This document shows positions 1 to 64,000 of a stretch of DNA of 64,000 bases, piece after piece. How positions within the stretch are numbered: position 1 is the stretch's first letter; the number at the start of each line of letters is the position of its first letter. The stretch lies in NCBI GenBank assembly GCA_964344035.1, contig CAYFLK010000011.1, forward strand, positions 339-64,338, in the 5' to 3' direction. Both the position numbers and the translations under genes were made by a program. A model generated the notes under the pieces. It saw only the letters and a list, made by a program, of their open reading frames with translations, made no database searches and was not told the origin of the DNA. The DNA is from an uncultured Pseudomonadota bacterium (GTDB lineage Bacteria; SAR324; NAC60-12).

Positions 1-274
1 TGCTGGAACTTGTACGGAGATCGACTGCCACGTCAAGGATGTGTCCGGAGGCACAGCGAATCAATTTGGCCTGGGCGTGTTCCCCGTACTGGTAGTGCAA
101 TCCACGCAGGACTCCCTTTTTTGAAAAACACTCGTTCTCCTGAATAAAGCGAATGGGGTTGCCTTCTTGAAGAATCCATTCATCACGCAAGGACTCACAC
201 AGATAACCACGGGAATCATGATGTCTGGTTAAATCCAGAACACGGATACCGGAGATCGGGCACTCAGCCAACAT
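1..274 (-). CDS. rfbC: dTDP-4-dehydrorhamnose 3,5-epimerase, N-terminal part (gene runs off the window edge)
   Basis: Reverse-strand translation from ATG at 274 gives MLAECPISGIRVLDLTRHHDSRGYLCESLRDEW...GVLRGLHYQ..., a typical RmlC cupin N-terminus. It lies directly upstream of rfbD. It is absent from the ORF track because it is truncated by the window edge. Confidence 0.75.
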   Translation of the reverse strand, partial: MLAECPISGIRVLDLTRHHDSRGYLCESLRDEWILQEGNPIRFIQENECFSKKGVLRGLHYQYGEHAQAKLIRCASGHILDVAVDLRTSSS

Positions 275-317
275 GCTGTTCACTTCGTGTTAATTACAGG
301 TGCAATTGTACCAGTCT

Positions 318-1232
318 TCAACCCGGCGCTTCCGTACATTTGTCGAAATAGGCCGTCAAGGCGGATCTCCAGTGCGGAGGCTGCCGTCCGGTTAGTTGAC
401 TGAAAAACCTACAGTCGAGCACCGAGTAGGCAGGCCGTATTGCGGGCAGCGGATATTCCACTGTTGAAACGGGGACCAGTTCCGGCACCCGCTCCAGCCA
501 CCCCCTTTGCCTGGCTTTGTTCAGCACTTCCTCAGCAAAACCAAACCAGCTGCAATGTCCGGAGTTGGCAAAGTGAACCAAACCCTGCGTCGGCTGCGCG
601 TCCACCCCTCCGGGGGAGTGGATCACTCCGCTTCCGCAGATTTCAGTCAGCGCAAGCAGGGCTTCGGCAAGGTGACATGTCCACGTTGGACTGCCGTACT
701 GGTCGTCAACCAACCTCAGGGTGTCCTGTTCGCGAGCAATCCGCAGCATCTTGCCGACGAAATTCTCTCCGCCTTTTCCAAATAGCCGGCTGGTGCGTAC
801 AACAATGTTTTTTGAAGATGATTCAAACACCGCGATTTCACCCTCCCGTTTTGTTTGTCCATAATGATTCAGTGGGGAAGGCGGATCGGTTTCCCGGTAA
901 GGGCGTTTCAATTTCCCGTCAAAAACATAATCCGTGGAAATATGCATCAACGGAATCGATAATTGGGCGCATCGTTTTGCCAGAGTCTTCACCCCCTCGA
1001 CATTAACCCTGTACGAGATTTTCCGCTGCTGTTCCGCACGATCGACATCCGTGTAGGCCGCGCCATTGACCACCCACTCCGCAGCGGAACCTTCCAGCAT
1101 CCGGGCCACTGCGGAAGAATCGGTGACGTCGAGTTCCCGGTGTTTCAAAAACCGGAACCGGCGTCCTTCCTCTCGCAAAAGTCCGCGCAAGGCTTTCATC
1201 GCCATTCCATCAGCACCAGTGAGTAAAAACAT
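318..1232 (-). CDS. rfbD: dTDP-4-dehydrorhamnose reductase
   Basis: 304 aa. The N-terminus MFLLTGADG...LRGLL is a Rossmann fold. ISTDYVFDG and YGQTKREGE motifs are characteristic of RmlD. Adjacent to rfbC. Confidence 0.85.
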   Translation of the reverse strand: MFLLTGADGMAMKALRGLLREEGRRFRFLKHRELDVTDSSAVARMLEGSAAEWVVNGAAYTDVDRAEQQRKISYRVNVEGVKTLAKRCAQLSIPLMHISTDYVFDGKLKRPYRETDPPSPLNHYGQTKREGEIAVFESSSKNIVVRTSRLFGKGGENFVGKMLRIAREQDTLRLVDDQYGSPTWTCHLAEALLALTEICGSGVIHSPGGVDAQPTQGLVHFANSGHCSWFGFAEEVLNKARQRGWLERVPELVPVSTVEYPLPAIRPAYSVLDCRFFSQLTGRQPPHWRSALTAYFDKCTEAPG

Positions 1233-1430
1233 TGGCTAGTGAGTTGGCGGTGGTACGGAGGAGTCGTGATTAAGGCTGGAAGCTGTTCTGCCCCTGGAGG
1301 GTGAGATTAAATCCTGTATCTGTGTGAAATCTATGGCCAAGGCCAATCAAAACCGGCGAGGATAGGGTTTTTGATCGAAAACTTACTCTGGAGTCCGGGA
1401 ACAGTGTGTTCTTGCTTCGGGAATGTTAAT

Positions 1431-1766
1431 TCAATTCCAGAACTTGAGCACCCCGATGACAATCCCGCCCGTGGTGAGGGTTATACCGAAGGACCAAACC
1501 ATGAACCTGTCAATACGCTGGGTAAGAGTCTCGAAGCGTTTTTCCATTTTTTCGAAACGCTTGTCCACCTGTTCGAAACGCTTGTCCATCTGAACGAGGA
1601 TCTGCTGAATCAGTTCCCGCTGGTGTTTCAGTTCCTCCTCAACCCGCACCATCCGTTCACGCAGTTCAAATTCATGCACGGCCTGTGGTTTGCCGAAATT
1701 GGTTTCCACCAACCATTCGCCGATGTGCTGTTTGATGAACTCGATATCTTCAGTCGCAAGGGACAT
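1431..1766 (-). CDS. hypothetical small coiled-coil protein with C-terminal transmembrane segment
   Basis: 111 aa. Internal direct amino-acid repeats DKRFEQV/DKRFEKM/EKRFETL, matching nucleotide repeats ttcgaaacgcttgtcca x2 on the opposite strand. Hydrophobic C-terminus FGITLTTGGIVIGVL. Confidence 0.5.
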   Translation of the reverse strand: MSLATEDIEFIKQHIGEWLVETNFGKPQAVHEFELRERMVRVEEELKHQRELIQQILVQMDKRFEQVDKRFEKMEKRFETLTQRIDRFMVWSFGITLTTGGIVIGVLKFWN

Positions 1767-1839
1767 GACAAAACCTTGGTGAATTGAAGAAGCAACTTCA
1801 AACTACCACAGAAATAAGAAATTGCCAATCGATTCACCT

Positions 1840-1942
1840 CCGTAGGGGAAGCCCTATGTGAATGCCGTAGGGGTAGACCAATGTGTCCGCCGTAAGGGCA
1901 TACTTTCGTGTTTGCGGTAGGGGCAGACCTACGTGTCTGCCC
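1840..1942. repeat. four tandem ~25-bp degenerate direct repeats (CCGTAGGGGNAGACCNATGTG...), the last forming a perfect hairpin GGGCAGAC-CTACGT-GTCTGCCC at 1921-1942
   Basis: Read directly: ccgtaggggaagccctatgtgaatg / ccgtaggggtagaccaatgtgtccg / ccgtaagggcatactttcgtgtttg / cggtaggggcagacctacgtgtctg. The same GTAGGGGCAGAC/GTCTGCCCCTAC module recurs at 15885-16014. Confidence 0.7.
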
Positions 1943-1964
1943 AAGTTTGTGTCTGCCCTGGGAG

Positions 1965-4130
1965 TCACGGGGTCAGGATCCCGATGCTGTAGAGGATGGC
2001 GACAGTGGTAAAAGTTTTGAAGATGATGTCAACAACGGTCGCATATTCCTTAATCGCCGATTCCTTCGGCCTCAGGTCAGGAGGCGCCACGATTGTGTCA
2101 CCGGCACTTATTTCATACCCGGAATCCCGCACCACCAGTCCGCTGGCCTGGATCACGTAGACATCGTCCGCGTTCGTGGAATTGCGAAGACCTCCGAGTT
2201 GGTCGATGTAGAATGTCGCTGTTTTTCCTTCCACCAGCGGCAGGGACGCCTCGCCAAGCGTTTCTCCCTTGACCATCACAATTCGCGTGACCGGAGGGAT
2301 GGTGAGCACGTCTCCGTCCATCAGTTCAACGTCATCGGCGGTGCCGACAAAATCAGCGAGGGTTTTGAGTTTAAGAACCAGGCGTCCGAGGTTTATATCC
2401 TGTATTTTCACCGATTTGTCGGCTTGCGCCTCGTTTAATCCCTGACGAATGGCGTTGATCGCCTTCAACTGGGTGTCCGGGGAGGTGAGGCTTGATGCCG
2501 CTGCAACCGTGCTTTGCAGCAGGGCGTGGTCGATGTCCTTGCGCAACCTGGTGTCAATCGCCACCTCGCGGCTGCGCAACATTCTGCGTGTGAAAACCGC
2601 CGCCTCGAGGAAAGCTTTCTTGGTAAATCCTCCCGCCTTTTTGAGCACGTCGCTCAAGCGTTCTCCCTGAATGAACTCGTATGTCCCGGGAAAGCGCACC
2701 TCGCCGTTAATGGTGACATATCCCGGTTCACGATAACCGGCAAGATGCCTGATCAGCACCGAATCTCCGTGCCGGAGATTGAATTCCGGCTGAGTGGTCA
2801 GCTTGTGCGGGTCCAGTTTGATGCGGTAGATCTGGCGCAGGCTTTCTCCATTCCGGTATTCCCAGCGGGAGATGTATGCCGTCAGGTCTGTTGCTTCTGG
2901 ATGGTCCAGACCTCCCGCGGCGAGAATCAGGTCGCTCATCTGCATCTGATCCAGCAAAGGGTAGTTCCCGGGTTTTCGGATTACCGAACCGTTGACAATG
3001 ACCATTTTGTCTTCCACTGGAGGAAAAACTTTCAGCACATCATGGTCCCGGAGCAGCAGTGACCGGGAGGACGTTTCATCAAGTGAAACACGGATCAGCG
3101 AACGCCCGGTTCCGGGGATGCTGCGCTCGATCTGCACCAGCCCCGGGTCTGAATCCGGGAGCGTGCCGCCGGCAAGGGCGATTCCTTCTTCAACGCTGGT
3201 GTTTCCGTCCAGTTCGTAAATCGCAGGGCGGCGCACCATCCCTGAGACTGATACCGCGTTTTTCAGCAGCGGGATGAAAAGAGTGTCTCCGCTTTTCAGC
3301 GACACCTCGCTGAGTGAATTGCCTGCAAGGAAGTAGTCATAGAGATCGACTTCAGCGACCTTTTCTCCACCGCGCTTCCATTGAATACGGCGCAGGCTTC
3401 CGCTTTTTTTCACTCCCCCGACCAATGCCAGCACGTTGTAGACAGACGCGATGGCCGGCACGCGGTGCAGTCCCGGACGCTTGGCTTCCCCGACCACGTT
3501 GACCTGGATCGAACGCAGCCGCCCCAGCGTCGCGTAGAGAAACTTGGTCTTTTCGCGCAATTCTTCGTTGAGTTGCTCCAGCGTCAGGTTCCACGCCTGT
3601 ATCGGACGCACCCCGGGGATGTGCAGCAGCCCGCTCGGGTCCACCTGCAACCCCTGCCCGTTTGCGGAAAGCAGCCCGCTTTCTTTGCCGAGGCTGTCAT
3701 GAATCAGCACCTCGTCTCCGGGACCAAGGAAGTAACTGAGCGGCAGTGACTGATTCGCAATCGGATCAAACTGAAAACGGTCCGCGCGCAGCTGCTCATA
3801 CCCGAATTGCCTCAGCGGTTTTTCCCCGGTCAAACCCGGGTTCAGCTTCGGCTGCAGCTTTTTTTCCAGATCGGAAATAATCACCTTTTCCGGCAATACC
3901 GACGGAAACCGCGGTGTTTCCATGTCCGTTGGGGTTTGCTCTTGCGGAACAGTTGTTTGCGGTTGTCGTAGCTGCGTAAACCCTGGTTCACCATCCGCCT
4001 GTGAAGAAGAGGGTGCCTGTGACATATCCTGGTAGAGCTGCGACCACTGTTGAGCCGTGGGGGTCTGCGCGGTAAGTTGCGTGTTCCAGCCAAAGAGCGC
4101 GACCACACATAACAGGGCAAAAGGTTTCAT
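1965..4130 (-). CDS. polysaccharide biosynthesis/export protein (Wza/KpsD-like, SLBB domains) with long Q/P/T-rich N-terminal region
   Basis: The ORF spans 1965-4160. The likely start is the internal Met (MKPFALLCVVALFGW, a signal peptide) at 4130. The sequence has multiple soluble-ligand-binding beta-grasp-like repeats. Representative motifs are GPGDEVLIHDSLG, GSVIRKPGNYPL and GEVRFPGTYEF. The C-terminus is a transmembrane helix. Confidence 0.65.
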   Translation of the reverse strand: MKPFALLCVVALFGWNTQLTAQTPTAQQWSQLYQDMSQAPSSSQADGEPGFTQLRQPQTTVPQEQTPTDMETPRFPSVLPEKVIISDLEKKLQPKLNPGLTGEKPLRQFGYEQLRADRFQFDPIANQSLPLSYFLGPGDEVLIHDSLGKESGLLSANGQGLQVDPSGLLHIPGVRPIQAWNLTLEQLNEELREKTKFLYATLGRLRSIQVNVVGEAKRPGLHRVPAIASVYNVLALVGGVKKSGSLRRIQWKRGGEKVAEVDLYDYFLAGNSLSEVSLKSGDTLFIPLLKNAVSVSGMVRRPAIYELDGNTSVEEGIALAGGTLPDSDPGLVQIERSIPGTGRSLIRVSLDETSSRSLLLRDHDVLKVFPPVEDKMVIVNGSVIRKPGNYPLLDQMQMSDLILAAGGLDHPEATDLTAYISRWEYRNGESLRQIYRIKLDPHKLTTQPEFNLRHGDSVLIRHLAGYREPGYVTINGEVRFPGTYEFIQGERLSDVLKKAGGFTKKAFLEAAVFTRRMLRSREVAIDTRLRKDIDHALLQSTVAAASSLTSPDTQLKAINAIRQGLNEAQADKSVKIQDINLGRLVLKLKTLADFVGTADDVELMDGDVLTIPPVTRIVMVKGETLGEASLPLVEGKTATFYIDQLGGLRNSTNADDVYVIQASGLVVRDSGYEISAGDTIVAPPDLRPKESAIKEYATVVDIIFKTFTTVAILYSIGILTP

Positions 4131-4555
4131 GCAATTGTAATTGACGTTTGTTTTCAGCATAATGGTTTGGAAATTTCAGTTCAGAAAGCCGCTGGATCCT
4201 GTGGAATTAGAATTGAAAATGGGAAAAAGCATCCTGCAAGGATTCCTTGCCGGGAACCAGGATTTTGATTGCGGACAAATCTTTAAGGATGGCATTCCCC
4301 AGGTGGACGTGAAAAACAGTGAGGGATAATTTTCAGCAGGATAAGGCTGTGATTATAACAGTGCTGAGTCCGGAAACAAGGAGAGACTCACCTCCAAAAA
4401 ATGTATAAGAACGTCTCAAACCATCCGGACAACAGCGCATGGTTCTATCAAATCTAGACTCGTATGTACTTCAACGAGTACACGTTTACCCGGGGATGCG
4501 GGATTAATTTCTATCAATTGAAAACCAATGTCGAGTTGAATCCTTTTTAGCCTTT

Positions 4556-4652
4556 CCGTAGTTGGGTTGGCGTGAGCGTAAGCCAGCATTTCATCATGTG
4601 CTTTCTGCGTATTGTCGGGTTACGCCGCCGAAGCGTCTAACCCGACCTACGG
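4556..4652. repeat. inverted-repeat-flanked REP/MITE-like element (CCGTAGTTGGGTTGG ... CTAACCCGACCTACGG)
   Basis: The imperfect terminal inverted repeats were read directly. It has CCGTAG/CTACGG ends like the other palindromic repeats in the window. It is intergenic. Confidence 0.5.
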
Positions 4653-4706
4653 AATGCGGCGGAATTCGGTGTATTTTAGAAAAACAGGGGTTGGTTTGAG
4701 CTTTTA

Positions 4707-4730
4707 CGGGCCGCCCTAACGGGCGGCCCG
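4707..4730 (-). terminator. GC-rich hairpin CGGGCCGCCC-TAAC-GGGCGGCCCG 30 nt past the stop of the 929-aa lipoprotein gene
   Basis: Perfect 10-bp stem with a 4-nt loop. The downstream U-tract is weak, so either a rho-independent terminator or an RNA-stability hairpin. Confidence 0.4.
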
Positions 4731-4759
4731 CGGAAGGGTCAAATAATCAAATAATCAAG

Positions 4760-7513
4760 TCACTGCCCGCCCCGAACGCACCTGGCATAGTAGTTATTGG
4801 TCTTATTGTAGTTGTACACGCCGCCGTTGTTGAAGTACACGTACCATGCGTAGGACGTGTTGCTCACAAGGGTAGTGGACGACCAATAGTTCGAGGACTG
4901 TGTATTTAAGAAATAAGCAGTGTCGATGGTTGGGTAAAAGGCTCTATCTACCAAGCTGAACAACTGATCCTTGCTGGGCAGCCACCAGTCGTTGTAGCCG
5001 GCGAGGGAGAGGCCGGAGCAGTAAGCCGCGGCCTCAGACCAATTTCGTCCTATTGCATCATCCTGCTTCTGCCACATCAGGTTGTGCTGGTTGTCGGTGA
5101 CGGTTCCGTCGCCGTTGTCCGTGTAACGGGTGGTGGCGTTGTCCGAGGAAGAAAAGTGATACAGTTCCGGTTGGGTGGAGGGATCGTCCACGGAGGAGGA
5201 GTTGTCCCGCCACCAGGAACGCCGGAACGAGGAATTATCGAAAATCCAGCGGTTCCAGGCCGTATAGTTCGTGTTCCCGCCGAGAGTTCGGTATTCCCCG
5301 GTGCCGATGTTCCCCTGGGCAGTCCATTCCCCCCATCCGGAATAATTGCCGTTCAGCCAGTCCGCGCCGCTGGTGGTGCCGGCGTAAAGCGACCGCTCGC
5401 TTTCCGTGGCGGATACGGAATAGGATCCATAGGCGCTCGTATAATTGTCCACGCTAACGTTGTCCCAGGCGCTGATTTCGTAGGCGATCAGGCTGGAGCA
5501 GTTGTCGTCGGAGTAGAGGTACGTCTCGTCTGAAACGGAAGCATTGTCGGTTACCACCGTCGCGTAGCGGGCCGCCCGCATGTCGGAGGGTCCGTTGGTA
5601 CCCCAGTTTTGCGGCATGCAGTAACTCGCGTAGGAACCGGAGAGGATGCTGCCGCCGACCGGGATGCTTCCGGAAGCAATCGCGACCATGCTGCTGAAGG
5701 GCTGCCAGGTCCCGGAGCTGGAATAGGAGTTATCCCATTCGCAGGCCATCGGAGGATAATAGCCCGCGCTCAGCGGGGCGAACACTTCGCAGCCGAGGTT
5801 GGTGGGAAAACCGCCGGTCGCGTTGTCGCTCAATTTCTGGTCGCCCATGCGCAGCGTGTTGTTGTCGTTGATAGACATGATTTCCTTAAAGGGCTCGCCG
5901 GCGGGCGGCATGTCTTCCAAATCGGCGCATCCCGTGACGTCCTTGGCCACGCCGACGGCCCAGTCCGAATATCCGCAGAGGGTGGTGGAATTGTCCCGAG
6001 TCATGTGCCCGACCCAGTTCAGGTCGTAAAAAGTCAGGTCGCTCGACTGTATGGTTACATCAACCTGGGTGGCGCTCTGGTTGTCGACGGTGACCTGGTT
6101 CCCCTCGACGAAGGTGAACTGATGATTGAATATCATCCCGACTGTCCCGACGCAGCTTCCGTTGTCGCTGCCGCCCTGCTCGGTGTTGAAGCTTTCATGC
6201 CTGTACTGACCGGTACTCCCGCTGATGGTGAACGTGGATTTCTGGTCGTTATTTGAAAAAAATCCGCCGGTGGAGCATGCGACCCAGGTCCCCTCGAATG
6301 TGGAGGAGCAACTGGTTCCATCACAGATGACCGGCGGCTGATAGGCGTATGGTATCAGTTCGAAATCGACCGTGGTCGCGCCGTCGATGTTCGCCTGGCA
6401 GAGGGTGTAGTTGTCGCCGTCGGTTTCACACACGGTGACGCGCAGGATGCCGTCGTCTGTGTCCCGGTAACCCTGCATCACCGCCTGCATGCGGCCCACC
6501 CCGACGTCCGGACGGGAAGCGTCGGTGAGGTCGATGAGGGTGAAATTGTCAAAGACGCGCGGTTCGCCGAGCAGGTACTCCCAGCTTACGTCGAGGCTGT
6601 TGAATGGTTCGTCGTCGCTGACGAGAACGGTCCACTCGAGGCTGCTGTTGTCGATGCGCTCGGCGCTCAGGCTTTCTATCACCGGGTTGGCGTCAACCGT
6701 TGTTTCGGATTCGATCGGTCCGGTTACATAGACTTTGAAGGTTACCGTCACCCCGATTTCCTGCTCGTTGGAGACGCGCACCTGAAGGTCCTGCGCGCTG
6801 GGCAGGTCGGGGGCGCTGTAGGTGGTGGCGATGTCCGGATATGTACTGCTGTTGTCTAACGTGTGCGTTCCTTTTTCCGGGTTGAAGCTGCCGCCGGTCA
6901 AGGGGTCTTTTGGCAGAGACTGGTTGTCGATCGAGCGGAAGCGGTAGAGCAGCGGCTGCAGATCGGTGTTGATCACCGTCACCAGGATGCTGCCGTTGTC
7001 GGTTTTTTCGAGCTGGAACGGACGGTTGATGCGCGTGATGCGCGGGACGCTTAAGTTTCGTTCATCGAGCATCGGCACGAGCCGCAGCGAGAGGGCGTTT
7101 GTGCCTTCGTTCACCGTGTGCTGCGTCTCCCCGCGGAAGATCTCCACATACGCGCTTGTGTTGTCTGGGGAGTTGTCCGATTTGTAAGCGTGTCCGGTGA
7201 TGGTGTAATCGAAGCTGACGATGAGGTTATGAATCGTCCCCTGCCAGCGCGAGGTGTTGTCCCGCGTGAGCGCGAAATCGGTGACAACCTCGCGGTTGTC
7301 GAAGTTACGCTTGATTTCTAAGGCGAGCCTCTCGATTTCATCGAAGGTGCCGAGGAAGCGTTCCGCGCGGGAGGACCCGCCGAGATCCACCTCCAGCGTC
7401 ACCGTTTCCGGGACCGCGTTTTCCAGGGTTTTTTGTTCTTCCTGCATGGCGCAGCCCCAGATGAGCAGCCCGGTAAGCAACGCGCCGCAGACGCTCTTCA
7501 TAACCGTTTTCAT
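4760..7513 (-). CDS. large secreted lipoprotein with C-terminal DUF1566 (Lcl C-terminal-like) domain
   Basis: Start placed at ATG 7513 (MKTVMKSVCGALLTGLLIWGC), preceded by the strong RBS GGAGGATGG. Lipobox-like cysteine. S/T/N/G/Y/W-rich body. The C-terminal ~150 aa carry the DUF1566 signature TVTDNQHNLMWQKQ...WSEAAAYCSGL...GYNDWWLPSKDQLFSLVD. Confidence 0.7.
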   Translation of the reverse strand: MKTVMKSVCGALLTGLLIWGCAMQEEQKTLENAVPETVTLEVDLGGSSRAERFLGTFDEIERLALEIKRNFDNREVVTDFALTRDNTSRWQGTIHNLIVSFDYTITGHAYKSDNSPDNTSAYVEIFRGETQHTVNEGTNALSLRLVPMLDERNLSVPRITRINRPFQLEKTDNGSILVTVINTDLQPLLYRFRSIDNQSLPKDPLTGGSFNPEKGTHTLDNSSTYPDIATTYSAPDLPSAQDLQVRVSNEQEIGVTVTFKVYVTGPIESETTVDANPVIESLSAERIDNSSLEWTVLVSDDEPFNSLDVSWEYLLGEPRVFDNFTLIDLTDASRPDVGVGRMQAVMQGYRDTDDGILRVTVCETDGDNYTLCQANIDGATTVDFELIPYAYQPPVICDGTSCSSTFEGTWVACSTGGFFSNNDQKSTFTISGSTGQYRHESFNTEQGGSDNGSCVGTVGMIFNHQFTFVEGNQVTVDNQSATQVDVTIQSSDLTFYDLNWVGHMTRDNSTTLCGYSDWAVGVAKDVTGCADLEDMPPAGEPFKEIMSINDNNTLRMGDQKLSDNATGGFPTNLGCEVFAPLSAGYYPPMACEWDNSYSSSGTWQPFSSMVAIASGSIPVGGSILSGSYASYCMPQNWGTNGPSDMRAARYATVVTDNASVSDETYLYSDDNCSSLIAYEISAWDNVSVDNYTSAYGSYSVSATESERSLYAGTTSGADWLNGNYSGWGEWTAQGNIGTGEYRTLGGNTNYTAWNRWIFDNSSFRRSWWRDNSSSVDDPSTQPELYHFSSSDNATTRYTDNGDGTVTDNQHNLMWQKQDDAIGRNWSEAAAYCSGLSLAGYNDWWLPSKDQLFSLVDRAFYPTIDTAYFLNTQSSNYWSSTTLVSNTSYAWYVYFNNGGVYNYNKTNNYYARCVRGGQ

Positions 7514-7789
7514 ACCATCCTCCAGTATGAAGGTTGAAGCCCGCATCACCCCCCTTGATCCCGGACCGGGTTGGATGTTTCCATTACCTGCCGGTTATGG
7601 AAACAATGCGAGTCTAAAATGACTTGAACATTTACTTCTGTGGTTTACTCGCTTTTGCCCTGTTTATTCGTTTCCACGTTTTGATGCAAGAGGAATGCAG
7701 TAAAGTGACGGAGAACGCCATACATGCATCCCCATGCTGAGCTTGGGAACGGTTTTCCTGCATATAACCGCTCTTTGTTTTACAAAGGT

Positions 7790-7870
7790 CCCTCACCCTT
7801 GCCTTCTCCCGAGGGGGGATGGAGGAGCAAGGACGATTCCTTCTCCCGGAGGAGAGGAACAGGGTGAGGG
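7790..7870 (-). terminator. long imperfect hairpin (CCCTCACCCTTGCCTTCTCCCGAGG ... CCGGAGGAGAGGAACAGGGTGAGGG) downstream of the 659-aa lipoprotein gene
   Basis: An inverted repeat of ~25 nt per arm, read directly. It lies 25 nt past the stop codon on the coding strand. It shares the motif CTCACCC..CTCTCCCGGAGG with the intergenic element at 13262-13300. Confidence 0.45.
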
Positions 7871-7894
7871 GGTAGTTTTCACGCATAAGGCCGA

Positions 7895-9874
7895 TTATTC
7901 AATCAGGGTTGCTTCCAGGTCGCCGATCCAGTGGCTGAGGTTGTCGTTCCAGCTGGAAAGGTTGTCTCCGACGGAAATGTTGTCGGTGCGGGCGATGCTG
8001 CCGTTGTCGACCTGGATGAAGAACACCGGCTGCCGGTAGGGGCTTGCCTGGTTAGGTGCCTCGGTTGTGGTATTGTCGAGATCGTCCTTGAAGCGAAACG
8101 GCCCGTAACTGAGGTCCCCGTCCAGTCCGGGAGCGGACAGGTCCACCCGCACTCCCTGCAGGTCTGCATTGGTAACGTCTTCCACCCAGACAAGGTACGT
8201 CCCGTCGGCGACTGCCCCGCTATTGGTTGCCCAGACCTGCACTTCCGTGCCGTGCACGGTGAGGGTGTGGGTCCCGGACCCGGAGTCGCCGAGATCAAGG
8301 GCGGTGCCGAGTATCGCCCCGGAGGAGTTGTCGGCCAGCTTCAGGGTCCGCGAGGCGGAATCGATGCTATGGGCGTAATACAGGGTCCCCGTGCTCAATC
8401 CCGAGGGCAGGGTCCCGGACGAGGAAACCGAAACCGGGGTCCCGGTAGTTACCGAACTGAGGTCGGTTCCGGAAACAAAGGTCAAATCGTCGGTAGCCGC
8501 ATCCACGCTGAACTCCGCGCGGTTGACCGCGGATGTGTCGATTTCAGTCAGCTCCGTGCCGTCCGCGAGCTGAATGGTGTCACCGGTTTCAACATATTTC
8601 TGGTAACTCGCGTTGCTGTAAACGTGGTAGCGCGTGCCGCGGCTTTCGTTATCGAAACTTGCGTTGTCCTCCTCAGAGTATGCCCATCCCGGGAAATAAT
8701 AGGAGTGCAGGTCAGGGTCCGAACCGTCGGTCCAGGTGAGGGTGAAGCACATGGCGCTGTTGTCAATGCACGCGTCATAAGTCACTGAACCCATTGATAC
8801 CTGTTTTGAACTGCCTTCGATGCTGATGATCACGACGAAGGAATTGCTTCCGTTGACCAGCGAGATGGTGGTGGGAGTGGTAAAATCGATGCGGTAGGTG
8901 ACATTATCGGAATTCGTGCTGTACGCGGAAGGAAGGGCGGTGTCCGGGGTGATGTCGAGCGTGCTGGAGTTGGCGGTGTTTTTGACCACCATCGTAGAGA
9001 TGATCTGGGTTACGTTGTCCTTCTTCGCCAGCGGCACCTCCACTACCAGGCTCCCGGAAGCATTGGCGTAAGGAGAGGTGCCGAACTGGCTGACGCTCAT
9101 GTTGTCGAAACTGATCCAGTCCAGATCAAGCATGTTCGGCGTCAGCTTGATGTCGAGAATTTCCTCGGAACTGGCGAGGAGGAATGTGTCGGTCGTTGAA
9201 CTGAACCCGTTCAGGGTGACCTGGTACGAATATGACCCGTATTCCAGGTTGAGCGGGACGGTGTGAGTGGTGTTGTCACTGATAGTGATGTTGTCGCTGT
9301 AAACCTTGTTTCCGGAAAGGTCGCTGACGGCTAATGATCCCGTAGTCCCCGTCACCAGGCCGGCGCTGCTGACGCTGCCGATTTTCACCGTCACGGTGGA
9401 GAAGAAGGTTCCCCAGAAATCAACGACTACAGTTTTGACGCTTGTATCGTAATCCACGCTGAAAATTTCCGATTCCCCAAAACTCTCCGCTTCAATGTCT
9501 GCCGAGGCAAGGTCAGCCAGGGAATAGACCGCGGAAAAGAAATAGAGGCAGAGTTTGAGCTGGACCTCCAACGGAACCACCATTTCGACTTCATACGCAC
9601 TCAAATCCAGCAGCGCGCGGTCGTAATCCGAAGATGAAGGTCCGTAATTCGTGGAACACTGGGCCGCGGGCCTGAGCACCACCAGCGCGGTTTTTGCTTC
9701 ATCGAGGGTGATCCCGGTTTTTACGGCGGAACGCTCCCCGGAGTTGTTTCCGTCAACCCTCATCCGCACATGGGCGGTCCCGCGTGTTTCCGGGTCGATA
9801 TCCGCGCACGCGGAAAGCATAGTCAGCGCTGCCAGCAGGAACCCGAAGAATTTTGCTGCATGGCGCGCGTTCAT
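7895..9874 (-). CDS. large secreted lipoprotein, S/T/D/N/G-rich (cell-surface protein, unknown function)
   Basis: 659 aa. The N-terminus MNARHAAKFFGFLLAALTMLSAC carries a signal peptide and lipobox. Low-complexity beta-rich composition. Sits in an operon with the FecR-like and DUF1566 genes. Confidence 0.6.
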   Translation of the reverse strand: MNARHAAKFFGFLLAALTMLSACADIDPETRGTAHVRMRVDGNNSGERSAVKTGITLDEAKTALVVLRPAAQCSTNYGPSSSDYDRALLDLSAYEVEMVVPLEVQLKLCLYFFSAVYSLADLASADIEAESFGESEIFSVDYDTSVKTVVVDFWGTFFSTVTVKIGSVSSAGLVTGTTGSLAVSDLSGNKVYSDNITISDNTTHTVPLNLEYGSYSYQVTLNGFSSTTDTFLLASSEEILDIKLTPNMLDLDWISFDNMSVSQFGTSPYANASGSLVVEVPLAKKDNVTQIISTMVVKNTANSSTLDITPDTALPSAYSTNSDNVTYRIDFTTPTTISLVNGSNSFVVIISIEGSSKQVSMGSVTYDACIDNSAMCFTLTWTDGSDPDLHSYYFPGWAYSEEDNASFDNESRGTRYHVYSNASYQKYVETGDTIQLADGTELTEIDTSAVNRAEFSVDAATDDLTFVSGTDLSSVTTGTPVSVSSSGTLPSGLSTGTLYYAHSIDSASRTLKLADNSSGAILGTALDLGDSGSGTHTLTVHGTEVQVWATNSGAVADGTYLVWVEDVTNADLQGVRVDLSAPGLDGDLSYGPFRFKDDLDNTTTEAPNQASPYRQPVFFIQVDNGSIARTDNISVGDNLSSWNDNLSHWIGDLEATLIE

Positions 9875-9880
9875 CTGCCC

Positions 9881-10996
9881 TCAGCGGTTGCGGATGTCGG
9901 TTTTCAGAATGAAGATCCGGTTCCGACTGAGATCGAGCGCCTCTTCAGCACGATCGATCAGTTCCTGAATCGTGTCGATTTCCTCAATCCTGTCGATAAC
10001 CTCGGTTTCCTCTTCCTCCTCGATCGGAAGCGGGGCTGATGTTCCGCCGCTCTCGCGACTGCGCACCGCCTCCACCGGTTCCGCCGGTCCAAACTCAAGT
10101 TCCACGAACACGTCGGGGTCTTCCGCATCCATGATCTGTTGCTGCTGTTCCCGCGGCGTCTCAACCGGATCGGAGGGAACGGCGCCTTCCTTCACGCGTG
10201 AAACGGTGTTGCCGGGGATCACGATTTCATACTCCGGAAGTTCGGCGGATGCCATCGTCACTTCTCCGGAGAGGGTAAGCACGTTCGTCGAATCACCGGC
10301 GGTGGCGACCACGAATTCGGTGCCGCGTACCCCAACCAGCGCGGAAACCGTGCGCACTCGGAAGCGTTTCTTTTTGCGCACTTTCAACCCGCCCAGCTTG
10401 AACGCGCCGATTTTCGCACCAAGTTCCTTTTTTCCCGCGGGCGGGACCGGCGCGGAGGTTGGCGCGGATTTCCGCGGGAGGGTGTCAGCTTCCGTTTCAC
10501 CAGGCGGACGCTCCTCTACCGGAATTTCTACTGCCTGCTGTTCCTCAGGAGTATCTTCGGGCGCCGCCGGTTCCGGAGCGGTGGGGACGACAAAATTCCC
10601 CTTTCCCACCAGCAGAGCCACCGCGCGCTGTTCCGCCGAAACGCCCTCCACCGCGAACAGCGCGTGTGAAAACAGTTCGATCTTCTCTTCATTGCGTGTG
10701 AGTGCGACCCGCACCCGCGTATCCGCGCCGGTGTGCAAACGATCACCCGCGTAAAGGTCGAGCTTTAATCCAGGTTGCCAAAGGATGCGGCTTTGACCCG
10801 CACGCATCAGCTTGAGTGCGCCTTTCTGCAGCCGCAGAATACCTTCCGCCGCATGAGCAACCCTGTATGCAGGCACGCAAAACACAAATACAGCGATGGC
10901 AAAACCGCATACTCGCATACAAATCGCAATTCCCGCGGGCAGTGCCCAATTCATATCGCTGTGACCCGCGTGGACCTCGTTTCGCGTTTTTTCCAT
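9881..10996 (-). CDS. FecR-domain protein (two FecR-like modules separated by P/E-rich linker)
   Basis: N-terminal transmembrane/signal segment. GDRLHTGADTRVRVAL..IELFSHALFAV resembles a FecR/DUF4974 beta fold. A second module is VGVRGTEFVV...LTLSGEVT. The C-terminus is acidic. The start could instead be the internal Met at ~10954. Confidence 0.55.
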   Translation of the reverse strand: MEKTRNEVHAGHSDMNWALPAGIAICMRVCGFAIAVFVFCVPAYRVAHAAEGILRLQKGALKLMRAGQSRILWQPGLKLDLYAGDRLHTGADTRVRVALTRNEEKIELFSHALFAVEGVSAEQRAVALLVGKGNFVVPTAPEPAAPEDTPEEQQAVEIPVEERPPGETEADTLPRKSAPTSAPVPPAGKKELGAKIGAFKLGGLKVRKKKRFRVRTVSALVGVRGTEFVVATAGDSTNVLTLSGEVTMASAELPEYEIVIPGNTVSRVKEGAVPSDPVETPREQQQQIMDAEDPDVFVELEFGPAEPVEAVRSRESGGTSAPLPIEEEEETEVIDRIEEIDTIQELIDRAEEALDLSRNRIFILKTDIRNR

Positions 10997-11099
10997 TTCA
11001 ATCCCAGGCTGGCGTCGTTGCGGCGTCTGCTGAATCGGCGGACGGGAATCTTTTCAGATTATCATCCTAAACCTCTTGTGCGACATGTCAACCAGAATG

Positions 11100-11250
11100 G
11101 GAGGCAAGAATATCAATTATTATAAAATATTAAATTACAATTATTTCAATATTTTATATAAATTATTATTGAAATGGTGAAAGATATGTGTTTGTATGCG
11201 GTAAAATGCGGTAAAAAAATATTTCACCTGCCGATCCCCTGAGGAGAAAA
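11100..11250. promoter_or_regulatory. strongly AT-rich region upstream of the FecR/lipoprotein operon
   Basis: The sequence reads attattataaaatattaaattacaattatttcaatattttatataaattattattgaaatgg. This is a sharp compositional break from the GC-rich flanks. It is a likely promoter or nucleoid-protein-binding region. Confidence 0.4.
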
Positions 11251-11304
11251 AACGACAGATTCACAATCAGAGGAGGGAATACGGGAAGAATTTCAAGGCT
11301 GAAG

Positions 11305-11905
11305 TTAGGACCCTTTTTCAATCAGGCTGAGCAGGTCTTCAAAGGGCTGCGCGCCCACCAGTCCGTACCCACCGCAGATGAAGGTGGGGATGCCGGTCAC
11401 CCCGAGTTCCCGGGCCTCCGCCCAATCCCGGTCCACCACCTCGGCATAACTTGCGTTTTGAAAAACATCGCGCGCTTCCTCGGCGGGCAATCCGCATTCT
11501 TCAACGATGGACAGCAACACATCCAACTTGGCAAGGTTTGCTCCATCGACAAAATACGCCCGGTAGAGCTCCTGGTTAAACTTGTCTGAAAGGGGAGTGG
11601 TTTCCGCCCACTTGGCCAGTTCCTGTGCCTTGCGGCTGTTGTAGGTCATGTTTCGCCCGGGATTGAACGGAAGTTCTTCCACCCGGGTCAGGGCTTTCAT
11701 GCGCTGCGCGCCAGCTTTGAAGTCTATCCCGGTCCCCCGGAAAAGGTCTTCCAGGCTGCGTCCTTCCTCCGGAGTGTCAGGATGCAGTGGAAAGTAGCGC
11801 CAGCGCACCTCCACGGGGTGTTTTTTTTTCAAGCGTTCGACACGACCCGTGACGAGGTAACACCACGGTCAGACAAAATCCGTAAAGATTTCGAGGATCG
11901 GCATA
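11305..11905 (-). CDS. DsbA/FrnE-like thiol:disulfide oxidoreductase, candidate selenoprotein (in-frame TGA at the first Cys of the CxxC motif)
   Basis: The ORF track begins at MKKKHPVEVRW. The frame continues upstream as ATG(11905) MPILEIFTDFV-TGA-PWCYLVTGRVERL-KKKHPVEVRW. The TGA (11872-11870) occupies exactly the position of the N-terminal Cys of the conserved DSBA-like motif (F/V)CPWCY. An 8-bp stem-loop, CCGUGGUG..CGUCACGG, starts immediately 3' of the UGA. Confidence 0.6.
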
Positions 11906-12130
11906 TCATTGTTCTTGTTAATGTTTTCAACATATTTATGGCGCGGCGCCTAAATCATGGGACACTATAGCAAAATGCGAAAGCAAAATCATGAGACAAA
12001 CGGCCAATTCCACTGATGGCGACGCCCATTACTGCGGCAAGAAAAATTGTAAGGAATCATAGCTTTGCAGCGAAAAACAAAGAACATGCAGACATGTTCG
12101 GCAGCAGCGGGCTAATCCGCGGAAAAGCGC

Positions 12131-13225
12131 GTGAAGGGACAAATGAAACAGGAATACCATTTCTCAATCCGCGGCACGCGGTTTCTTGACCACGAAGCGA
12201 AGGCCGTTAGACCTTTACCGGACTGGGCGGAACCGCCTGGAAAGCTGGTGGAATTCTACAAAATGATGGTGCTCACACGCACCTTCGACCAGAAGGCTGT
12301 TGCCCTGCAGCGGACCGGTCAGCTGGGCACCTATGCCTCGTCACTCGGCCAGGAAGCGCTTGGGGTGGCGATCGGTTTCGCGATGAAGGACACAGATGTA
12401 TTTGCTCCCAACTACCGCGACCACGCGGCGCAAATCATCCGCGGTGTATCCATCACCGAACTGCTGCTCTTTTGGGGAGGAGACGAACGCGGAAGCGCCA
12501 CAACAAAAGCCAGGGAGGATCTGCCCATCTGCGTCCCGGTAGCCACACAGTGCACACATGCCGCCGGAGTGGCGGGGGCAATCAAAATCAGGGGAGTAAA
12601 ACGGGCGGTTGTCACAACCTGCGGAGACGGCGCCACGTCCCGGGGCGATTTCCTGGAATCGATCAACCTGGCAGGGGCCTGGAAACTGCCGCTGGTCTTT
12701 GTCGTCAACAACAACCAGTGGGCCATCTCCGTACCCCGCGGCATCCAAAGCAGCGCGGAAACGCTGGCGCAAAAAGCCATCGGCGCAGGCATACCCGGAG
12801 AGCAGGTGGACGGCAACGATGTTATTGCGCTGTATGAGGCATTGCGCGAAGCGCTGCAGAGAGCATACGCGGGCAAAGGCGCATCACTGATCGAGGCCCT
12901 TACCTACCGCCTGGGCGATCACACCACCGCTGACGATGCCGCCCGCTATCGCCCGGCTGAGGAACTCAACCGAGCATGGGAACGTGAACCGCTGAAACGC
13001 CTGCAAACATATCTTCATTCACGGGGCGCGTGGGACGAGGAGCAGGAAAAAGCGCTGCAAGATGAATGTCAGGCGCGGGTGCAGGCAAGCGTCGACGAAT
13101 ACCTGGCAACTGAACCCGAAGCGGCCACCGCAATTTTTGGCTCGCTGCACGAAAACCTCCCGCACGCGCTTGAGGAACAGTATGAAAAGCTGGTCCGGAA
13201 ATCCGGTCGGATTGGAGATGCATGA
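12131..13225 (+). CDS. 2-oxo acid dehydrogenase (pyruvate/acetoin/branched-chain type) E1 component alpha subunit, TPP-dependent
   Basis: 364 aa. TPP-binding region GDGATSRGDFLESINLAGAWKLPLVFVVNNNQWAIS. Followed by E1 beta and E2 genes. Confidence 0.8.
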   Translation: MKGQMKQEYHFSIRGTRFLDHEAKAVRPLPDWAEPPGKLVEFYKMMVLTRTFDQKAVALQRTGQLGTYASSLGQEALGVAIGFAMKDTDVFAPNYRDHAAQIIRGVSITELLLFWGGDERGSATTKAREDLPICVPVATQCTHAAGVAGAIKIRGVKRAVVTTCGDGATSRGDFLESINLAGAWKLPLVFVVNNNQWAISVPRGIQSSAETLAQKAIGAGIPGEQVDGNDVIALYEALREALQRAYAGKGASLIEALTYRLGDHTTADDAARYRPAEELNRAWEREPLKRLQTYLHSRGAWDEEQEKALQDECQARVQASVDEYLATEPEAATAIFGSLHENLPHALEEQYEKLVRKSGRIGDA

Positions 13226-13405
13226 GAGTTTTTACTTGCTATTGTATCGAAGGCCTTAGGTGTGCGTTCATCCCCTCACCCCGCCCCTCTCCCGGAGGAA
13301 AGGGGGATAAGAATCAGCACTTACCGGAAGAGGAGGAGTTACAATTTCGCTTTGCGTTGATATTGAAGTGAAATAGGATCTACGGAATCGAAGCATGAGG
13401 AAGCT

Positions 13406-14389
13406 ATGCTGGAGATGACCATGGTCGAAGCAATCAACCTCGCTTTACATCATGAAATGCGGGTTGACGAAAACGTGGTGGTGCTTGGTGAAGACGTGGG
13501 AATCAACGGCGGGGTTTTTCGCGCGACTGTTGGACTGTACGAAAAATTCGGTTACAAACGGGTGATGGACACCCCGCTCGCGGAAACCCTGATCGCCGGG
13601 CTGAGTGTCGGCATGGCGACCCAGGGGCTGCGCCCGGTGGCGGAAATCCAGTTCATGGGTTTCATCTATGCTACCATGGAGCACATGATCAGCCATGCGT
13701 CGCGCATGCGCAACCGCACCCGTGGGAGGCTTGCCTGCCCGATGGTGCTGCGTGCGCCTTACGGTGGCGGCATCCACGCGCCAGAACACCACTCGGAAAG
13801 CACCGAAGCCATGTTTGCCCATATTCCGGGGCTGCGCGTGGTCATCCCCAGTTCTCCGGCACGTGCTTACGGACTTTTGCTGGCGGCCATTCGCGACCCA
13901 GACCCGGTGGTTTTTCTTGAACCCAAACGAATCTACCGCGCAGTCAGCCAGTCCGTCGAAGACAGCGGCGAGGCACTGCCGATGGATCTGTGTTTCACAC
14001 TGCGCGAAGGCCGCGACCTGACACTGGTCGCCTGGGGGGCCATGATCCCGGAGGCAGTGGCGGCCGCTGATAAACTGGCGGAACAAGGCATCGACGTGGA
14101 AATAATTGACGTTGCCACCATTAAGCCTTTGGACATGGAGACCATCGTCCTGTCCGTTGCTAAAACCGGGCACTGCGTGATAGTGCACGAAGCCGCGCGG
14201 AGTTACGGCCCCGGCGCTGAAATCGCAGCGCAACTGGCCGAACGGTCTCTGCTGGATCTGCAGGCGCCGGTCGCCCGCGTGACCGGATACGACACGATCA
14301 TGCCGTATCCACGCCTGGAGCATCTTTACATGCCCGGCAAGGACGATATCTTGGAAGCCTGTCTGAATGCCCTCAATTTTGCGGGCTGA
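13406..14389 (+). CDS. 2-oxo acid dehydrogenase E1 component beta subunit (transketolase-like)
   Basis: 327 aa. Motifs VVVLGEDVG..GGVFRAT, EIQFMGF, and a C-terminal transketolase domain. Confidence 0.8.
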   Translation: MLEMTMVEAINLALHHEMRVDENVVVLGEDVGINGGVFRATVGLYEKFGYKRVMDTPLAETLIAGLSVGMATQGLRPVAEIQFMGFIYATMEHMISHASRMRNRTRGRLACPMVLRAPYGGGIHAPEHHSESTEAMFAHIPGLRVVIPSSPARAYGLLLAAIRDPDPVVFLEPKRIYRAVSQSVEDSGEALPMDLCFTLREGRDLTLVAWGAMIPEAVAAADKLAEQGIDVEIIDVATIKPLDMETIVLSVAKTGHCVIVHEAARSYGPGAEIAAQLAERSLLDLQAPVARVTGYDTIMPYPRLEHLYMPGKDDILEACLNALNFAG

Positions 14390-14411
14390 TGAACTTTATG
14401 CAGGAGTTGCC

Positions 14412-15530
14412 ATGAAATATTTCAAACTTCCGGACCTGGGCGAAGGACTGCAGGAAGCGGAAATCGTTGAATGGCATGTGCGGGAAGGTGACACAGTCAA
14501 AACTGACCAACTGCTGGTTTCAGTGGAAACCGCCAAGGCGATTGTGCAGGTCCCATCTCCAAGAGATGGAACAGTTGTCCGTTTGTATGGCAAAGCGGGT
14601 GACATGCTCCACATCGGGGAACCGCTTGTGGAGTTTGCCGGACAGGAAGACGAGGATGCTGGCACGGTGGTCGGAGCCATAGAACAAGCAGAGAAAAAAC
14701 ACCCTGAAGACCATTTCATCATCGGCGCCCCGGAAAGCGGGAAACGCCGGCAGACAAAGGCCACCCCGGCGGTGCGCGCATTGGCGAGGAAACTAATGCT
14801 TGAGCTGGATGCCGTCACCCCTTCGGGAAAAGACGGCCTGATAACCCGGGAGGATGTCGAACAGGCAGCGAAACAGGTGACGGAAAGCGGTGACACGGAG
14901 CCACTGCGCAGCGTGCGCCGGACGATGGCCCGCAACATGGCCCGCGCACATGCGGAAGTCGCGGCGGTCTCACTGTATGAGGATGCGGACATCGAAGCCT
15001 GGGAACATAACGCAGACCCGACGATCAGGCTTGTACACGCTATCGCGTACGCCTGCACTTGCGAACCATCCCTGAACGTATGGTTTGACGTACAGCGCCT
15101 CGCCCGGCGGATGCAGGAAAAGGTGGATGTAGGGATAGCGGTTGATACCGAGGATGGACTGTTTGTGCCCGTGCTGCGCGATGTCGCAAACCGCACGCTC
15201 CAGGACCTCAGGGAAGGACTCAACCGGATGCGCGGGGACGTGGAAAAACGGACCATTCCTCCGGAAGAGATGCTGAACCCCAGCATCACGCTTTCAAATT
15301 TCGGCACCATGTCCGGACGTTACGCAAACACGGTCGTTGTCCCCCCAACAGTAGCAATCATCGGCGCGGGAGTCATCCGCGATCAGGTGGTGGCCGTTAA
15401 CCGCCAGCCCGTGGTGCATCGCATCCTGCCCCTTTCTCTGACCTTCGATCACAGGGTTGTCACCGGAGGCGAAGCCGCGCGCTTCATGGCGGCGATGATC
15501 GAGGACGTCGTCCGCTCCAGCATTGAGTGA
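14412..15530 (+). CDS. dihydrolipoamide acyltransferase (E2) of 2-oxo acid dehydrogenase complex
   Basis: Start taken at ATG 14412 (MKYFKLPDLGEGLQEAEIVEW, a lipoyl domain with the target Lys in VETAKA). Then a peripheral-subunit-binding domain (ATPAVRALARKL). Then a catalytic domain with DHRVVTGGEAA. No E3 gene follows. Confidence 0.8.
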   Translation: MKYFKLPDLGEGLQEAEIVEWHVREGDTVKTDQLLVSVETAKAIVQVPSPRDGTVVRLYGKAGDMLHIGEPLVEFAGQEDEDAGTVVGAIEQAEKKHPEDHFIIGAPESGKRRQTKATPAVRALARKLMLELDAVTPSGKDGLITREDVEQAAKQVTESGDTEPLRSVRRTMARNMARAHAEVAAVSLYEDADIEAWEHNADPTIRLVHAIAYACTCEPSLNVWFDVQRLARRMQEKVDVGIAVDTEDGLFVPVLRDVANRTLQDLREGLNRMRGDVEKRTIPPEEMLNPSITLSNFGTMSGRYANTVVVPPTVAIIGAGVIRDQVVAVNRQPVVHRILPLSLTFDHRVVTGGEAARFMAAMIEDVVRSSIE

Positions 15531-15620
15531 TCCGACCAGCATTGTCAAACATCTCGGTTGCTGTACAGGTGTCTGGGATGATTTCGATTTCAACAACGAA
15601 AAGTTTTCGACATATTGTCC

Positions 15621-15830
15621 CTGTCTGCGCCTGCCTGTCGCTTTCGCGAGGCAGACAGGTGCAACGCACAAGCAGGCAAGAATGAAATTGGTTATGTTAT
15701 GGATAAATGTTGTTTACATGGGTAAATCCCGTAACCTGGCGCACAATGTGATGGAAATGTTCAAAAACACACCCTCACCACTGTCTGCGCCTGCTTGTCA
15801 CGATTGCGACGCAGACAGGTGCGACGCACA
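15621..15830. repeat. two ~50-bp direct repeats, each an imperfect hairpin, separated by ~110 bp
   Basis: Copy 1 (15621-15670) is ctgtctgcgcctgcctgtcgctttcgcgaggcagacaggtgcaacgcaca. Copy 2 (15781-15830) is ctgtctgcgcctgcttgtcacgattgcgacgcagacaggtgcgacgcaca. CTGTCTGCG pairs with CGCAGACAG within each copy. Confidence 0.65.
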
Positions 15831-15884
15831 TGGAGGTAACGCTAGGTGAGTGGTCATAATTGATAATTACGTATAACGAAGATC

Positions 15885-16014
15885 CTGTAGGGGCAACCCA
15901 CCGTGGTTGCCCTTAGCAGGGTGGTCAAAAGATGCCCGCCAGCCGCGCTACACTTGGCGCATGCAGGCGTGCAGACACGTGATTTTGGGCAGACACAGAG
16001 GTCTGCCCCTACAG
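15885..16014. repeat. REP/MITE-like element with terminal inverted repeats CTGTAGGGGCA / TGCCCCTACAG and two internal 8-bp-stem hairpins
   Basis: Hairpin A at 15891-15912 is GGGCAACC-CACCGT-GGTTGCCC. Hairpin B at 15988-16009 is GGGCAGAC-ACAGAG-GTCTGCCC. Hairpin B has the same stem as the hairpin at 1921-1942. Confidence 0.65.
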
Positions 16015-16161
16015 ATTGCTATAAAATAGCTTTGAAATTTTAAGAGGCTAAGCGGATATATTTTTTTGCAGAGAAATATGTTCCATGCGAAAATACCAAA
16101 TGAGTTCAGTCGGACAGGGTTAAATATGTCCCCTCAATGCTGGTACAACTGGAGAACTGAA

Positions 16162-16779
16162 ATGTCAAAGACAGATTTCAAGAAAGAAATGAAACACCTT
16201 TTTGCGCCTTCTGCAAAGGAATTCGAAGTGGTGGAGGCGCCGCAACTGAATTACCTGATGGTTGACGGAAAGGGCGATCCCAACGCCAGCGAATACAGCG
16301 AGGCGGTGGAAGCGCTCTATGCCGTTGCCTACAAACTCAAGTTCATGAGCAAGAAAGAACTGGGACGGGATTACGTGGTGCCTCCGTTGGAAGGCTTGTG
16401 GTGGGCGGAAGATTTGAGAGTTTTTGCCACAGGGGACAAGGACGCATGGGAGTGGACATCCATGATCATGCAGCCGGACTGGATCGATGCAGACATGTTC
16501 AACAACGCCTGCGAGCAGGTTGAAAAGGCGAAAAACCCCCCTGCTTTGTCAAAAATACGGATGGAAAAGTATCTTGAAGGACTTTCAGTGCAGATAATGC
16601 ACATCGGTCCTTACGCGGATGAAGCGCCGGTTTTGTCCAGGCTTCACAACGAATACCTGCCGCAAAACGGATATGTTGAAGCAGGTAAACACCACGAGAT
16701 ATACCTCAGTGATCCGCGCAAAGTCAGTCCGGAAAAATTAAAGACCGTGCTGCGGCAGCCAGTGAAGAAAACCGCATGA
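16162..16779 (+). CDS. GyrI-like small-molecule-binding domain protein
   Basis: The ORF runs from 16066. The start is probably the internal Met MSKTDFKKEMK. The C-terminal half (SVQIMHIGPYADEAPVLSRLHNEYLPQNGY...HHEIYLSDPRK) resembles the GyrI/AraC effector-binding fold. Confidence 0.5.
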   Translation: MSKTDFKKEMKHLFAPSAKEFEVVEAPQLNYLMVDGKGDPNASEYSEAVEALYAVAYKLKFMSKKELGRDYVVPPLEGLWWAEDLRVFATGDKDAWEWTSMIMQPDWIDADMFNNACEQVEKAKNPPALSKIRMEKYLEGLSVQIMHIGPYADEAPVLSRLHNEYLPQNGYVEAGKHHEIYLSDPRKVSPEKLKTVLRQPVKKTA

Positions 16780-16816
16780 GGCAGGGGCATTCCCCTTCAG
16801 GAGGATGCAGTAGAAT

Positions 16817-19450
16817 TTATTGTAAAACCCGGGCGAAACCGGTTTTCCTCCTGTGCTGCAATGCGATGATTGTCAGCAGAAAGAGAACTCCGGGAAGGTA
16901 CATCCACTGTTTGGGAGGCTGATCCACCGGAACCTGGACGCTGAGGATCTGCCAGTCGAAATCGATGCCTGCTTTTTCCGCTGGGCTGTCGAAAACCACC
17001 ATGTCCACGACTATCTTTTTTTCTTCGGCACGCAGACCGAGCCCAGCCTGTTCCAAGCGTTCCGCGCCTGGGCCAGTGTCGCCCATGGGCAGCAGGACCA
17101 TTTTGCTCACCTGTTCTCCATCAAGATTTTCCCCCTCCACATGAATGCGTAGTTCTGCTTGCGGTGGGAGCTGTTCCACCGTCTCGATGATGCCGTCAGC
17201 CGCGACCACCTGGTTGGGGGGATAGAGCATATCCCACCAGAATCCCGGGCGGAACAGGGTAAATGAAATCAGCAGCAGCGCCAGTGTTTCCCACCAGCGG
17301 TTTTTCACCAGGAAAAAACCCTGTGTTGCCGCGGCAAACAGGAGCATCGCCGTCACCGCGCTGATGATGGTCATAAGGAAATGCCACGCGCTTTCGATGC
17401 CGATCATCAGCAGTTCGGTATTGAAGATGAACAGGAAGGGCAGAATCGCCGTGCGGATGTCATATGTGAAGCCCTGGATTCCGGTCCTGATCGGGTCGCT
17501 GCGCGCAATGGCGGAAGCGGCAAAAGCGGCCAGTCCGACCGGAGGTGTATCGTCGGCAAGGATGCCGAAATAAAAGACGAACATGTGGACGGCAACCAGC
17601 GGCACGATCAGCCCGTTCTTTGCTCCGAGCGTGACAATCACCGGGGCCATCAAAGTTGAAACGACGATGTAGTTGGCAGTGGTCGGCAGACCCATACCAA
17701 GCACAAGGCTGATCATTGCGGTAAACAGCAGCATCAGTATCAGGTTGCCGCCTGAAATGAATTCCACAAATTCAGTCATCACCAGCCCGATTCCGGTCAA
17801 AGTGACGGTGCCGACAACTATACCCGCTGTGGCAGTGGCCACACCAATGCCGATCATGTTTCTCGCACCGGAAACAAGTCCGTCCAGTAATTCAAAAAAA
17901 CCGCGAAAGACAGCTGTTTTTAAACCGTCTTCCCGCCGAAACCAGGCGAGCAAAGGACGCTGGGTGAGGACGATGAAGATCATGAACATGGTCGCCCAGA
18001 ACGCGGAAAGCCCGGGTGAGAAACGTTCTATGGTCAGGCACCAGACCAAAAGCACGAGGGGCAGCAAAAAAAAGAGACCGGATTTTATGGTGGGACCGGG
18101 TTCAGGCAGGTGGGCGATCGCCTCAGCCGGATCGTCCTGCTCCAAATCCGGGAAGCGGGAAGCATAGCCGAGGAGCAGCACGTACACCACGACCACCAGG
18201 ATGGAAACGATCCACAGCGCCGATTCCGGGAACGCCTGCTTGAGCCAGCCGATTCCATAGTAAACGACGGCGGTTACGGTCATGATCACGAGCAGTCCGC
18301 TCATCACTCCCAGCAATGTTTGCGCAAGGGTGCGCTTGTAGGGTCTGGGCAGCCCCTGCATGTTTGCCTTGAGCGCTTCCAGGTGAACAATGTACACCAG
18401 TGCGATGTAGGAAATAAGCGCGGGCAGGGCCGCGTGCATAATGACTTCAACATATGAAATACCCACGTATTCCACCATCAAAAACGCCGCCGCGCCCATG
18501 ATGGGCGGGGTGAGTTGACCGTTGGTAGACGCGGCCACTTCCACCGCCCCGGCCTTGTAATCCGGGAAGCCGACCCTTTTCATCAGGGGGATGGTAAAGG
18601 TACCGGTGGTGACGACGTTGGCAATCGAGGAACCGGAAATAAGTCCGGTCATTCCGGATGAAACGACTGCTGCCTTGGCGGGTCCGCCCCGCATGTGCCC
18701 AAGCAGCGAAAAGGCGACTTTGATGAAATAATTCCCTGCGCCTGCGCGCTCCAACAGGGAACCGAAAAGCACAAACAAAAAAACGAAACTTGTGGAAACA
18801 CCAAGAGCCACCCCGAAAACACCTTCGGTCCCAAGCCACTGATGCGACATGGTCTTGTTCAGGCTCTGCCCTTTGTGAGCAATCACTTCGGGCATGTATG
18901 GTCCGGCAAAGGTGTAAAACAGGAACACCATTGCAACCACCATCAGCGGCGGTCCCAGCGCGCGGCGGGTGGCTTCAAGCAGCAGCAGCATGCCGGAGAC
19001 GGCAACCACCAAGTCCCAGGTTGTGGGCAGCCCCATGCGTTCGGAGAGCTCGACATAAAACAGGTAAAGGTAGCCCGCGCAAAACGCGCTGACAAACGCG
19101 AAAAACCAGTCATGCAATGGAATGAACGTGCGGGGCGAACGGCGAAATGGTGGGAAGGCGAGGAAAACCAGGAAGATTGAAAATGCCAGATGGATGGAGC
19201 GGGCCTGCGTGTCGTTCAGGACACCGAAACGGAGGATGAAAGGCAAGGGAGAGGCATACCAGATTTGGAACAACGACCATGCCAGCGACACGCCCAGCAG
19301 CACTTTTCCGGACCATCCGGACGGAGTTCGTGGGCCGGTTTCGGATTCAGCGACTATTTCATCTGCTTTGCGGACTGAGGAGGGGGTCTGATGTTTTTGA
19401 CCGGATTCTGCTGCAGATGGTTCTGCGGTTTTCATGGAGTGAAAAAACAA
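16817..19450 (-). CDS. TRAP transporter fused permease (TAXI-type, DctQ/DctM fusion) with C-terminal soluble extension
   Basis: 877 aa and highly hydrophobic with many transmembrane helices. The C-terminal ~130 aa are non-membrane and DUF3394-like. Adjacent to the TAXI solute receptor gene. Confidence 0.75.
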   Translation of the reverse strand: MFFHSMKTAEPSAAESGQKHQTPSSVRKADEIVAESETGPRTPSGWSGKVLLGVSLAWSLFQIWYASPLPFILRFGVLNDTQARSIHLAFSIFLVFLAFPPFRRSPRTFIPLHDWFFAFVSAFCAGYLYLFYVELSERMGLPTTWDLVVAVSGMLLLLEATRRALGPPLMVVAMVFLFYTFAGPYMPEVIAHKGQSLNKTMSHQWLGTEGVFGVALGVSTSFVFLFVLFGSLLERAGAGNYFIKVAFSLLGHMRGGPAKAAVVSSGMTGLISGSSIANVVTTGTFTIPLMKRVGFPDYKAGAVEVAASTNGQLTPPIMGAAAFLMVEYVGISYVEVIMHAALPALISYIALVYIVHLEALKANMQGLPRPYKRTLAQTLLGVMSGLLVIMTVTAVVYYGIGWLKQAFPESALWIVSILVVVVYVLLLGYASRFPDLEQDDPAEAIAHLPEPGPTIKSGLFFLLPLVLLVWCLTIERFSPGLSAFWATMFMIFIVLTQRPLLAWFRREDGLKTAVFRGFFELLDGLVSGARNMIGIGVATATAGIVVGTVTLTGIGLVMTEFVEFISGGNLILMLLFTAMISLVLGMGLPTTANYIVVSTLMAPVIVTLGAKNGLIVPLVAVHMFVFYFGILADDTPPVGLAAFAASAIARSDPIRTGIQGFTYDIRTAILPFLFIFNTELLMIGIESAWHFLMTIISAVTAMLLFAAATQGFFLVKNRWWETLALLLISFTLFRPGFWWDMLYPPNQVVAADGIIETVEQLPPQAELRIHVEGENLDGEQVSKMVLLPMGDTGPGAERLEQAGLGLRAEEKKIVVDMVVFDSPAEKAGIDFDWQILSVQVPVDQPPKQWMYLPGVLFLLTIIALQHRRKTGFARVLQ

Positions 19451-19514
19451 TTGGAACCCGCGAACGGATTCAGGTGCATCCGCGGGCCCCGGAAAAATCT
19501 GGAAAAGGGTTGAT

Positions 19515-20495
19515 CTACATCAAGCCGGCTTCCTTGTAATACTTCACTGCACCGTCATGGAGCGGAGCGGACAATCCGTCCTTGATCATCTGTTTTTTGT
19601 CCAGATGCCTGAAGGCGGGATGAAACTTGCGAAAGGTGTCAAAGTTCTCGAAAACCGCCTTGACTACCTCATAGATCACCCTTTCCGGCGTGTTGGTTGA
19701 TGTAACAAATGTAGCACCTACTCCGAAAGTCTGCACGTCATTTGCGCTGCCGCGGTACATTCCTCCCGGAATGGTGGCGGTACGGTAGAAATCGTTCTCC
19801 GCAACCAGTTTGTCCACTGCCGCGCCGGTGACAGCCACCAACACTGAATCGCACGCAGTGGTGGCTTCCTTGATGGAACCGCTGGGGTGACCGACGGTGA
19901 AAACCATGGCGTCAATCTTGTTGTCGCAGAGTGCTTTCGACTGCTCAGAAGACTTCAGTTCTGAGGCCAGGGAAAACACCGATTTGCTCCATCCAAGCGC
20001 TTCCATGAGCACTTCCATGGTCCCGCGCTGTCCGGAACCCGGGTTGCCGATGTTGACGCGCTTGCCCTTGAGATCACTAAAATTGCTGATGCCTGAATCG
20101 GCACGGGCCACGACCGTAAAAGGTTCCGGGTGTACAGAAAAGATGGCGCGCAGATTCCTGTTTGCCCCCTTGTCCTTAAACTTGCTGCTGCCATGAAAGG
20201 CATGATACTGCCAGTCAGACTGCGCCACACCCATGTCCAGTTCCCCGGCACGGATAGTATTGAGGTTGTATACCGAACCACCGGTGCTCTCAGTCGAGCA
20301 GCGAATGCCATGCTGCTTACGGTTCTTGTTGACCAGCCTGCAGATAGCGCCGCCGGTTGGATAGTAAACCCCGGTCACTCCACCGGTGCCGATAGTGACG
20401 AAGGTTTGTTCCGCCCAAACGGGCAGACTCATTGTCAGGGCCAGCGATGTTACCGCAAGCCACTTCATGGTACGTTGCATAATCTCTCTCAACAA
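19515..20495 (-). CDS. TRAP transporter solute receptor, TAXI family
   Basis: 326 aa. Signal peptide (MKWLAVTSLALTMSLPVWA; the true start may be this internal Met). The motif FVTIGTGGVTGVYYPTGGAICRLVN is typical of TAXI periplasmic binding proteins. Confidence 0.8.
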   Translation of the reverse strand: MLREIMQRTMKWLAVTSLALTMSLPVWAEQTFVTIGTGGVTGVYYPTGGAICRLVNKNRKQHGIRCSTESTGGSVYNLNTIRAGELDMGVAQSDWQYHAFHGSSKFKDKGANRNLRAIFSVHPEPFTVVARADSGISNFSDLKGKRVNIGNPGSGQRGTMEVLMEALGWSKSVFSLASELKSSEQSKALCDNKIDAMVFTVGHPSGSIKEATTACDSVLVAVTGAAVDKLVAENDFYRTATIPGGMYRGSANDVQTFGVGATFVTSTNTPERVIYEVVKAVFENFDTFRKFHPAFRHLDKKQMIKDGLSAPLHDGAVKYYKEAGLM

Positions 20496-20984
20496 AAGGT
20501 TCTTTAAGAAAAACCGGGTGGTGAATCATGAAAGAGGCAAACACTATCCCTCTTCGGACAACCATCCCCCTGGAGCGGGACTGTCCACAGGTCCTGAATC
20601 GAAAGACCCGGAACATTTCCCCTGCTGCGACACTTTTTCGAACACGAAATGGTGCCGATGAAAATATGGGAAATTTGTGTTTGAAACAAGTTCAAACATC
20701 TTCTCCCATTGGGACATGATGCAATCTATTGATCACGCTATGCAATGGCAAAGGAATCAGGCATCATTCGCAAAATAAATTGCGTTGCTGATAATATTGC
20801 AATAATATTTGTTTTTCAAGAAATTTTTCGCACGTTTTGCGGCAAATCAGGTTACAAAACCCAATGAAAGCAAAACCGGCACAATTACTTCTGTAATATC
20901 AGCTTGATAGAATTTCCGGCGGCACAGTTTTTGATTATGAAAATCTGACGCGAATATATCCAAATAACCCGGTTTCCCTTTCCA

Positions 20985-21935
20985 ATGACGTCTCCTGAAT
21001 TAAACCATCCGCGCCACCCATTGCCGCCTGAATCATTATATGATTTGAGAGAGCTAGTGGCGTTCATGGGCGCGAATCGGGGCCAATACAAATTGGGGGC
21101 AAAATCATATGCGGCGTTGGTGAAACTGGTGAACCAGCCCAAAACGGCCGCGTTTTCATCAATCAACCAACTTGCGGAACAGGTCGGCGTCAACGCGTCC
21201 ACCCTGACGCGGCTGGCCACGCGTTTGGGTTACAAAGGATTCAACGATTTACAGCATGTGTTTCGACAGCACATGGCAACAGAAAATCATTTTTACAGCA
21301 GCCGGGTCGAACAATTGATTTCGACCAGTCCCAACAATTCACAAGCAGGCAGTCTGGAACTGATTAATCAGGTGGCAGGTGATGAGGCAGTTAATATCAA
21401 GACCATGATCAATCAATTGGACCCGGCTTCCATAGACAAAACCATTCACCTGCTGAGCAGGGCGCGATCTGTGCGCACTTATGCGCAGAGACAGTTTTAT
21501 GGGTTGGCAGCATTTTTTTCTTACTGCATGGGACTGATCAGGGAAGATGTTTCAGTACTCGGAGAATCAGGACACGGCGTTCCTCACGCATTGGCACAGC
21601 TGAACCACCAGGACGTGATCATCGTATTCGGCAGTGAGCCCTATACGCGTATCGCGGTTGAAACATGCCGTACCGCTTCGGCAAACCAAATACCGACCGT
21701 TGTGTTTGTGGATTCATTTGGTGCGCCTCTGGCAAGCAGTGCGCATGCAGTTTTTGCCATCCCCACCGCGGGACATTTCTACAGCAACAGCACCGCTGCC
21801 TGGGTCATTCTGCTGGAAGGGCTGCTGTCCATACTGGCCCGTTATTACGGGAAAAAGGCATTGAACGCGTTATCCCATCGGGAACAGCTTTTCCATGAAA
21901 TGGGTGTTACCTACAGCGAACACAAAGACCGATGA
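20985..21935 (+). CDS. MurR/RpiR family transcriptional regulator (HTH + SIS domain)
   Basis: 316 aa. N-terminal HTH (INQLAEQVGVNASTLTRLATRLGYKGFNDL). C-terminal SIS phosphosugar-binding fold (VIIVFGSEPYTRIAVE). Confidence 0.7.
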   Translation: MTSPELNHPRHPLPPESLYDLRELVAFMGANRGQYKLGAKSYAALVKLVNQPKTAAFSSINQLAEQVGVNASTLTRLATRLGYKGFNDLQHVFRQHMATENHFYSSRVEQLISTSPNNSQAGSLELINQVAGDEAVNIKTMINQLDPASIDKTIHLLSRARSVRTYAQRQFYGLAAFFSYCMGLIREDVSVLGESGHGVPHALAQLNHQDVIIVFGSEPYTRIAVETCRTASANQIPTVVFVDSFGAPLASSAHAVFAIPTAGHFYSNSTAAWVILLEGLLSILARYYGKKALNALSHREQLFHEMGVTYSEHKDR

Positions 21936-22123
21936 ACATGTACTCTTCTTCCATTGGGCAAGTCCCGGTTTTCCCTCACCGGGCAGCAAGCGGCAGCATT
22001 CCCCTTCCTACACACCATTTCCCTTGAATCAATCCTTTTCTCATGAGACTTAGCCATGATCGCCCATGACTATGCGTTGACGATTTATGCCCGCAAGAAC
22101 GGGCTGCGTGTTTATCTCCGGGT

Positions 22124-24289
22124 ATGCAGATGAAAAGTCCGCTGCATGACTTCCTCGCGCCTGACTCGATTGCCATTGTAGGCGCATCCGCGAACCCAAC
22201 CAAACGCGGGTACAAAGCCATCACCGGGTTGTTGAATGACGGATATGCCGGGGCAATTTACCCGATCAACCCGAAGGCGAACCAGATCCTGGGGATCAAA
22301 GCCTATGCGTCCCTTTACGACCTCCCGGTGCAGGCCAATCTGGCTTTGATCTGCACCCCGGCGAAAACTGTCCCGGACATTGTCGAGCAGTGCGGCGCAA
22401 ACGGCATCAAAGGCGCGGTTATCCTCGCCAGTGGTTTCGGTGAAGTGGATGACGCCGGAATTCAACTGGAACAAGACGCCTTGGCTTCTGCTCGCAGGGC
22501 TAATGTACGAATTGTTGGTCCCAACACATCTGGGTTTTTTAATCTGCACAAGAAGGTCAATCTGCTGGCGCTAGACAATGTGAAAGCGGGAAATATCGGC
22601 ATCATTTCCCAGTCCGGCAACATGCTGCTGGCGCTCGCCCTGGAAGCCGAACACAACGGTCACATCGGCTTCAGCACATACGTCGGGCCGGGGAATCAAA
22701 TCGATGTCGGGTTCGCGGATTATCTGCGTTTCCTCGGGGAGGAGAAAAACACCCGTGTGGCGGCGCTTTACGTGGAAGGATTCAAAAACGGCAGGGAGTT
22801 TCTCGAGGTCGCCAAAGAAACAGTGCGGATAAAGCCGGTGGTGGTTTACAAGTCAGGCAGCACAAATGAAGGCCGGCAATCCGCCAGTTCTCATACCGGC
22901 GCGCTTGCGGGAAGCTACGGAATGACGGTGAACCTGTTGCGCCAGTCCGGTGTCAGCGTGGTGGAACAGTCCGATGAAATACTCCCGGTTGCGGAAGGGC
23001 TGGGTTTGCTTCAGCACGCCCGGGGAAACCGGGTGGCGGTACTGGCAGACGGAGGGGGGCAGGCTACCATTGCCTCCGACCGCCTTTCAGAAGCGGACCT
23101 TGTGCTGTCTCCGCTGGGCGACAAAACACGGAATGCGCTGGGAAAGGTGCTGCTTCCACAAGCCTCGCTGGCGAACCCGGTGGATGTTGCCGGAAGCACA
23201 GACGCCAGCCCGGGACTGCTTTACAACTGTCTTGAGATTCTTGCGGCAGACGAGTGTGTGGACATGGTTTTGCTGGTCGGCATGTTCGGAGGCTATGGAA
23301 TTCGTTTCACTGAAAAACTCCAGCACGAGGAGATGCAGACCGCGGTCGCAATCGCTGATCTGTCACGAAGGATTGAAAAACCGTTGGTGATATACAGTTT
23401 GTATACACCGGTGAAACCTGATGCGCTGATTGAACTGCGTAAAGCAGGACTGCCTGTTTACGGATCAATCGAGCATGCCGTCCGTGTGCTGGCAGCATTG
23501 GCGGAGCGCGGAAACTTTATCCGGAGAGCAAAAACGGTGGAACCGGTGCAACCCCTTGAACCATTGGCGGAGGTTTCGGATACCCTCAGGCACGCACAGC
23601 AATCCGGACGTGATTTATTCGAATATGAAGCCGGGAGTGTGCTGCGAAGTTACGGTATCACTGTACCACGACAGATGATGATTCGGTCAAAATCGGAATT
23701 GTCTTCCATTACCGAAACGTTTGGAGACCTCCCGCTGGCTATGAAGGTGGTTTCCCGAGACATCCTGCATAAATCCGATTCCGGAGGGGTGAAGCTGAAT
23801 CTGCGGGGTGAAAAATCCCTGCAGCGGGGATACGATGAAATCCTCTCTTCGTGTAAAACCAGCAACCCAGAAGCCGAAGTTGAGGGGGTATTGCTCACCC
23901 CGATGGCGGGGAAAGGCGTTGAAGTTATAATCGGCGCCAAGCGGGACCCCATCTTTGGCCCGGTCCTGATGTTCGGGCTGGGGGGTGTATTCGTCGAAAT
24001 CCTTGAAGACGTCGTGTTCCGCTCCATCCCGCTTTCCTTGACGGACGCCCTTTCAATGATCAGTCAGATTAAGGCGAAAAAAATCCTGGAAGGCGCAAGA
24101 GGGGGGGCACTGGTGGATAAAGAAGCGCTGGCGGAACTCATCAGCAAGGTTTCGCTTGTTATCGACGCGCATCCGGAAATCGCGGAACTGGACCTGAACC
24201 CGGTGGTTGCAAACTCCGGAGGATGCGAAATCGTAGATACCCGCGTCATAGTTGACAGGGACCATTCTGCCCGGCGCACTGAAATTTGA
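22124..24289 (+). CDS. ADP-forming acyl-CoA synthetase (acetate--CoA ligase family; fused CoA-binding/ligase-CoA and ATP-grasp domains)
   Basis: 721 aa. N-terminal CoA-binding Rossmann SIAIVGASANPTKRGYKAI. A succinyl-CoA-synthetase-alpha-like middle domain. A C-terminal ATP-grasp domain (VVSRDILHKSDSGGVKLNL). Confidence 0.75.
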   Translation: MQMKSPLHDFLAPDSIAIVGASANPTKRGYKAITGLLNDGYAGAIYPINPKANQILGIKAYASLYDLPVQANLALICTPAKTVPDIVEQCGANGIKGAVILASGFGEVDDAGIQLEQDALASARRANVRIVGPNTSGFFNLHKKVNLLALDNVKAGNIGIISQSGNMLLALALEAEHNGHIGFSTYVGPGNQIDVGFADYLRFLGEEKNTRVAALYVEGFKNGREFLEVAKETVRIKPVVVYKSGSTNEGRQSASSHTGALAGSYGMTVNLLRQSGVSVVEQSDEILPVAEGLGLLQHARGNRVAVLADGGGQATIASDRLSEADLVLSPLGDKTRNALGKVLLPQASLANPVDVAGSTDASPGLLYNCLEILAADECVDMVLLVGMFGGYGIRFTEKLQHEEMQTAVAIADLSRRIEKPLVIYSLYTPVKPDALIELRKAGLPVYGSIEHAVRVLAALAERGNFIRRAKTVEPVQPLEPLAEVSDTLRHAQQSGRDLFEYEAGSVLRSYGITVPRQMMIRSKSELSSITETFGDLPLAMKVVSRDILHKSDSGGVKLNLRGEKSLQRGYDEILSSCKTSNPEAEVEGVLLTPMAGKGVEVIIGAKRDPIFGPVLMFGLGGVFVEILEDVVFRSIPLSLTDALSMISQIKAKKILEGARGGALVDKEALAELISKVSLVIDAHPEIAELDLNPVVANSGGCEIVDTRVIVDRDHSARRTEI

Positions 24290-24351
24290 AGCCGGTTGTA
24301 TTTGATATGACGCGATTGAGCTGGAGATGTCTGAGTGTAGACAAGTCCGCG

Positions 24352-25959
24352 TCAGAACCTCCCATCGTATGCTTTGCCTCCGATCACGCAAGCCAACAGT
24401 GTGAAGGTATTCCCTTCGAATGCGCCATCCAACGCTTCTGAAAGTTCGTTGCGCGTGAAAATCCAATATCCGCTTCCTCCAAACGCCCTGGCCACAGCGG
24501 GAAAGTCTGTGCCGCCGAAATCCACCCCGGTGTTTGGCAACCCGGACTTGCGCTGTTTCATTTCAATCAGGGCCAGCGACTCATCAACGAACACTATGAT
24601 CACCACCGGTATTTTCAAATCGCGCAACGTTGCCAGTTCGCCAAGCACCATTTCCAGTCCGGCGTCGCCGACAAAGGTAACGACCGGACGTTCCGGAGAC
24701 GCCAACTGGTAACCCATTGCCAGCGGGAGCGCGCAGCCCATCGTGCAGAGCGCGGTGGATTGCAGCAGACCCCTTGGCTCGTAACACTCCCACTGCTGAC
24801 TCAGCAGAATCCGGTGCGCCCCGCTGTCCGCCGTGGCCATTCCATTACGGGGCAACAACTTGCGCACAACATCAACCACGGCCCCAGGTCCCCATTTCTC
24901 TTTGCCGGAAAACTCGGATTTCAGTTCGCCGCGGACTTTTTCCGCTTCACGGTCTTTCCAGACGGGCCGCGGAGTAATTCCATTACGCAAGGTATTCAAT
25001 CCCTCGCCAACATGGCCGACAAAACTAAGACATGCCTGGTGCATGTAATGAGTGTTCGGCACGGCACAAAACTCAATCACCCTCGCGTCTTCGTCCCAGG
25101 GGTCGCGCCAGCCGACACGCATCTCGATGGGGTCGTAACCGGCCAGCAGAATGAAATCGCTTTTCCGTACCAACGGCAGCAAATGCTGGTCGGCCAAAGG
25201 CGAAAGTCCGGCCCCGCCTAGGGCCAGCAAGTTGTCTTCCGGAAGGACCCCTTTGGCCTTGTATGTCGTGATCAGTGGAATGCGGAAGTCCAGCGCAAAT
25301 TCGGCAACCGCTTCCTCCGCGTTCTGATTCAGCACATCCACCCCGGCAATCATCAAAGGCCGAGTTGCTTCGCGAAGCCAGTTTCTGGCGGTTTCCAAAT
25401 CCACTCCTTCGGAAGGAGTCGCCGGTGATGGAAACTTCCGGGCAAGAATCGTTCGTTCCGGTTGTGCTTGGGCCGCCACGCTGATCGGCACATCAACATG
25501 CACCGGGCCGGGCTGTCCGTCCAGCGAGATGGATACAGCCTTGTCTATCGCCACATCCACCGCGCCATCCACCACCGTGATGCTGGCTTTTGTGACCGAT
25601 TGTAACAATTCACCATGGTCAAAAACTTGATGCGTGTAAGTAAGGGCTTCGGAGGCATCCACACATCCGGTCAGGAAAATAATCGGCACACGATCCTGGA
25701 AAGCATTGGCCACGGCATTCACAGCGTTGGCGACTCCCGGACCGATCGTAGCCACCAGAATTCCGGGTGCGCCGTCAGCGTGAAATCCGCCTTGGGCCAT
25801 GAATCCGGCGCAGTTTTCATGCTTGGTAAGCACAAATTCAATTCCGGATCTGCGCAGGCCCTCAATAAGCGTCAATACTTCACCGCCCGGAATGCCGAAC
25901 GCCCGGCGGCATCCGGCCAGATACAGCCGTCTTCCAATAATGTCCGCTGCGTTCACCAT
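24352..25959 (-). CDS. thiamine-pyrophosphate enzyme of the acetolactate synthase/oxalyl-CoA decarboxylase/2-hydroxyacyl-CoA lyase superfamily
   Basis: 535 aa. N-terminal TPP-Pyr domain (FGIPGGEVLTLIEGL...GPGVANAVNAVANAF). C-terminal TPP-PP domain with GDAGLEM..ELATL. The substrate is not assignable from sequence. Confidence 0.7.
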   Translation of the reverse strand: MVNAADIIGRRLYLAGCRRAFGIPGGEVLTLIEGLRRSGIEFVLTKHENCAGFMAQGGFHADGAPGILVATIGPGVANAVNAVANAFQDRVPIIFLTGCVDASEALTYTHQVFDHGELLQSVTKASITVVDGAVDVAIDKAVSISLDGQPGPVHVDVPISVAAQAQPERTILARKFPSPATPSEGVDLETARNWLREATRPLMIAGVDVLNQNAEEAVAEFALDFRIPLITTYKAKGVLPEDNLLALGGAGLSPLADQHLLPLVRKSDFILLAGYDPIEMRVGWRDPWDEDARVIEFCAVPNTHYMHQACLSFVGHVGEGLNTLRNGITPRPVWKDREAEKVRGELKSEFSGKEKWGPGAVVDVVRKLLPRNGMATADSGAHRILLSQQWECYEPRGLLQSTALCTMGCALPLAMGYQLASPERPVVTFVGDAGLEMVLGELATLRDLKIPVVIIVFVDESLALIEMKQRKSGLPNTGVDFGGTDFPAVARAFGGSGYWIFTRNELSEALDGAFEGNTFTLLACVIGGKAYDGRF

Positions 25960-27158
25960 TATTGCTGTCCCTTATCAACGAGCTTGGAAAACCCACCCCG
26001 TGTTTGCGGGAGTTTGCGGTCGAGCAGAGTGGAAGCGACGACCGTGCGCAGAATCTGTGCCGTGCCGCCGCCGATGGTAAACATGCGAGCGTCACGTGCC
26101 ATGCGCTCTAAAGGCAAATTGCGGGAATAGCCGGCGGAGCCGAAAATTTGCAAAGCGTCATTGGTAACTTTGATTGCCGTTTCCGACGCAAAAATTTTGG
26201 CCTGCGCCGCTTCCAGCATGTCCGGAAAGCCCTGTCCCGCTCCGGCGGCGGCTTTGCGGAGCAGCAGGCGAGAGGCTTCCAGCTGCGTGTGCATATCGGC
26301 CAGCATCCACTGCAAACCCTGAAATTCGCAGATCGGGCGGCCGAATTGTTCGCGCTGTTTGGAGAATTCCAAGGCCAATTCATAGGCCCCGGCGGCAATG
26401 CCCATAGCCACCGTTCCCGCGCCGACACGTTGGCCATTGTAGGCATTCATCAATCCGGCAAACCCGCGTCGCAGACCTTCCGGCGGAATCAAAGCCATTT
26501 CGTGCGGAACTTCCAAATTTTCGCAAATAATCTGTGTTTCCGGAATGCCGCGCAAACCCATTGCCGGTTCGCGTGTGCCGACTTTTAAACCGTCCGTACC
26601 ACGCAAAGCAATAAATCCGGCGATGCCCTGTTGTTCTCCGTTTTCAAAAACACGGGCAAAAATCAAATGAAATCTGGAAACACCGCCGCCGGTGATCCAA
26701 TGCTTTGTGCCGTTGAGAATGTAGCGGTCGCCTTTGCGCTCGGCGCGGGTGGTCATTTCGGTGGCCGCGCTTCCGGCTCCGGGTTCGGTTATGCAAATAG
26801 CCGGTTTATCTCCGCTCAAAACATGTCCCGCCGCCAATTTTTTCTGTGTTTCAGAACCGTATTTCATCACCGCCCCGACCGCTCCCATGTTGGCCTCGAC
26901 GACAATCCGTGCCGACACTCCGCATGCTTTGGCGATTTCCTCAATTACCAAAACCGTGTCCAAATAAGTCATCCCGGAACCGCCGTACTCCTCCGGGACC
27001 GTCATTCCCATGAAGCCTTGTTTGGTGAGCAACTCCACATTTTCCCACGGATATTGCTCCATGCGGTCAATTTCCGCCGCACGCGGCGCAATTTCTTTTA
27101 TTGCAAACTCACGTGCCGTAGCTTGCAGTTGTTTTTGAGTTTCAGTTAGTTCAAACAT
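25959..27158 (-). CDS. acyl-CoA dehydrogenase
   Basis: 399 aa with a canonical ACAD fold. Motifs GMTVPEEYGGSG, ITEPGAGS, and a C-terminal QIFGGAGY-like segment (QIFGSAGY). The start overlaps the stop of the TPP enzyme gene. Confidence 0.85.
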   Translation of the reverse strand: MFELTETQKQLQATAREFAIKEIAPRAAEIDRMEQYPWENVELLTKQGFMGMTVPEEYGGSGMTYLDTVLVIEEIAKACGVSARIVVEANMGAVGAVMKYGSETQKKLAAGHVLSGDKPAICITEPGAGSAATEMTTRAERKGDRYILNGTKHWITGGGVSRFHLIFARVFENGEQQGIAGFIALRGTDGLKVGTREPAMGLRGIPETQIICENLEVPHEMALIPPEGLRRGFAGLMNAYNGQRVGAGTVAMGIAAGAYELALEFSKQREQFGRPICEFQGLQWMLADMHTQLEASRLLLRKAAAGAGQGFPDMLEAAQAKIFASETAIKVTNDALQIFGSAGYSRNLPLERMARDARMFTIGGGTAQILRTVVASTLLDRKLPQTRGGFSKLVDKGQQ

Positions 27159-27266
27159 GGATGTCCGGTTTTATAGATATCTGTAGCAGGAAAGAGCGGC
27201 TTGACTACAGCCGAATAAAAAGTTACAATCGTTTTTATTCCAAAACAACTCCATATAAGAATAAAA

Positions 27267-27509
27267 ATGCCATCATTAACAGTAAAAAATATTCCAGACG
27301 ATCTTTACTTGCTTTTGAAAGAATCAGCCAAACTACATTTCCGGAGCATGAACGGCGAAGTCCTTCATTGTCTGGAGACCTCCTTGCGCAGCCGCAAAGT
27401 GGAAGTAGAAGAACAATTAGCCGGATTCCGCCGTTTACGAAAAATGACAGCCTCACACATGCTGACGAATGAAGAACTCTTGAGTGCAAAGAATGAGGGA
27501 CGTGAATGA
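27267..27509 (+). CDS. vapB: Arc/FitA-type ribbon-helix-helix antitoxin (VapB-like)
   Basis: 80 aa. MPSLTVKNIPDDLYLLLKESAKLHFRSMNGEVLHCLE is the FitA/Arc-type RHH antitoxin N-terminus. It overlaps the downstream PIN gene by 4 nt. Confidence 0.75.
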   Translation: MPSLTVKNIPDDLYLLLKESAKLHFRSMNGEVLHCLETSLRSRKVEVEEQLAGFRRLRKMTASHMLTNEELLSAKNEGRE

Positions 27510-27907
27510 TCGTTGTTGATACCAATGTCATTTCATACCTCTTGCTGACCGGCGATAAAAGTCCTGATGCAGATAAATTGTTTGCGCATGATAATCATTG
27601 GATTGCTCCGCCATTGTGGCGCAGTGAGTTCAGGAATGTACTGTCTATCTATTTGCGCAAAGGAATCATATCCTTTGATGAAGCGCTCACTTTATCTGAG
27701 AATGCTGTAATGCTGATGAAAGAGAACGAGTACAATGTTTCTTTTTACGATGTTCTTAAACTGGTTCAAGACAGTACTTGCAGCGCTTACGACTGTGAAT
27801 TTGTAGCATTAGCCGATAATTTCGAGATACCCTTGTACACGATGGACAAAAAAATATTGCAGGATTTTCCAGCTACGGCTCGTTCTTTGACTGCCGTCAG
27901 TGATTGA
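27506..27907 (+). CDS. vapC: PIN-domain ribonuclease toxin VapC
   Basis: 133 aa. MIVVDTNVISYLLL.. carries the first PIN acidic residue. A conserved D/E layout follows (FYDVLKL, YTMDKK). Confidence 0.75.
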   Translation: MIVVDTNVISYLLLTGDKSPDADKLFAHDNHWIAPPLWRSEFRNVLSIYLRKGIISFDEALTLSENAVMLMKENEYNVSFYDVLKLVQDSTCSAYDCEFVALADNFEIPLYTMDKKILQDFPATARSLTAVSD

Positions 27908-27911
27908 TCCG

Positions 27912-29180
27912 CTAAACCACTCCCTTTTCTGCCAGTACTTCGCATTCTTCCTCGCTCATCCCCAGCCATTCCTTCAAGACCTCGTTTGTGTGCTGCCCCA
28001 AGGTCGGCGGAGCGTGACGGTAGCTGACCGGAGTTTCCGACATTTTCAGCGGACTGCCGATCAAGCTGACCTCGCCGTGTTCGGAGAGCGGGTGCGGCAT
28101 GGAAATTTCCATTTGGCGGTGTTGAATTTGCGGATCGTCAAAAACATCCTTGACAGTGTTTACAGGACCGCAGGGGACCTGCAGTTTTTCCAGTTCTTCC
28201 AACCAATATTTTGTAGCATGTTTTTGTGTCAATTTATTGATCAGCAGTGCTAAAACATCACGATTTTTGACGCGGTCGGCATTTGTTTTGAAACGCGGAT
28301 CGTCAGCCAATTCCGCCGCTCCGGCCATTTTACAAAACTTCCGGAATTGCGCGTCATTACCGACTGCCAAAACGAAATACCCGTCGCTGCTTTGGAAAAC
28401 CTGGTAAGGGACGACGTTCGGGTGGGCGTTTCCAAGCCGATGCTGGTTCTCCCTTGAAGTAAGGTAATTCAATCCGGAATTGATCAGCCATGCCGCCTGC
28501 GTGTCGAGCAGTGACAAATCGATGTGCTGCCCGCTACCTCCCTGGTCACGGTGATGGATTGCGGCAAGTATTGAGACCGCCGCGTACATCCCGCACATTA
28601 CGTCGGCGATACCCACGCCGACTTTCATCGGTGCGCCGTCAGGCTCGCCGGTGACGCTCATGATCCCACCTATGGCCTGAATCAGGAAATCGTATCCGAG
28701 CCGATGCGAATAAGGGCCGGTCTGCCCAAATCCGGAAATTGAGCAGTAAATCAAGTCGGGGTTGTCTGCACGCAAACTCTCGTAATCAAGACCGTATTTC
28801 TTCAGTCCGCCGACCTTGTAATTCTCAATCAGCACGTCGCATTTCCCGGACAGTCCGCGGATTATTTCCTGCCCTTCCGGTTTTGTTATGTCCACGGTCA
28901 TTGAGCGTTTGTTGCGGTTGGCACAGAGATAGTACGCGCTTTCTGAAGTTTCATTTCCCTCAGCATCTTTCACATAAGGTGGTCCCCATTTGCGGGTGTC
29001 GTCTCCTGCTCCAGGACGTTCAACCTTGATCACCTCCGCACCCATATCTCCAAGTATTTGGGTGCAGGTCGGTCCGGCCAGAATCCTGCTCATGTCTAAA
29101 ATGGGCAATCCCTTTAAAGGGCCTTTGTTTTGGATTTTACCGGGACATGGAGCGCAAAGTTTTGAGTGTTGATTTTGCAT
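27912..29180 (-). CDS. family III CoA-transferase (CaiB/BaiF/formyl-CoA transferase family)
   Basis: 422 aa. Motifs GLPILDMSRILAGPTCTQILGDMGAEVIKVERPG and GYDFLIQAIGGIMSVTGEPDG are the family signatures. Confidence 0.8.
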   Translation of the reverse strand: MQNQHSKLCAPCPGKIQNKGPLKGLPILDMSRILAGPTCTQILGDMGAEVIKVERPGAGDDTRKWGPPYVKDAEGNETSESAYYLCANRNKRSMTVDITKPEGQEIIRGLSGKCDVLIENYKVGGLKKYGLDYESLRADNPDLIYCSISGFGQTGPYSHRLGYDFLIQAIGGIMSVTGEPDGAPMKVGVGIADVMCGMYAAVSILAAIHHRDQGGSGQHIDLSLLDTQAAWLINSGLNYLTSRENQHRLGNAHPNVVPYQVFQSSDGYFVLAVGNDAQFRKFCKMAGAAELADDPRFKTNADRVKNRDVLALLINKLTQKHATKYWLEELEKLQVPCGPVNTVKDVFDDPQIQHRQMEISMPHPLSEHGEVSLIGSPLKMSETPVSYRHAPPTLGQHTNEVLKEWLGMSEEECEVLAEKGVV

Positions 29181-29319
29181 GCAATTCTTGTTTTATTATT
29201 AATTTATGCCTTATTTTCAGATTGAATAATAATATATACTGGATGCAAAATGATATAAGGGTCTGAATAGCTCAGGATTGCAAGCTTTAGTAGTAAAAAA
29301 TTAGGGTCATAATGACTGC

Positions 29320-29961
29320 TCACTTGGCGATTTGAAATTTCTCGTCATAATAGCTTGCTGAGACTATCGTTTTCCATGAATCAAGAAATTTCTGATAATA
29401 TTCCGGTTCATCCTTCAAAACCCGTTGCAATGTCATACCTCGCAAGAGTTGAATTGTGAGATCAAACAGCATTTCAACCCTTTCAGGTGTGACCCCTGTG
29501 TCACGAAAAAACTGAGACCAAATTTCGTCGTAATTGCTATATAAACGATTCAGAATTGGCACCAGTTTTCCTCGCAATTCAGCATCGGTCCTGGCGGCAA
29601 TTATCATTTCAATAGAAGCACTACTCACACGGGGCCTGAAAACTTTTTCCCACAAACCGTCAATGAAATCATTTAATGAAAGTTGGCCGCCGTACACAGT
29701 CTTAGCCAATTTACGTACATCGACGGTAATCCGTTCCCAATGATATTCTGCAGTGGCAGTAATCAGGTCGTGTTTTGAAGGAAAATGATGCACCAACGCA
29801 CCCCGCGAAACCCCTGCACGACGGGCTATTTCTGGAGTGCTGGTTTTGTTGTAGCCAAGTTCATTCAAGCAATCAATTGTTGCTTCCAACAATCGTTTCT
29901 TGGTTTCCGCACTTCGCTCTACTTGAGTGCGTCTTTTTTTAGGCAAGTGTGCCGATCCCAT
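29320..29961 (-). CDS. TetR/AcrR family transcriptional regulator
   Basis: 213 aa. N-terminal HTH KKRLLEATIDCLNELGYNKTSTPEIARRAGVSRGALVHHFPSK. Confidence 0.8.
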   Translation of the reverse strand: MGSAHLPKKRRTQVERSAETKKRLLEATIDCLNELGYNKTSTPEIARRAGVSRGALVHHFPSKHDLITATAEYHWERITVDVRKLAKTVYGGQLSLNDFIDGLWEKVFRPRVSSASIEMIIAARTDAELRGKLVPILNRLYSNYDEIWSQFFRDTGVTPERVEMLFDLTIQLLRGMTLQRVLKDEPEYYQKFLDSWKTIVSASYYDEKFQIAK

Positions 29962-31117
29962 ACGCGCCGCGCATCAATTTTCCGTTTTCAAAACGGTTCA
30001 TGTCATACATCTCAATCGGCACACGGGGTTTGTTACCAAGAATCTGTTGCGCCAATGATTCACCGATGGTAGGGGCAAGTTTGAAACCGTGCCCGCTGAA
30101 TCCGACTGCTGCAGTTACGCCGTCAAATCCTGGAACCGGGCCAATGATAGGACACCAATCGGGAGGAATGTCATACGGTCCAGTCCAACTATTCACCAGC
30201 TTTGCATCGGCAAAAGAGGGCATCCGGTTGGTCATGAGCTTGCCGATACGTTCAACATGCTGCATTTCTACTTCGTCTGTCAGCTTTTCAATGTCTTCGA
30301 GCGGTTCTCCGTGGTCTCCTGTTCCTACCAAAACCACTCCACCGGAATCCGGACGAAAATAGATTTTTTCCGGAGTCAGTAAATCTTTCACAATCGGCCA
30401 ATCTTTTTCATATGGGCGGTCTATCTTCAAAGTCAACACCTTGTGTTTGCTGATTTCATAAGGGAATTTGACTCCAATCATATCCCCCAAAGCATGAGTC
30501 CAAGGCCCAGCGGAGAAAATAAGCGTTGGAGTTTCAAAATCTGTTTGAGGCGTTACCACTGTTTTATTTGTGCCGTTGAACCGGATTCCGGTAACGGGTG
30601 TTCCGGTTTTAAATATGACTCCTAACTCTTTTGCGCGTTTTGTGTAGGCAGTTGTCGTCAAATACGGATCGCAATAACCGGTGCGGGATTCGTAACCTAT
30701 CAAATCCACATCTTTGAATTGGAGCAGAGGATGCAGTTCGTTAGCTTCCGCGGGAGTTAAAGTTTGGGTGTGAATGCCGTATTTATTTTGCATTTGGAAA
30801 ACTTTTTCCATTTGCAGGCTAAATTTCTCAGAACCTAAAATCATGTGTCCGGTACGTTGAAACCCCGGCTTGCCGCCGATAATTTCATCAAAATTTTCAA
30901 AAATTTTTATGCTTTCCACCGCATGGCGCATATTGGCTTCGATGGAATAATGACTGCGTGTGATTGCGCAAGATTTCGCCGTTCCTCCGGAACAGACCTC
31001 TTCCTTATCCAACACAATCACATTATTTGCGCCTAGATGAGCCAAGTTGTAGGCAATGCTACATCCGATGATTCCGCCGCCGATGATGATGAAATCTGCT
31101 GTTTTGGTTTGTTGCAT
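29939..31117 (-). CDS. FAD-dependent oxidoreductase (DadA/glycine-sarcosine oxidase beta-like)
   Basis: 392 aa. N-terminal dinucleotide-binding motif DFIIIGGGIIGCSIAY. DAO-family layout. Confidence 0.7.
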   Translation of the reverse strand: MQQTKTADFIIIGGGIIGCSIAYNLAHLGANNVIVLDKEEVCSGGTAKSCAITRSHYSIEANMRHAVESIKIFENFDEIIGGKPGFQRTGHMILGSEKFSLQMEKVFQMQNKYGIHTQTLTPAEANELHPLLQFKDVDLIGYESRTGYCDPYLTTTAYTKRAKELGVIFKTGTPVTGIRFNGTNKTVVTPQTDFETPTLIFSAGPWTHALGDMIGVKFPYEISKHKVLTLKIDRPYEKDWPIVKDLLTPEKIYFRPDSGGVVLVGTGDHGEPLEDIEKLTDEVEMQHVERIGKLMTNRMPSFADAKLVNSWTGPYDIPPDWCPIIGPVPGFDGVTAAVGFSGHGFKLAPTIGESLAQQILGNKPRVPIEMYDMNRFENGKLMRGAYGIGTLA

Positions 31118-31152
31118 TTAGGGTGTGCCCATTATTGTGTTGGTTGGATTTA

Positions 31153-31908
31153 TCAAAGAATCTGGCTCAAAAATTCTTTAGTGCGCGGGTCTTTTGCTTT
31201 ATTGAAAAAAGAAACAGGCGGGCCATGCTCCACGATCACACCTTTATCGGTGAAATAAATGTGATCGGCAAGTTCACGGGCGAAACCCATTTCATGGGTG
31301 ACAAGGATGCAGGTCATTCCTTCGGCGGCGAGTTCCTTTATGGTGACAAGCACCTCCTTGATGGTTTCCGGATCGAGTGCGGCGGTTACCTCATCGAAGA
31401 GCATCACATCTGGATTCATGGCCAGCGACCGGGCGATTGCGACGCGCTGCTGTTGCCCACCGGAAAGTTCTCCAGGATAGTTGTTTTCCTTGTCTTCAAG
31501 CCTTACCTTGCGGATCAACGCTTGAGACATGGTGCGTGCTTTTTCTTTGGGTTCTTTCAGCACCAGTACAGGGGCCATCATCACGTTTTCCAGCGCCGTC
31601 TTGTGCGGAAACAGATTATATTGCTGGAAAACCATGCCCACATTTTTGCGTAATTCCAATTTGTTCAAATCCGGGTCATTGACCTCTATCCCGTGTACTT
31701 TGATTGAACCGGAATTGATGTCATTGAGGGCGTTTATGCAACGAATCAAAGTTGACTTTCCGGAACCGGAAGGGCCAATGATACATATCACTTCGCCTTT
31801 CATTACATCAAAGCTGATGCCTTTGAGAACTTCGAGTTCACCGAAGGATTTGTGTACGTTTTTGAGCGAAACGATGGGTTGATCAGGAGTCCAGTTGTTT
31901 TCAGACAT
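31153..31908 (-). CDS. polar amino acid ABC transporter ATP-binding protein
   Basis: 251 aa. Walker A GPSGSGKST. ABC signature LSGGQQQRVAIARSL. Walker B MLFDEVT. HisP/GlnQ-like. Confidence 0.85.
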   Translation of the reverse strand: MSENNWTPDQPIVSLKNVHKSFGELEVLKGISFDVMKGEVICIIGPSGSGKSTLIRCINALNDINSGSIKVHGIEVNDPDLNKLELRKNVGMVFQQYNLFPHKTALENVMMAPVLVLKEPKEKARTMSQALIRKVRLEDKENNYPGELSGGQQQRVAIARSLAMNPDVMLFDEVTAALDPETIKEVLVTIKELAAEGMTCILVTHEMGFARELADHIYFTDKGVIVEHGPPVSFFNKAKDPRTKEFLSQIL

Positions 31909-31917
31909 GTGAGTCCC

Positions 31918-32820
31918 TCAAAATTTCACGGAATAGCATTCTTCAAGTTTCAGGGTCCAGCGGGCAATGGGGTAGCAATAGGCAAAGAAGATCAATAGAG
32001 CAAACCCGAAGAATGGGATCAGCAATTCGGGGTGGTTATCCTCGGCTTCCATCGCCTGACGCGAGAGAGTGATTATTTCCTCTACCCCAAGCAGCGAAAC
32101 GAGAGGGGTGGCCATCGTTAATATCGCGTACCAGTTCATCCACGGCGGGATCATGCGTTTGAAACATTGTGGGAGTATTATTTGCCAAAGCGTCTGGGTG
32201 CGTGAGAAAGCAAGCGATTCAGAGGCCTCCCACTGCCCGGTAGGCACTGACTGCACTGCCCCGCGGACGACCTCGGAGATGTTGGCCATGATTGGTAGAG
32301 AAAGCCCGAAAACAGCCTTCAACCAATCCGGGATAGAGATGATGTGGTCCCCAATCTCGATTTCAAACGGGAAGGTAAGCATGACGATGAAGAGCAGTAC
32401 CAGCCACGGGGAGTTTCGGAAAAGCTGGGTGCAGAACCAGGAAAGTACACGAATCGGAGAAAAGATAGAGATCTGTCCCAGTCCGAGTAAAACACCCGCA
32501 GCCGTGCCTAATGCCATGGTGCAAAAACTGATCACAAGATTCATCAGAAAACCGCTGCCGACGATGAAGGGTAGCCAGCGCCAAAGAGCAGCAAATGCTT
32601 GAACGAGAGTGTAGTTCGATTGTGCCAAAGCTGCCATCGGGTAGAAAGAAGCAAATACAGCCAGGATGAACAGCGCCTTTGGCGACAAAGAGGATAGCCA
32701 GCGGCTGAAACGCAGGTTGGTCGGCATCCCAGCAACGCTGACCTGGAACGGTAGTAGTACCGGCAAGTCTGTTTGATGAAAGTTGGGTTGCTTTCCGGGA
32801 ACGATAGGCGTATGAAACAC
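31918..32820 (-). CDS. amino acid ABC transporter permease
   Basis: 300 aa. Multi-transmembrane. EAA-like loop EASESLAFSRTQTLWQIILP. Confidence 0.75.
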   Translation of the reverse strand: MFHTPIVPGKQPNFHQTDLPVLLPFQVSVAGMPTNLRFSRWLSSLSPKALFILAVFASFYPMAALAQSNYTLVQAFAALWRWLPFIVGSGFLMNLVISFCTMALGTAAGVLLGLGQISIFSPIRVLSWFCTQLFRNSPWLVLLFIVMLTFPFEIEIGDHIISIPDWLKAVFGLSLPIMANISEVVRGAVQSVPTGQWEASESLAFSRTQTLWQIILPQCFKRMIPPWMNWYAILTMATPLVSLLGVEEIITLSRQAMEAEDNHPELLIPFFGFALLIFFAYCYPIARWTLKLEECYSVKF

Positions 32821-32822
32821 AG

Positions 32823-33578
32823 TCAGCCCCCGTAGCCCGGAATGTACATGGCCCGTTCCCAGCGGTGCATCCCGAAGACAAGTATACCGACCAATGTGAT
32901 GTAGACGACAAACAACAGAACCATCGAAGCGTTCATGGACGTCGAGTAGTCGTTGTAGATGCTCACCATCTGGTAGAGCAGTTCAGGAACTGCGATCGCC
33001 ATCGCCTGGGTGGTGGTTTTTACCAGGTTGACCAAGTTGTTGTTCAAAGCGGGTAAACTGACCCGGAAAGCGAGCGGCAGCACTATATAGCGGTAGGTTT
33101 GCAGCCGGCTGATACCCAGCGCTTCGGAAGCTTCCTTGGTTGATTCAGGGATTGCCTCGATTCCGGCACGGAAGATTTCTACATTAAATGCGCCGGCAAA
33201 AAATGAAAGTGAAATGATCGCCCAGCCCACGTTGGAGATAATCGGCACCTCAAGCCAGCCATCGGGAGAATAGGTTGGCGTGAACTGCCCCAGGGCGAAA
33301 TAAAAAAACATGAGCTGGATCAGTGGTGGAGTATTGCGGAAAAACTGGATATAGGCCTGAACCAGCCAGCGCACTAACCGGTTAGCCAGGGTTTGCAACC
33401 ATGCTCCGATAACCCCGATGACTACGCTTAAGATCACACACACCACGGAAAGTTGAACGGTCGTCCAAAAGCCCTCCACCACCCTATCCCACTGCACCGT
33501 GTCATAGAAGAAGATGAAGTTCCACTTGGCGTTTCCCGTGTAAAGATCCAAAAAAAATTGGCTAAAGGAATCCAACAT
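32823..33578 (-). CDS. amino acid ABC transporter permease
   Basis: 251 aa. Multi-transmembrane. EAA loop EASEALGISRLQTYRYIVLP. Confidence 0.75.
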   Translation of the reverse strand: MLDSFSQFFLDLYTGNAKWNFIFFYDTVQWDRVVEGFWTTVQLSVVCVILSVVIGVIGAWLQTLANRLVRWLVQAYIQFFRNTPPLIQLMFFYFALGQFTPTYSPDGWLEVPIISNVGWAIISLSFFAGAFNVEIFRAGIEAIPESTKEASEALGISRLQTYRYIVLPLAFRVSLPALNNNLVNLVKTTTQAMAIAVPELLYQMVSIYNDYSTSMNASMVLLFVVYITLVGILVFGMHRWERAMYIPGYGG

Positions 33579-33717
33579 TACTGATAAGCGCGTCGGGTAG
33601 AAACGAAGGCGACCGGAGATAAGAGAGGATCAACTCCGGCCGCAAGCTAGAGAAAGGGAAGTTGCAAATTAGGTGATCACCAAACCATACGCCTGATGCA
33701 GCCCAATCCGTTTTGTG

Positions 33718-34638
33718 TTATTTCGCCAGCCAATCGTTGTGTTGCTTTTTTTGGTCAACGAGGAATTTGGTAGCCTGGATGCCGTGTTTCTTTTCCAGCT
33801 CGATCAGGCGGCCTGACTGGTGCCAGTTGTAGGTCATGCCGGACATGAAGTTGCCGAAAATGCAGTTCTTCTCTGCCAAAGGAACCGCCAACCCCCAAGG
33901 GTTGTCGTCCTCGGAAGCAAGCGGCATTTCAAAGTCGTTCCAATTGCCTGAGGCGAGGTCGGACATAATTGAGGAGTCATCATAGACCCAGGCAATACAC
34001 TTTTTGTCTCGAAGTGCCTGCTTGGCTTCGGCATTTCCGGTGAAAGCGGTTATCTTAGCGCCGTAGCGATCAGAGACTATCTTGTTATAGAACGCACCTT
34101 GTTTGCCGCAGACAGGCTTGCCACGCAGGTCTTCCCACGACTTCAAACCTAATGCTTTCGGAGACATTATGTTCGTTCCCGAAGTATAGTAGTTGGGCTG
34201 TGTGATGCCTACAATCTTGCGGCGGTCCAGGCGATCAGACATTGTGGCGATCATCATGTCGATCTTGCCCTGGTTGAGAAACTGCATGCGGTTGGAGGAT
34301 TGCACCGGCACCAGTTCCAGTTCCACGTTCATCGCTTCGGCCACGTCCTTGGCCATGTCAACCTCCATTCCCACCACTTCACCGCTGGTGTTGCGGTAGC
34401 CCCATGGCTTGTAGTCTGCCTTGACACCTACCACGAGCTTACCACGTTTCATCACCTTGTTCCAAACGTCATTCGCGCATTGCCCTGCACTGGCAACACT
34501 TCCCATCGAAAATGCCGAGGTGACACCTGCTAACAAAGCTATTTTCAATGTTCTTTCAATCCATGTTCTCATCTCTACTCCTTTTGATAGAAGATCCTCT
34601 GTTTCACAAACGCGTGAAACATAAACATAATAAACCAA
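33718..34638 (-). CDS. ABC transporter substrate-binding protein (family 3, polar amino acid)
   Basis: The ORF is 306 aa. The likely true start is the internal MRTWIERTLKIALLAGVTSAFSMGSVASA (a signal peptide). GKLVVGVKADYKPWGY is typical of SBP_bac_3. Confidence 0.75.
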   Translation of the reverse strand: MVYYVYVSRVCETEDLLSKGVEMRTWIERTLKIALLAGVTSAFSMGSVASAGQCANDVWNKVMKRGKLVVGVKADYKPWGYRNTSGEVVGMEVDMAKDVAEAMNVELELVPVQSSNRMQFLNQGKIDMMIATMSDRLDRRKIVGITQPNYYTSGTNIMSPKALGLKSWEDLRGKPVCGKQGAFYNKIVSDRYGAKITAFTGNAEAKQALRDKKCIAWVYDDSSIMSDLASGNWNDFEMPLASEDDNPWGLAVPLAEKNCIFGNFMSGMTYNWHQSGRLIELEKKHGIQATKFLVDQKKQHNDWLAK

Positions 34639-35090
34639 TACGATAATTCGTATTCGGTTTAAAAGGGAAGTTGCATACCAGAATTATACTTCACTGAATA
34701 CCTGTTTTGGTTACACTGAAAAAAAACTCATGGTATCTCCCGTTTGATGAAAATACCTTCGCAAAACTCATTCACGAAGGAAATACGCAAACTGTGCCAT
34801 TCAACTGTGTCATTCAACTGTGGAATGACCTGCTGAATGATGTCTGCGCATTAACAAACAGACTTGTATGTTTTTTTTGTTTACTGTGTCAAGCATTTTT
34901 TTCACCTATTGCTTTTGAACTGATCAGGTTCGTCTTTAGGCTTTGTAGATACTCAATCGCAATAAATGGAGCCGAAACCCGGGAAGGGTGTTTCAACTGG
35001 CAAAAGTCTGAAAGGCTGGCAGAATGATCTGCATGTAGAATTCACTGCACTTTCATTTCAGTTTGGTTCATACCGAACAGACGTGGAAGG

Positions 35091-35474
35091 ATGTTCATTT
35101 TAAACACAATGAAACAACAATCCATGGAGGAACTGGTTGAGCAGCTGAGGAAATTTGCCATGGAACGTGACTGGGAGCAGTTTCATTCCCCGAAAAACCT
35201 GGCGATGGCCCTGAGTGCGGAAACGGCGGAGATCCTGGAAATTTTCCAGTGGCTGACTGAGCGGCAAAGCAGGGAACTGGACGACACGACCCGAAATATG
35301 CTGGCGGAGGAAATCGGGGATGTGATGAACTACCTCACATTGCTCGGAGACAAGTTCGGCATAAACCCGGTGGAGGCGGCCAAGTACAAAATAGTGCTGA
35401 ACGAGAAAAAATATCCGGTGCACAAGGCCCGGGGAAAAGCGTTGAAATACGACCGCTTGCAGGATGCCGGTTGA
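35091..35474 (+). CDS. MazG-like nucleotide pyrophosphohydrolase domain protein
   Basis: 127 aa. Motifs ALSAETAEILEIFQW and EEIGDVMNYLTLL are the MazG/HisE-family EExxE/D signatures. Confidence 0.7.
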   Translation: MFILNTMKQQSMEELVEQLRKFAMERDWEQFHSPKNLAMALSAETAEILEIFQWLTERQSRELDDTTRNMLAEEIGDVMNYLTLLGDKFGINPVEAAKYKIVLNEKKYPVHKARGKALKYDRLQDAG

Positions 35475-35547
35475 GTAAGGATAACCTGTGCCGGGATTTC
35501 GGAAGAGGTGAAACGATCCTCCTGCCTCATCGGCGAAGAATCCGGAT

Positions 35548-36027
35548 TCATCCTGAAGGATGTTCGAACACCACGCCCTGGCTGCCGAGGTACGCTTCCG
35601 AGATCTGTTTTTGCAGGCGTTCGGCGATCTCCCGGTCATCGTCAGCGAGATCACCTTCACCCATCTGCTGGAGGACTTCCGCGCGGGAGAAGTAAGCGGT
35701 GACGTATTGCGGGTTAAGTTCCACCGCGTGGTTGAAATCCTCCAGCGCCGGTTCCAGTTTTTTTAAAGCCAGGTAAGCGTTGCCCCGGGCGCAGAGAACT
35801 TTGGCCTGTTCCGGGTTTATCCTCAAAGCGGCATCGAAATCCGTGACCGCCTGTTTGTACTGCCGATTTTTGAAAAAAGCCGCGCCGCGGCTGAATAATG
35901 CCACCGGGTGTTCCGGGTCTTCTTTCAGGACCTGGCTGAAGCAGTGGATGCTTTTTTCAAGGTTGCCGGCGACAAGGGCTTCCTGGCCGTCAAGCAGTGT
36001 GGACTGAATTTCCGTCATTGTCATCAA
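35548..36027 (-). CDS. tetratricopeptide (TPR) repeat protein
   Basis: 159 aa. Four recognisable TPR units (A..Y/F..A...P patterns). Confidence 0.65.
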   Translation of the reverse strand: MMTMTEIQSTLLDGQEALVAGNLEKSIHCFSQVLKEDPEHPVALFSRGAAFFKNRQYKQAVTDFDAALRINPEQAKVLCARGNAYLALKKLEPALEDFNHAVELNPQYVTAYFSRAEVLQQMGEGDLADDDREIAERLQKQISEAYLGSQGVVFEHPSG

Positions 36028-36165
36028 GCAATAATGGGGTTAACCTATCGACACATGCAAAGTATGGCTTTTTTCACAAACGACACACCAGCCTGTCAGA
36101 GGTATTCAATAAATGCCCATCGCGGGGCAGAAGCAATGAGACATTTTACAGCATAAGGGGTATGG

Positions 36166-36960
36166 ATGGAAACCGCTCATTCACAAAACACCAGGAACGA
36201 GAACAAGGATTTCAAACTGAAACCGCTTCCTCTTGAAGGTGTTTTCCCCTTTTCCTGTTACCCGGGAATCACCTGTTTCAACCATTGCTGCAAGGACATA
36301 GACATCCTCCTCACTCCCCTGGACATCATCAAACTGAAAAAATCCCAGCGCATACCTTCATCAAAATTCCTGGAAACCCATGTCTGGATTCACAACCTGC
36401 CCGAAACACACATTCCTTTGGTGCGTCTGAAGATGAAAGAAGGAGACCGGAGATCGTGCGTTTTTCTGGATGAAGAAAAGGATTGCGGCGTGTACGAAAA
36501 CCGGCCGACAGTGTGTCGCAGTTATCCTCTCGGTTTCGGGCTGACAAACAGGAGTTTTGATGAAGAACACGAGAAGCACTTCATGATCATCGAGCCGATG
36601 TGCCATGGACACAGGGAGAAACAAGAGTGGACGCTTGAGCGCTGGAAAAAAGACCAGGGGGTTGACTCGTTTGAGGAATTGAACAAGAACTGGATCGAAC
36701 TGGTGGTGAAACTGAAAACTTCCGGGGGCAAGGAAATGAAGGACCCTCAACGCACATGGTTCATGATGGCCAGCTACGATATGGACACCTTTCGTGAATT
36801 TGTCTCCCGCAGTTCGTTTTATGCATCCTTCAACCTTGATGAAAAAACAATATCCGAGACAAAAGCGGACGATGAATCCCTGCTGCGCCTTGCCCTCGAT
36901 TGGCAGCAGTTCATGTTTTTCCATGAAGGTCCATTGAAACTTCAAGGGAGCAAAGAATGA
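36166..36960 (+). CDS. YkgJ/UPF0153 family putative Fe-S or zinc-chelating protein (CxxCxxCC domain)
   Basis: 264 aa. The motif FSCYPGITCFNHCCKD is the CxxCxxCC signature. Further Cys residues follow (CVFLDEEKDCGVYENRPTVC). Confidence 0.6.
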   Translation: METAHSQNTRNENKDFKLKPLPLEGVFPFSCYPGITCFNHCCKDIDILLTPLDIIKLKKSQRIPSSKFLETHVWIHNLPETHIPLVRLKMKEGDRRSCVFLDEEKDCGVYENRPTVCRSYPLGFGLTNRSFDEEHEKHFMIIEPMCHGHREKQEWTLERWKKDQGVDSFEELNKNWIELVVKLKTSGGKEMKDPQRTWFMMASYDMDTFREFVSRSSFYASFNLDEKTISETKADDESLLRLALDWQQFMFFHEGPLKLQGSKE

Positions 36961-37435
36961 CTCCGTGTATGCTTTTGTTCCGGAATCAGCATTCCTCATT
37001 CCACACATCCGGGCATCAAACATGGTTTTTCGGCACAAATCCACTTTCATGCTTCAACCGAGATGGGAATCCGGTTAATTAACCCAAAATCTACGTAAAT
37101 TTACTAATAGCGCTTCGACAGAACAGGTCTAGTATAGCACGGGGGTGTCGCATCCCCATCGGATTCCCGGGGTTTCGGGTTCAAAACCGTTACGATCCCG
37201 GGATATAACCAACCCGCATAAACGGGGACCGTGTTTCTCATCAACTTCATTTCTACTTACAGTAGCGCCTGCTGTAAGCCCTTCACAAAAAACCCGGCAA
37301 TCCCCGCATCCATTCATACATGGACAGGGATTGATATTTCACATTCCCAGCAGGGCGATATACGGATGCAACAGCGGCGTTTCTCCATTCCGGAGGGCGT
37401 TCCAAATCCGACAACCTTAATATGGAGAAACCACT

Positions 37436-39199
37436 ATGGCTGAAGGAGCCAGTCAAGACATCGTTACCGATGTCGGTAAATGGGAGTGGTCTGAGTTGTT
37501 GAAAAAGGAGGACTGGTGGGCCGTATGGCTCGGCTTTGCCCTCCTCATCGCGGGAATGATCATCTATTTCCCCAGCGCGCCGGACCAGAAAGCAAAACTC
37601 GATGCGGCGGAAGCCAAATACGGTGAGCAGGCAAAGCGCACCGACAAGTTCAAAACCATCGCCTGGTTTCAGCTAAGCGATGCAAAGAAGAAAGTGAAGG
37701 CAAAGAGCAGTCCGGCGGGTAAATGGCTCTCGACCTTCAGCAAGAAGACGCGCAAATGGTCCGCCAACCCGGTAGACGCTTTCTACTTGTCGCAGGAAAA
37801 GGCGGATGCCAAAAACGCGGCGGCAATGCCTAAGTATGAAAAAGCAAAGGCCGCTGAGAAAGCCGCCTTTGCCAATGCCGAGGCAGCAGAGCAGTTGGCT
37901 GAGGAGAAAGGATTCGCTGATGCGAAGCTTAACGCCGAGGCCAAAAAAGCCGTCGAAGACTGGAGGGACGCCAAGCTGATCTCCGGTAAAGCGAAGAAAA
38001 AAACCACTGCCAAAGCCTACAACCAGATCGGCTGGCTGATTTTTCTGGGGATAGCATTTGCCGTTTTCTTCGGTATCGGCGTCAGCTTCATGGGGCGCTC
38101 ATTCGGTGAGTTTGGCAAAGCCTTTGTTTTTGTTTTCCTGGTGGCCGTGGTCGCACAGCTATGCAGTTCCCAGGCGACGATGAAGTATTACGGCATCGGG
38201 TACGCCTTCTGGGCAATTTTTCTCGGCATGCTGATCAGCAACACGGTGGGTACGCCGAAGTGGGCGATGCCGGCGGTGCAGACCGAGTATTACATCAAAA
38301 CCGGGCTGGTCCTGCTGGGCGCGAAAATCCTGTTTGAGAAGATAATCACCATCGGCACGGCAGGTATATTCGTAGCCTGGGTGGTCACCCCGACTGTCTG
38401 GCTGGTCACCTACTGGTTCGGTCAGAAGATTGTCGCCATGCCTTCTAAGCGCTTGAACGCGACGATCTGTTCCGACATGTCTGTCTGCGGGGTTTCCGCT
38501 GCCATCGCCACCGCGTCGGCGTGTAAGGCGAAAAAAGAGGAACTGACTCTGGCGGTCGGACTCTCGCTGATTTTCACCTCGCTGATGATGATCATCATGC
38601 CCGCGGTGATCAAAGCGACTTTCCCGGTCGACAAGCAACTGATCCTGGGCGGCGCCTGGATGGGCGGGACCATCGACGCCACCGGCGCCGTGGCAGCAGC
38701 CGGGGCCTTTCTTGGCGAAAAGGCACTTTACGTGGCCGCCACGATCAAGATGATCCAGAACGTACTGATCGGCGTGATCGCCTTCTTCGTTGCTCTCTAT
38801 TTCACCACCAAGGTGGAAGTGGAAGAAACCGGAACGAAAGTCGGTCCGATGGAAATCTGGTACCGTTTCCCGAAATTCGTTCTTGGGTTCATCGTTGCCT
38901 CGATCGTCTTTTCCCTTTTCTTTTCCGGGTTTAACGACCAGGTCAAGGGTCTTGGGTCAACCATGGTCGATCAGGGTATTATCAAGGGAATGGGCGACCT
39001 TTTCCGGGGTTGGTTCTTTACCCTCTCGTTCGTCAGCATCGGGCTGGCAACCAACTTCAGGGAGTTGGGGCATCATTTCAAGGGCGGCAAACCGTTGACC
39101 CTGTATGTCTGCGGACAGTCTCTCAACCTCGTGTTGACGCTGCTGGTCGCCTATATCATGTTCTACATGGTATTCCCGGAACTGACTGCAACAATCTAA
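37436..39199 (+). CDS. membrane transporter (possibly YeiH/PSE putative sulfate-exporter family) with ~190-aa K/A/E-rich N-terminal extension
   Basis: 587 aa. Residues ~1-190 hold one transmembrane segment plus a lysine/alanine-rich coiled-coil-like region. Residues ~190-587 hold ~10 transmembrane helices with G-rich motifs ([39 protein letters not shown]). The family call is tentative. Confidence 0.45.
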
Positions 39200-39208
39200 G
39201 GAATTTCA

Positions 39209-39577
39209 ATGGAAACCCCTGCGGTCTCCGAACAAGGGTTCGCGGAAACCCGCGAACCCATGCGGAAACCTAAAGCGTTTGCCATCCTCGTTTCAACTTT
39301 CGCCCTGCTATGGGTCTTCGCGGTGTATGCCGGGCCCTGGCTGGCGGAACGGACCCCGGTGATGAAAGAAATCGTCCAGGTTGTCGAGGAACGGGATATC
39401 AACGCAAACGCTTATTTTTATAGCGAGATTGAAGCTTCCTACGACGGCGAAAATTATCTCAGGGAATCAATGGATCTAACCAGTCAAGAAAGGGGAAAAG
39501 GAGGATTTTTCTTTTTCTCCGGGGTTGCGATCTGCGTACTGATACTCTGGTTCGGGTTTCGCCATCTGCCGATGTGA
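39209..39577 (+). CDS. small membrane protein, two TM helices
   Basis: 122 aa. Two hydrophobic segments (AFAILVSTFALLWVFAVYAG and FFFFSGVAICVLILWFGF). Directly downstream of the transporter gene. Confidence 0.45.
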   Translation: METPAVSEQGFAETREPMRKPKAFAILVSTFALLWVFAVYAGPWLAERTPVMKEIVQVVEERDINANAYFYSEIEASYDGENYLRESMDLTSQERGKGGFFFFSGVAICVLILWFGFRHLPM

Positions 39578-39655
39578 ACACGAAATCTAATTCAACCTTT
39601 CACAAAACCCGGAAAAGCGCGCGGCGTTTCTCCGGGTTTTTCATTTCTGCACCGG

Positions 39656-40237
39656 ATGACTTCCATTGAAGAAAAACAGGAGCAGATCCTGGCCCACGAA
39701 CAGGGATTTGCCCGCCGGCTGGCGTCTGAGCTGATAGTAAAACCGGAATTGAGCCTGTGGATGATACTGATTCCCATCTTCTTCGTGTTTTTTTTCTTCA
39801 GGCTTAACAAGGTGAAAACGGGACGGGAGGAGTTTGTCCGGAATTTCATGATCACACGCCGCAACACTCTCGAGGAAACATATGACGCCATCCGCGAAGA
39901 GCGTAAACCGAATTTGGGCAAACTATGTGAAATCACCGATGCGCCCGCGGAAACTCACCCGGTATACCGGGACTGGGTCAAAGTCCTTTCCGCACACTAT
40001 CTTCGGCTTATCCAGTCCGGGGGTTCCGACTTTGAGGAAATGGTGAAAGCAGCTTACAAGTCTCGCAAAAGTTACTTGCTGTTCCTCAACCGCTTGAACC
40101 AGGCGGAAAAAACCTTCAACCGCGTGCTCAGCCAGCACATCAAGGACGCGGATGAAGGAGTCGGCGAGGTGATCAGGGAAATGGAAAAACACAGTGAAAA
40201 GCTGCGCAGGGACGATGCCGAACGCCTTTTCCATTGA
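39656..40237 (+). CDS. hypothetical membrane-anchored protein
   Basis: 193 aa. One transmembrane segment (LWMILIPIFFVFFFF), then a charged helical domain. No recognisable domain. Confidence 0.45.
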   Translation: MTSIEEKQEQILAHEQGFARRLASELIVKPELSLWMILIPIFFVFFFFRLNKVKTGREEFVRNFMITRRNTLEETYDAIREERKPNLGKLCEITDAPAETHPVYRDWVKVLSAHYLRLIQSGGSDFEEMVKAAYKSRKSYLLFLNRLNQAEKTFNRVLSQHIKDADEGVGEVIREMEKHSEKLRRDDAERLFH

Positions 40238-40713
40238 ATCCGGCAGCTGGAAAAATTGAATCCTCGCTCTGTTGCAAAAAAGGCATTGAAATATTTGAAT
40301 ATCATTTTATGATGGTTTAATTAAGTAGATTTACGGATACATTTCCTGCCGGGAATCTGTAGGATTAGATCTGAATGAGAAGAACAAGTCCATGCTTCCC
40401 GGTTATAAAGAGGGATTTCAGGGACAATGAACTTCAGCTGTCGCTTGTGGTTGTCGTCTCCTGCCGCATCACTACGGAAAATCGTCGGCAATCTTCGATT
40501 CCTTCAAACATATCGCCCGGTGAAACGGAACCCCGTATTCCGACGCCTGAGTTCATTCGCTCGGTCGATGTTCCGTGAGTAATATAATTATATATGTATA
40601 TTCACATAAGAAAATATTTGTGATATCGTAAGGACTCTGCTATAAAAAGCACCCAAATCAGATTCAGGGATTAGAAACAAGCAGGTGGACGGACCCAGCA
40701 TGCGAGAGAAGAG

Positions 40714-42096
40714 ATGAAGATTACGCTCCCGAGGCTGATGATTTCCGCAACCCACAAAAGCGCGGGCAAAACTACGCTCAGTCTGGGTTTGCTTAGTCAG
40801 TTCAGGGAAGCGGGTATGAAGCTCGGGGCATTCAAAAAAGGTCCGGACTACATTGACCCGATGTGGCTGCGTCGGGCCTGCGGGCGGGAGTGTTACAACC
40901 TGGACCCGTTTCTTATGCAAGAGGAAGGCTGCATCGATTCCTTTGTGCGCAACACTTCAGGTTGCGATGCAGCGCTGATCGAAGGCAATCACGGTCTTCA
41001 TGACGGCATGGCCCTGGACGGTTCGAACAGCAGCGCCGGTCTGGCCTCCGGCCTGAATCTTCCTGTCCTGCTGGTAGTCGACAGCCGTGGAATGAACCGC
41101 GGCGCAGCGGCGGTTGTCATCGGAATGCAGCAGATGCAGCCCCGGGTCCGGATTGCAGGGGTGGTGCTCAACCGTACAAAGAGCAAACGGCAGGAAGACA
41201 AGCAGCGACTTGCCATTGAACACCACTGCGGCATTCCCGTGCTGGGAGCAATCAGGGATGAACAGGCGGTTGCCATCAAAGAACGTCATCTGGGTTTGAC
41301 CACTGTGGAAGAAACAGGTGAAGCGGACCGGATAATTCAAGATGCATCCGAACTTGTTGCTCAGACCTGTGACATCGACGCGATACGTTCCCTGTTCAAT
41401 GAAGCGCCTCCATTGGAAAACTTAAGCATTGTTGCCGGCAGAAATCCAGTTGAGGAAAAGGTCCGGATTGGGGTGTTTCGTGACGCGGCCTTCTGTTTTT
41501 ACTATCCGGATAACCTGCAGGCCCTGCGTGACCAGGGCGCGAGCCTGGTTTTCATCGATTCGCTGCACGACCGGTCCCTGCCGGAACTGGACGGGCTGTA
41601 TATCGGGGGAGGGTTCCCGGAATCATTTTTTTCACAACTTGGCGACAATAAAGGCCTGATCAGCGACCTGCGGGAACTGGTCCGTGGTGGAATACCCCTG
41701 TATGCTGAATGCGGTGGACTGATCTACCTCTGCGAATCCGCCCATTATCAAGGACAAAAGCACAAACTGGCTGGAGTGCTTCCGTACGAAATCGGGTTCA
41801 ATAAACGGCCGCTCGGCTACGGATATATAGATCTCGAAAGCAAGCGCGAGAGCCGCTGGTTCGGCAAACAGGCAAGGTTCAAAGCCCATGAGTTCCATTA
41901 CTCGAAACCGATCGGGCAGGGATCTCGCGGCACATACCAATTCAACGTAATCAGGGGGTATGGCATCAACGGCAAGAAGGATGGAATCCTGAAGCGGAGT
42001 GTGTTTGCTTCCTATGCTCATTTGCATGCCCTAGCCACTCCGGTTTGGGCGAAAAGTTTTGTCGGTCTCGCGCAGGAATACAGCGCCCATGCATGA
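40714..42096 (+). CDS. dsrN: cobyrinic acid a,c-diamide synthase homologue DsrN (siroheme amidase)
   Basis: 460 aa. CbiA/CobB N-terminal ATPase (ISATHKSAGKTTLSLGLL) plus a C-terminal glutamine amidotransferase domain (GGFPE, C at LYAECGGLIYL). It heads the dsr cluster. Confidence 0.8.
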   Translation: MKITLPRLMISATHKSAGKTTLSLGLLSQFREAGMKLGAFKKGPDYIDPMWLRRACGRECYNLDPFLMQEEGCIDSFVRNTSGCDAALIEGNHGLHDGMALDGSNSSAGLASGLNLPVLLVVDSRGMNRGAAAVVIGMQQMQPRVRIAGVVLNRTKSKRQEDKQRLAIEHHCGIPVLGAIRDEQAVAIKERHLGLTTVEETGEADRIIQDASELVAQTCDIDAIRSLFNEAPPLENLSIVAGRNPVEEKVRIGVFRDAAFCFYYPDNLQALRDQGASLVFIDSLHDRSLPELDGLYIGGGFPESFFSQLGDNKGLISDLRELVRGGIPLYAECGGLIYLCESAHYQGQKHKLAGVLPYEIGFNKRPLGYGYIDLESKRESRWFGKQARFKAHEFHYSKPIGQGSRGTYQFNVIRGYGINGKKDGILKRSVFASYAHLHALATPVWAKSFVGLAQEYSAHA

Positions 42097-42160
42097 AGAT
42101 GCCCGCTTAACGGCATCATGGGGCAATGCCTGTGTAAGACTGCTTCCGACTTTTGCAGTG

Positions 42161-42231
42161 GAATGGTTTTGGAAATAGTCAGCGATAGTTTCGTTGTCGT
42201 CGGGAGGTGCTCGACCCTTTCCAAAACCATT
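42161..42231 (+). promoter_or_regulatory. perfect 14-bp inverted repeat AATGGTTTTGGAAA ... TTTCCAAAACCATT in the dsrN-dsrC intergenic leader
   Basis: Read directly. A ~43-nt loop separates the arms. It lies 75 nt upstream of the dsrC start. It is either an operator or an mRNA stem. Confidence 0.45.
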
Positions 42232-42305
42232 TGCACGGCAAGAGGCCCAATAAATTTCCAGGCACAATGCCGGGGATGTTTTTTAACACAACCAAGGAGT
42301 AAGCC

Positions 42306-42641
42306 ATGACACTTGAACTGGATGGAAAAACCTATGACACCGATGAAAACGGTTACCTGCTCAATCTATCGGATTGGACCAGTGACCTCGCCGGACAACT
42401 GGCGAAGCTGGAGCATATTGATATGACGGAAAAGCACTGGGAAATCGTCAATTTCCTGAGGAATTACTACGAGGAGTACCAGATTGCTCCGGCGGTGAAG
42501 GTGCTGACCAAGGAAATAGCGAAACTGAACGACATCAAACGGAAAGAGGCTTCAACATTCCTCTATGATCTTTTTCCCAAGGGACCAGCGCTGCAGGCCT
42601 GCAAAATTGCCGGCTTGCCCAAACCAACTGGCTGTGTCTGA
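42306..42641 (+). CDS. dsrC: dissimilatory sulfite reductase gamma subunit / sulfur-carrier DsrC
   Basis: 111 aa. The C-terminus CKIAGLPKPTGCV has the two DsrC cysteines 10 residues apart, with the second cysteine penultimate. TusE/DsrC fold. Confidence 0.9.
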   Translation: MTLELDGKTYDTDENGYLLNLSDWTSDLAGQLAKLEHIDMTEKHWEIVNFLRNYYEEYQIAPAVKVLTKEIAKLNDIKRKEASTFLYDLFPKGPALQACKIAGLPKPTGCV

Positions 42642-42803
42642 ATTTCCGCAACAAGGTGGACTGCCGGACGGAGTTTTTTCTCAAAATCCGATCCGCCGTG
42701 ATTTATTCAGGCCAAAAGCTGAAGGCGGCGTCATCCGGATGAGGCGGAAGCCGACTCCGGCGTTTACTCTCAAAACCCTTATTCAAAAACGGAAGAGGTA
42801 ATT

Positions 42804-44045
42804 ATGGAAGTGGCAGAACAAAGCGGAACCGAAGCTGAAGCGAAAACGCAGGAACAGGACGATAAGTTCCTTAACCCAACACCTATGCTGGATGAACTGG
42901 AGGAAGGCCCATGGCCAAGCTTCATCACAGGGCTCAAGGAACTTGCCGAACGTACAAAGAAACCGATGCTTCGCGGGGTGATGGACCAGCTCGAATATTC
43001 TTACCAGACCAGAATGGGATACTGGAAAGGCGGACTGGTTACCGTGGAGGGTTATGGGGGAGGGATAATCGCCCGTTATTCCATGGTCAAAGACAAGATC
43101 CCGGAAGCCTCTGAGTTTCACACTTTTCGTGTGCAGGCGTCTCCGGGGCTGGTCTACAACACCAAGGCGCTGCGCAAACTCTGCGACATCTGGGAGGAAC
43201 ATGGATCCGGACTGATTGCATTGCACGGACAAACCGGGGACGTGATGCTTCAGGGCATCAAGGACACCGAGACCCAGGCGTGTTTTGACGAAATCAACCA
43301 GGCAGGCTGGGACATGGGCGGCGCGGGCGCTGGAATGCGTACCGGCGTTTCCTGCATCGGCCAGGCCCGCTGTGAACAGGCCTGTTACGACACTCTCAAA
43401 ATGCATGAGCGTGTGATGAAGGAATATGTAAGCGATGTCCACCGCCCGGAATTCAACTACAAGTTCAAGTTCAAGTTCTCCGGATGTCCAAACGATTGCA
43501 CGAACGCGATTTTTCGGTCAGATTGCGCGGTGATCGGAATGTGGCGCGATTCCATCCAGATTGACAAACAAGCCGCAAAAGCCTGGATTGAACAGAAAGG
43601 AATGGACAATCTGGTCAACAACGTTATCAGCCGTTGTCCCACCAAAGCGATAACTCTTAAGGACGGTGAACTCGAGATAGACAACAAAAATTGTGTACGC
43701 TGCATGCACTGCCTGAATGTCATGCCCAAAGCCCTATCTCCCGGGAAAGAACGGGGAATTGCGGTGCTCCTTGGGGGGAAAAACATCCTCAAGGTAGGCG
43801 CCATGGGCGGAACAATGGTAGTGCCCTTCATGAAGATGGAAACCGACGAAGACATCGAGGAATTCATCGAGCTGATGGACAACGTGATGGAGTGGTGGGA
43901 TGACAACGGTCTTGACCACGAACGGCTCGGAGAAACGCTTGAACGGGTCGGCCTGAAACATTTTCTTGATGCAATGGACTTGGAGCCGACTGCCGACATG
44001 GTCGCCCATCCGCGGACAAACCCCTATTTCAAAGCCGCCTACTAA
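42804..44045 (+). CDS. dsrA: dissimilatory sulfite reductase alpha subunit
   Basis: 413 aa. Sirohaem-[4Fe-4S] Cys clusters (CIGQARCEQAC) and a ferredoxin insert (CPNDCTNAI, CVRCMHC). Followed by dsrB. Confidence 0.9.
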   Translation: MEVAEQSGTEAEAKTQEQDDKFLNPTPMLDELEEGPWPSFITGLKELAERTKKPMLRGVMDQLEYSYQTRMGYWKGGLVTVEGYGGGIIARYSMVKDKIPEASEFHTFRVQASPGLVYNTKALRKLCDIWEEHGSGLIALHGQTGDVMLQGIKDTETQACFDEINQAGWDMGGAGAGMRTGVSCIGQARCEQACYDTLKMHERVMKEYVSDVHRPEFNYKFKFKFSGCPNDCTNAIFRSDCAVIGMWRDSIQIDKQAAKAWIEQKGMDNLVNNVISRCPTKAITLKDGELEIDNKNCVRCMHCLNVMPKALSPGKERGIAVLLGGKNILKVGAMGGTMVVPFMKMETDEDIEEFIELMDNVMEWWDDNGLDHERLGETLERVGLKHFLDAMDLEPTADMVAHPRTNPYFKAAY

Positions 44046-44076
44046 TTAACCATCGACCCAAATTCAGGAGAGTACC

Positions 44077-45153
44077 ATGGCCATTGAACGAGCATGGAAA
44101 ACGGTTGAATCCGGACCGTATGACTACCAGGAAGGCCTTCATCCGGTTATCGTAAAGAACTACGGGAAATGGGCCTATCATGAGGAACCGAAACCCGGGG
44201 TCTTGAAACATGTTGCTGAAAACGGAGACGTTCTCTGGACGGTCCGTGCCGGCACGCCCCGTCAGGATTCCGTGGATTTCGTGCGCAGGCTCTGCGATGT
44301 CGCGGACAAGTACGCAGACGGCTTTCTGCGTTTCACCGTGCGCAGCAACGTAGAATACATGACCCCCGATGAAGACAAAGTGCAGCTGCTGATTGATGAG
44401 CTGGAAGGAATGGGACTGCCGGTGGGAGGGACCGGTCCTTCGGTCTCCCAGGTCGCCCACACCCAGGGATGGCTGCATTGCGACATACCCGCTTCGGACG
44501 CATCCGGAGTGGTGAAATCAATGATGGACGCGCTCATAGACGATTTCAAATCCATGCGCATGCCTAACCGGGTGAAACTGGTCACCCAGTGCTGTGAACT
44601 TAACTGCGGTGGGCAGGGCGACATATCGATCATTGTCAAACACACCCGCCCGCCGCGCATCAACCACGAAATCCTCGGAGAAGTCTGTGAACTTCCCAAG
44701 GCCGTCGCCCGCTGTCCGGTGGCCGCGATTCGCCCGACGGTTGTCAACGGCAAGCGTTCGCTGATGGTTGACGAAGAGAAATGCATGTACTGCGGCGCCT
44801 GCTTCGGGGCCTGCCCGGCAATGGAAATCAATCATCCGGAACATTCTAAATTTGCCGTCTGGGTTGGCGGAAAGAACTCGAACGCGCGCAGCAGACCTTC
44901 CCTCGGATACCTGGTGGCCCACAACCTGCCCAACAATCCTCCGCGCTGGCCCGAGATCAACGATGTGGTCAAACGCATCCTTGAAGCCTACAGAAACGGC
45001 GGCCGCCACTGGGAACGCCTGGGTGAGTGGATCGACCGCATCGGCTGGAAGAACTTTTTTGCGGAAACCGGTCTGACCTTCGACGAGGACATGATCGACA
45101 ATTACCGTCACGCGCGGACGACCTTCAACCAGTCCGCACATGTTCGATTCTAA
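44077..45153 (+). CDS. dsrB: dissimilatory sulfite reductase beta subunit
   Basis: 358 aa. Motifs CCELNCGGQGD and CPVAAI, CMYCGACFGACP are the DsrB cluster and ferredoxin motifs. Confidence 0.9.
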   Translation: MAIERAWKTVESGPYDYQEGLHPVIVKNYGKWAYHEEPKPGVLKHVAENGDVLWTVRAGTPRQDSVDFVRRLCDVADKYADGFLRFTVRSNVEYMTPDEDKVQLLIDELEGMGLPVGGTGPSVSQVAHTQGWLHCDIPASDASGVVKSMMDALIDDFKSMRMPNRVKLVTQCCELNCGGQGDISIIVKHTRPPRINHEILGEVCELPKAVARCPVAAIRPTVVNGKRSLMVDEEKCMYCGACFGACPAMEINHPEHSKFAVWVGGKNSNARSRPSLGYLVAHNLPNNPPRWPEINDVVKRILEAYRNGGRHWERLGEWIDRIGWKNFFAETGLTFDEDMIDNYRHARTTFNQSAHVRF

Positions 45154-45168
45154 CGGAAGGAGCAGGTC

Positions 45169-46965
45169 ATGACCACCAAAACCATTGAATCCAATCCGAT
45201 CCTCGATTTCGCGGAGGCTTACGAGTTCCCTGAGTTTAATGAAGAAAAAGGAACAAAAAAAGTTGTCGCTTTCGGAGATCAGAGCCACAAATGCCCGGTT
45301 TACCTCCGGCAGGAGCCGCCTTGCAACGAAGGATGTCCGGCGGGGAACGACATCCGCGCCTGGCTGACGATCGTCCAGCAGACGGAATTGAAGAAGCGCG
45401 GCTGGGAGGAATCCTATGAACTGCTGTGGCGGGAAGTTAGCAAAACCACCCCCCTGCCCGCGGTCTGCGGACGTGTCTGTCCACATCCCTGTGAACCGGT
45501 ATGCAACCGTAATGAAAAAGAAGGAGCGGTGAACATCAATGCCTACGAACGCTGGATCGGGGATTATGCCATCCAGCACGGGCTTGATCATGAGAAGCTT
45601 ACCAATGAGGTGAAACCCCAGAAAATAGCGGTCGTCGGGTCCGGACCGGCCGGGTTGAGCTGCGCGTTTCAAATGGCGCGGCGTGGGTACCCGGTGACCA
45701 TCTTCGAATCATTCGATAAACCCGGAGGCATGCTGCGTTACGGCATTCCCCCCTACCGCCTGCCGCGCGACATCATCGATGCGGAGGTGGCTGCGATTGA
45801 AAGAATGGGGGTGGATATCCGTTGCAACACTGTCATTGGCGAGGACATCAGCCTCGATGATTTGAAAGCCGAATATGATGCAGTCTTCCTCGGAATCGGC
45901 GCCCACAAGGGTATTTCACTGGGTTTCGACGGAGAAGACGCATCGAATGTGATGAGCGGAGTCGAGTTTCTTAATCGGGTCAATGCCGGCGAGATGATGG
46001 AAGTGGGAAATAATGTGGTGATCATCGGAGGGGGCGATACGGCGATTGACGCCGCCCGCGTTTCCCTCCGGCTCAGTGCATTGGACGGTGGGCAGGCAGT
46101 TTTCGACGCCGCCCGGGTCTCACGGCGGCTGGGTGCGAAAGTGACCATTCTATACCGGCGCACCCGCGAAGAGATGCCGGCCATCGACAGGGAGGTAGAC
46201 GAGGCCCTCGAAGAAAACATTGATATCCAGTACCTCTCCGCGCCGGTAGCTATCCGCACTGAAAACGGCAAGGCGGTGGCGGTTAAATGCCTGCGCATGG
46301 AACTGGGGGAGCCTGATGAAAGCTGCCGCCGCCGCCCGGTCCCGATTGAAGGATCGGAATTCGAGGTTGAATGCAGCACCCTCATCCCGGCTGTCAGCCA
46401 AGAACCTGACTGGCGGGACGCCGATAGATACGTCAGCGGCAAAAACTGGCTGAATCCCGGAGCTGACGGGACGGTTGAAGAGGGGGTCTATGCGGGTGGG
46501 GATGCCATCGAGCTGGGATTGGCGTGTATTGCCATCGGCAATGGCCGCAAGGCCGCTGAACAGATGCATGCCAAGTTTTCCGGAGAACAACCGCCCCGGA
46601 CGCAATGGGTGAAAACAGTCCCTCATGAGAAGCTGCGCCTGGAACATTATGCGTCGTGTGAACGCAACAAACGCGGATACCTTTCTCCCGAAGAAAGGTT
46701 GGCGGGTGGACTTGATCTCGAAATCGACAAGGGTATCAGCGAAGAACAGTTCAGGGAAGAAGCCGGACGCTGCATGAGCTGCGGCCTGTGTTTCGAGTGC
46801 TATGAGTGCATGATGTTCTGTCCGCAGACTGCGATTACCAGGTTTACGGAGAATCCTGTCGGCGAAGTGATGTACACCTATTACAACAAATGTGTTGGAT
46901 GTCATCTCTGCGCGGTAGTATGTCCCTGTAATTATATCCAGATGGGTATGTCCGATGAACTCTGA
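45169..46965 (+). CDS. dsrL: DsrL, NAD(P)H:acceptor oxidoreductase (glutamate-synthase small-subunit-like, with C-terminal ferredoxin domain)
   Basis: 598 aa. N-terminal Fe-S Cys motif (CPVYL..CNEGCPAGN). FAD motif KIAVVGSGPAGLSCA. NAD(P) motif VVIIGGGDTAIDAARV. C-terminal CMSCGLCFECYEC..CPQ / CVGCHLCAVVCPC. Confidence 0.8.
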   Translation: MTTKTIESNPILDFAEAYEFPEFNEEKGTKKVVAFGDQSHKCPVYLRQEPPCNEGCPAGNDIRAWLTIVQQTELKKRGWEESYELLWREVSKTTPLPAVCGRVCPHPCEPVCNRNEKEGAVNINAYERWIGDYAIQHGLDHEKLTNEVKPQKIAVVGSGPAGLSCAFQMARRGYPVTIFESFDKPGGMLRYGIPPYRLPRDIIDAEVAAIERMGVDIRCNTVIGEDISLDDLKAEYDAVFLGIGAHKGISLGFDGEDASNVMSGVEFLNRVNAGEMMEVGNNVVIIGGGDTAIDAARVSLRLSALDGGQAVFDAARVSRRLGAKVTILYRRTREEMPAIDREVDEALEENIDIQYLSAPVAIRTENGKAVAVKCLRMELGEPDESCRRRPVPIEGSEFEVECSTLIPAVSQEPDWRDADRYVSGKNWLNPGADGTVEEGVYAGGDAIELGLACIAIGNGRKAAEQMHAKFSGEQPPRTQWVKTVPHEKLRLEHYASCERNKRGYLSPEERLAGGLDLEIDKGISEEQFREEAGRCMSCGLCFECYECMMFCPQTAITRFTENPVGEVMYTYYNKCVGCHLCAVVCPCNYIQMGMSDEL

Positions 46966-46985
46966 TCCCCTTTCAGGAGACTCAC

Positions 46986-47351
46986 ATGTATGAAAAACTG
47001 ATCGGCATGGTCGAAGATGCAGTTGATCTTTCCCGCCGCTGGGCCCAGTCAGGCTGGAAGACACGCTTTGGCGAGCGTGGGGTGGAAGCCTGTTCTCTCT
47101 CAGAGGCCCTGGACCTTCCACCCAATTTTGTCTATCGTGAGGAAGCCGTCGATTACTGGACCCAGGTGCAGATGATTGGCAGCGATGCGGCCGAATCCGG
47201 GAAAAAAGCGATTGAGGCCTTAAAAAACGGGGACCTTAAGCGTGCCGAGGATTCTGTTTATTTCTCAATGTACATTGAAAAACCCTATGCGCCCAACAGC
47301 AAAACCTGGAAGCCGGTGTACGAGGCAGTCAAACAGGAGATGAACGGATAG
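46986..47351 (+). CDS. hypothetical protein embedded in dsr cluster
   Basis: 121 aa and soluble, with no recognisable motif. RBS GGAGA upstream. It occupies the dsrL-tusA gap. Confidence 0.5.
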   Translation: MYEKLIGMVEDAVDLSRRWAQSGWKTRFGERGVEACSLSEALDLPPNFVYREEAVDYWTQVQMIGSDAAESGKKAIEALKNGDLKRAEDSVYFSMYIEKPYAPNSKTWKPVYEAVKQEMNG

Positions 47352-47464
47352 GTCGATAGTTAAAAAGACAAAAACCTCTTTGTTCCATAAGCAGGTGAAG
47401 TCCGTTTTATGGATCGAACCGCCTGGGTGTTCCCAACTATTTAACCAAAAAAAGGAGACTATAT

Positions 47465-47704
47465 ATGAGTGAGGAAATCAAATTTGACCAGGAACTCGAC
47501 TGCAGCGGACTTTCCTGTCCCCTGCCGGTCCTGAAAACCAAAAAAGCAATTAATACCCTCAATTCCGGCGATGTGCTTAAGGTGATTTCCACCGATCCCG
47601 GATCGAACAAGGATATGCCTTCATGGAGCAAACGCACCGGCAACCCGATCCTCAAGACCGAGGATCAGTCGGGGGCCTTCATTTTTTACATCCAGCGCAA
47701 ATGA
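47465..47704 (+). CDS. tusA: TusA-family sulfurtransferase
   Basis: 79 aa. LDCSGLSCPLPVLKTKKAI has the CPxP persulfide-carrying motif. RBS AAGGAGA upstream. Confidence 0.85.
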   Translation: MSEEIKFDQELDCSGLSCPLPVLKTKKAINTLNSGDVLKVISTDPGSNKDMPSWSKRTGNPILKTEDQSGAFIFYIQRK

Positions 47705-47728
47705 GCACCTGACCTCACTGGGACAAGC

Positions 47729-48088
47729 ATGAAATTTGGAATACTTATCAAAGAAGGCCCCTACACACACCAGGCATCCGACAGCGCCTTCCGCTTTGTC
47801 AGGACCGCCCTTGAAAAGGGACACACGATCGAGGGGGTGTTCTTGTACAACGACGGCGTTAACAATGCAACCAAACTGATGGACCCTCCCCAGGACGACC
47901 GACACCTGTCAAATCTCTGGTCCGAACTCGGTGGTGAATTGGGAGACGAAATCATGGTCTGTATTGCCGCCGCAAAACGACGGGGGATTGTGGAGGAGGT
48001 GATCCCGAAAAACACATCCATCACAGGTTTGGGGGAGTTGACCGACTTGACCATCCGTGCTGATCGCCTGGTCACTTTTGGAGATTGA
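47729..48088 (+). CDS. dsrE: DsrE (sulfur relay protein, DsrEFH complex)
   Basis: 119 aa. MKFGILIKEGPYTHQAS.. is the DsrE/TusD fold. The conserved active Cys lies in IMVCIAAAKRRG. Confidence 0.85.
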   Translation: MKFGILIKEGPYTHQASDSAFRFVRTALEKGHTIEGVFLYNDGVNNATKLMDPPQDDRHLSNLWSELGGELGDEIMVCIAAAKRRGIVEEVIPKNTSITGLGELTDLTIRADRLVTFGD

Positions 48089-48092
48089 TGCC

Positions 48093-48482
48093 ATGGAAGA
48101 GTACGATTACGACGATGACGAAATAGTAAAGAAGATCATGCATGTCATGCGGCGTGCCCCGCACGGCACAATCTATACCTATGAAGGATTGGAAATGATC
48201 CTCATCATGGCATCCTACGATCAGGACATCACCGTCGTCTTCATTGACGACGGGGTGTATGCGCTGAAAAAGGACCAGGACACCAGCGCTATCGGCATCA
48301 AAGGATTTGCGAAAACATTCCTGGCTCTGGACGGGTACGATGTTGAGAAGCTTTATGTCGATCAGCAGTCACTGGAGGAGCGGGGACTGACGGAAGATGA
48401 CCTTGTGGTGCCGGTAGAAGTTATGAGTGCCGAAGAAATCGGCAGATTGATGACCGAACAGGACGAGGTGATCCATCACTGA
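48093..48482 (+). CDS. dsrF: DsrF (sulfur relay protein)
   Basis: ATG at 48093 follows GGAGA. 129 aa, TusC/DsrF-like. The ORF track extends it to 48057, overlapping dsrE. Confidence 0.75.
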   Translation: MEEYDYDDDEIVKKIMHVMRRAPHGTIYTYEGLEMILIMASYDQDITVVFIDDGVYALKKDQDTSAIGIKGFAKTFLALDGYDVEKLYVDQQSLEERGLTEDDLVVPVEVMSAEEIGRLMTEQDEVIHH

Positions 48483-48556
48483 AGTTCCATCAGTTAATCT
48501 GAAGCAAGTCGCTTCCGTGACCTGTTTGTTCTAAAACCCGTATTGGATGGATTCCG

Positions 48557-48850
48557 ATGCTTCACACCATCAATAAATCCCCTTTTACATCAAATACATT
48601 TGAAACATGTCTTCGTTTTCTGCGGTCCGGGGATCCGGTATTGTTCTATGAAGACGGCGTCTACACCGTGCAGACTTCCCACAAGTTTTCCGGGAGGATA
48701 GCAGAGCTGCAGGCATCCAACCCGGTATTCGCCCTGAAGCCCGACCTCGAAGCTAGGGGGATTGCTGACACTGTTGAGGGAGTAACCCTGATTGACTACG
48801 GAGGTTTTGTTGATCTCGTCGAAGAACACACAGTCAACAGCTGGCTGTGA
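48557..48850 (+). CDS. dsrH: DsrH (sulfur relay protein)
   Basis: 97 aa. Conserved N-terminal Cys in TCLRFLRSGD. TusB/DsrH size. Confidence 0.8.
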   Translation: MLHTINKSPFTSNTFETCLRFLRSGDPVLFYEDGVYTVQTSHKFSGRIAELQASNPVFALKPDLEARGIADTVEGVTLIDYGGFVDLVEEHTVNSWL

Positions 48851-48902
48851 GGAGGCATAGAAAACGCTGATAATTATTTCCGGCTTTTGGCTGGGAGAGA
48901 AA

Positions 48903-49529
48903 ATGAGTGACGCACTGAATTACCTGCTAAAAGCCCGTCCCGAGGCAATGGGCTCTTATTTTGCCTTCCTCAAACAGGCGGGTACGCATCTCGATCAACG
49001 ATCACGTGACTTGATTTCGGTGATCACCAAGGTGGCCGTGCAGACCGAATCAGGTTTTCGGCAATATCTCTCACGCGCGTTGCGCAACGGCTGTACGTCT
49101 GATGAAGTGTTGGATGCGCTGCTGATGGCGTTTCCGGTGCTCGGGCTGGCAAAAATCACCTGGGCAGTGGAGATAATTCTTGAAATGGACATACCGGAGT
49201 TTCGTCAGGAAGGGCTTGACGCAAAACCGGAATGGCGCTCAGTCAGCAGCCTCGAAGAAATTCCGTTCGGGGAGGCGGCCTATTACGAGGTAGATAACCG
49301 GCAGGTGTTCGTTTTTCGTACTGAGGATGAAATTCGTGTTTATGACAGCCGCTGTCCGCACCAGGTAACCAACATCCCCCATCTCGCCCTGGAGGGCACA
49401 CGTTTGACCTGCCCCAAGCACCAGTGGGCATTTGACATTCAAAGCGGTGAATGCATAGACAAGGGGCGGCTTCCACTGCGGAGTTTTGAATGCAGGGAGG
49501 AAAACGGGCAGCTGCAAGCATACTGGTAA
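48903..49529 (+). CDS. fusion protein: AhpD-like carboxymuconolactone-decarboxylase-family domain + Rieske [2Fe-2S] domain
   Basis: 208 aa. The N-terminal ~100 aa are an AhpD/CMD-family helical fold. The C-terminus CPHQVTN...(17 aa)...CPKHQW is the Rieske CxH..CxxH motif. Confidence 0.6.
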   Translation: MSDALNYLLKARPEAMGSYFAFLKQAGTHLDQRSRDLISVITKVAVQTESGFRQYLSRALRNGCTSDEVLDALLMAFPVLGLAKITWAVEIILEMDIPEFRQEGLDAKPEWRSVSSLEEIPFGEAAYYEVDNRQVFVFRTEDEIRVYDSRCPHQVTNIPHLALEGTRLTCPKHQWAFDIQSGECIDKGRLPLRSFECREENGQLQAYW

Positions 49530-49596
49530 CCCTGTCCATCTGCAATTTGCTGACGCTGCAATACAGCTCGGGCAGCGCATGAAGGAATGTAAGTTA

Positions 49597-50976
49597 ATGG
49601 AACAGCTTCCGGTTTTTATGAATCTGCGCGGCCAATCCTGTCTGGTTGCCGGGGAAGAAAATAAAGCCTACCACAAAATCCTCCTCCTGCTAAAAGCAGA
49701 AGCCAGGGTTTATCTGCTCACCCAATCGCCCTGCCGGAGAATACGCGAATTGTTTCATCAAAACCGTCTGGTTTCCGTGGATGAACCACTTGAGAAACTT
49801 GAACTGAGCCGTTTTCGACTGGTGATCTGCGCTTCAGAAAATTCAGCACTCAACGAGTTGCTGGCAAGAAGGGCGATGGAACTGAACATCCCGGTCAACG
49901 TGGTGGATCAGCCTGATCTCTGCACCTTCACCATTCCCTCGATCGTGGACCGTTCACCGCTGATCGTCGCGGTTTCTTCCAGTGGCAAATCCCCGACCCT
50001 TTCCAAGTTCGTGCGCAGGAAGATCGAAGCTCTGCTGCCCCACACCTATGGTCCACTGACCGAGATGCTGGGGAATTTCCGCAAACAGACCCGGAACCGC
50101 ACAAGCGACTATTCTGAAAAAAAACGTTTTTGGGAACGCCTGCTATCCGGGCCTCTTGTCGATCTCTTCCTTTCCGGGAAGGAACAGACCGCGCGGGATG
50201 TGATGCAGCATGAACTAGAACAAGCATCAAAACCTGAAAAACGTGGACAGGTCGTGCTTGCCGGCGCAGGTCCGGGCGACCCGGAGTTGCTTACCCTGCG
50301 CGCTCTGCGACACATTCAAAACGCGGACGTGATTGTCTATGACCGCCTGGTTTCAAGTCCGGTACTTGACTATGCAAATCCGGACGCCGAAATGGTGTAT
50401 GCGGGCAAGAAGACCGGGGACCACTACCTTTCGCAACAGGATATCAACCGCAAACTGATACGGCTGGCACAGGAAGGCAAATCCGTGGTTCGTCTCAAGG
50501 GAGGAGATCCATTTATTTTCGGACGCGGAGGGGAGGAACTGGAGGAGTTGATGGATGCCGGGATCGATTTCCAGGTCATCCCCGGCATCACTGCCGCCGG
50601 GGGATGCTGCGCCTATGCCGGGATCCCCCTCACTCACCGCGATTTTGCCCAGTCAGTCGTGTTTGTCACTGCCCACGGCAGGGATGAAGAACTTGAGTTG
50701 AACTGGGAAAGCCTGACCCAGCCGAACCAGACCTTGGTTTTTTACATGGGCCTTGCCAATGCCGAACTGGTAAGCCGCGGTCTGATCACACACGGACTTC
50801 CCGCCGACACCCCGGCCGCACTTGTGCAGAACGGGACCACCTTCAACCAGAAAGTTGCCGTCGGCAATATTGAAACGCTTCCGCGACTGATCCAAGAGCA
50901 GGGTTTCCAGCGTCCGACACTGATCATAGTAGGACATACCGTGACCCTGCATGAGAAGCTGCAGTGGTACAACTGA
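49597..50976 (+). CDS. cysG: siroheme synthase (CysG-like: precorrin-2 dehydrogenase/ferrochelatase + uroporphyrinogen-III C-methyltransferase)
   Basis: Start ATG 49597 (MEQLPVFMNLRGQSCLVAGEENKA). N-terminal NAD Rossmann. C-terminal SUMT motif VVLAGAGPGDPELLTLRA..DVIVYDRLV. Confidence 0.8.
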   Translation: MEQLPVFMNLRGQSCLVAGEENKAYHKILLLLKAEARVYLLTQSPCRRIRELFHQNRLVSVDEPLEKLELSRFRLVICASENSALNELLARRAMELNIPVNVVDQPDLCTFTIPSIVDRSPLIVAVSSSGKSPTLSKFVRRKIEALLPHTYGPLTEMLGNFRKQTRNRTSDYSEKKRFWERLLSGPLVDLFLSGKEQTARDVMQHELEQASKPEKRGQVVLAGAGPGDPELLTLRALRHIQNADVIVYDRLVSSPVLDYANPDAEMVYAGKKTGDHYLSQQDINRKLIRLAQEGKSVVRLKGGDPFIFGRGGEELEELMDAGIDFQVIPGITAAGGCCAYAGIPLTHRDFAQSVVFVTAHGRDEELELNWESLTQPNQTLVFYMGLANAELVSRGLITHGLPADTPAALVQNGTTFNQKVAVGNIETLPRLIQEQGFQRPTLIIVGHTVTLHEKLQWYN

Positions 50977-51002
50977 ACTACGTCTAATAACGGACCCGGG
51001 AC

Positions 51003-51500
51003 ATGAGCGAAATTCACCACTTCCTCAGGGAAAACCGGGAAGCAGTGCTGGATCAATGGCTCACCAGCGCCTTCAAAATGTTCCCCGAACAGTCCAGGCT
51101 GCTTATGGTCAGCAATCCGGACCCGTTCACCAGCCCCATCCGTCATGCGCTCAGCAAGGGTATGGCGCAACTGCTGGACCGGTTTTGTGTAGAAGAACCC
51201 ATAACCGGGGGAAAAGAGCTTGAGGAACTCGGGCGGCTCCTTGCGGTTCAGGAGATGCCGCCCTCCCAGTCCCTTCCCTTCATTTTTGAATTGAAAACCG
51301 TGGTCCGGAAACTTGCAGGGAAAAATAATAAACGCTCCGGATTCTCCGACAGGGACTGGGATGAATTTCAGGACCGGCTTGAGCAGGTGCTTTTCCATCT
51401 GTTCGATTGTTATCTGAAACATCGAGAAAAGATATACCAACTGAAAGCCGAAGAAATGAAGCAACGGACATACATGCTGCTTAGGAGGGCCACCCAATGA
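51003..51500 (+). CDS. dsrT: DsrT-like protein (RsbRD N-terminal-like domain)
   Basis: 165 aa, helical. Its position immediately before dsrMKJOP matches dsrT in other dsr loci. FLRENREAVLDQWL is a globin-sensor/RsbR N-like start. Its stop overlaps the dsrM start (ATGA). Confidence 0.5.
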   Translation: MSEIHHFLRENREAVLDQWLTSAFKMFPEQSRLLMVSNPDPFTSPIRHALSKGMAQLLDRFCVEEPITGGKELEELGRLLAVQEMPPSQSLPFIFELKTVVRKLAGKNNKRSGFSDRDWDEFQDRLEQVLFHLFDCYLKHREKIYQLKAEEMKQRTYMLLRRATQ

Positions 51501-52489
51501 AAGCAATCGCCCCATTGTTAACGGTTTTGGCAATCGCGCTGCTGGCGTATCTTGGCGCGGGAGTAGCCGGGCTAACCGGCCTGTTTGGAATCGTCATTCC
51601 CTATCTTTCGTTTGCACTTTTCATAGGCGGCTTCGTGTACCGCATCTTTGACTGGGCTGGCTCGCCGGTGCCGTTTCGCATTCCGACCACTGCCGGACAG
51701 TCTCGTTCGCTCGACTGGATCCGCCAAGACAAACTGGAAAGTCCGTCCGGGTTCTGGGGAGTGACGGGCCGTGTGTTGCTTGAAGTGCTGCTGTTCCGTT
51801 CACTCTTCCGTAACACCAAGGCGGAAATCACCGCCGGTCCAAACCTCGCCTACGGTTCAAGCAAGTGGCTTTGGCTAGGCGGGCTGGCGTTTCACTGGTC
51901 GATGCTGATCATTGTCCTACGCCATTACCGTTTTTTTCTGGCGCCGATTCCGGGGTTTCTGGAAGCGCTGGATGCGGCGGACGGTTTTCTCCAGATCACC
52001 CTGCCGGCCTTTTACCTAACCGATCTGGTGTTCGTGGCCGCTGTCACATACCTGTTCGCGCGCAGACTGGTGGACGCGAAAATAAATTACATTTCCCTGG
52101 CCAGTGATTTCTTTCCGCTCTACCTGCTGTTGGGCATCGCGCTGAGCGGCATCTGGATGCGTTACTTCGACAAGGTCGATGTCGCGCAAGTAAAGCTGCT
52201 GATGCAGAGCCTGATTGCCTTCAGCCCGGAACTTCCGGGACCAATCGGCTGGATGTTCTATGTCCACCTGTTCATGGTATGCGTGCTTGCCGCGTATTTC
52301 CCGTTCAGTAAACTGATGCACATGGGCGGCATCTTCCTCAGCCCAACTAGAAACCTGGCAACCAACAGCCGTGAATACAGACACGTCAACCCATGGAATC
52401 CTCAGATAAAAATACGCACTTACAGAGAATACGAGGACGAATTCCGCGAAAAAATGAAAAAAGCGGAACTGCCGATTGAAAGGGGATGA
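51497..52489 (+). CDS. dsrM: DsrM, NarI-like dihaem cytochrome b membrane subunit
   Basis: 330 aa. Five transmembrane helices with conserved His in helices 2 and 5. It overlaps dsrK by 4 nt. Confidence 0.8.
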   Translation: MKAIAPLLTVLAIALLAYLGAGVAGLTGLFGIVIPYLSFALFIGGFVYRIFDWAGSPVPFRIPTTAGQSRSLDWIRQDKLESPSGFWGVTGRVLLEVLLFRSLFRNTKAEITAGPNLAYGSSKWLWLGGLAFHWSMLIIVLRHYRFFLAPIPGFLEALDAADGFLQITLPAFYLTDLVFVAAVTYLFARRLVDAKINYISLASDFFPLYLLLGIALSGIWMRYFDKVDVAQVKLLMQSLIAFSPELPGPIGWMFYVHLFMVCVLAAYFPFSKLMHMGGIFLSPTRNLATNSREYRHVNPWNPQIKIRTYREYEDEFREKMKKAELPIERG

Positions 52490-54132
52490 ACATGACCACA
52501 AACCCACCACCAGTTGCAGAACTGGAAAAATCCATCGAGGAAACTCAGAATCTCCTCAAAGACCGCCGCCCTCCCGGGGAATGGCCGGATCTGCCCGTGA
52601 AGGTTGAAGAGGGCAAATGGTGCTACCCGGCGAAACCGGAAATTCTTGAAAGACACGGTTTCCCAAACCCGAGGAAGTGGGATGTTGAAGAGGCGGACTG
52701 GCAGCTTCCGGACAACTGGGAGGAAATCATCTTTGAAGGGATGCGTGAACGGCTTAAAAAATTCCGTTCGTTCAAACTGTTCATGGATGTCTGTGTACGC
52801 TGCGGAGCATGCGCGGACAAGTGCCATTTCTTTCTCGGCACCGGCGACCCGAAAAACATGCCGGTGCTGCGCGCTGAACTGCTCCGTTCAGTATACCGAG
52901 GGGAATTTACGCTGGCGGGGAAGTTTCTGAAGGAAATGGTCGGCGCGCGGAAGCTGACCAAGGAGGTGATCAAGGAGTGGTTTCTTTATTTCCATCAATG
53001 CACCGAGTGCAGGCGGTGCTCGGTTTACTGCCCGTTTGGCATCGATACCGCGGAAATCACTATCCTCGGGCGTGAACTGCTGCACCTGGTGGGCGTCAAC
53101 ATCAACTGGATCCTTGAACCTGCGGCTAACTGCAACCGCACGGGCAATCACCTCGGCATCGAACCGCATACTTTCAAACAGGTGGTGGAATCCCTTGTCG
53201 AAGATATCGAAGACCTTACCGGTATCGAGGTCGAACCAACTTTCAACCGCAAAGGCGCCGAAATCCTCTTTATCACTCCCTCCGGAGATTTGTTTGCCGA
53301 TCCCGGAGTGTACACGATGATGGGATACATGCTCCTCTTTCACCACATCGGACTCGATTACACCCTCAGCACCTATGCTTCCGAAGGCGGGAATTTCGGG
53401 CTCTTTACTTCGCATGACACGATGAAGAAACTCAACGCAAAGATGTTTCATGAAGCTGAGCGATTGGGAGTCAAATGGATCCTGGGTGGGGAGTGTGGGC
53501 ACATGTGGCGTGTGGTGCACCAGTACATGGACACAATGAACGGTCCGGCGGATTTTCTGGAAGAACCGGTTTCCCCGATCACCGGCACCCGGTTCCGAAA
53601 TGCGGCATCGACAAGAATGGTGCATATCGCGGAATTCACTGCTGACCTGATACACCAGGGTAAGCTCAAGCTGGACCCGAGAAGGAATGATCATATAGTC
53701 TCCACCTTCCATGATTCATGCAACCCCGCCAGGGCGATGGGAATGCTTGAGGAGCCTCGGTATGTGCTGAGGAACGTTTGCAACAACTTCCATGAAATGC
53801 CCGAGAACACGATCCGGGAACATACTTTCTGCTGCGGCGCGGGAAGCGGTCTGAACACCGACGAGTTCATGGATACACGGATGCGTGGAGGATTCCCACG
53901 AGCGAACGCTGTCAGACACGTGCAGGAAAAGCATGATGTAAACGCGCTGGTAAACATCTGTGCCATTGATCGCGCCACTTTGCCTCCCCTGATGAAATAC
54001 TGGGTGCCGGAAGTCTCTGTATACGGCCTTCACGAACTGGTCGGCAATGCGCTGGCGATGGATGGAGAGGAAGAGCGGACCGAAGACCTGCGCGAGGATG
54101 AAATGGTTGAATTCGAGGAGGAAGATGAATGA
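52486..54132 (+). CDS. dsrK: DsrK, HdrD-like Fe-S protein with CCG domains
   Basis: 548 aa. Ferredoxin Cys motifs CVRCGACADKC and CTECRRCSVYCPFG. Cys-rich CCG regions FHDSCNPAR and FCCGAGSG. Confidence 0.85.
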   Translation: MNMTTNPPPVAELEKSIEETQNLLKDRRPPGEWPDLPVKVEEGKWCYPAKPEILERHGFPNPRKWDVEEADWQLPDNWEEIIFEGMRERLKKFRSFKLFMDVCVRCGACADKCHFFLGTGDPKNMPVLRAELLRSVYRGEFTLAGKFLKEMVGARKLTKEVIKEWFLYFHQCTECRRCSVYCPFGIDTAEITILGRELLHLVGVNINWILEPAANCNRTGNHLGIEPHTFKQVVESLVEDIEDLTGIEVEPTFNRKGAEILFITPSGDLFADPGVYTMMGYMLLFHHIGLDYTLSTYASEGGNFGLFTSHDTMKKLNAKMFHEAERLGVKWILGGECGHMWRVVHQYMDTMNGPADFLEEPVSPITGTRFRNAASTRMVHIAEFTADLIHQGKLKLDPRRNDHIVSTFHDSCNPARAMGMLEEPRYVLRNVCNNFHEMPENTIREHTFCCGAGSGLNTDEFMDTRMRGGFPRANAVRHVQEKHDVNALVNICAIDRATLPPLMKYWVPEVSVYGLHELVGNALAMDGEEERTEDLREDEMVEFEEEDE

Positions 54133-54505
54133 GCGTGTATTGATTTTCGGGGGACTGGCAATCTTCCTGCTGTTGGTCCTGTTCCCGTTCTGGCCGGACT
54201 CCGAACGCCACGCAAACCAGCCGCCGGCTCTGGCCATCAACACTGTGAAGGAGCAGTGCGTAGCTCCCACTGAGTTCATGCGAGCAAACCACATGCAGCT
54301 GCTCGATCAGTGGCGCGACGATGTGGTCCGCCGCGGGGAACGGGTGCATATCACCACGGACGGACGGACATTTGAAAAAAGCCTGACCCATACCTGCCTA
54401 AACTGTCACGAAAACAGGGAGATGTTTTGTGAGCAGTGCCATGGCACACTGAATGTACAGACCTATTGCTGGGAATGCCACGTCACCCCCATGGAGGTCC
54501 AATGA
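54125..54505 (+). CDS. dsrJ: DsrJ, periplasmic trihaem cytochrome c
   Basis: ATG 54125 ([17 protein letters not shown], a signal anchor). Three CxxCH motifs (CLNCH, CEQCH, CWECH). It overlaps the dsrK stop. Confidence 0.85.
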
Positions 54506-55272
54506 AAAATGAAAAACGCAGGGATTTCCTGAGAAAAACGGGTCTTGGCGCGCTTGCCGGGATTGGTGTGGCGGCGGGTCTAACCGCGCGGAAACAGGCT
54601 GAAGCGGAAAGTGCATCTGAAGTGCACCGGGCGGGCAAAGTGCGCTGGGGAATGGTAGTCGATGCACGGAAATGCCCGGACGAATGCACGAAATGCATTG
54701 ATGCATGTCACCTGGGCCACAACGTTCCGGAGTTTGATAACTCCAAAGACGAGATAAAGTGGGTCTGGAAAGCTCCGCGTGAAAAGGTTTTTCCCAGCAA
54801 GAGCATGCAGTTCTCGTCAAAACAGCAACGGCAACTGCCAATTCTCACCCTGTGCAACCACTGCGCGAACCCTCCCTGCACCCGCGTATGCCCGACTCAG
54901 GCGACTTTCAAACGCTGGGACGGAATCGTGCAGATGGATTTCCACCGCTGCATAGGCTGCCGTTTCTGCATGGCGGCCTGTCCTTACGGGTCACGCAGTT
55001 TCAACTGGCGGGATCCAAGGCCTGCGATCGGAAAAATAAATCCGGAATTTCCCACCCGGGAACGCGGGGTGGTTGAAAAATGCAACTTCTGCGTGGAAAG
55101 GCTGGAAAAGAAGAAACTCCCGTTGTGCGTGGAAAGCTGTCCGGAAAAAGCGCTGACGTTCGGGAACCTCAATGATCCGGATTCCGGAATCCGAAAAACT
55201 CTCCGGGAAAACCAGACCATCCAGCGCAAGCCTGAACTCGGGACCCGCCCTTCCGTCTTCTACATAACATGA
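54502..55272 (+). CDS. dsrO: DsrO, periplasmic ferredoxin-like 4Fe-4S subunit with Tat signal
   Basis: ATG 54502. Twin-arginine motif [16 protein letters not shown]. Four Cys clusters (CxxCxxx[35 protein letters not shown]...C). It overlaps the dsrJ stop (ATGA). Confidence 0.85.
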
Positions 55273-55279
55273 GGGAGCC

Positions 55280-56443
55280 ATGATTGAAAACGCACTCAAG
55301 GGAAACCGGCAATACTGGGGGCTTATCACGCTGCTCACGCTGCTGGTGCTGTTGGGCGTGCTTGCCTACAGCAGGCAACTGTCCGAGGGTTTGACAATTA
55401 CCGGCATGAGCAGGGATGTCAGCTGGGGAATTTACATTGCCCAGTTCACTTTCCTGGTCGGGGTCGCCGCCTCGGCGGTGATGGTAGTGCTCCCGTACTA
55501 TCTTCATGATTACAAGGAATTCGGAAAGGTGGTCCTGCTGGGGGAATTCCTCGCGGTGTCGGCGGTGACGATGTGCCTGATGTTCATCTTTGCAGACATG
55601 GGGAAACCCGAACGGGCGCTGAACATTATTTTCTATCCCAGTCCCAAATCGATCCTGTTCTGGGACATGATTTCACTCAGCGGATACCTGCTGCTCAACC
55701 TGGTGAGTGCGTGGGTGGTGCTCACCGCGGAAAGCAAGGGGGTGCCGCCGCCGGGTTGGATCAAACCGGTGATTTTCCTTTCCATCCCCTGGGCAGTCAG
55801 CATCCACACCGTCACTGCTTTCATCTATGCGGGTCTTCCCGGGCGTCACCTCTGGCTGACAGCGGTGCTTGCCCCGCGTTTTCTCGCTTCCGCTTTCTGT
55901 GCCGGACCGGCACTGCTGATCCTGCTGAGTCTTCTGCTGTGCAAATTCGCGAGTTATGACATTGGCGACAAGGCTATCCGCAAGCTGGCGGTGATTGTCA
56001 CCTATGCGGGAGTGATAAATTTCTTCCTGGTCGGGATGGAGTTTTTCACCGCCTTCTACAGCAGCATCCCCTCTCACATGCACGGATTGCAGTATCTCTT
56101 CGTCGGTTTAGAAGGCGGGAGCAATCTTGTGCCGTGGATCTGGTTTTCATTCATTATCGGCATCCTGTCAGTATTAATTCTCCTGTTTCCCAGTTTGCGC
56201 GCCGACACTCCATGGTTGGCATGGGCCTGCGCGGGGTTGTTCGTGTCGCTTTGGATCGACAAAGGGATCGGCTTGATCCTGGGAGGTTTTGTTCCCACGC
56301 CGATGGAAGAAGTGGTGGAATATACCCCGAGTTTCCTTGAATTAATCATCACTCTCGGCATCTGGGCTTTTGGTTTTCTCGTCCTCTCCATATTTTACAA
56401 AACCGTCATCAGCATCAAGCGCCGGAACCTCGGCGTAACCTGA
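55280..56443 (+). CDS. dsrP: DsrP, NrfD/PsrC-like integral membrane quinone-interacting subunit
   Basis: 387 aa with ~10 transmembrane helices. NrfD-family fold. Confidence 0.8.
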
Positions 56444-56453
56444 TCCAATACCC

Positions 56454-56476
56454 GGGAGGGCTGCAAGCGCCCTCCT
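56454..56476 (+). terminator. hairpin GGAGGGC-TGCAAGC-GCCCTCC 10 nt after dsrP stop
   Basis: Read directly: a 7-bp GC stem and a weak T-tract (TTCCCGCTCCC). Confidence 0.4.
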
Positions 56477-56796
56477 TCCCGCTCCCAAAGGCCTTCTCAA
56501 ATAACCAGGACTGCTGAAGGCAGGTTCTCGGGGTAGTTCCTTCACCGCTGAAAAATTACTCCAGTAATTAACACAAATTGTCCGTGGATTATCAACAGTT
56601 GATTGTTGAATGAAACTGAGGCAACGTAATGCAATACAAACATCGTGCACGGAAAGCTCTTATTGGAGCAGCTTTTTTTATTCGGATTTTGTTTTGCTGA
56701 TTAATTTGATAATAATTAATGATTGCGTACCTGAAACATCGATTCAGTCAGGTTTGCAGGAGAAAAGGACCAGGCGCCATTAATTAAATACATCCC

Positions 56797-58128
56797 ATGA
56801 GCGACAAGGCGGAACTGATCAAACAGGAAGCATCGGCTGCACGGAAAAAAGCCGGGATGATTTCTAAAGCCATCCAAAGCAAAGCGAGCAGTGAGAGTCC
56901 GATCCCCAACCTGAACTTCCAGAACATTCAGCGGCAGATCATCCTCATTACTGAAGACATAAAGAAGCTGGGAAAATCCTCCTTCCTGATGAAGATGAAA
57001 AACACGCTGGTCAGCGGCGCAACATCCTCTCACGGAAGCAGTCACATTGACGGCAGCATCCTCGCCAAGGTATCGAAGAAAACCGGTATCGGCCCGCTAG
57101 TTTCAGAGGTCGCCAAAGACCCTATATCCACATCCGCGAGGGTGCAGCTTATCCGGGCATTGATGTATGACCAGCGGGAATATCCACTGGAATACTACCG
57201 CAACATGATGATCCAGGCGGCTTTGCCTGGATACCTTGGAAACATCACCCCCGCGGCGTTGCAGGTCGCCGGTCAAACCTACCGAATTTATCTGCGCCAG
57301 GTTATTGGATCACACAAGAAACGGCTGCTGGTTGTACGCTCGGAGCAGCTGCGAAACGTCAACATCGACATGATCCCCATCGAAAGCCTGATCAATGTCG
57401 ATCCTGACCAGCCAGTTGGCGAAGAAGAGTCCAGGATCATCCTGGAAACCAAACTTGCGTTGCGTCTGCTCGACAACACGCGCACGCTTGATTCAGACAT
57501 ACGCGCCAACATCACACTACCCCTTGATGTAAGGGAGATCGAACATCTTTCCCCGCGTCACGGGGCAGTGATGCAGTTCCTCGGCAACAAGGAGGTCGGT
57601 TCCACCTATAACAAGCACATGCTGATAATCCGCAAGGCAGTGTCTGTGATGGATGTGGTGAAACTTATCCCGTTTCTACACTCGCTTGGCTTGAAAATGG
57701 CGGACAAGCTTGAGGATGTGGAACGCAAGATGCCGATGCCGTTTCTGATGGAGGGGCGCATCCACATGCAGGCCCTGAAACTTTTGACCCTGCGTCTGAT
57801 GCTTGATGAATACACCGCGCGTAACGCGGTCACCCCGACTTTCAAAAAGGCCGTCGTCGCTTACCGCAAGGCGCTGAAGCGCACCTCGCTAAGTGATCCC
57901 CAGAGGACAGATGTACCTGTACTGGGCGAATTCGCCCAGATTGCATATTATTCCTTTCAAAACCGAAAGATGATGCGTCTGACCAACCAGGGGGTGCTGG
58001 AAATGCTGAAAATGGGAAAGAAGGCGGTGGACGCGGCCGTGCTGGTCAACCGCAGGTATAACAAGCTGCAGATGCAGATACTGACCTCTATCAGCTCACT
58101 GGAGCACACCACGCCGGCATCTTCCTGA
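56797..58128 (+). CDS. hypothetical protein (443 aa), orphan gene with AT-rich leader
   Basis: Long ORF with no recognisable motif. Mixed helical and basic composition. The AT-rich ~330-bp upstream region 56470-56796 includes ttaatttgataataattaatgattg. Confidence 0.5.
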   Translation: MSDKAELIKQEASAARKKAGMISKAIQSKASSESPIPNLNFQNIQRQIILITEDIKKLGKSSFLMKMKNTLVSGATSSHGSSHIDGSILAKVSKKTGIGPLVSEVAKDPISTSARVQLIRALMYDQREYPLEYYRNMMIQAALPGYLGNITPAALQVAGQTYRIYLRQVIGSHKKRLLVVRSEQLRNVNIDMIPIESLINVDPDQPVGEEESRIILETKLALRLLDNTRTLDSDIRANITLPLDVREIEHLSPRHGAVMQFLGNKEVGSTYNKHMLIIRKAVSVMDVVKLIPFLHSLGLKMADKLEDVERKMPMPFLMEGRIHMQALKLLTLRLMLDEYTARNAVTPTFKKAVVAYRKALKRTSLSDPQRTDVPVLGEFAQIAYYSFQNRKMMRLTNQGVLEMLKMGKKAVDAAVLVNRRYNKLQMQILTSISSLEHTTPASS

Positions 58129-58222
58129 ATCCTCTGCAGATAAACAATGGGGTTTAAGTTTTTTAAGCAGCAAGAACTTGCATTTCAATACTTCCCACTA
58201 ACAACTTGTCGCTGACCACCTC

Positions 58223-60235
58223 TCACTTTCCGCTTGAAAGCAACCTGCGCAAAGCTTCTCCGGAAGGATTGTCCGGATGGTTATAGATGTTCTGTGATCG
58301 TCTGAACATTAAGCGGGCATTGTCTATTTCTCCCATCCGGAACGCGAGAAACCCGCGCAGGTAATAATACCTGCCGGTCCGTTCCTTGCTCAATGTCTCA
58401 TCCATTAGTGCTTCTGCCTCTTCCAGCCATTGACTGACCAGCCTCAGATGCTTCAGGCCTCCATGCTGAATAAGGATTTCCGCCATCCCGGTCAGGCCAT
58501 AATAATTGTTCCGAATCTGCTCCACCAGCGGGTTAGTTTGTAATGCCAGTGACGGGTTACCTGGAAGCAGGCTGTATCCCAGGAAATCTCCAAATTGGTG
58601 CATGAGTTTGTTGTGACGATGCCTGGTCCAGCGGTCTTGTGGAAGGTTCATGGTGATGAGTTCACGGAAATAGGCAATGACACGGGGATCGAACCCGAGT
58701 TGTATTGCCTTGGCTGATCCCGTGCGGTTGACTTTTTTGAATAAACCATAATGCAGCACCCCATAGGGGTTGGGGAAATCCTTGTCGCTGACCATGTAGT
58801 AAACCGGTCTATCGGTACCGCGGACAAATTCCCTCACAATCTTTTGCTGCCGTCCCCTGCCCATCAACGGGGAAAAGAGCCGGTCTGGAAACACCAGTCC
58901 CTGCAGGCTGAGGACGCGGACATCCGGACGAACCCCTTCGCAGTACCTCAGGTATCCGATCGGACCTGTTTCGGCATCTCCATAGATAAACACAATTGCG
59001 TTCGGTTCCAATGTCTCCAGCACCAGCCTCGCACTGGAATCCGCGAACCGGTCATGCCGTCGACCGTTGACCTCCCAGTTCCGCCAGACAAGGAACAGGA
59101 TGAACGTGAAAGTAATCAGTGGCAAAACACCGTGCAACGATACTCCGGAAATGGAAAAGGAGAAACGGGAAACGGTGTCTACAAGCCATTGCAAACCGCA
59201 GCCGAACCAGATGGCAAGAAAACCGAATGCGACCAGGGGGTATGCCCGGAAAACTGCAAGGTTGAGGTATTCGTAGTCAAACCCAAGCAGTAGTATCAGC
59301 ACAATGCTGTTGCCGAGAAAGATCAGCACCCCGGACAGCCAGACCGCAGGAGGTTTATTCCTGATCAGCCAGACCATTCCGAAGGACGCAAGCAAGGTCC
59401 CTAGGGCGGTCAACTGCGCAAGGGTCTCAGTGGAAAAATGCTGCATGAACGCCAGTTTATCAGTCCAGCCTGCGCTGGGACTGGCATCTACGCCCGCGTA
59501 TCCCTGGCGGCTGACATAAAACCAGAATTTCCGCCAGCCTGTGATCGGACCATAAAAACTAATCAGTTGCATTTGCATAGAACGCCAGACCATCCATACA
59601 TACGGAATTCCCGTGGAAAACAGGCACACACTCAGCAATCCTGGAAGCAGGCGTAAAACCGGTTTCCAGTGTGGAAGCAGAAGAACTGTAAACCCCGGGA
59701 AAGCCAGGACCATCAACGGCCAGTGATTGGCCATCCCCAGCCCGAAAAGACCCGCGCCAGAAAGTAAAAGTAGCGCCCGTCGTTCAGGTGTTCTGATGCT
59801 TTCAAAACAAAGCAGATACACGCTGAAGCAGATCAGCGAGTTGAGGGTATATACCTCTGCGATGACCGCCTGTGACCAGAAGTGTTCGGAAACCCCGAAT
59901 GCGAGGGCAGTCACTGTAGCTATCCAGGATTGCTGCCCCACGCGCTTTCCGATCCGGAAGAGGATGGCACATGTCAGTGCGCCCAGCACCGCACTGAGAA
60001 GGTGTATCCGGAAGGCCGGGGACCCGAAAGGGAGCCGATAAAACAGGTTTCCCAGAAAAGTGAACAGCGGATATCCCGGGGGATGTGCAACGCCGGCGTC
60101 ACGGCTGGCCATGATGAACAAACCGTCGTCTTCAAGCATCACCGTGTTAGGCGTACTCACCACATAAAGGGAGAGGATGAGCGCGAAAACCAGCAGTGAG
60201 AGGACGTTGTCGTACGGTTTGTACTTGCTCATCAC
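58223..60235 (-). CDS. DUF2723/PMT_2-type membrane glycosyltransferase (GT-C fold) with C-terminal TPR domain
   Basis: 670 aa. The N-terminal ~420 aa have ~11 transmembrane helices plus the DUF2723-type motif ASRDAGVAHPPGYPLFT. The C-terminal soluble region has TPR-like repeats. Confidence 0.6.
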   Translation of the reverse strand: MMSKYKPYDNVLSLLVFALILSLYVVSTPNTVMLEDDGLFIMASRDAGVAHPPGYPLFTFLGNLFYRLPFGSPAFRIHLLSAVLGALTCAILFRIGKRVGQQSWIATVTALAFGVSEHFWSQAVIAEVYTLNSLICFSVYLLCFESIRTPERRALLLLSGAGLFGLGMANHWPLMVLAFPGFTVLLLPHWKPVLRLLPGLLSVCLFSTGIPYVWMVWRSMQMQLISFYGPITGWRKFWFYVSRQGYAGVDASPSAGWTDKLAFMQHFSTETLAQLTALGTLLASFGMVWLIRNKPPAVWLSGVLIFLGNSIVLILLLGFDYEYLNLAVFRAYPLVAFGFLAIWFGCGLQWLVDTVSRFSFSISGVSLHGVLPLITFTFILFLVWRNWEVNGRRHDRFADSSARLVLETLEPNAIVFIYGDAETGPIGYLRYCEGVRPDVRVLSLQGLVFPDRLFSPLMGRGRQQKIVREFVRGTDRPVYYMVSDKDFPNPYGVLHYGLFKKVNRTGSAKAIQLGFDPRVIAYFRELITMNLPQDRWTRHRHNKLMHQFGDFLGYSLLPGNPSLALQTNPLVEQIRNNYYGLTGMAEILIQHGGLKHLRLVSQWLEEAEALMDETLSKERTGRYYYLRGFLAFRMGEIDNARLMFRRSQNIYNHPDNPSGEALRRLLSSGK

Positions 60236-60260
60236 CGTTCAGTTGGGTCTCGGACAGACC

Positions 60261-60893
60261 TTAAAGCAGGGGTTCCAGATATTTCAGCACGTTGTTCATG
60301 ATGATGCGGTGCCCGGCAGGGTTGGGGTGGATCCCATCGGGAAGGTTCAGTTCCGGTACACCCCCGACCCCTTCGAGCAGAAACGGAATCAAAGGCACCC
60401 GGTTTTTTTCAGCAAGTTCGTAAAAGGCGTTCTTGAAGTCCATAGTATATCGTGCGCCGTAGTTCAGCGGCATCTGCATTCCGGCCAGCAGTACTTTAAT
60501 GTCCCTTTTTCGCGCAAGTTCGATTGCGGCGCCGAGATGACGCTTCATATTCACAATGCTCAACCCGCGCAGTCCGTCGTTCGCGCCCAAGGCAAGGATG
60601 ATAATTTCAGGTTTGAGACGCAAATACCATTTCACTCTTGAAACTGCGCTTGCGCTTGTTGAACCACTGATGCCGGCGTTGATTATCTTGAGATTGGTGT
60701 ATCCCTTTTCTTTGAGCTTTGTTTCAAGCAGGTGCGGATAGGCTTCAGTGCTTTCGACTCCGAACCCTTCGGTGAGCGAATCTCCGAGGGCCAAGATTCG
60801 TGTTTCCGCAAGCACTACTATGTTCCCAAAAGACGAAAGCAGGTAAATGGTAATTCCCGCCAGCACTCCTGTATATCTCATAACACGTATCAT
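60261..60893 (-). CDS. SGNH/GDSL hydrolase (arylesterase / acyl-CoA thioesterase I, TesA-like)
   Basis: 210 aa. Signal peptide. Block I ILALGDSLTEGFG contains the catalytic Ser. Block III GANDG. Block V DGIHP. Confidence 0.8.
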   Translation of the reverse strand: MIRVMRYTGVLAGITIYLLSSFGNIVVLAETRILALGDSLTEGFGVESTEAYPHLLETKLKEKGYTNLKIINAGISGSTSASAVSRVKWYLRLKPEIIILALGANDGLRGLSIVNMKRHLGAAIELARKRDIKVLLAGMQMPLNYGARYTMDFKNAFYELAEKNRVPLIPFLLEGVGGVPELNLPDGIHPNPAGHRIIMNNVLKYLEPLL

Positions 60894-62914
60894 CTTCCTG
60901 TCTGCAAATGCTGGAGGTTGAGGAAGAAATCGGCACGCGAGCGTTTTCGTTTGACCGCGGCCTGCTTTTCATTTGCCTTCCCTTTGACCGGAATGGAAAA
61001 CAGGTCTGGATCAATTTCAAGCAAGAAACGGGAAGGTTCCTGGTATACTGTTTCCCGGTAATATTTGCGGGTCTTTGCCATGGAGAAGGTAAGTTCTTTT
61101 TGCGCACGTGTCATTCCCACGTAACACAATCGTCGTTCCTCCTGTTCCATCTCCTCCTCCAGCGCACGTTTATTCGGGAACAGACCCTCCGCCATGCCGA
61201 CCATGTACACGCACGGAAATTCCAGCCCTTTAGCCGAATGAAGGGTCATCAGGGTTACACAATTTCCTGTCTGCCCTGTATCTTCCGTGTTTTCACTCAG
61301 CATCGTCATCCTTACTAGGTAATCCTGCAGCGATAGGTTGGGGTGTGTCTCGCTGAATTTTCTCGACCCGCTCAGCAGTTCAAGAACACAGGAGACCCGG
61401 CGTTCCCTGGTTTTGGCATCTCCTTTCTGCTGTTCCAGGAATCGCAGGAATCCAAGCTGATCCAGTAGTTTGTGGAACGTGTCCCCCAGTGTTTCGTATT
61501 TGAAACGCTGCCGGTAATCAATTATCGTTGATGCAAAAGCTTCCATTGAACAGGCGGCGTCCCTGGGCAGTTTTTCAAAATCAGTCGCGTTTTTCATGAT
61601 CCGGAACGCCGGCAGTCCTGTTTCACGGCAGCATTCGTTTAACTGCATGAGCGAGGTTTTCCCAATACCACGGCGCGGAGTATTGATAATCCGCTGCAGG
61701 CTGACTTCATCGTTTGGATTGTGAATGACCCTCAAATAAGCCAGGGCATCCCTGATTTCCTGACGGGCGAAAAAACTTGTTCCTCCCACCACCCGGTAGG
61801 GCGTCCCTGCATCCCTGAGCGCTTCTTCCACCACCCTGGACTGGTAATTGGAGCGGTACAGTACAGCGTAATCAGAAAACCTGCGTCCGTGCCGGAGTAC
61901 GTCCATGCGCAACCGTCTTACTACAGTTTCCATTTCCGTTGTCTCGTCTTCTGCCTCAATCCACTCCAGTGGGTTTCCTCCCTGTTTTTCGGACCAGAGC
62001 TGTTTGGGCATACGCTGTGTGTTGTTCAAAATGAGCTGGTTGGCCGCTTCCAAAATGACCGTGGTGGAACGGTAATTCTGTTCTAGACGTATCAGTCGTG
62101 CGTCCGGGAAATCTCGTTCAAATCCCAGCATGTTCGCTGGTTCGGCGCCACGCCAGCCATAAATTGACTGATCGTCATCACCAACAACACAGAGGTTCCG
62201 ATGACCCGCTGCAAGGTGTTTCAGCAGCCTGTACTGTACCCGGTTGGTGTCCTGGTATTCATCCACCATGACATATCTGAACCGGTCTGCGATCTGTTTC
62301 ATCACATCCGGTTGATTCTCAAACAGTTTCAATGTTAAATTGAGGATGTCCTCGAAATCCAGTGCGTTGCATCCCTGCAGAGTTTTCTGGTATTGCAGGT
62401 AAACTTGGCCCAGCAGCCGTGTGCGAGGAGTTGACTGATCGCTCGCAAAGGTTTCAGCATCAATCCCAGCGGATTTGGCCTGGTTAATTGCGTAATGAAC
62501 GCCTTTGGGGTCAATCAAAGGTGAATCGCTCAGCCCTTCATCCTCCATCACAGAACGGATCAGGGCGAGTTGATCATGCGTGTCATAAATAACGAAATTC
62601 CTGCGGTAACCAATGTGCTCGATGGTTTCATGGAGAATCCGGACGCCAAGCGAATGAAAAGTGCTGAGATGAACGCATTTCCCGGATTTGCCCATCATCT
62701 CTTGCAGGCGCTCTTTCATTTCGTTGGCCGCCTTGTTGGTGAAGGTTACAGCAAGAATGTGTGATGGCAGGATCCCTTCCCGGAGTAGGTAGGCGATGCG
62801 ATGGATGAGCACCCTGGTTTTTCCGCTCCCGGCGCCGGCGAGTATCAATACCGGTCCACGAACAGTAACGACGGCCTCCCGTTGTAATGGATTGAGATTG
62901 TCGAGCGGGTCCAT
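60890..62914 (-). CDS. uvrD: ATP-dependent DNA helicase UvrD/PcrA/Rep family
   Basis: 674 aa. Walker A AGAGSGKTRVL. Helicase motifs TFTNKAANEM, VMVDEYQDTN, LEQNYRS and VTLMTLHSAKGLEF. Confidence 0.85.
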   Translation of the reverse strand: MDPLDNLNPLQREAVVTVRGPVLILAGAGSGKTRVLIHRIAYLLREGILPSHILAVTFTNKAANEMKERLQEMMGKSGKCVHLSTFHSLGVRILHETIEHIGYRRNFVIYDTHDQLALIRSVMEDEGLSDSPLIDPKGVHYAINQAKSAGIDAETFASDQSTPRTRLLGQVYLQYQKTLQGCNALDFEDILNLTLKLFENQPDVMKQIADRFRYVMVDEYQDTNRVQYRLLKHLAAGHRNLCVVGDDDQSIYGWRGAEPANMLGFERDFPDARLIRLEQNYRSTTVILEAANQLILNNTQRMPKQLWSEKQGGNPLEWIEAEDETTEMETVVRRLRMDVLRHGRRFSDYAVLYRSNYQSRVVEEALRDAGTPYRVVGGTSFFARQEIRDALAYLRVIHNPNDEVSLQRIINTPRRGIGKTSLMQLNECCRETGLPAFRIMKNATDFEKLPRDAACSMEAFASTIIDYRQRFKYETLGDTFHKLLDQLGFLRFLEQQKGDAKTRERRVSCVLELLSGSRKFSETHPNLSLQDYLVRMTMLSENTEDTGQTGNCVTLMTLHSAKGLEFPCVYMVGMAEGLFPNKRALEEEMEQEERRLCYVGMTRAQKELTFSMAKTRKYYRETVYQEPSRFLLEIDPDLFSIPVKGKANEKQAAVKRKRSRADFFLNLQHLQTGR

Positions 62915-63239
62915 TCAGGGAGGATTTAGTTTGGTGGGTTGACTGTCTTTTCGCAGTCTGAAGCTATGTTTATTATGCTTTTCAGGCGGAAGGGATGCGG
63001 CCTTTCAAGCTGTTGGAAAATTCAGAAGCACACAGGTATTTATCAAACCGACTTGTATGTTAAGCGAAGATACGACTAAAAACACCATGGTTGAAGTTGT
63101 TCTATTTCAACACGTGGACGGTTTCTTTTGCTGCAGACAGATTTCTGCCTGAAAGCCAAGGCAATCTAAGTGGGTATACTAATGACCCAAACCGGCAAAT
63201 TCGGCAAGCCATTTTCAACTCCTACCGATCATCTTTTTC

Positions 63240-63674
63240 ATGCCTTCCATGAACGTTGAACAACTGCGTGAGTTGATGTTCAGGGAATTTCCGCAAAGCG
63301 AGACTATTGTCGAATCTGTCGGCAACCGTTGTTCCCGGGTGCGAATCCCGGTCCATCGAAATCACTTGCGTCCCGGAGGCACCATTTCCGGACCGACGAT
63401 GATGGCTCTCGCGGACACGGCCATGTATCTCGCCCTCCTCGCCGAACTCGGGCCGGTGCTTTTGGCGGTGACCACCAACCTCAATATTCATTTTGTGCGC
63501 AAACCTGAAAACGGCCGCGACCTGATCGGGGAGTGCAGCATCTTCAAATTAGGCAAGAAACTGGCGGTTGGAGAAATCCGCATCTATTCTGAAGGAATGC
63601 CGGAGATGGTCGCGCACGCGACCTGCACTTATTCCATTCCCCCTGCGGGAAACAATGTTATGGAGGAAGAGTGA
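63240..63674 (+). CDS. PaaI/YbgC-type hotdog-fold thioesterase
   Basis: 144 aa. [21 protein letters not shown] is the PaaI-family active-site helix. Confidence 0.7.
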
Positions 63675-63685
63675 CGGAAACCGGT

Positions 63686-64000
63686 ATGAAAGAACGCATC
63701 GAGGTTGTACAGGCTGACATCACCACTCCGGAACTTGACGCTATTGTCAATGCAGCCAATGAAACATTGCGCGGAGGGGGCGGAGTGGACGGAGCGATCC
63801 ATCGCGCTGCCGGTCCGGAACTGCTTGATGCCTGCAGCAAAATTGGAAGCTGCGCCACCGGTGAAGCGTGCATCACTCCCGCATTCAAACTGCCGGCGAA
63901 GTATGTGATTCATACTGTGGGACCGGTATGGCGCGGCGGCAATGACGGTGAACCCGAACTGCTGGCTTCATGCTACCGGAACAGTCTCTTACTGGCAAAA
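63686..64000 (+). CDS. macro-domain protein (O-acetyl-ADP-ribose deacetylase, YmdB-like), 5' part; runs off window
   Basis: [50 protein letters not shown].. is the canonical macro-domain N-terminus (NAAN, GGGV). Confidence 0.75.

Follow-up and report, generated by a model that had tools for sequence, protein, structure and literature searches.

The gene cluster described here is likely a working operon for sulfur oxidation by reverse Dsr (rDsr) in an uncultured SAR324 bacterium, that is, a gene set for oxidising stored sulfur to sulfite by a "reversed" dissimilatory sulfite reductase. It lies within a 64,000-nucleotide stretch of DNA, all of which was analysed (hereafter the window), and comprises 18 co-linear genes on the + strand (40714-56443) in the order dsrN-C-A-B-L-X-tusA-dsrE-F-H-(CMD::Rieske)-cysG-dsrT-M-K-J-O-P. 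Gene identities were assigned using NCBIfam curated cut-offs and Pfam domain matches, with equivalog-level cut-offs for DsrM, K, J, O and P, and the starts of dsrF (48093), cysG (49579), dsrJ (54125) and dsrO (54502) were moved relative to the longest open reading frames (ORFs). NCBIfam labels DsrMKJOP by sulfate reduction. The genes are as follows.

40714..42096, + strand: dsrN, cobyrinic acid a,c-diamide synthase homologue (siroheme amidase); NF002204/TIGR00379, 420/408 bits (CobB-type amidase cut-off of 254 for the 420)
42306..42641, + strand: dsrC, sulfur-carrier substrate protein; TIGR03342 (DsrC/TusE family), 147 bits (cut-off 54)
42804..44045, + strand: dsrA, sulfite reductase alpha subunit of the oxidative-type clade; TIGR02064, 512 bits (cut-off 393)
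44077..45153, + strand: dsrB, sulfite reductase beta subunit; TIGR02066, 476 bits (cut-off 342)
45169..46965, + strand: dsrL, NAD(P)H:acceptor oxidoreductase of DsrL-2 type; NF009410/PRK12771 (DsrL-like NAD(P)-binding Fe-S flavoprotein), 610 bits (cut-off 516)
46986..47351, + strand: X, dsrU-like small protein, predicted four-helix bundle; counterpart of Chlorobi dsrU by slot
47465..47704, + strand: tusA, sulfur carrier with Cys18 in a CPLP motif; PF01206, 89 bits
47729..48088, + strand: dsrE, Cys78 in MVC78IAAAKRRG; TIGR03012 (TusD/DsrE), 117 bits (cut-off 89)
48093..48482, + strand: dsrF; TIGR03010 (TusC/DsrF), 140 bits (cut-off 94)
48557..48850, + strand: dsrH, with Cys18; TIGR03011 (TusB/DsrH), 104 bits (cut-off 49)
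48903..49529, + strand: CMD-fold::Rieske [2Fe-2S] fusion, 208 aa; PF02627 and PF00355; candidate accessory redox protein
49579..50976, + strand: cysG, siroheme synthase (fused precorrin-2 dehydrogenase/ferrochelatase and uroporphyrinogen-III methyltransferase); NF007922, 570 bits (cut-off 400)
51003..51500, + strand: dsrT; PF14361 (RsbRD_N)
51497..52489, + strand: dsrM, membrane dihaem cytochrome b; NF038037, 515 bits (cut-off 300)
52486..54132, + strand: dsrK, cytoplasmic Fe-S protein with CCG at residue 449; NF045796, 738 bits (cut-off 400)
54125..54505, + strand: dsrJ, periplasmic trihaem cytochrome c with three CxxCH; NF038038, 148 bits (cut-off 100)
54502..55272, + strand: dsrO, periplasmic Fe-S protein with Tat signal RRDFL; NF045797, 317 bits (cut-off 200)
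55280..56443, + strand: dsrP, NrfD-type membrane quinone-interacting subunit; NF045798, 470 bits (cut-off 350)

The original prediction of a full dsr set, co-linear on one strand, thus stands, with 18 + strand ORFs at these coordinates and family cut-offs passed (X gave no Pfam or NCBIfam match), and so do the overlaps it listed: dsrT/M, dsrM/K and dsrJ/O share ATGA overlaps, and dsrK and dsrJ overlap by 8 nt (ATGAATGA). Tight junctions and overlaps on a single strand give the region an operon structure. Functional residues are intact throughout, including DsrE Cys78, DsrH Cys18, the TusA CPLP and DsrK CCG motifs, the three DsrJ haem motifs, the DsrO Tat signal and both C-terminal cysteines of DsrC (Cys99 and Cys110; C-terminus CKIAGLPKPTGCV). 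Independent assemblies of at least two ENA samples and of one Logan run yielded an identical sequence, so that the locus is not an assembly accident, and it is also present as an NCBI record. The host is a SAR324 bacterium, as indicated by one marker, a UvrD/PcrA helicase (60890-62914) whose named top matches all come from 'SAR324 cluster bacterium' entries of equal length (674 aa), with 59% identity; the window contains no rRNA or ribosomal protein genes.

A mechanism can be proposed by analogy with the characterised Allochromatium and Chlorobaculum systems. Sulfane sulfur would be passed as a persulfide from TusA to Cys78 of DsrE in DsrEFH and on to DsrC, and the siroheme enzyme rDsrAB would oxidise the sulfur-loaded DsrC to release sulfite. 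Electrons would exit via DsrL, which as a YRR-type DsrL-2 is predicted to use NADP(H), and also via DsrC/DsrK to the membrane complex DsrMKJOP and the quinone pool. The siroheme itself would be made by CysG and amidated by DsrN, whereas DsrT and the DsrU-like X are putative conserved accessory proteins and the CMD::Rieske protein probably has an accessory part in one-electron redox chemistry, roles that, for all three, we infer.

The CMD::Rieske fusion is the sole possibly new lead of the locus. By its ligands and fold, the C-terminal half is a Rieske [2Fe-2S] protein: it scores 48.8 bits against PF00355, resembles soluble Rieske ferredoxins and NirD, and its ligands (C151-P-H153 and C170-P-K-H173) are invariant in an 11-sequence comparison. 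Describing the N-terminal half as 'AhpD-like' was an overstatement, as the same comparison found no CxxC in the CMD half, which has a single, non-conserved Cys64 (Ala in most Gammaproteobacteria); an AhpD identity was rejected because the CMD fold is missing this catalytic motif. The chances are even that the fusion is an unrelated passenger of the SAR324 dsr operon and no Dsr accessory. It is placed within the dsr operon in SAR324 only, stands alone among housekeeping genes in most Gammaproteobacteria, is missing from the Chlorobiales and one SAR324 dsr locus (L008) and survives only as a decayed remnant in L093, a close relative of the present locus. A functional connection to Dsr is nevertheless suggested by its intact presence between dsrH and cysG both here and in abundant marine SAR324, and by its named carriers, almost all of which belong to known Dsr-type sulfur oxidiser lineages. 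The protein also has more than 4100 homologues, all of 206-208 aa among the matches listed, and its identity among many sulfur-oxidising Proteobacteria is 65-76%; this fixed length and identity, held across phyla, outdoes the conservation of DsrA between the same groups.

We infer the catalytic direction and the electron routes, as sequence alone cannot give direction. DsrT and a full DsrMKJOP occur in sulfate reducers too. The assignment as an oxidative-type (reverse) locus, as first proposed, agrees with the sulfite reductase itself: DsrA is 82-84% identical to marine SAR324 and approximately 75% identical to Chlorobi (green sulfur bacteria) proteins, compared with just 44-47% for two solved reductive enzymes (Archaeoglobus fulgidus and D. 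norvegicum), and a neighbour-joining tree with these two as the reductive references places it in a SAR324/Chlorobi group with 100% bootstrap support. In published DsrAB trees, dsrD-lacking SAR324 adjoin Chlorobia in the oxidative group and have dsrEFH beside dsrABL (PMC11406059). The lack of dsrD behind dsrB, noted at first reading, was likewise found: dsrL starts 15 nt after dsrB, leaving no dsrD there, and within the 64-kb window, which was the scope of the search, no DsrD was matched in a Pfam scan of ten small or unassigned ORFs or seen by eye among 57 listed small ORFs.

It is improbable, though less so than an artefact of assembly (see below), that the locus is instead reductive or bidirectional (sulfite or sulfur reduction, or disproportionation), with an NADPH-dependent DsrL-2 feeding DsrAB, as proposed for Desulfurella amilsii and 'mixed' SAR324. 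DsrL lends this alternative weight. All four of its domains were found by NCBIfam and Pfam, and it carries the motif ILYRRTR at residues 327-333, with YRR at 329-331, and an 18-aa imperfect internal repeat. YRR is the hallmark of DsrL-2, which is further defined by short substrate-binding and linker domains, whereas DsrL-1 is without YRR and restricted to sulfur oxidisers (Loffler et al. 2020; PMC7596348). On the choice between these two types, raised by the original prediction, the presence of YRR within the NAD(P)-binding domain leads us to reject DsrL-1; with 70% identity to the DsrL of a Chlorobiales metagenome-assembled genome (MAG; locus L007), which also has YRR, the protein is assigned by sequence, at the level of type, to DsrL-2. 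DsrL-2 is the sole type known alongside reductive DsrAB, and in Desulfurella it is specific for NADP(H) (PMC7596348). In addition, dsrT with a full dsrMKJOP is common to reducers, the SAR324 phylum holds reductive and mixed dsr genotypes (PMC11406059), and further sulfur-oxidation genes (sox, sqr, fcc, apr, sat or soe) are absent from the 64-kb window. DsrL-2 type alone does not, however, discriminate direction, and a proposal exists (PMC10591310) to take a DsrL-2A/2B encoded right after oxidative DsrAB as a marker of the oxidative type. Beyond the SAR324-like loci L092 and L093, the nearest DsrL is that of the Chlorobiales MAG. The DsrA of this MAG groups with those of Prosthecochloris and Chl. 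phaeobacteroides, established DsrL-2 sulfur oxidisers (PMC7596348). The grouping of DsrA with dsrD-lacking SAR324 and Chlorobi, apart from the reductive enzymes, the absence of a dsrD after dsrB and the presence of dsrEFH and tusA inside the operon with their cysteines intact all argue for the oxidative reading.

It is exceedingly improbable that the combination of SAR324-like dsrAB with a Chlorobi-like dsrL arose as a chimera during assembly or binning: DsrL is 70% identical to Chlorobiales and 40% to L004/L005 SAR324 although its neighbours dsrB and X resemble those of SAR324, yet the same contig recurs in at least two ENA assemblies, the Logan run and the NCBI record, the gaps around dsrL are 15 and 20 nt with frames undisturbed, G+C is continuous across the region, and two independent contigs from metagenomes, L092 (Tara) and the 63-kb L093, have the same dsrB-dsrL(YRR and 18-aa insert)-X-tusA at 77-87% identity.

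The oxidative SAR324 operon exemplifies a known system well and is not a new one, as an oxidative SAR324 group has been described (Klier et al. 2024, PMC11406059; Diao et al. 2023, PMC10591310) and the layout is already in public marine SAR324 data. The marine SAR324 loci L004 and L005 have the identical 18-gene order, with X, tusA before dsrE, CMD::Rieske and cysG before dsrT, and L093 shares it except for the decayed fusion gene. The marine dsrD-lacking SAR324 likewise fall in the oxidative DsrAB clade adjoining Chlorobia; their DsrA and DsrB are 82-87% and their DsrC and DsrK 80-87% identical to those of the window, DsrC and DsrB each share a 90% cluster with SAR324 proteins, and TusA is 80-86% identical at the equal position. 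The loci differ in their flanking genes and in DsrL: that of L004 type is DsrL-1-like and has no YRR (nor has the DsrL of L008 and L009), with L004/L005 DsrL only 40% identical in alignment, whereas the window and L092/L093 (77-79% identical DsrL) have a YRR DsrL-2 with the 18-aa insertion.

The gene order is, as had been suggested, Chlorobi-like. The Chlorobi cluster dsrNCABLUEFHTMKJOPVW (Chlorobaculum tepidum CT2251-CT2238) shares N-C-A-B-L-U-E-F-H-T-M-K-J-O-P with the window, and the Chlorobiales locus L007 has the window's order minus tusA, the fusion and cysG. The Chlorobi cluster and the window both have a dsrU-like gene after dsrL, dsrT before dsrM and siroheme genes in the cluster. DsrN is 56-61% identical to the product of the gene at the dsrN position in SAR324 and Chlorobiales loci, and DsrT 27-51% to positional homologues before dsrM in the same groups. 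X lies in the dsrU slot of the Chlorobi order (10.1101/172254) and is the counterpart of Chlorobi "dsrU", as judged by position and the L007 post-dsrL ORF (48% identity). Chlorobiales and other SAR324 carry a 48-59% identical ORF in the interval from dsrL to dsrE. The AF2 model of X is a generic helical bundle (pLDDT 96.5), and the X family has just 36 representative clusters, with members in Chlorobium limicola, Desulfoprunum and Magnetococcales. The fused cysG, located between dsrH and dsrT and at the matching position in marine SAR324, supplies functions that Chlorobi divide between two genes, dsrV and dsrW, at the 3' end of the cluster (PMC6018796). The Chlorobi tusA is found upstream of dsrN, not between X and dsrE, and the Chlorobi locus has no CMD::Rieske gene. 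Of the four insertions originally considered foreign to both the Chlorobi and Allochromatium layouts, tusA before dsrE and CMD::Rieske do depart from Chlorobi, and both are common to marine SAR324, whereas X occupies the dsrU slot and cysG is the functional equivalent of dsrVW.

The genetically characterised rDsr system is that of Allochromatium vinosum, dsrABEFHCMKLJOPNRS. It shares with the window DsrAB, DsrEFH with DsrE-Cys78, a two-cysteine DsrC, DsrL, DsrMKJOP and DsrN, but differs in gene order, contains dsrR and dsrS, and is not known to carry dsrT or dsrU, or a tusA or cysG inside the operon. Its DsrL is a DsrL-1A with long insertions and a preference for NADH (PMC7596348), in contrast to the DsrL-2 found here.

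The 18 genes of the dsr locus are present, as originally predicted, as consecutive ORFs on the plus strand from 40714 to 56443. Most products were assigned by NCBIfam equivalog or subfamily cut-offs, TusA was matched via Pfam, and Pfam also identified an RsbRD_N domain in DsrT and CMD and Rieske domains in the product of 48903-49529.

Products of the dsr locus (40714-56443, plus strand): NCBIfam score and cut-off, in bits, followed by two further ORFs.
CobB-type amidase (DsrN): 420, cut-off 254
DsrC/TusE family: 147, cut-off 54
DsrA: 512, cut-off 393
DsrB: 476, cut-off 342
DsrL, matching the NAD(P)-binding Fe-S flavoprotein model: 610, cut-off 516
DsrE (TusD): 117, cut-off 89
DsrF (TusC): 140, cut-off 94
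DsrH (TusB): 104, cut-off 49
CysG: 570, cut-off 400
DsrM: 515, cut-off 300
DsrK: 738, cut-off 400
DsrJ: 148, cut-off 100
DsrO: 317, cut-off 200
DsrP: 470, cut-off 350
46986-47351, plus strand: ORF X, after dsrL
48903-49529, plus strand: 208-aa CMD::Rieske fusion

The ATGA overlaps described for dsrT/dsrM, dsrM/dsrK and dsrJ/dsrO and the overlap at dsrK/dsrJ (ATGAATGA) are also found. DsrC ends in CKIAGLPKPTGCV with both cysteines kept, DsrE Cys78 and DsrH Cys18 are present, as are the CPLP motif of TusA and the CCG motif of DsrK, and DsrJ has three CxxCH motifs and DsrO a twin-arginine signal. The identical sequence was assembled independently in one Logan run and in two or more ENA samples of PRJEB17505; ENA lists the MAG as ERZ930062 and ERZ930070. 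A promoter and terminator scan returned fewer sites than in shuffled sequence and gave no informative signal. Only 15 nt separate dsrB from dsrL, so that a dsrD behind dsrB, the absence of which had been noted, is impossible. In the window, no DsrD-like ORF was seen among the 57 small ORFs listed, which were inspected for resemblance, a Pfam scan of ten small or unassigned ORFs gave no DsrD match, and sox, sqr, apr, sat and soe genes are absent from the 64 kb. Directly after dsrP, on the same strand, lies a 443-aa ORF (56797-58128) with no Pfam or NCBIfam match.

The exact DsrA sequence was found in this contig only, and a search of plasmids with DsrA gave no match; its closest relatives are unnamed metagenome proteins and a ‘SAR324 cluster bacterium’ cluster from Tara and other marine samples (83% identity), ahead of Chlorobiales (76-77%). 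Among the sequences of the DsrA tree, its identity is 82-84% to marine SAR324 and about 75% to Chlorobi. DsrB and DsrC each cluster with proteins of marine SAR324 at 90% identity. At the other window end, the best named homologues of a UvrD/PcrA helicase (60890-62914) are all from SAR324, with 59% identity and identical length. Taken together, the neighbours of DsrA, DsrB and DsrC and the helicase homologues indicate a SAR324 source lineage that stands well apart from the abundant marine clade. A neighbour-joining tree of DsrA was built from the named hits, three gammaproteobacterial DsrA-like genes (L023, L033 and L064) and two reductive enzymes whose sequences were rebuilt from PDB alignments (3mm5_A of A. 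fulgidus and 2xsj_A of D. norvegicum). The gammaproteobacterial genes are weak stand-ins for canonical rDsrA: in L033 and L064 the dsrA-like gene is not followed by dsrB and is thus an orphan DsrA homologue, and the L023 contig stops too early. The window DsrA and marine SAR324 form one clade (100% bootstrap), nested in a group of SAR324, Chlorobi and Desulfobulbales-labelled sequences (100% bootstrap), and the two reductive references fall outside that group, at 46.5% (A. fulgidus) and 43.9% (D. norvegicum) identity to the window protein. This placement is consistent with the oxidative SAR324 group of Klier et al. 2024 (PMC11406059), in which dsrD-lacking SAR324 adjoin Chlorobia. The Desulfobulbales-labelled DsrA sequences in the SAR324/Chlorobi oxidative group come from Desulfopila sp. 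IMCC35008 and Desulfobulbaceae MAGs, and Desulfoprunum benzoelyticum has a DsrU-like homologue (proteins P0047, P0067, P0054, P0092 and P0489); oxidative-type DsrA with DsrL-2 has been described in Desulfopila and Desulforhopalus (Loffler 2020, PMC7596348).

What sets DsrL-2 apart is a YRR motif within its NAD(P) domain, and DsrL-1A has long insertions (Loffler et al. 2020, PMC7596348). The original prediction had proposed separating DsrL-1 from DsrL-2, and the motif identifies the window protein as DsrL-2.

DsrL proteins compared: YRR motif and identity to the window DsrL.
Window: YRR present (ILYRRTR, residues 327-333)
Chlorobiales dsr locus (L007): YRR present, 70%
Marine SAR324 dsr contigs (L004/L005): YRR absent, 40%
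SAR324 MAG locus (L008): YRR absent, 42%
Further compared locus (L009): YRR absent, 40%

The DsrA of the Chlorobiales locus groups with Prosthecochloris and Chl. phaeobacteroides. All operon genes other than dsrL are nearer marine SAR324 than Chlorobiales, and DsrL-1-like and DsrL-2 proteins occupy the same slot of otherwise near-identical SAR324 operons; since the remaining genes side with marine SAR324, the comparison implies that dsrL was probably replaced in place between the two types. An assembly chimera as the source of the swap is ruled out by two metagenome contigs, L092 (Tara) and L093 (63 kb), which hold the same operon with a YRR-type DsrL 77-79% identical to that of the window. 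An 18-aa imperfect internal duplication (DAARVSLRLSA...DAARVSRRLGA; residues about 305-323, window about 46080-46135) lies just ahead of the YRR strand in the NAD(P) domain. Both contigs retain it, the Chlorobiales and DsrL-1-like proteins lack it, and its conservation in the two relatives makes it a genuine trait of this DsrL subclade. A tandem-repeat search on the DsrL insertion found nothing; the repeat shows only as an imperfect duplication with 54-nt spacing. In a further metagenome contig (L095), whose DsrL is 51-52% identical to that of the window, the order is dsrN-dsrL-dsrC-dsrMKJOP, with dsrAB not between these genes. Marine SAR324 (f_NAC60-12) were classed as ‘no dsrD, dsrL-1’ by Diao et al. 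2023 (PMC10591310), who also put forward DsrL-2A/2B encoded immediately after oxidative DsrAB as a sign of oxidation, a pattern that the window appears to fit, with its DsrL placed to the level of DsrL-2.

To the gene identities, residues, clade, DsrL type and synteny established here, a direction and electron routes can be added by analogy with the Allochromatium and Chlorobaculum systems and the papers cited. Sulfane sulfur would pass from TusA via DsrE Cys78 of DsrEFH to DsrC, and the DsrC-bound sulfur would be oxidised to sulfite by rDsrAB, with amidated siroheme supplied by CysG and DsrN; electrons would reach NADP+ via DsrL-2 and quinone via DsrK and DsrMKJOP. The main alternative, an operon working reductively or in both directions, is retained because DsrL is of the DsrL-2 type, dsrT is part of the operon and SAR324 is known for mixed dsr genotypes; with DsrA in the oxidative group and no dsrD behind dsrB, we consider it improbable. 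Because SAR324-type oxidative operons carry either DsrL type, DsrL type alone is unfit for calling direction in this phylum.

X, tusA, the CMD::Rieske gene and cysG had been regarded as non-standard insertions, which holds for the position of tusA and for CMD::Rieske, as both depart from the Chlorobi layout, but not for X or for siroheme synthesis. X, which has no match in Pfam or NCBIfam, is 48-59% identical to the ORF after dsrL in marine SAR324, SAR324 MAG GCA_015231825.1 and Chlorobiales, and this post-dsrL slot is ‘dsrU’ in Chlorobaculum tepidum (dsrNCABLUEFHTMKJOPVW; 10.1101/172254). The family comprises 36 representative clusters among 1.84 billion proteins, with named members, all ‘hypothetical’, in Chlorobium limicola DSM 245, other Chlorobium, Desulfoprunum benzoelyticum and a Magnetococcales MAG. 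Its AlphaFold model (pLDDT 96.5) is a four-helix bundle with a β-hairpin, for which a fold search returned generic four-helix bundles only (plant invertase/pectin methylesterase inhibitors and copper-storage proteins), and X shows no conserved cysteine or metal-binding motif. In Chlorobi, dsrV and dsrW encode homologues of precorrin-2 dehydrogenase and uroporphyrin-III methyltransferase, respectively (PMC6018796), so that in-cluster siroheme synthesis is standard and the window differs only in position and in the fusion of both activities in cysG. In contrast, tusA lies before dsrE in the window and in marine SAR324 but upstream of dsrN in Chlorobi, and CMD::Rieske is found in the window and in marine SAR324 dsr loci but not in those of Chlorobi.

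The CMD::Rieske protein has more than 4100 homologues, and those listed are all 206-208 aa long and 65-76% identical across SAR324, Chromatiaceae, Sedimenticola, symbionts, Magnetospira and Rhodocyclales. A contig profile scan with its alignment, using one genome per species, gave at least 464 loci, the matches listed being from Proteobacteria only. The best 80 of these come from Chromatiaceae, Sedimenticola(ceae), Thiosymbion, tubeworm endosymbionts, Thioalkalivibrio denitrificans, Thiogranum, Lamprocystis, Thiohalomonadales, Acidiferrobacterales, Magnetospira and Rhodocyclales, groups in which sulfur oxidation of the Dsr type is known. In the 11 sequences compared, the Rieske ligands C151-P-H153 and C170-P-K-H173 do not vary. 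The N-terminal half had been called AhpD-like; it is a CMD domain without CxxC, and hence not an AhpD-type peroxidase component. The structures matched by a model of the fusion (pLDDT 83.7) are soluble Rieske ferredoxins and the siroheme nitrite reductase small subunit, NirD. In Gammaproteobacteria the gene is mostly solitary amid housekeeping genes. Among the best 80 loci, seven, all gammaproteobacterial (L010, L012, L014, L023, L033, L044 and L088), have a DsrC/TusE-like gene 0.1-10 kb away, encoding a protein of roughly 99 aa that ends in ...KYGGLPKPTGCV, with the last cysteine kept and the second missing. Four of the 80 have an orphan dsrA-like gene at 1-4 kb, and such genes in gammaproteobacterial MAGs (L033 12047-13324, also L023, L064 and L021) are 55-58% identical to the window DsrA. 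L093, the full-length locus closest to that of the window, retains a CMD::Rieske pseudogene remnant (13744-14200), in which the CMD half is deleted, the N-terminus MSDALNY is fused straight onto the Rieske half, and an internal stop and the changes CPH to CPT and CPKH to CPKR (both His ligands gone) are found. Given the solitary gammaproteobacterial genes, the few dsr neighbours and this decay, the link to Dsr is suggestive and the protein is not needed in every lineage. A literature search combining CMD, Rieske and dsr found no paper on it. We tentatively raise the possibility, against the odds as we judge them, that CMD::Rieske is an unrecognised, widely conserved accessory of Dsr sulfur oxidation, a candidate one-electron carrier or siroheme-enzyme partner, comparable to NirD-NirB; if so, the first genomic hint of this role would be the position of its gene in SAR324, between dsrH and cysG. 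The protein is a cheap-to-test candidate for a missing reverse-Dsr component.

Upstream of dsrN, 36166-40237 encodes a CxxCxxCC protein and a 587-aa protein of the YeiH/PF03601 ‘putative sulfate exporter’ family, whose N-terminal extension of about 225 aa has no family assigned, followed by a 122-aa protein of no known family and an NF038143 (HYxxLL) protein. A PF03601 gene likewise precedes tusA-dsrN in the Chlorobiales locus (6269-7784), and a transporter of this family may be a conserved partner of the dsr cluster. A predicted organosulfur-catabolism cluster (22124-29180) would release sulfite. It comprises an ADP-forming acyl-CoA ligase (22124-24289), a TPP enzyme (24352-25959), a 3-sulfinopropanoyl-CoA desulfinase (25959-27158, minus strand; NF042439, 662 bits, cut-off 600) and a family III CoA-transferase (27912-29180). 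Between the desulfinase and CoA-transferase genes lies a FitA-like/PIN (VapBC-type) toxin-antitoxin pair (27267-27907) with a 4-nt overlap, and a TRAP-TAXI transporter is encoded at 16817-20495.

SAR324 are among the most abundant dark-ocean bacteria, and their dsr genes are used in inferring sulfur-driven chemoautotrophy. Marine data contain the identical architecture in abundance (272 blocks of the contig collection index the DsrA of L004), and the window adds a divergent SAR324 lineage in which the locus is complete and contiguous. New here are names for genes unlabelled in published SAR324 dsr maps (the DsrU homologue, TusA, CMD::Rieske and CysG), the finding of both DsrL types in one SAR324 operon slot, and CMD::Rieske as a lead. 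The rDsr system itself, its occurrence in SAR324 and the Chlorobi-like gene order are already published, and the accepted pathway model is unchanged by these points.

Follow-up and report, generated by a model that had tools for sequence, protein, structure and literature searches.

A conserved DsrU homologue and a TusA-family protein encoded between dsrL and dsrEFH in a SAR324-related bacterium

The gene name dsrU has been in use for well over a decade. In green sulfur bacteria the gene belongs to clusters with the order dsrNCABLUEFHTMKJOPVW (bioRxiv 10.1101/172254); its product is listed as being of unknown function, and Acidobacteria with dsrL have been reported to lack it (PMC6018796). Löffler et al. 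(2020, PMC7596348) published two comparable orders: dsrNCABL-hyp-tusA-dsrEFH (section 17), which occurs in Deltaproteobacteria bacterium UBA9617 and NP955, and dsrNCABL-hyp-dsrQ-dsrEFH, which occurs in UBA12577 and others. In the passages on the UBA9617 and NP955 clusters the gene labelled "hyp" is neither named nor analysed. The treatment of DsrL types in the same paper defines the YRR motif of DsrL-2 and reports DsrL-1B or Prosthecochloris-like DsrL-2 in green sulfur bacteria, Magnetococcales, Desulfobulbaceae and unclassified Deltaproteobacteria. Persulfide transfer from TusA to DsrE and on to DsrC has been demonstrated biochemically in Allochromatium vinosum, as described in passages of PMC7596348, and in Electronema, as described in passages of PMC13293266. 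In the latter case the source describes an in vitro demonstration for the yeeE-tusA-dsrEFH type II operon (YTD) of cable bacteria and sulfur disproportionators.

Layout of the dsr cluster and type of DsrL

The stretch of DNA analysed here, hereafter called the window, comprises 64,000 nucleotides of a contig from a SAR324-related bacterium. Its dsr genes follow the order dsrN-C-A-B-L-[121 aa]-tusA-dsrE-F-H-(CMD/Rieske)-cysG-dsrT-M-K-J-O-P (Table 1). A first-pass annotation had placed an open reading frame (ORF) of 121 aa and a tusA between dsrL and dsrEFH; the coordinates of both proved correct, and the flanking genes were identified as described through matches of DsrL to NF009410, DsrE to TIGR03012, DsrF to TIGR03010 and DsrH to TIGR03011. 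With all three subunits above the cut-offs of the respective TIGR models, DsrEFH of the window is of type I.

Table 1. Features of the dsr cluster and its 5' flank in the window.
Feature	Position	Strand	Evidence and remarks
YeiH-like PF03601 membrane protein, 587 aa, 5' of dsr cluster	37436..39199	+	Pfam E 4e-42
dsrN (sirohaem amidase, CobB/CobQ-like)	40714..42096	+	Pfam GATase_3, AAA_26, CbiA
dsrC	42306..42641	+	PF04358 E 4e-40; TIGR03342 146.8 bits
dsrA, Chlorobi/SAR324-like, oxidative-type cluster context	42804..44045	+	NIR_SIR domains (identical contig L009)
dsrB	44077..45153	+	NIR_SIR and Fer4 domains
dsrL, type DsrL-2	45169..46965	+	NF009410 609.8 bits (cut-off 516); Fer4_20, Pyr_redox_2, Fer4_21
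dsrU homologue, 121 aa	46986..47351	+	homologues; position after dsrL; dN/dS; AlphaFold2 model
dsrU-tusA spacer, 113 nt	47352..47464	+	no element detected
tusA, sulfur carrier, 79 aa, catalytic Cys18 in CPLP	47465..47704	+	PF01206; AGGAG ribosome-binding site
dsrE	47729..48088	+	TIGR03012 116.7 bits (cut-off 89.25); PF02635
dsrF, start uncertain (48057 or 48093)	48057..48482	+	TIGR03010 139.8 bits (cut-off 94.15)
dsrH	48557..48850	+	PF04077 E 2.6e-27; TIGR03011 103.7 bits (cut-off 49.2)
CMD (carboxymuconolactone-decarboxylase-like) and Rieske [2Fe-2S] fusion, 208 aa, between dsrH and cysG	48903..49529	+	Pfam CMD 2.8e-7, Rieske 6.6e-13
cysG (sirohaem synthase; corresponds to a fusion of Chlorobi dsrV and dsrW)	49579..50976	+	NF007922 570 bits (cut-off 400); 465-aa call on L009
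dsrT	51003..51500	+	RsbRD_N E 1.9e-10
dsrM	51497-52489	+	Pfam Nitrate_red_gam (identical contig L009); tblastn match to Chlorobi loci
dsrK	52486-54132	+	Pfam Fer4_8/Fer4_17 (L009); tblastn match to Chlorobi loci
dsrJ	54125-54505	+	no Pfam match; assigned by position
dsrO	54502-55272	+	Pfam Fer4_11 (L009); tblastn match to Chlorobi loci
dsrP	55280-56443	+	Pfam NrfD (L009); tblastn match to Chlorobi loci; dsrMKJOP block 51497..56443

The surrounding order N-C-A-B-L ... E-F-H ... T-M-K-J-O-P is shared with the clusters of green sulfur bacteria, from which the window differs in having tusA between the 121-aa ORF and dsrE and in belonging to a SAR324-related host rather than to a member of the Chlorobia. 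Sequence identity reached 67-77% between DsrA and its Chlorobi counterparts and, with both Chlorobi and SAR324 loci, 72-81% for DsrB, 55-60% for the dsrN product and 27-39% for the dsrT product, the last two being compared with the gene in the same position. Both cysteines of DsrC are present in its C-terminus (...CKIAGLPKPTGCV). The gene order as such has already been published, and the finding is in this respect mostly ordinary: the clusters of UBA9617 and NP955 described in section 17 of PMC7596348 have an identical published order, in which dsrL is followed by an unnamed hypothetical gene and dsrEFH preceded by a tusA-like gene, and the window adds to this the CMD-Rieske gene and the fused cysG after dsrH. 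No CMD-Rieske gene was found in the Chlorobi loci compared. The operon itself therefore adds little beyond a SAR324-related lineage with a Chlorobi-like oxidative dsr cluster in which tusA appears to have moved beside dsrEFH. The two candidate starts of dsrF correspond to alternative gene calls of 141 and 129 aa on the identical contigs L009 and L010. In five Chlorobiales loci (L001-L005) a PF03601 protein, like the one 5' of the cluster in the window, is encoded between a rhodanese and tusA, upstream of dsrN.

The DsrL of the window (598 aa) carries the YRR motif (...TILYRRTREE...; ...KVTILYRRTREEMP... in translation) in its nucleotide-binding domain and is without the DsrL-1A insertions, which places it in the DsrL-2 (NADP(H)-type) class. 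It shared 65-68% identity with Prosthecochloris-type DsrL, as against 38-41% with the YRR-less DsrL of Chlorobium.

The 121-residue protein as a member of the DsrU family

The 121-aa ORF starts with an ATG 20 nt past the dsrL stop at 46965, on the same strand, and an AGGAG sequence lies 7 nt upstream of it. The predicted product is small, soluble, acidic (pI 4.9), all-alpha and cytoplasmic. It gave no match in Pfam or NCBIfam; when the 28 aligned members of the family were all scanned against Pfam, there were only scattered chance matches, the commonest being DUF3717 in three of the 28. A profile search with the sequence against the PDB likewise yielded nothing below E 1.4. The first-pass description of a soluble protein with a good ribosome-binding site and no recognisable motif was borne out. 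AlphaFold2 predicted an all-helical fold with high confidence (mean pLDDT 96.1, pTM 0.86), for which Foldseek found no informative structural neighbour in the PDB (best match E 0.44). The best Foldseek matches, four-helix bundles of plant invertase and pectin-methylesterase inhibitors, were rejected as generic helical similarity rather than homology.

Insofar as the ORF matches no Pfam or NCBIfam family, and a word-indexed search gave only three homologues, it could be taken for a spurious or decaying frame in the dsrL-tusA spacer. This reading has practically no likelihood left and is already refuted by the results. An exhaustive HMMER search of 1.84 billion proteins recovered 39 cluster-representative homologues at E<=1e-3 (28 at E<=1e-10), identities of 30-56% are kept over at least four phylum-level groups with the gene always in the same position, and dN/dS values of 0.10-0.30 in 14 homologue pairs indicate purifying selection. 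The confidently predicted fold and the good ribosome-binding site also argue against a chance frame. Homologues and conservation, whose absence the first-pass annotation had named as grounds for dismissing the ORF, were thus both found. Two HMMER matches, P0033 (7782 aa) and P0040 (472 aa), were set aside as repeat proteins that match only a W-x-Q-x-x-M-x-G-x-D-like repeat and are without a Pfam domain. An antisense ORF at 46150-47121 and a +2-frame ORF at 47017-47175 were regarded as shadow ORFs of dsrL and dsrU, and a 122-aa ORF at 39209-39577 was rejected as a DsrU paralogue (hhalign probability 0.3%).

GTDB species genomes were scanned with a 10-sequence alignment as the query, and matches were confirmed by tblastn. 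The scan identified 16 loci with 44-56% identity to the window protein (E 1e-34 to 2e-43), from Chlorobium, Prosthecochloris, C. limicola Frasassi, one SAR324 metagenome-assembled genome (MAG) and two Desulfobacterales MAGs. Complete green-sulfur-bacterial loci have the order dsrN-C-A-B-L-X-E-F-H-T-M-K, with one gene only between dsrL and dsrE. The product of this single gene in the Chlorobium, Prosthecochloris and C. limicola loci L015-L028 aligned with the window protein over 115-121 residues at 44-52% identity (E 1e-34 to 1e-41), and ACD89781.1 of C. limicola DSM 245 belongs to the same family. Since the 121-aa ORF is homologous to, and placed like, the sole dsrL-dsrE gene of green sulfur bacteria, it is, on sequence grounds, a real and conserved member of the DsrU family. 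Support for this assignment comes from the published gene order and from homology to Chlorobiaceae other than C. tepidum; in the C. tepidum cluster (CT2251-CT2238) dsrU likewise stands directly after dsrL and ahead of the dsrEFH block. The "DsrU position" given to the ORF by the first-pass annotation was therefore apt. Its characterization as a lineage-specific accessory was not, with homologues found in green sulfur bacteria, SAR324, Desulfobacterales, Desulfobulbaceae (including the cultured Desulfoprunum benzoelyticum), Magnetococcales and Deltaproteobacteria.

The window protein has the same length as DsrU of green sulfur bacteria (120-123 aa). It differs from 16 of 30 homologues, all from Chlorobi-like loci, in lacking their cysteine-containing tail (ECA, ACC, SCC or KCA, with a Cys among the final four residues); its sole cysteine, C36, is not conserved. 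These tails could hint at thiol chemistry in the Chlorobi-like subgroup.

TusA beside dsrE

The description of a TusA with a conserved CPxP cysteine immediately upstream of dsrE was corroborated. Residues 10-78 of the protein matched PF01206 (E 1.8e-25; 89 bits against a gathering cut-off of 28.6), dsrE starts 24 nt downstream of tusA at 47729, and C18 (LSCPLP) aligned with Cys19, the catalytic residue of E. coli TusA (LRCPEP, PDB 1DCJ/3LVJ). The loss of this residue would have spoken against the assignment; it is present in the window and invariant in 14 dsr-linked TusA sequences. The protein missed the E. coli-type equivalog NF001423 (53.5 bits against a cut-off of 78), and is thus, by the NCBI threshold, a TusA-family protein other than the E. 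coli tRNA-thiolation equivalog.

Our maps of the Chlorobi loci show tusA in the same cluster, at its 5' end and immediately before dsrN. The window TusA shared 52-58% identity with these Chlorobi proteins, and 86% with the TusA of a second lineage (L036) that has the same dsrL-U-tusA-dsrE order. Because of the 52-58% identity, the window TusA appears to be the orthologue of the green-sulfur-bacterial TusA whose gene adjoins dsrN, and tusA would have moved within the cluster from upstream of dsrN to the dsrU/dsrE junction. The 113-nt spacer that now precedes it gave no Rfam match at E<0.4 and no significant RNA structure (fold z-score -0.29), and a search for a promoter- or terminator-like site was negative.

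Judged from its sequence, TusA is an ordinary persulfide carrier. The biochemistry of Allochromatium and cable bacteria suggests, by analogy, that it would pass sulfane sulfur to DsrE, from which the sulfur would reach DsrC for oxidation by rDsrAB. The rhd-tusA-dsrE2 locus of A. vinosum also encodes a protein of the TusA family that has the catalytic CPxP cysteine and is presumed to feed sulfane sulfur to DsrE, but the window tusA lies inside the dsr operon, and the ORFs that were searched around the cluster included neither a rhodanese nor a dsrE2 gene. The first-pass contrast between a tusA inside the relay operon and a separate rhd-tusA-dsrE2 locus held for the placement itself; its implied rarity did not, as dsr-linked tusA is not unusual outside Allochromatium, being found in Chlorobi loci and, according to passages of PMC13293266, in cable bacteria. 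In the YTD operon described there tusA is directly co-transcribed with dsrEFH, and in this arrangement the window resembles it. Unlike that operon, the window has a classical type I DsrEFH and Chlorobi-like oxidative-type dsrAB with dsrL, and no DsrU is described for YTD in those passages.

Linkage of dsrU to dsrL and a proposed role

The genomic linkage of dsrU was assessed in 49 fetched loci and the window, which together represent 30 distinct full-length homologues. In every locus having upstream sequence, dsrL lay directly upstream of dsrU on the same strand, with 14-412 nt between the two genes, often 14-55 nt. Co-occurrence of the ORF with dsrL, which the first-pass annotation had proposed to examine, was thus without exception in these loci. 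The downstream neighbour was more variable: dsrE for 18 of the 30 homologues, tusA for two (the window and L036, where dsrE follows), dsrT for five and a non-dsr gene for five, so that 10 of the 30 were counted as having no dsrE directly downstream. The non-dsr genes included narGHJI in a Desulfobulbaceae MAG, groES in L031, and an amidase and others in L014. No dsrEFH followed dsrL-dsrU in L013, L014 and L037 (Desulfobacterales), in L029, L030 and L035 (Desulfobulbaceae, where narGHJI comes next) or in L031 and L032, nor in the five loci with the order dsrL-U-dsrT. The DsrL preceding dsrU carried the YRR motif for 10 distinct homologues and was without it for 19. The lineages with DsrU overlap the taxa given for DsrL-1B and Prosthecochloris-like DsrL-2 in the relevant passages of PMC7596348. 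None of the 39 family matches was a DsrL-DsrU fusion protein.

From these patterns DsrU appears to track DsrL rather than the sulfur relay. The first-pass proposal of a Dsr accessory in a relay setting is thus retained as to the accessory, which we infer as well, and amended as to the setting, the constant neighbour being dsrL and not TusA-DsrEFH. The best explanation, which we consider probable, places the region in the middle of an oxidative dsr operon of the Chlorobi/SAR324 type, dsrNCABL-dsrU-tusA-dsrEFH-...-dsrTMKJOP, in which DsrU is an accessory partner of DsrL and TusA a relocated orthologue. Within the electron-transfer module of rDsrAB and DsrL that reduces NAD(P)+, DsrU would act non-catalytically, as an adaptor, stabiliser or modulator, and would not be a link in the sulfur relay. 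The partnership is proposed because dsrU accompanies dsrL where dsrEFH and tusA are absent nearby, and because the family spans lineages reported with DsrL-1B or Prosthecochloris-like DsrL-2. In all loci a place next to dsrL also means a place next to dsrAB, so a partnership with DsrL is not separable from one with DsrAB or DsrC.

Two other roles were weighed. DsrU could belong to the cytoplasmic sulfur relay as a component or as an adaptor that docks, for instance, TusA on DsrEFH or DsrEFH on DsrC. Such a role would account for its place at the dsrL/dsrE junction beside tusA in the window. The frequency of dsrE or tusA-dsrE directly downstream is consistent with such a role, as are the cysteine tails of the Chlorobi-type members, which are reminiscent of the C-terminal arm of DsrC/TusE. 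However, dsrU remains directly after dsrL in the loci where dsrEFH does not follow, and according to the passages of Löffler et al. (PMC7596348) on these organisms, Deltaproteobacteria with this DsrL-2 type are entirely without dsrEFH. The invariant residues of the family are G23, W24, A41 and W58, and neither a cysteine nor a cofactor motif is conserved across its alignment; DsrU is for this reason not expected to be a sulfur carrier, and the window protein, with its non-conserved C36 and no C-terminal cysteine, fits the relay poorly. We regard the relay role as quite improbable. A factor for maturation or assembly, such as an Fe-S or flavin chaperone for DsrL or a protein handling sirohaem amide, and not a stable partner, is also unlikely. 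The tight, co-oriented linkage to dsrL, the cofactor genes dsrN and cysG in the same cluster, and the small, helical protein without catalytic motifs would all suit a chaperone, but the searches of Pfam, NCBIfam and the PDB showed no resemblance of DsrU to any family of chaperones known for Fe-S, flavin or sirohaem. Furthermore, recombinant C. tepidum DsrL-1B produced in E. coli was active, and the passages of PMC7596348 that describe it do not mention DsrU.

Returning to DsrU as a partner of DsrL, a stronger version can be put forward tentatively, as a possibility with the balance against it. In organisms with DsrL-1B or Prosthecochloris-like DsrL-2, the oxidative module of rDsrAB and DsrL may have an obligate third member, DsrU, that has so far been overlooked. 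DsrU would then be a helical protein without cofactors and with a fold new to the PDB. As an adaptor or allosteric modulator it would couple or gate the flow of electrons between rDsrAB/DsrC and NAD(P)+, an oxidative-side counterpart of DsrD. DsrD is a winged-helix protein of about 78 aa, whereas DsrU is helical and has about 120 aa, and dsrU follows dsrL rather than dsrB. The two are alike in being small, cofactor-less and encoded directly after catalytic dsr genes, DsrD being an allosteric activator of reductive DsrAB (dsrABD; PMC8794893). By this analogy, drawn from genomic position, a DsrD-like modulation of the DsrAB module by DsrU is possible.

The DsrU family is clearly delimited, evolves under purifying selection, has a fold that is predicted with confidence and is linked more strictly to dsrL than to any sulfur-relay gene. 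For an uncharacterised gene in a globally important pathway this provides a concrete hypothesis that can be tested, and it suggests that dsrU may be an additional metagenome marker for rDsrABL modules of the Chlorobi/SAR324 type. Members of the family are still entered as "hypothetical protein" in the NCBI and UniProt records consulted.

Layout of the dsr cluster and its TusA

Family searches gave the gene order dsrN, dsrC, dsrA, dsrB, dsrL, the 121-aa ORF, tusA, dsrE, dsrF, dsrH, a CMD-Rieske fusion, cysG, dsrT, dsrM, dsrK, dsrJ, dsrO and dsrP in the window. Gene calls and a PF01206 match agreed with the first-pass annotation on where the 121-aa ORF and tusA lie, and on a tusA with a CPxP cysteine directly before dsrE. 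The window DsrL contains the YRR motif that defines DsrL-2 in Löffler et al. (PMC7596348). Many 'SAR324 cluster bacterium' proteins share 59% identity with the window UvrD helicase across its entire length, and its closest relatives reach 66-67%; the contig is assigned to a SAR324-related lineage on the basis of these identities.

Features of the window in and near the dsr cluster
Feature	Position	Strand	Details
Fused TRAP permease	16817-19450		Organosulfur module
ADP-forming acyl-CoA ligase	22124-24289		Organosulfur module
ThDP enzyme	24352-25959		Organosulfur module
3-sulfinopropanoyl-CoA desulfinase	25959-27158	-	NF042439, 662 bits (cut-off 600)
Family III CoA-transferase	27912-29180		Organosulfur module
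Three genes 5' of dsrN	37436-40237	+	
121-aa ORF (dsrU homologue)	46986-47351	+	ATG start, AGGAG 7 nt upstream; 20 nt past dsrL stop
tusA, 79 aa	47465-47704	+	PF01206, E 1.8e-25; motif C18-P-L-P; dsrE start 24 nt past stop
CMD-Rieske fusion, 208 aa	48903-49529	+	Between dsrH and cysG

Alignment bore out the conserved TusA cysteine expected in the first-pass annotation, with Cys18 of the window protein aligning with catalytic Cys19 of E. coli TusA. TusA presumably donates persulfide to DsrE, by analogy with the biochemistry published for A. vinosum (PMC7596348) and Electronema (PMC13293266); the latter source also describes tusA as co-transcribed with dsrEFH in the cable-bacterium type II system. 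The placement of TusA beside dsrEFH in a dsr cluster is already known. Löffler et al. (PMC7596348) report such a cluster from Deltaproteobacteria bacterium UBA9617 and NP955, where a tusA-like gene takes the place of dsrQ; the window has this arrangement, and the paper gives the hypothetical gene no name. The single tusA of the window encodes a protein that shares 86% identity with the TusA from the dsrU/dsrE junction of a TARA contig (L036), 52-58% with the TusA whose gene directly precedes dsrN in many Chlorobi loci, and 51% with the TusA encoded beside a dsrE2-like gene in Desulfobacterales MAGs. The simplest reading would be that the dsr-linked tusA once stood at the 5' end of the cluster and was relocated to the dsrU/dsrE junction in the window lineage. 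Searches of the 113-nt dsrU-tusA spacer for RNAs, structure, promoters and terminators recognised none.

The 121-aa ORF and the DsrU family

A word-indexed search with the 121-aa ORF returned three relatives only. HMMER, run exhaustively against 1.84 billion cluster representatives, returned 39 matches at E<=1e-3 (28 at E<=1e-10), two of which were repeat proteins and were discarded as false positives. Nei-Gojobori dN/dS for 14 homologue pairs was 0.10-0.30. In an alignment of 28 sequences, G23, W24, A41 and W58 are invariant, W19, F28, G29, L38, A54, A75 and E98 are nearly so, and no cysteine is conserved. The AlphaFold2 model built from this alignment (mean pLDDT 96.1, pTM 0.86) is helical, with predicted helices at 3-17, 19-22, 38-42, 51-80, 84-101 and 109-120 and a short hairpin at 27-34; it had no PDB neighbour. 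The matches, the dN/dS values and the model confidence show that the ORF is a gene and not spurious.

When one genome was scanned for each GTDB species, 16 loci (44-56% identity) turned up, in Chlorobium, Prosthecochloris, Chlorobiaceae MAGs, C. limicola strain Frasassi, one SAR324 MAG and two Desulfobacterales MAGs. When the window Dsr proteins were mapped onto these loci, the homologue was always the single gene directly 3' of dsrL, and complete green-sulfur-bacterial loci read (tusA)-dsrN-C-A-B-L-X-E-F-H-T-M-K, where X is the homologue. The published order in green sulfur bacteria is dsrNCABLUEFHTMKJOPVW (bioRxiv 10.1101/172254). Given the one gene between dsrL and dsrE and the homology to Chlorobiaceae, X corresponds to DsrU, and the 121-aa ORF very probably belongs to this family, whose function is unknown according to PMC6018796. 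The suggestion of a lineage-specific accessory at the DsrU position thus stood as to position and failed as to lineage, with homologues in Chlorobium, Prosthecochloris and Desulfobacterales. A DsrU common to SAR324 and Chlorobia fits with the clustering of SAR324 Dsr proteins with those of Chlorobia (Klier et al. 2024, PMC11406059). Family members are labelled 'hypothetical protein' in C. limicola DSM 245 (ACD89781.1, UniProt B3EHK1), Desulfoprunum benzoelyticum, and Magnetococcales and Deltaproteobacteria MAGs. What is new here is the joining of the 121-aa ORF to the known DsrU family, with the breadth, strict dsrL linkage, purifying selection and confident model of that family.

A short Cys-containing C-terminal tail (ending ECA, ACC, SCC, KCA or CCS) was seen in 16 of 30 distinct homologues, all in Chlorobi-type loci (L001, L017, L019, L020, L022-L025, L027, L028, L040, L041, L043-L045 and L047), and is absent from the window, SAR324, Desulfobacterales and Desulfobulbaceae (Desulfobacterota) members.

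Linkage to dsrL and a possible role

Across 49 fetched loci and the window (30 distinct full-length DsrU sequences), every locus with upstream sequence has a co-oriented dsrL directly before dsrU, at gaps of 14-412 nt, commonly 14-55 nt. The gene that follows dsrU is dsrE in 18 distinct lineages, tusA in two (the window and L036), dsrT in five and a non-dsr gene in five. Among the non-dsr cases, it is a cytochrome c gene ahead of narGHJI in Desulfobulbaceae MAGs and groES, after dsrA-B-L-U, in L031; in the Desulfobacterales locus L014 unrelated genes come after dsrA-B-L-U, and a tusA-dsrE2-like pair lies at a distance of 5 kb on the opposite strand. DsrU follows a YRR-containing DsrL in 10 distinct lineages and a YRR-less DsrL in 19. 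Its taxa overlap those listed in PMC7596348 for DsrL-1B and Prosthecochloris-like DsrL-2, among them green sulfur bacteria, Magnetococcus, unclassified Deltaproteobacteria and Desulfobulbaceae; the same paper gives reductive-type orders as dsrABD and dsrABDL-2 and names no gene after dsrL. Acidobacteria bearing dsrL are reported to be without DsrU (PMC6018796).

DsrU is a conserved protein, acidic and helical, that lacks any family-wide cysteine or cofactor motif, and its gene is genetically welded to dsrL. It is tentatively proposed, with slightly less than even confidence, that DsrU serves DsrL, or the rDsrAB-DsrL module through which electrons released in sulfur oxidation reach NAD(P)+, as a non-catalytic partner (adaptor, stabiliser or modulator), and is not a step in the relay from TusA through DsrEFH to DsrC. 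No DsrL-DsrU fusion occurred among the family hits, and dsrAB is also always adjacent to dsrU. Greater interest would attach to DsrU should it prove a required component of the module.

Variant loci and neighbouring genes

In five Chlorobi-like loci (L024, L040, L041, L043 and L045) the order is dsrL-dsrU-dsrT-dsrM-dsrK, with dsrEFH missing between dsrU and dsrT. In a Desulfobulbaceae MAG (GCA_008933635.1, L029 1-8830) and a JGI contig (L035), a gene for a 180-aa cytochrome c-like protein comes directly after dsrL-dsrU, together with narGHJI, which places an oxidative-type DsrL module beside a respiratory nitrate reductase. L031/L032 (GCA_964344355.1 and run ERR2281803) hold a second, more divergent rdsrAB-dsrL-dsrU set, preceded by a hemerythrin gene, whose DsrU shares 32% identity with the window protein. 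Contigs identical to the window come from runs ERR2281799-ERR2281802, labelled PRJEB17505, to which ERR2281803 is numerically adjacent; if that run is part of the project too, two or more DsrU-bearing lineages are found together there.

The CMD-Rieske fusion joins a carboxymuconolactone-decarboxylase-like (CMD/AhpD-like) domain to a Rieske [2Fe-2S] domain and was not found in the Chlorobi and SAR324 loci examined. The first of the three genes 5' of dsrN encodes 587 aa, in which a 230-aa N-terminal part without assignment precedes a C-terminal YeiH-like PF03601 domain. The products of the other two (122 and 193 aa) are small predicted membrane proteins that match no family. Chlorobiales loci have a shorter PF03601 protein in the equivalent place, between a rhodanese gene and tusA. 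An apparent organosulfur module (16817-29180), located about 14 kb upstream of the dsr cluster, could release sulfite from 3-sulfinopropionate in an organism that also has DsrAB.

Follow-up and report, generated by a model that had tools for sequence, protein, structure and literature searches.

A CMD-like/Rieske fusion gene between dsrH and cysG

The window that we analysed, a stretch of 64,000 nucleotides of SAR324 DNA, carries a co-directional dsr cluster (Table 1) in which dsrN, dsrC, dsrA, dsrB, dsrL, an ORF encoding an unknown protein of 121 aa (hyp), tusA, dsrE, dsrF and dsrH are followed by a gene that joins a carboxymuconolactone decarboxylase (CMD)-like domain to a Rieske domain, and then by cysG, a gene for a DsrT-like RsbRD_N protein, dsrM, dsrK, dsrJ, dsrO and dsrP. 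The start of cysG was fixed using gene calls on identical contigs and orthologs. According to an earlier note on this DNA, the fusion gene lies between dsrH and a siroheme synthase gene; this was confirmed, and all three genes are on the same strand.

Table 1. Coordinates of the fusion gene, of its domains and motifs, and of neighbouring genes in the window.
Feature	Position	Strand	Basis
Whole co-directional cluster, dsrN to dsrP	40714-56443	+	
tusA	47465-47704	+	Pfam and NCBIfam
dsrE	47729-48088	+	Pfam and NCBIfam
dsrF	48093-48482	+	Pfam and NCBIfam
dsrH (52-nt gap to the fusion gene)	48557-48850	+	Pfam and NCBIfam
Shine-Dalgarno-like GGGAGAG, 3 nt 5' of the ATG	48893-48899	+	sequence reading
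CMD-like/Rieske fusion gene, 208 aa, stop codon included in the span	48903-49529	+	ORF list, Pfam, homologs, dN/dS ~0.1
AhpD/CMD-fold helical domain, residues 13-91, better-conserved half	48939-49175	+	
Degenerate active-site motif T48-E-S-G51-F-R-Q54-Y55, at the place of the AhpD C-x-x-C-x-x-x-H	49044-49067	+	alignments to 3bey, 7y4r, 1vke
Rieske [2Fe-2S] ferredoxin-type domain, residues 110-205	49230-49517	+	
Rieske box I, C151-P-H153, predicted cluster ligands	49353-49361	+	sequence; invariant in all alignments
Rieske box II, C170-P-K-H173, predicted cluster ligands	49410-49421	+	sequence; invariant in all alignments
cysG, siroheme synthase, ATG at 49597 (67-nt gap after the fusion gene)	49597-50976	+	NF007922, 570 bits

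The fusion ORF is confirmed as a real gene, far beyond what chance would produce. It starts with an ATG, and its homologs, which number in the thousands, begin with MSDALNYL and are 206-208 aa long, which backs both the start codon and the length of the ORF. With a dN of ~0.17, a dS of at least 1.5 or saturated and a dN/dS of ~0.1, it is under strong purifying selection. The product would be a soluble protein of ~23 kDa.

Scans for promoters and terminators, which give weak evidence, found + strand sigma-70-like sites 5' of the fusion gene only before dsrN (40286 and 40601) and a further + strand promoter-like site within dsrK (53672), while the sole terminator-like site near the gene was a weak one in the dsrF-dsrH interval (48508). 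When the 160 nt 5' of the gene were scanned for k-mers in 78 loci, only RBS-like (GCAGGAGA) and -10-like (GCGGATAAT) words were found, and no operator-like motif. The fusion gene is presumably co-transcribed with dsrEFH and cysG in SAR324.

The gene order of the window was also found in other SAR324 loci (L081-L086 and L107-L109), and the complete order from dsrN to dsrP, with the fusion gene in the same place, was identical in the window and around two other copies of the fusion protein: P0003 (75% identical, annotated as SAR324 and indexed in 341 blocks of the contig collection) and P0002 (76% identical). In all SAR324 loci, the fusion gene stands directly 5' of cysG. Between SAR324 lineages, the fusion proteins share 75-76% identity, as compared to 82-84% for DsrA/B, 80% for DsrC, 76-78% for DsrE/F, 62% for DsrH and 66-75% for CysG, and a neighbour-joining tree groups the three SAR324 copies together as one clade. 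That the fusion protein diverged like the core Dsr proteins and forms a single clade points to one ancestral arrangement that was stably inherited.

A Rieske ferredoxin domain joined to an AhpD fold without thiols

The fusion of an AhpD/CMD-family domain to a Rieske domain in a protein of 208 aa, as read from the sequence in the earlier note, was supported by Pfam, with scores above the cut-offs for both halves: CMD (PF02627) matched residues 13-91 with 30.9 bits (cut-off 23), Rieske (PF00355) matched residues 111-186 with 48.8 bits (cut-off 20.3) and Rieske_2 (PF13806) matched residues 110-205 with 34.8 bits (cut-off 27). In terms of fold, the CMD half is of the all-alpha AhpD type and the C-terminal half is a Rieske beta-sandwich.

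The CPH...CPKH signature that had been noticed in the C-terminal half is indeed present, in boxes that read CPHQVT and CPKHQWAF. The four predicted ligands (C151, H153, C170 and H173) are unchanged in all of 19 sequences with identities as low as 28%, and the spacer from H153 to C170 is 16 residues long, where ~15-17 are expected for a C-x-H ... C-x-x-H arrangement. High-potential Rieske proteins of the bc1/b6f type have disulfide-forming cysteines in C-T-H-L-G-C and C-P-C-H boxes, together with a Ser and a Tyr that hydrogen-bond to the cluster. Since these disulfide cysteines and the Ser/Tyr pair are absent from both boxes of the fusion protein, established knowledge places it with the low-potential ferredoxin type; judging from its sequence, the domain looks like a soluble low-potential ferredoxin, with predicted cluster binding and a predicted potential near -150 mV rather than at +150 mV or above. 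The only other invariant cysteine that is not a ligand is C184, which occupies a G-x-C position of the Rieske domain and is missing in several divergent members of the family. This G-x-C position is common in NirD-type Rieske proteins.

Both its HMM match and its fold place the N-terminal half in the CMD superfamily, but outside the AhpD functional subgroup. CMD proteins with a C-x-x-C-x-x-x-H active site read VRCDACTRRH (3bey), TRCDGCIGVH (7y4r) or LRCDDCIRYH (1vke), and the aligned segment of the fusion protein reads VQTESGFRQY, with T48, G51 and Y55 at the positions of the two cysteines and of the histidine. The conserved Cys/His motif of AhpD that the earlier note had suggested looking for, a redox-active C-x-x-C with a downstream His, is thus absent from the alignments of this half to the three structures. 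Compared to AhpD-type CxxC proteins (5DIK, 3BEY and 7Y4R), the fusion protein has Thr-x-x-Gly-x-x-Gln-Tyr where Cys-x-x-Cys-x-x-x-His stands, and in its absent thiols it resembles the gamma-CMD 2AF7 rather than AhpD, with no decarboxylase context around its gene. The sole cysteine of the domain, C64, is an alanine in most (gammaproteobacterial) orthologs, so that the ortholog alignments contain no conserved cysteine in this domain.

The degenerate motif is itself strongly conserved. T48, G51, Q54 and Y55 are invariant across the core family described below and G51 is also invariant in divergent members, while the pattern T-x-x-G-[FL]-[RK]-Q-Y, which is invariant in the core family, is largely retained down to ~30% identity. 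Together with T48, Q54 and Y55, the residues R12, D31, R35, D36, K43, E68, D71 and K84 make up an invariant surface of the CMD domain. Mean pairwise identity is 81% in the CMD half versus 62% in the Rieske half, and dN is ~0.09 versus ~0.23, with dS at least 1.4 or saturated. Since the CMD half is better conserved and has the lower dN, it must have a constrained function of its own that is not thiol redox chemistry, and the lack of a Cys pair excludes a thiol/disulfide relay via this domain. The CMD-like domain would probably serve in the recognition of a partner, in oligomerisation or as a site for a small ligand at the former AhpD active-site position.

Distribution and genomic context of the family

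When 5.8 billion proteins were searched, 4102 matches were returned; the best 120 share 68-76% identity with the fusion protein, range from 206 to 208 aa in length and without exception comprise both domains. Their annotations are generic, such as 'Rieske 2Fe-2S domain-containing protein', 'carboxymuconolactone decarboxylase' or 'nitrite reductase/ring-hydroxylating ferredoxin subunit/alkylhydroperoxidase...'. Since the better-conserved half is an AhpD fold without thiol chemistry, such annotations mislead, and 'AhpD-like' need not mean that redox-active cysteines are present. Among 1.84 billion representatives at 50% identity, an exhaustive search with HMMER detected no more than 36 clusters at E <= 1e-30, so that the family consists of one tight core and about a dozen divergent full-length clusters with 28-53% identity. 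In data with one genome per species, 168 loci were confirmed, and we took the best 80 of these (63-74% identity) for analyses of hosts and context. Altogether, the core orthologous family spans 63-76% identity at a fixed length.

Among the best 80 of the 168 loci, the named hosts are Sedimenticola/Sedimenticolaceae, Chromatiaceae/Chromatiales, Thioalkalivibrio, Thiohalomonadales, Thiotrichales, Thiogranum, Lamprocystis, Ca. Thiosymbion and the endosymbionts of vestimentiferan tubeworms, together with four Alphaproteobacteria (Kiloniellales and Rhodospirillales); the remaining hosts are MAGs labelled only as Gammaproteobacteria or Proteobacteria. Every specifically named host in this set is a sulfur oxidizer, and none of its 80 species is a Gammaproteobacterium of the Pseudomonas, enteric or Vibrio type. 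Sampling has thus so far apparently yielded the core family from SAR324 and from Gamma- and Alphaproteobacteria that oxidize sulfur, and from no other bacteria.

Outside SAR324, the surroundings of the gene are different. In tblastn searches with the Dsr proteins and the CysG of the window, none of the best 80 of 168 core-family loci had dsrEFH, dsrL, dsrMK or cysG within +/-6 kb, and no hem genes lay near the fusion gene in any of these 80 loci. A lack of dsr linkage in other genomes, which the earlier note had named as a refutation, therefore applies only in part, since the embedding is seen in three SAR324 lineages and in none of this outside sample. The dsr association is that of one lineage, complemented by the taxonomy of the hosts, and phylogeny confounds co-occurrence with dsr at the level of whole genomes. 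When flanking ORFs were clustered and then scanned against Pfam, the best 80 of 168 loci most often had, on the upstream side, ribF-ileS-lspA in 11-12 cases or a SpoU methylase in 8, and on the downstream side convergent genes for AmpD amidase, CBS, P-II, DUF1538 and AmpE/CobD-like proteins (15-23 loci); no recurrent co-directional or operon partner emerged from this clustering, which gave only neighbours with housekeeping functions or limited to particular lineages. One core-family copy with 75% identity (P0004) is monocistronic among unrelated genes.

Sulfur-related genes were nevertheless found near some copies, even if 72 of the 80 loci (best 80 of 168) have no such gene nearby. Five high-GC gammaproteobacterial MAGs carry a DsrA-like NIR_SIR gene 0.9-4.5 kb downstream of the fusion gene; in one locus (L029), this DsrA-like gene is followed by a convergent TauD-family gene instead of dsrB. 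A gene for a single-Cys TusE/DsrC-like protein adjoins the fusion gene in two loci that differ in its orientation (L003 and L077), and a gene for a larger DsrC-domain protein lies 1.2 kb away in another (L067).

Divergent members occur in heterogeneous contexts, showing that the fusion architecture as such is not bound to sulfur metabolism. One of them (P0166) sits in a cluster for assimilatory sulfur metabolism and sulfur carriers, with the order JAB-MoeZ(ThiS/ThiF/rhodanese)-x-CysM-CysO-CysH-fusion-PhyH, and another (P0161) overlaps by 4 nt with the start of a hemE-hemH-hemY operon. Others follow genes for an FNR-like reductase and a rubrerythrin/Ferritin_2 protein (P0150) or for a DUF455/AurF-like diiron protein (P0124), or precede a GAPDH gene (P0155), and three have uninformative neighbourhoods (P0122, P0127 and P0129). 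From a metagenome scan with a two-sequence alignment as the query, we took 43 loci with relatedness to P0161 and P0155. Genes of the hem, cysG, dsr or cysH kind were neighbours in none of them, and clustering of their flanking ORFs gave no recurrent operon partner.

Possible functions of the fusion protein

To our knowledge, the flow of electrons out of the oxidative Dsr pathway is incompletely mapped, both for the exchange between rDsrAB, DsrL, DsrC and DsrMKJOP and for the supply of the siroamide cofactor. SAR324 bacteria are among the most abundant lineages of the dark ocean, and the small, extremely conserved Rieske protein encoded in their dsr operon could be a missing carrier, a concrete proposal that can be tested. 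We give an even chance to the interpretation that the fusion protein is an accessory one-electron carrier of sulfur oxidizers that was taken into the dsr operon in SAR324. Its Rieske-type [2Fe-2S] cluster, the sole predicted redox centre, would then pass single electrons, and in SAR324 these may be exchanged with DsrL or with rDsrAB, which is a siroheme enzyme; alternatively, the protein may contribute to siroheme supply via CysG.

That the role of the protein is specific to Dsr is something that we propose tentatively, at clearly less than an even chance. It is the most plausible specific function because the position in the SAR324 operon is stable and because the core family is apparently confined to bacteria that oxidize sulfur; the sulfur-related genes that occasionally lie near other copies also argue for it, as does the location of one divergent member among genes of assimilatory sulfur metabolism. 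We find it somewhat unlikely that the whole family is a dedicated rDsr accessory, that is, a Rieske carrier whose AhpD fold without thiols would dock on rDsrAB/DsrL or on the siroheme-loading machinery, encoded off-operon in most Proteobacteria and needed for the efficient oxidation of stored sulfur. Genuine Dsr helper genes are often unlinked to dsr, an example being rhd-tusA-dsrE2 in Allochromatium.

The main rival explanation, that of a general redox or stress Rieske ferredoxin (acting, for example, in peroxide or iron metabolism) whose gene was inserted by chance between dsrH and cysG in the ancestor of SAR324 and has been hitch-hiking since, appears somewhat unlikely to us. It would account for the many core-family loci with housekeeping genes as the usual neighbours and no sulfur gene, for the monocistronic copy among unrelated genes and for the divergent members that adjoin reductase and rubrerythrin-type, diiron or GAPDH genes, but it does not easily explain why the position was kept in three SAR324 lineages across ~25% protein divergence, with no + strand promoter-like site and a single weak terminator-like site near the gene. 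The host range also speaks against such a general function, since all specifically named hosts among the best 80 of 168 loci are sulfur oxidizers and Gammaproteobacteria of the Pseudomonas, enteric or Vibrio type are absent, and the distance of most copies from dsr genes loses weight when many genuine Dsr helpers are unlinked as well. If the protein were not related to Dsr, it would still represent an abundant uncharacterised family, with thousands of entries named only 'Rieske domain protein' or 'carboxymuconolactone decarboxylase'. The immediate proximity of cysG in SAR324 raises another possibility, which we regard as quite unlikely: the protein might help siroheme or tetrapyrrole synthesis, by providing electrons or reduced iron to CysG or to another tetrapyrrole enzyme, or it might be a NirD-like partner of a siroheme enzyme. 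In NCBIfam, the Rieske half best matches NirD (TIGR02378; 46.9 bits, E 2.5e-12), which is the small subunit of NirBD, an assimilatory nitrite reductase that depends on siroheme, and the likeness extends to a fold match of the Rieske_2 type along the entire C-terminal half, to the G-x-C motif after box II and to the placement of the gene beside those of a siroheme enzyme system. The score is, however, far under the cut-off of 74.65, so that the fusion protein is not a NirD equivalog, and it differs from NirD by the CMD-like domain that is fused on and by having no nirB nearby. As for tetrapyrroles more generally, the overlap of one divergent member with hemE-hemH-hemY did not recur in the 43 related metagenome loci and was a one-off adjacency; the link therefore rests on SAR324 and a single contig, and the 80 core-family genome loci (best 80 of 168), with neither cysG nor hem genes nearby, also count against it.

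The earlier note had suggested, as one possibility, a relay that would re-reduce the thiols of DsrC or DsrEFH. An AhpD-like thiol/disulfide reductant of this kind, fed with electrons by the Rieske domain, is suggested by the membership of the N-terminal half in the CMD/AhpD family (Pfam) and by the adjacent dsrEFH genes, and it is extremely improbable: an AhpD-type disulfide relay is ruled out by the absence of the Cys pair, with T48, G51 and Y55 in place of Cys, Cys and His and with C64 not conserved, and the one other invariant cysteine outside the ligands, C184, lies in the Rieske domain and is lost in several divergent members. Also very unlikely, in our view, is a function as the ferredoxin of an unrecognised oxygenase system built around a diiron or Fe(II)/2-oxoglutarate enzyme, for instance TauD/DsrQ or PhyH. 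The closest structures are indeed ferredoxins of Rieske or diiron oxygenase systems, namely those of naphthalene dioxygenase (2QPZ) and 3-nitrotoluene dioxygenase (5BOK), T4moC (1VM9), which has the CPHQ box in common with the fusion protein, and BphF (1FQT), and in some lineages the gene has DUF455/AurF-like, rubrerythrin-type plus FNR-like reductase, PhyH or TauD-family (L029) neighbours. Unlike these ferredoxins, the fusion protein has an extra N-terminal AhpD-fold domain of 100 residues and a setting in sulfur oxidation rather than in aromatic catabolism, it has no oxygenase or reductase gene as a neighbour in SAR324, the window included, or in the majority of core-family loci, and its scores are far under the cut-offs of the named oxygenase-ferredoxin families in NCBIfam (HcaC, NF007422: 36.1 bits, cut-off 113; AndAb, NF041683: 35.2 bits, cut-off 150; MocE, TIGR02377: 28.1 bits, cut-off 136).

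When compared to the known accessory proteins of the dsr system (DsrL, DsrN, DsrT, DsrR/S, DsrQ and DsrU/V/W), the fusion protein is likewise encoded inside the dsr cluster, co-directionally and with conservation in its lineage. It shows no homology to any named Dsr protein family, since its matches in Pfam and NCBIfam are confined to CMD and Rieske families and no Dsr family model matches it, and neither a description nor a mention of the fusion gene was found in the literature that we searched, papers on dsr clusters included; in agreement with the earlier note, it is no named component of the Dsr system. The core family is abundant, highly conserved and unstudied, and its ties to sulfur oxidation via dsr are so far suggestive. 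DsrQ and DsrU, like the fusion protein, are without an assigned function (PMC6018796, PMC7596348), DsrQ being TauD-like and DsrU/V/W being unrelated to the fusion protein. A cluster type in 'Deltaproteobacteria' MAGs has been given as dsrNCABL-hyp-tusA-dsrEFH, with the next gene not mentioned (PMC7596348). Cultured carriers of the fusion gene include Thioalkalivibrio denitrificans and T. thiocyanodenitrificans, and both are among the 6 of 75 Thioalkalivibrio strains in which the rDsr pathway was found (PMC6382920).

DsrL types and gene content of the SAR324 dsr clusters

When the DsrL proteins of SAR324 dsr loci were compared, that of the window (598 aa) was found to share 79% identity with the one of L107 (597 aa) but only 38% with the 579-aa protein of L081. 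Judged from these sequences, DsrL type varies among SAR324 lineages. Because the remaining Dsr proteins keep 62-84% identity between these lineages, the comparison suggests that DsrL types have been exchanged in place.

The ORF downstream of dsrL in the window gave no match in Pfam or NCBIfam searches. Its position is kept across the remaining SAR324 dsr clusters, with a copy at 59% identity in L081 and a 123-aa gene as its counterpart in L107, and it corresponds to the "hyp" of the published dsrNCABL-hyp-tusA-dsrEFH arrangement (PMC7596348). The RsbRD_N-domain protein occupies the DsrT position, and its L081 counterpart is 50% identical. Past dsrP, a Pfam search with the 443-aa ORF returned no match; the matching position in SAR324 loci L081-L086 holds a Sulf_transp (YeeE/YedE-type) gene.

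Two start codons differ from those of mechanically called ORFs. For dsrF, the ORF at 48057-48482 (+) begins with GTG at 48057, which puts its first 32 nt inside dsrE; orthologs and gene calls on identical contigs lead us to favour ATG 48093 (129 aa). The same two sources place the true start of cysG at ATG 49597, not at TTG 49486.

Coordinates of the genes and ORFs compared in the window and in other loci
Feature	Location	Strand	Context
DsrL	window 45169-46965	+	compared with L081:4341-6080 and L107:5188-6981
121-aa ORF	window 46986-47351	+	flanked by dsrL and tusA
RsbRD_N-domain protein, 165 aa	window 51003-51500	+	immediately 5' of dsrM, overlapping its start
443-aa ORF	window 56797-58128	+	immediately 3' of dsrP
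DsrA-like NIR_SIR gene	L029:8076-9353		3' of fusion
TusE/DsrC-like gene	L003:6703-6999	-	directly adjoins fusion; Chromatiaceae MAG
TusE/DsrC-like gene	L077:5276-5587	+	directly adjoins fusion; Thiogranum MAG

Dsr-like genes beside the fusion outside SAR324

Five high-GC gammaproteobacterial MAGs (L008, L015, L019, L029, L059) carry, 0.9-4.5 kb 3' of the fusion, a DsrA-like NIR_SIR gene whose product is 54-58% identical to the window DsrA. In L029, dsrB is absent after this gene and a convergent TauD-family (DsrQ-like) gene stands there instead; the fusion and the DsrA-like gene are separated by DUF2269 and DUF3237 genes. Either a DsrA paralog standing alone or an assembly break may account for this.

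The TusE/DsrC-like proteins of L003 and L077 (~100 aa) end in GLPKPTGCV and lack the second (CysB) cysteine, and the orientation of their genes relative to the fusion differs between the two loci.

Divergent fusions in other contexts

The gene for P0161, a divergent fusion (34% identity), runs 4 nt into the beginning of a hemE-hemH-hemY operon (L097:7001-11022), an arrangement seen at none of 43 related metagenome loci. P0166, a second divergent CMD-Rieske fusion (35% identity), lies in L102:618-8522 in the order JAB, ThiS/ThiF/rhodanese (MoeZ-like), a 461-aa unknown, PALP (CysM), ThiS (CysO), PAPS_reduct (CysH), P0166 and PhyH, and this cluster is a locus of thiocarboxylate-type cysteine biosynthesis and sulfate assimilation.
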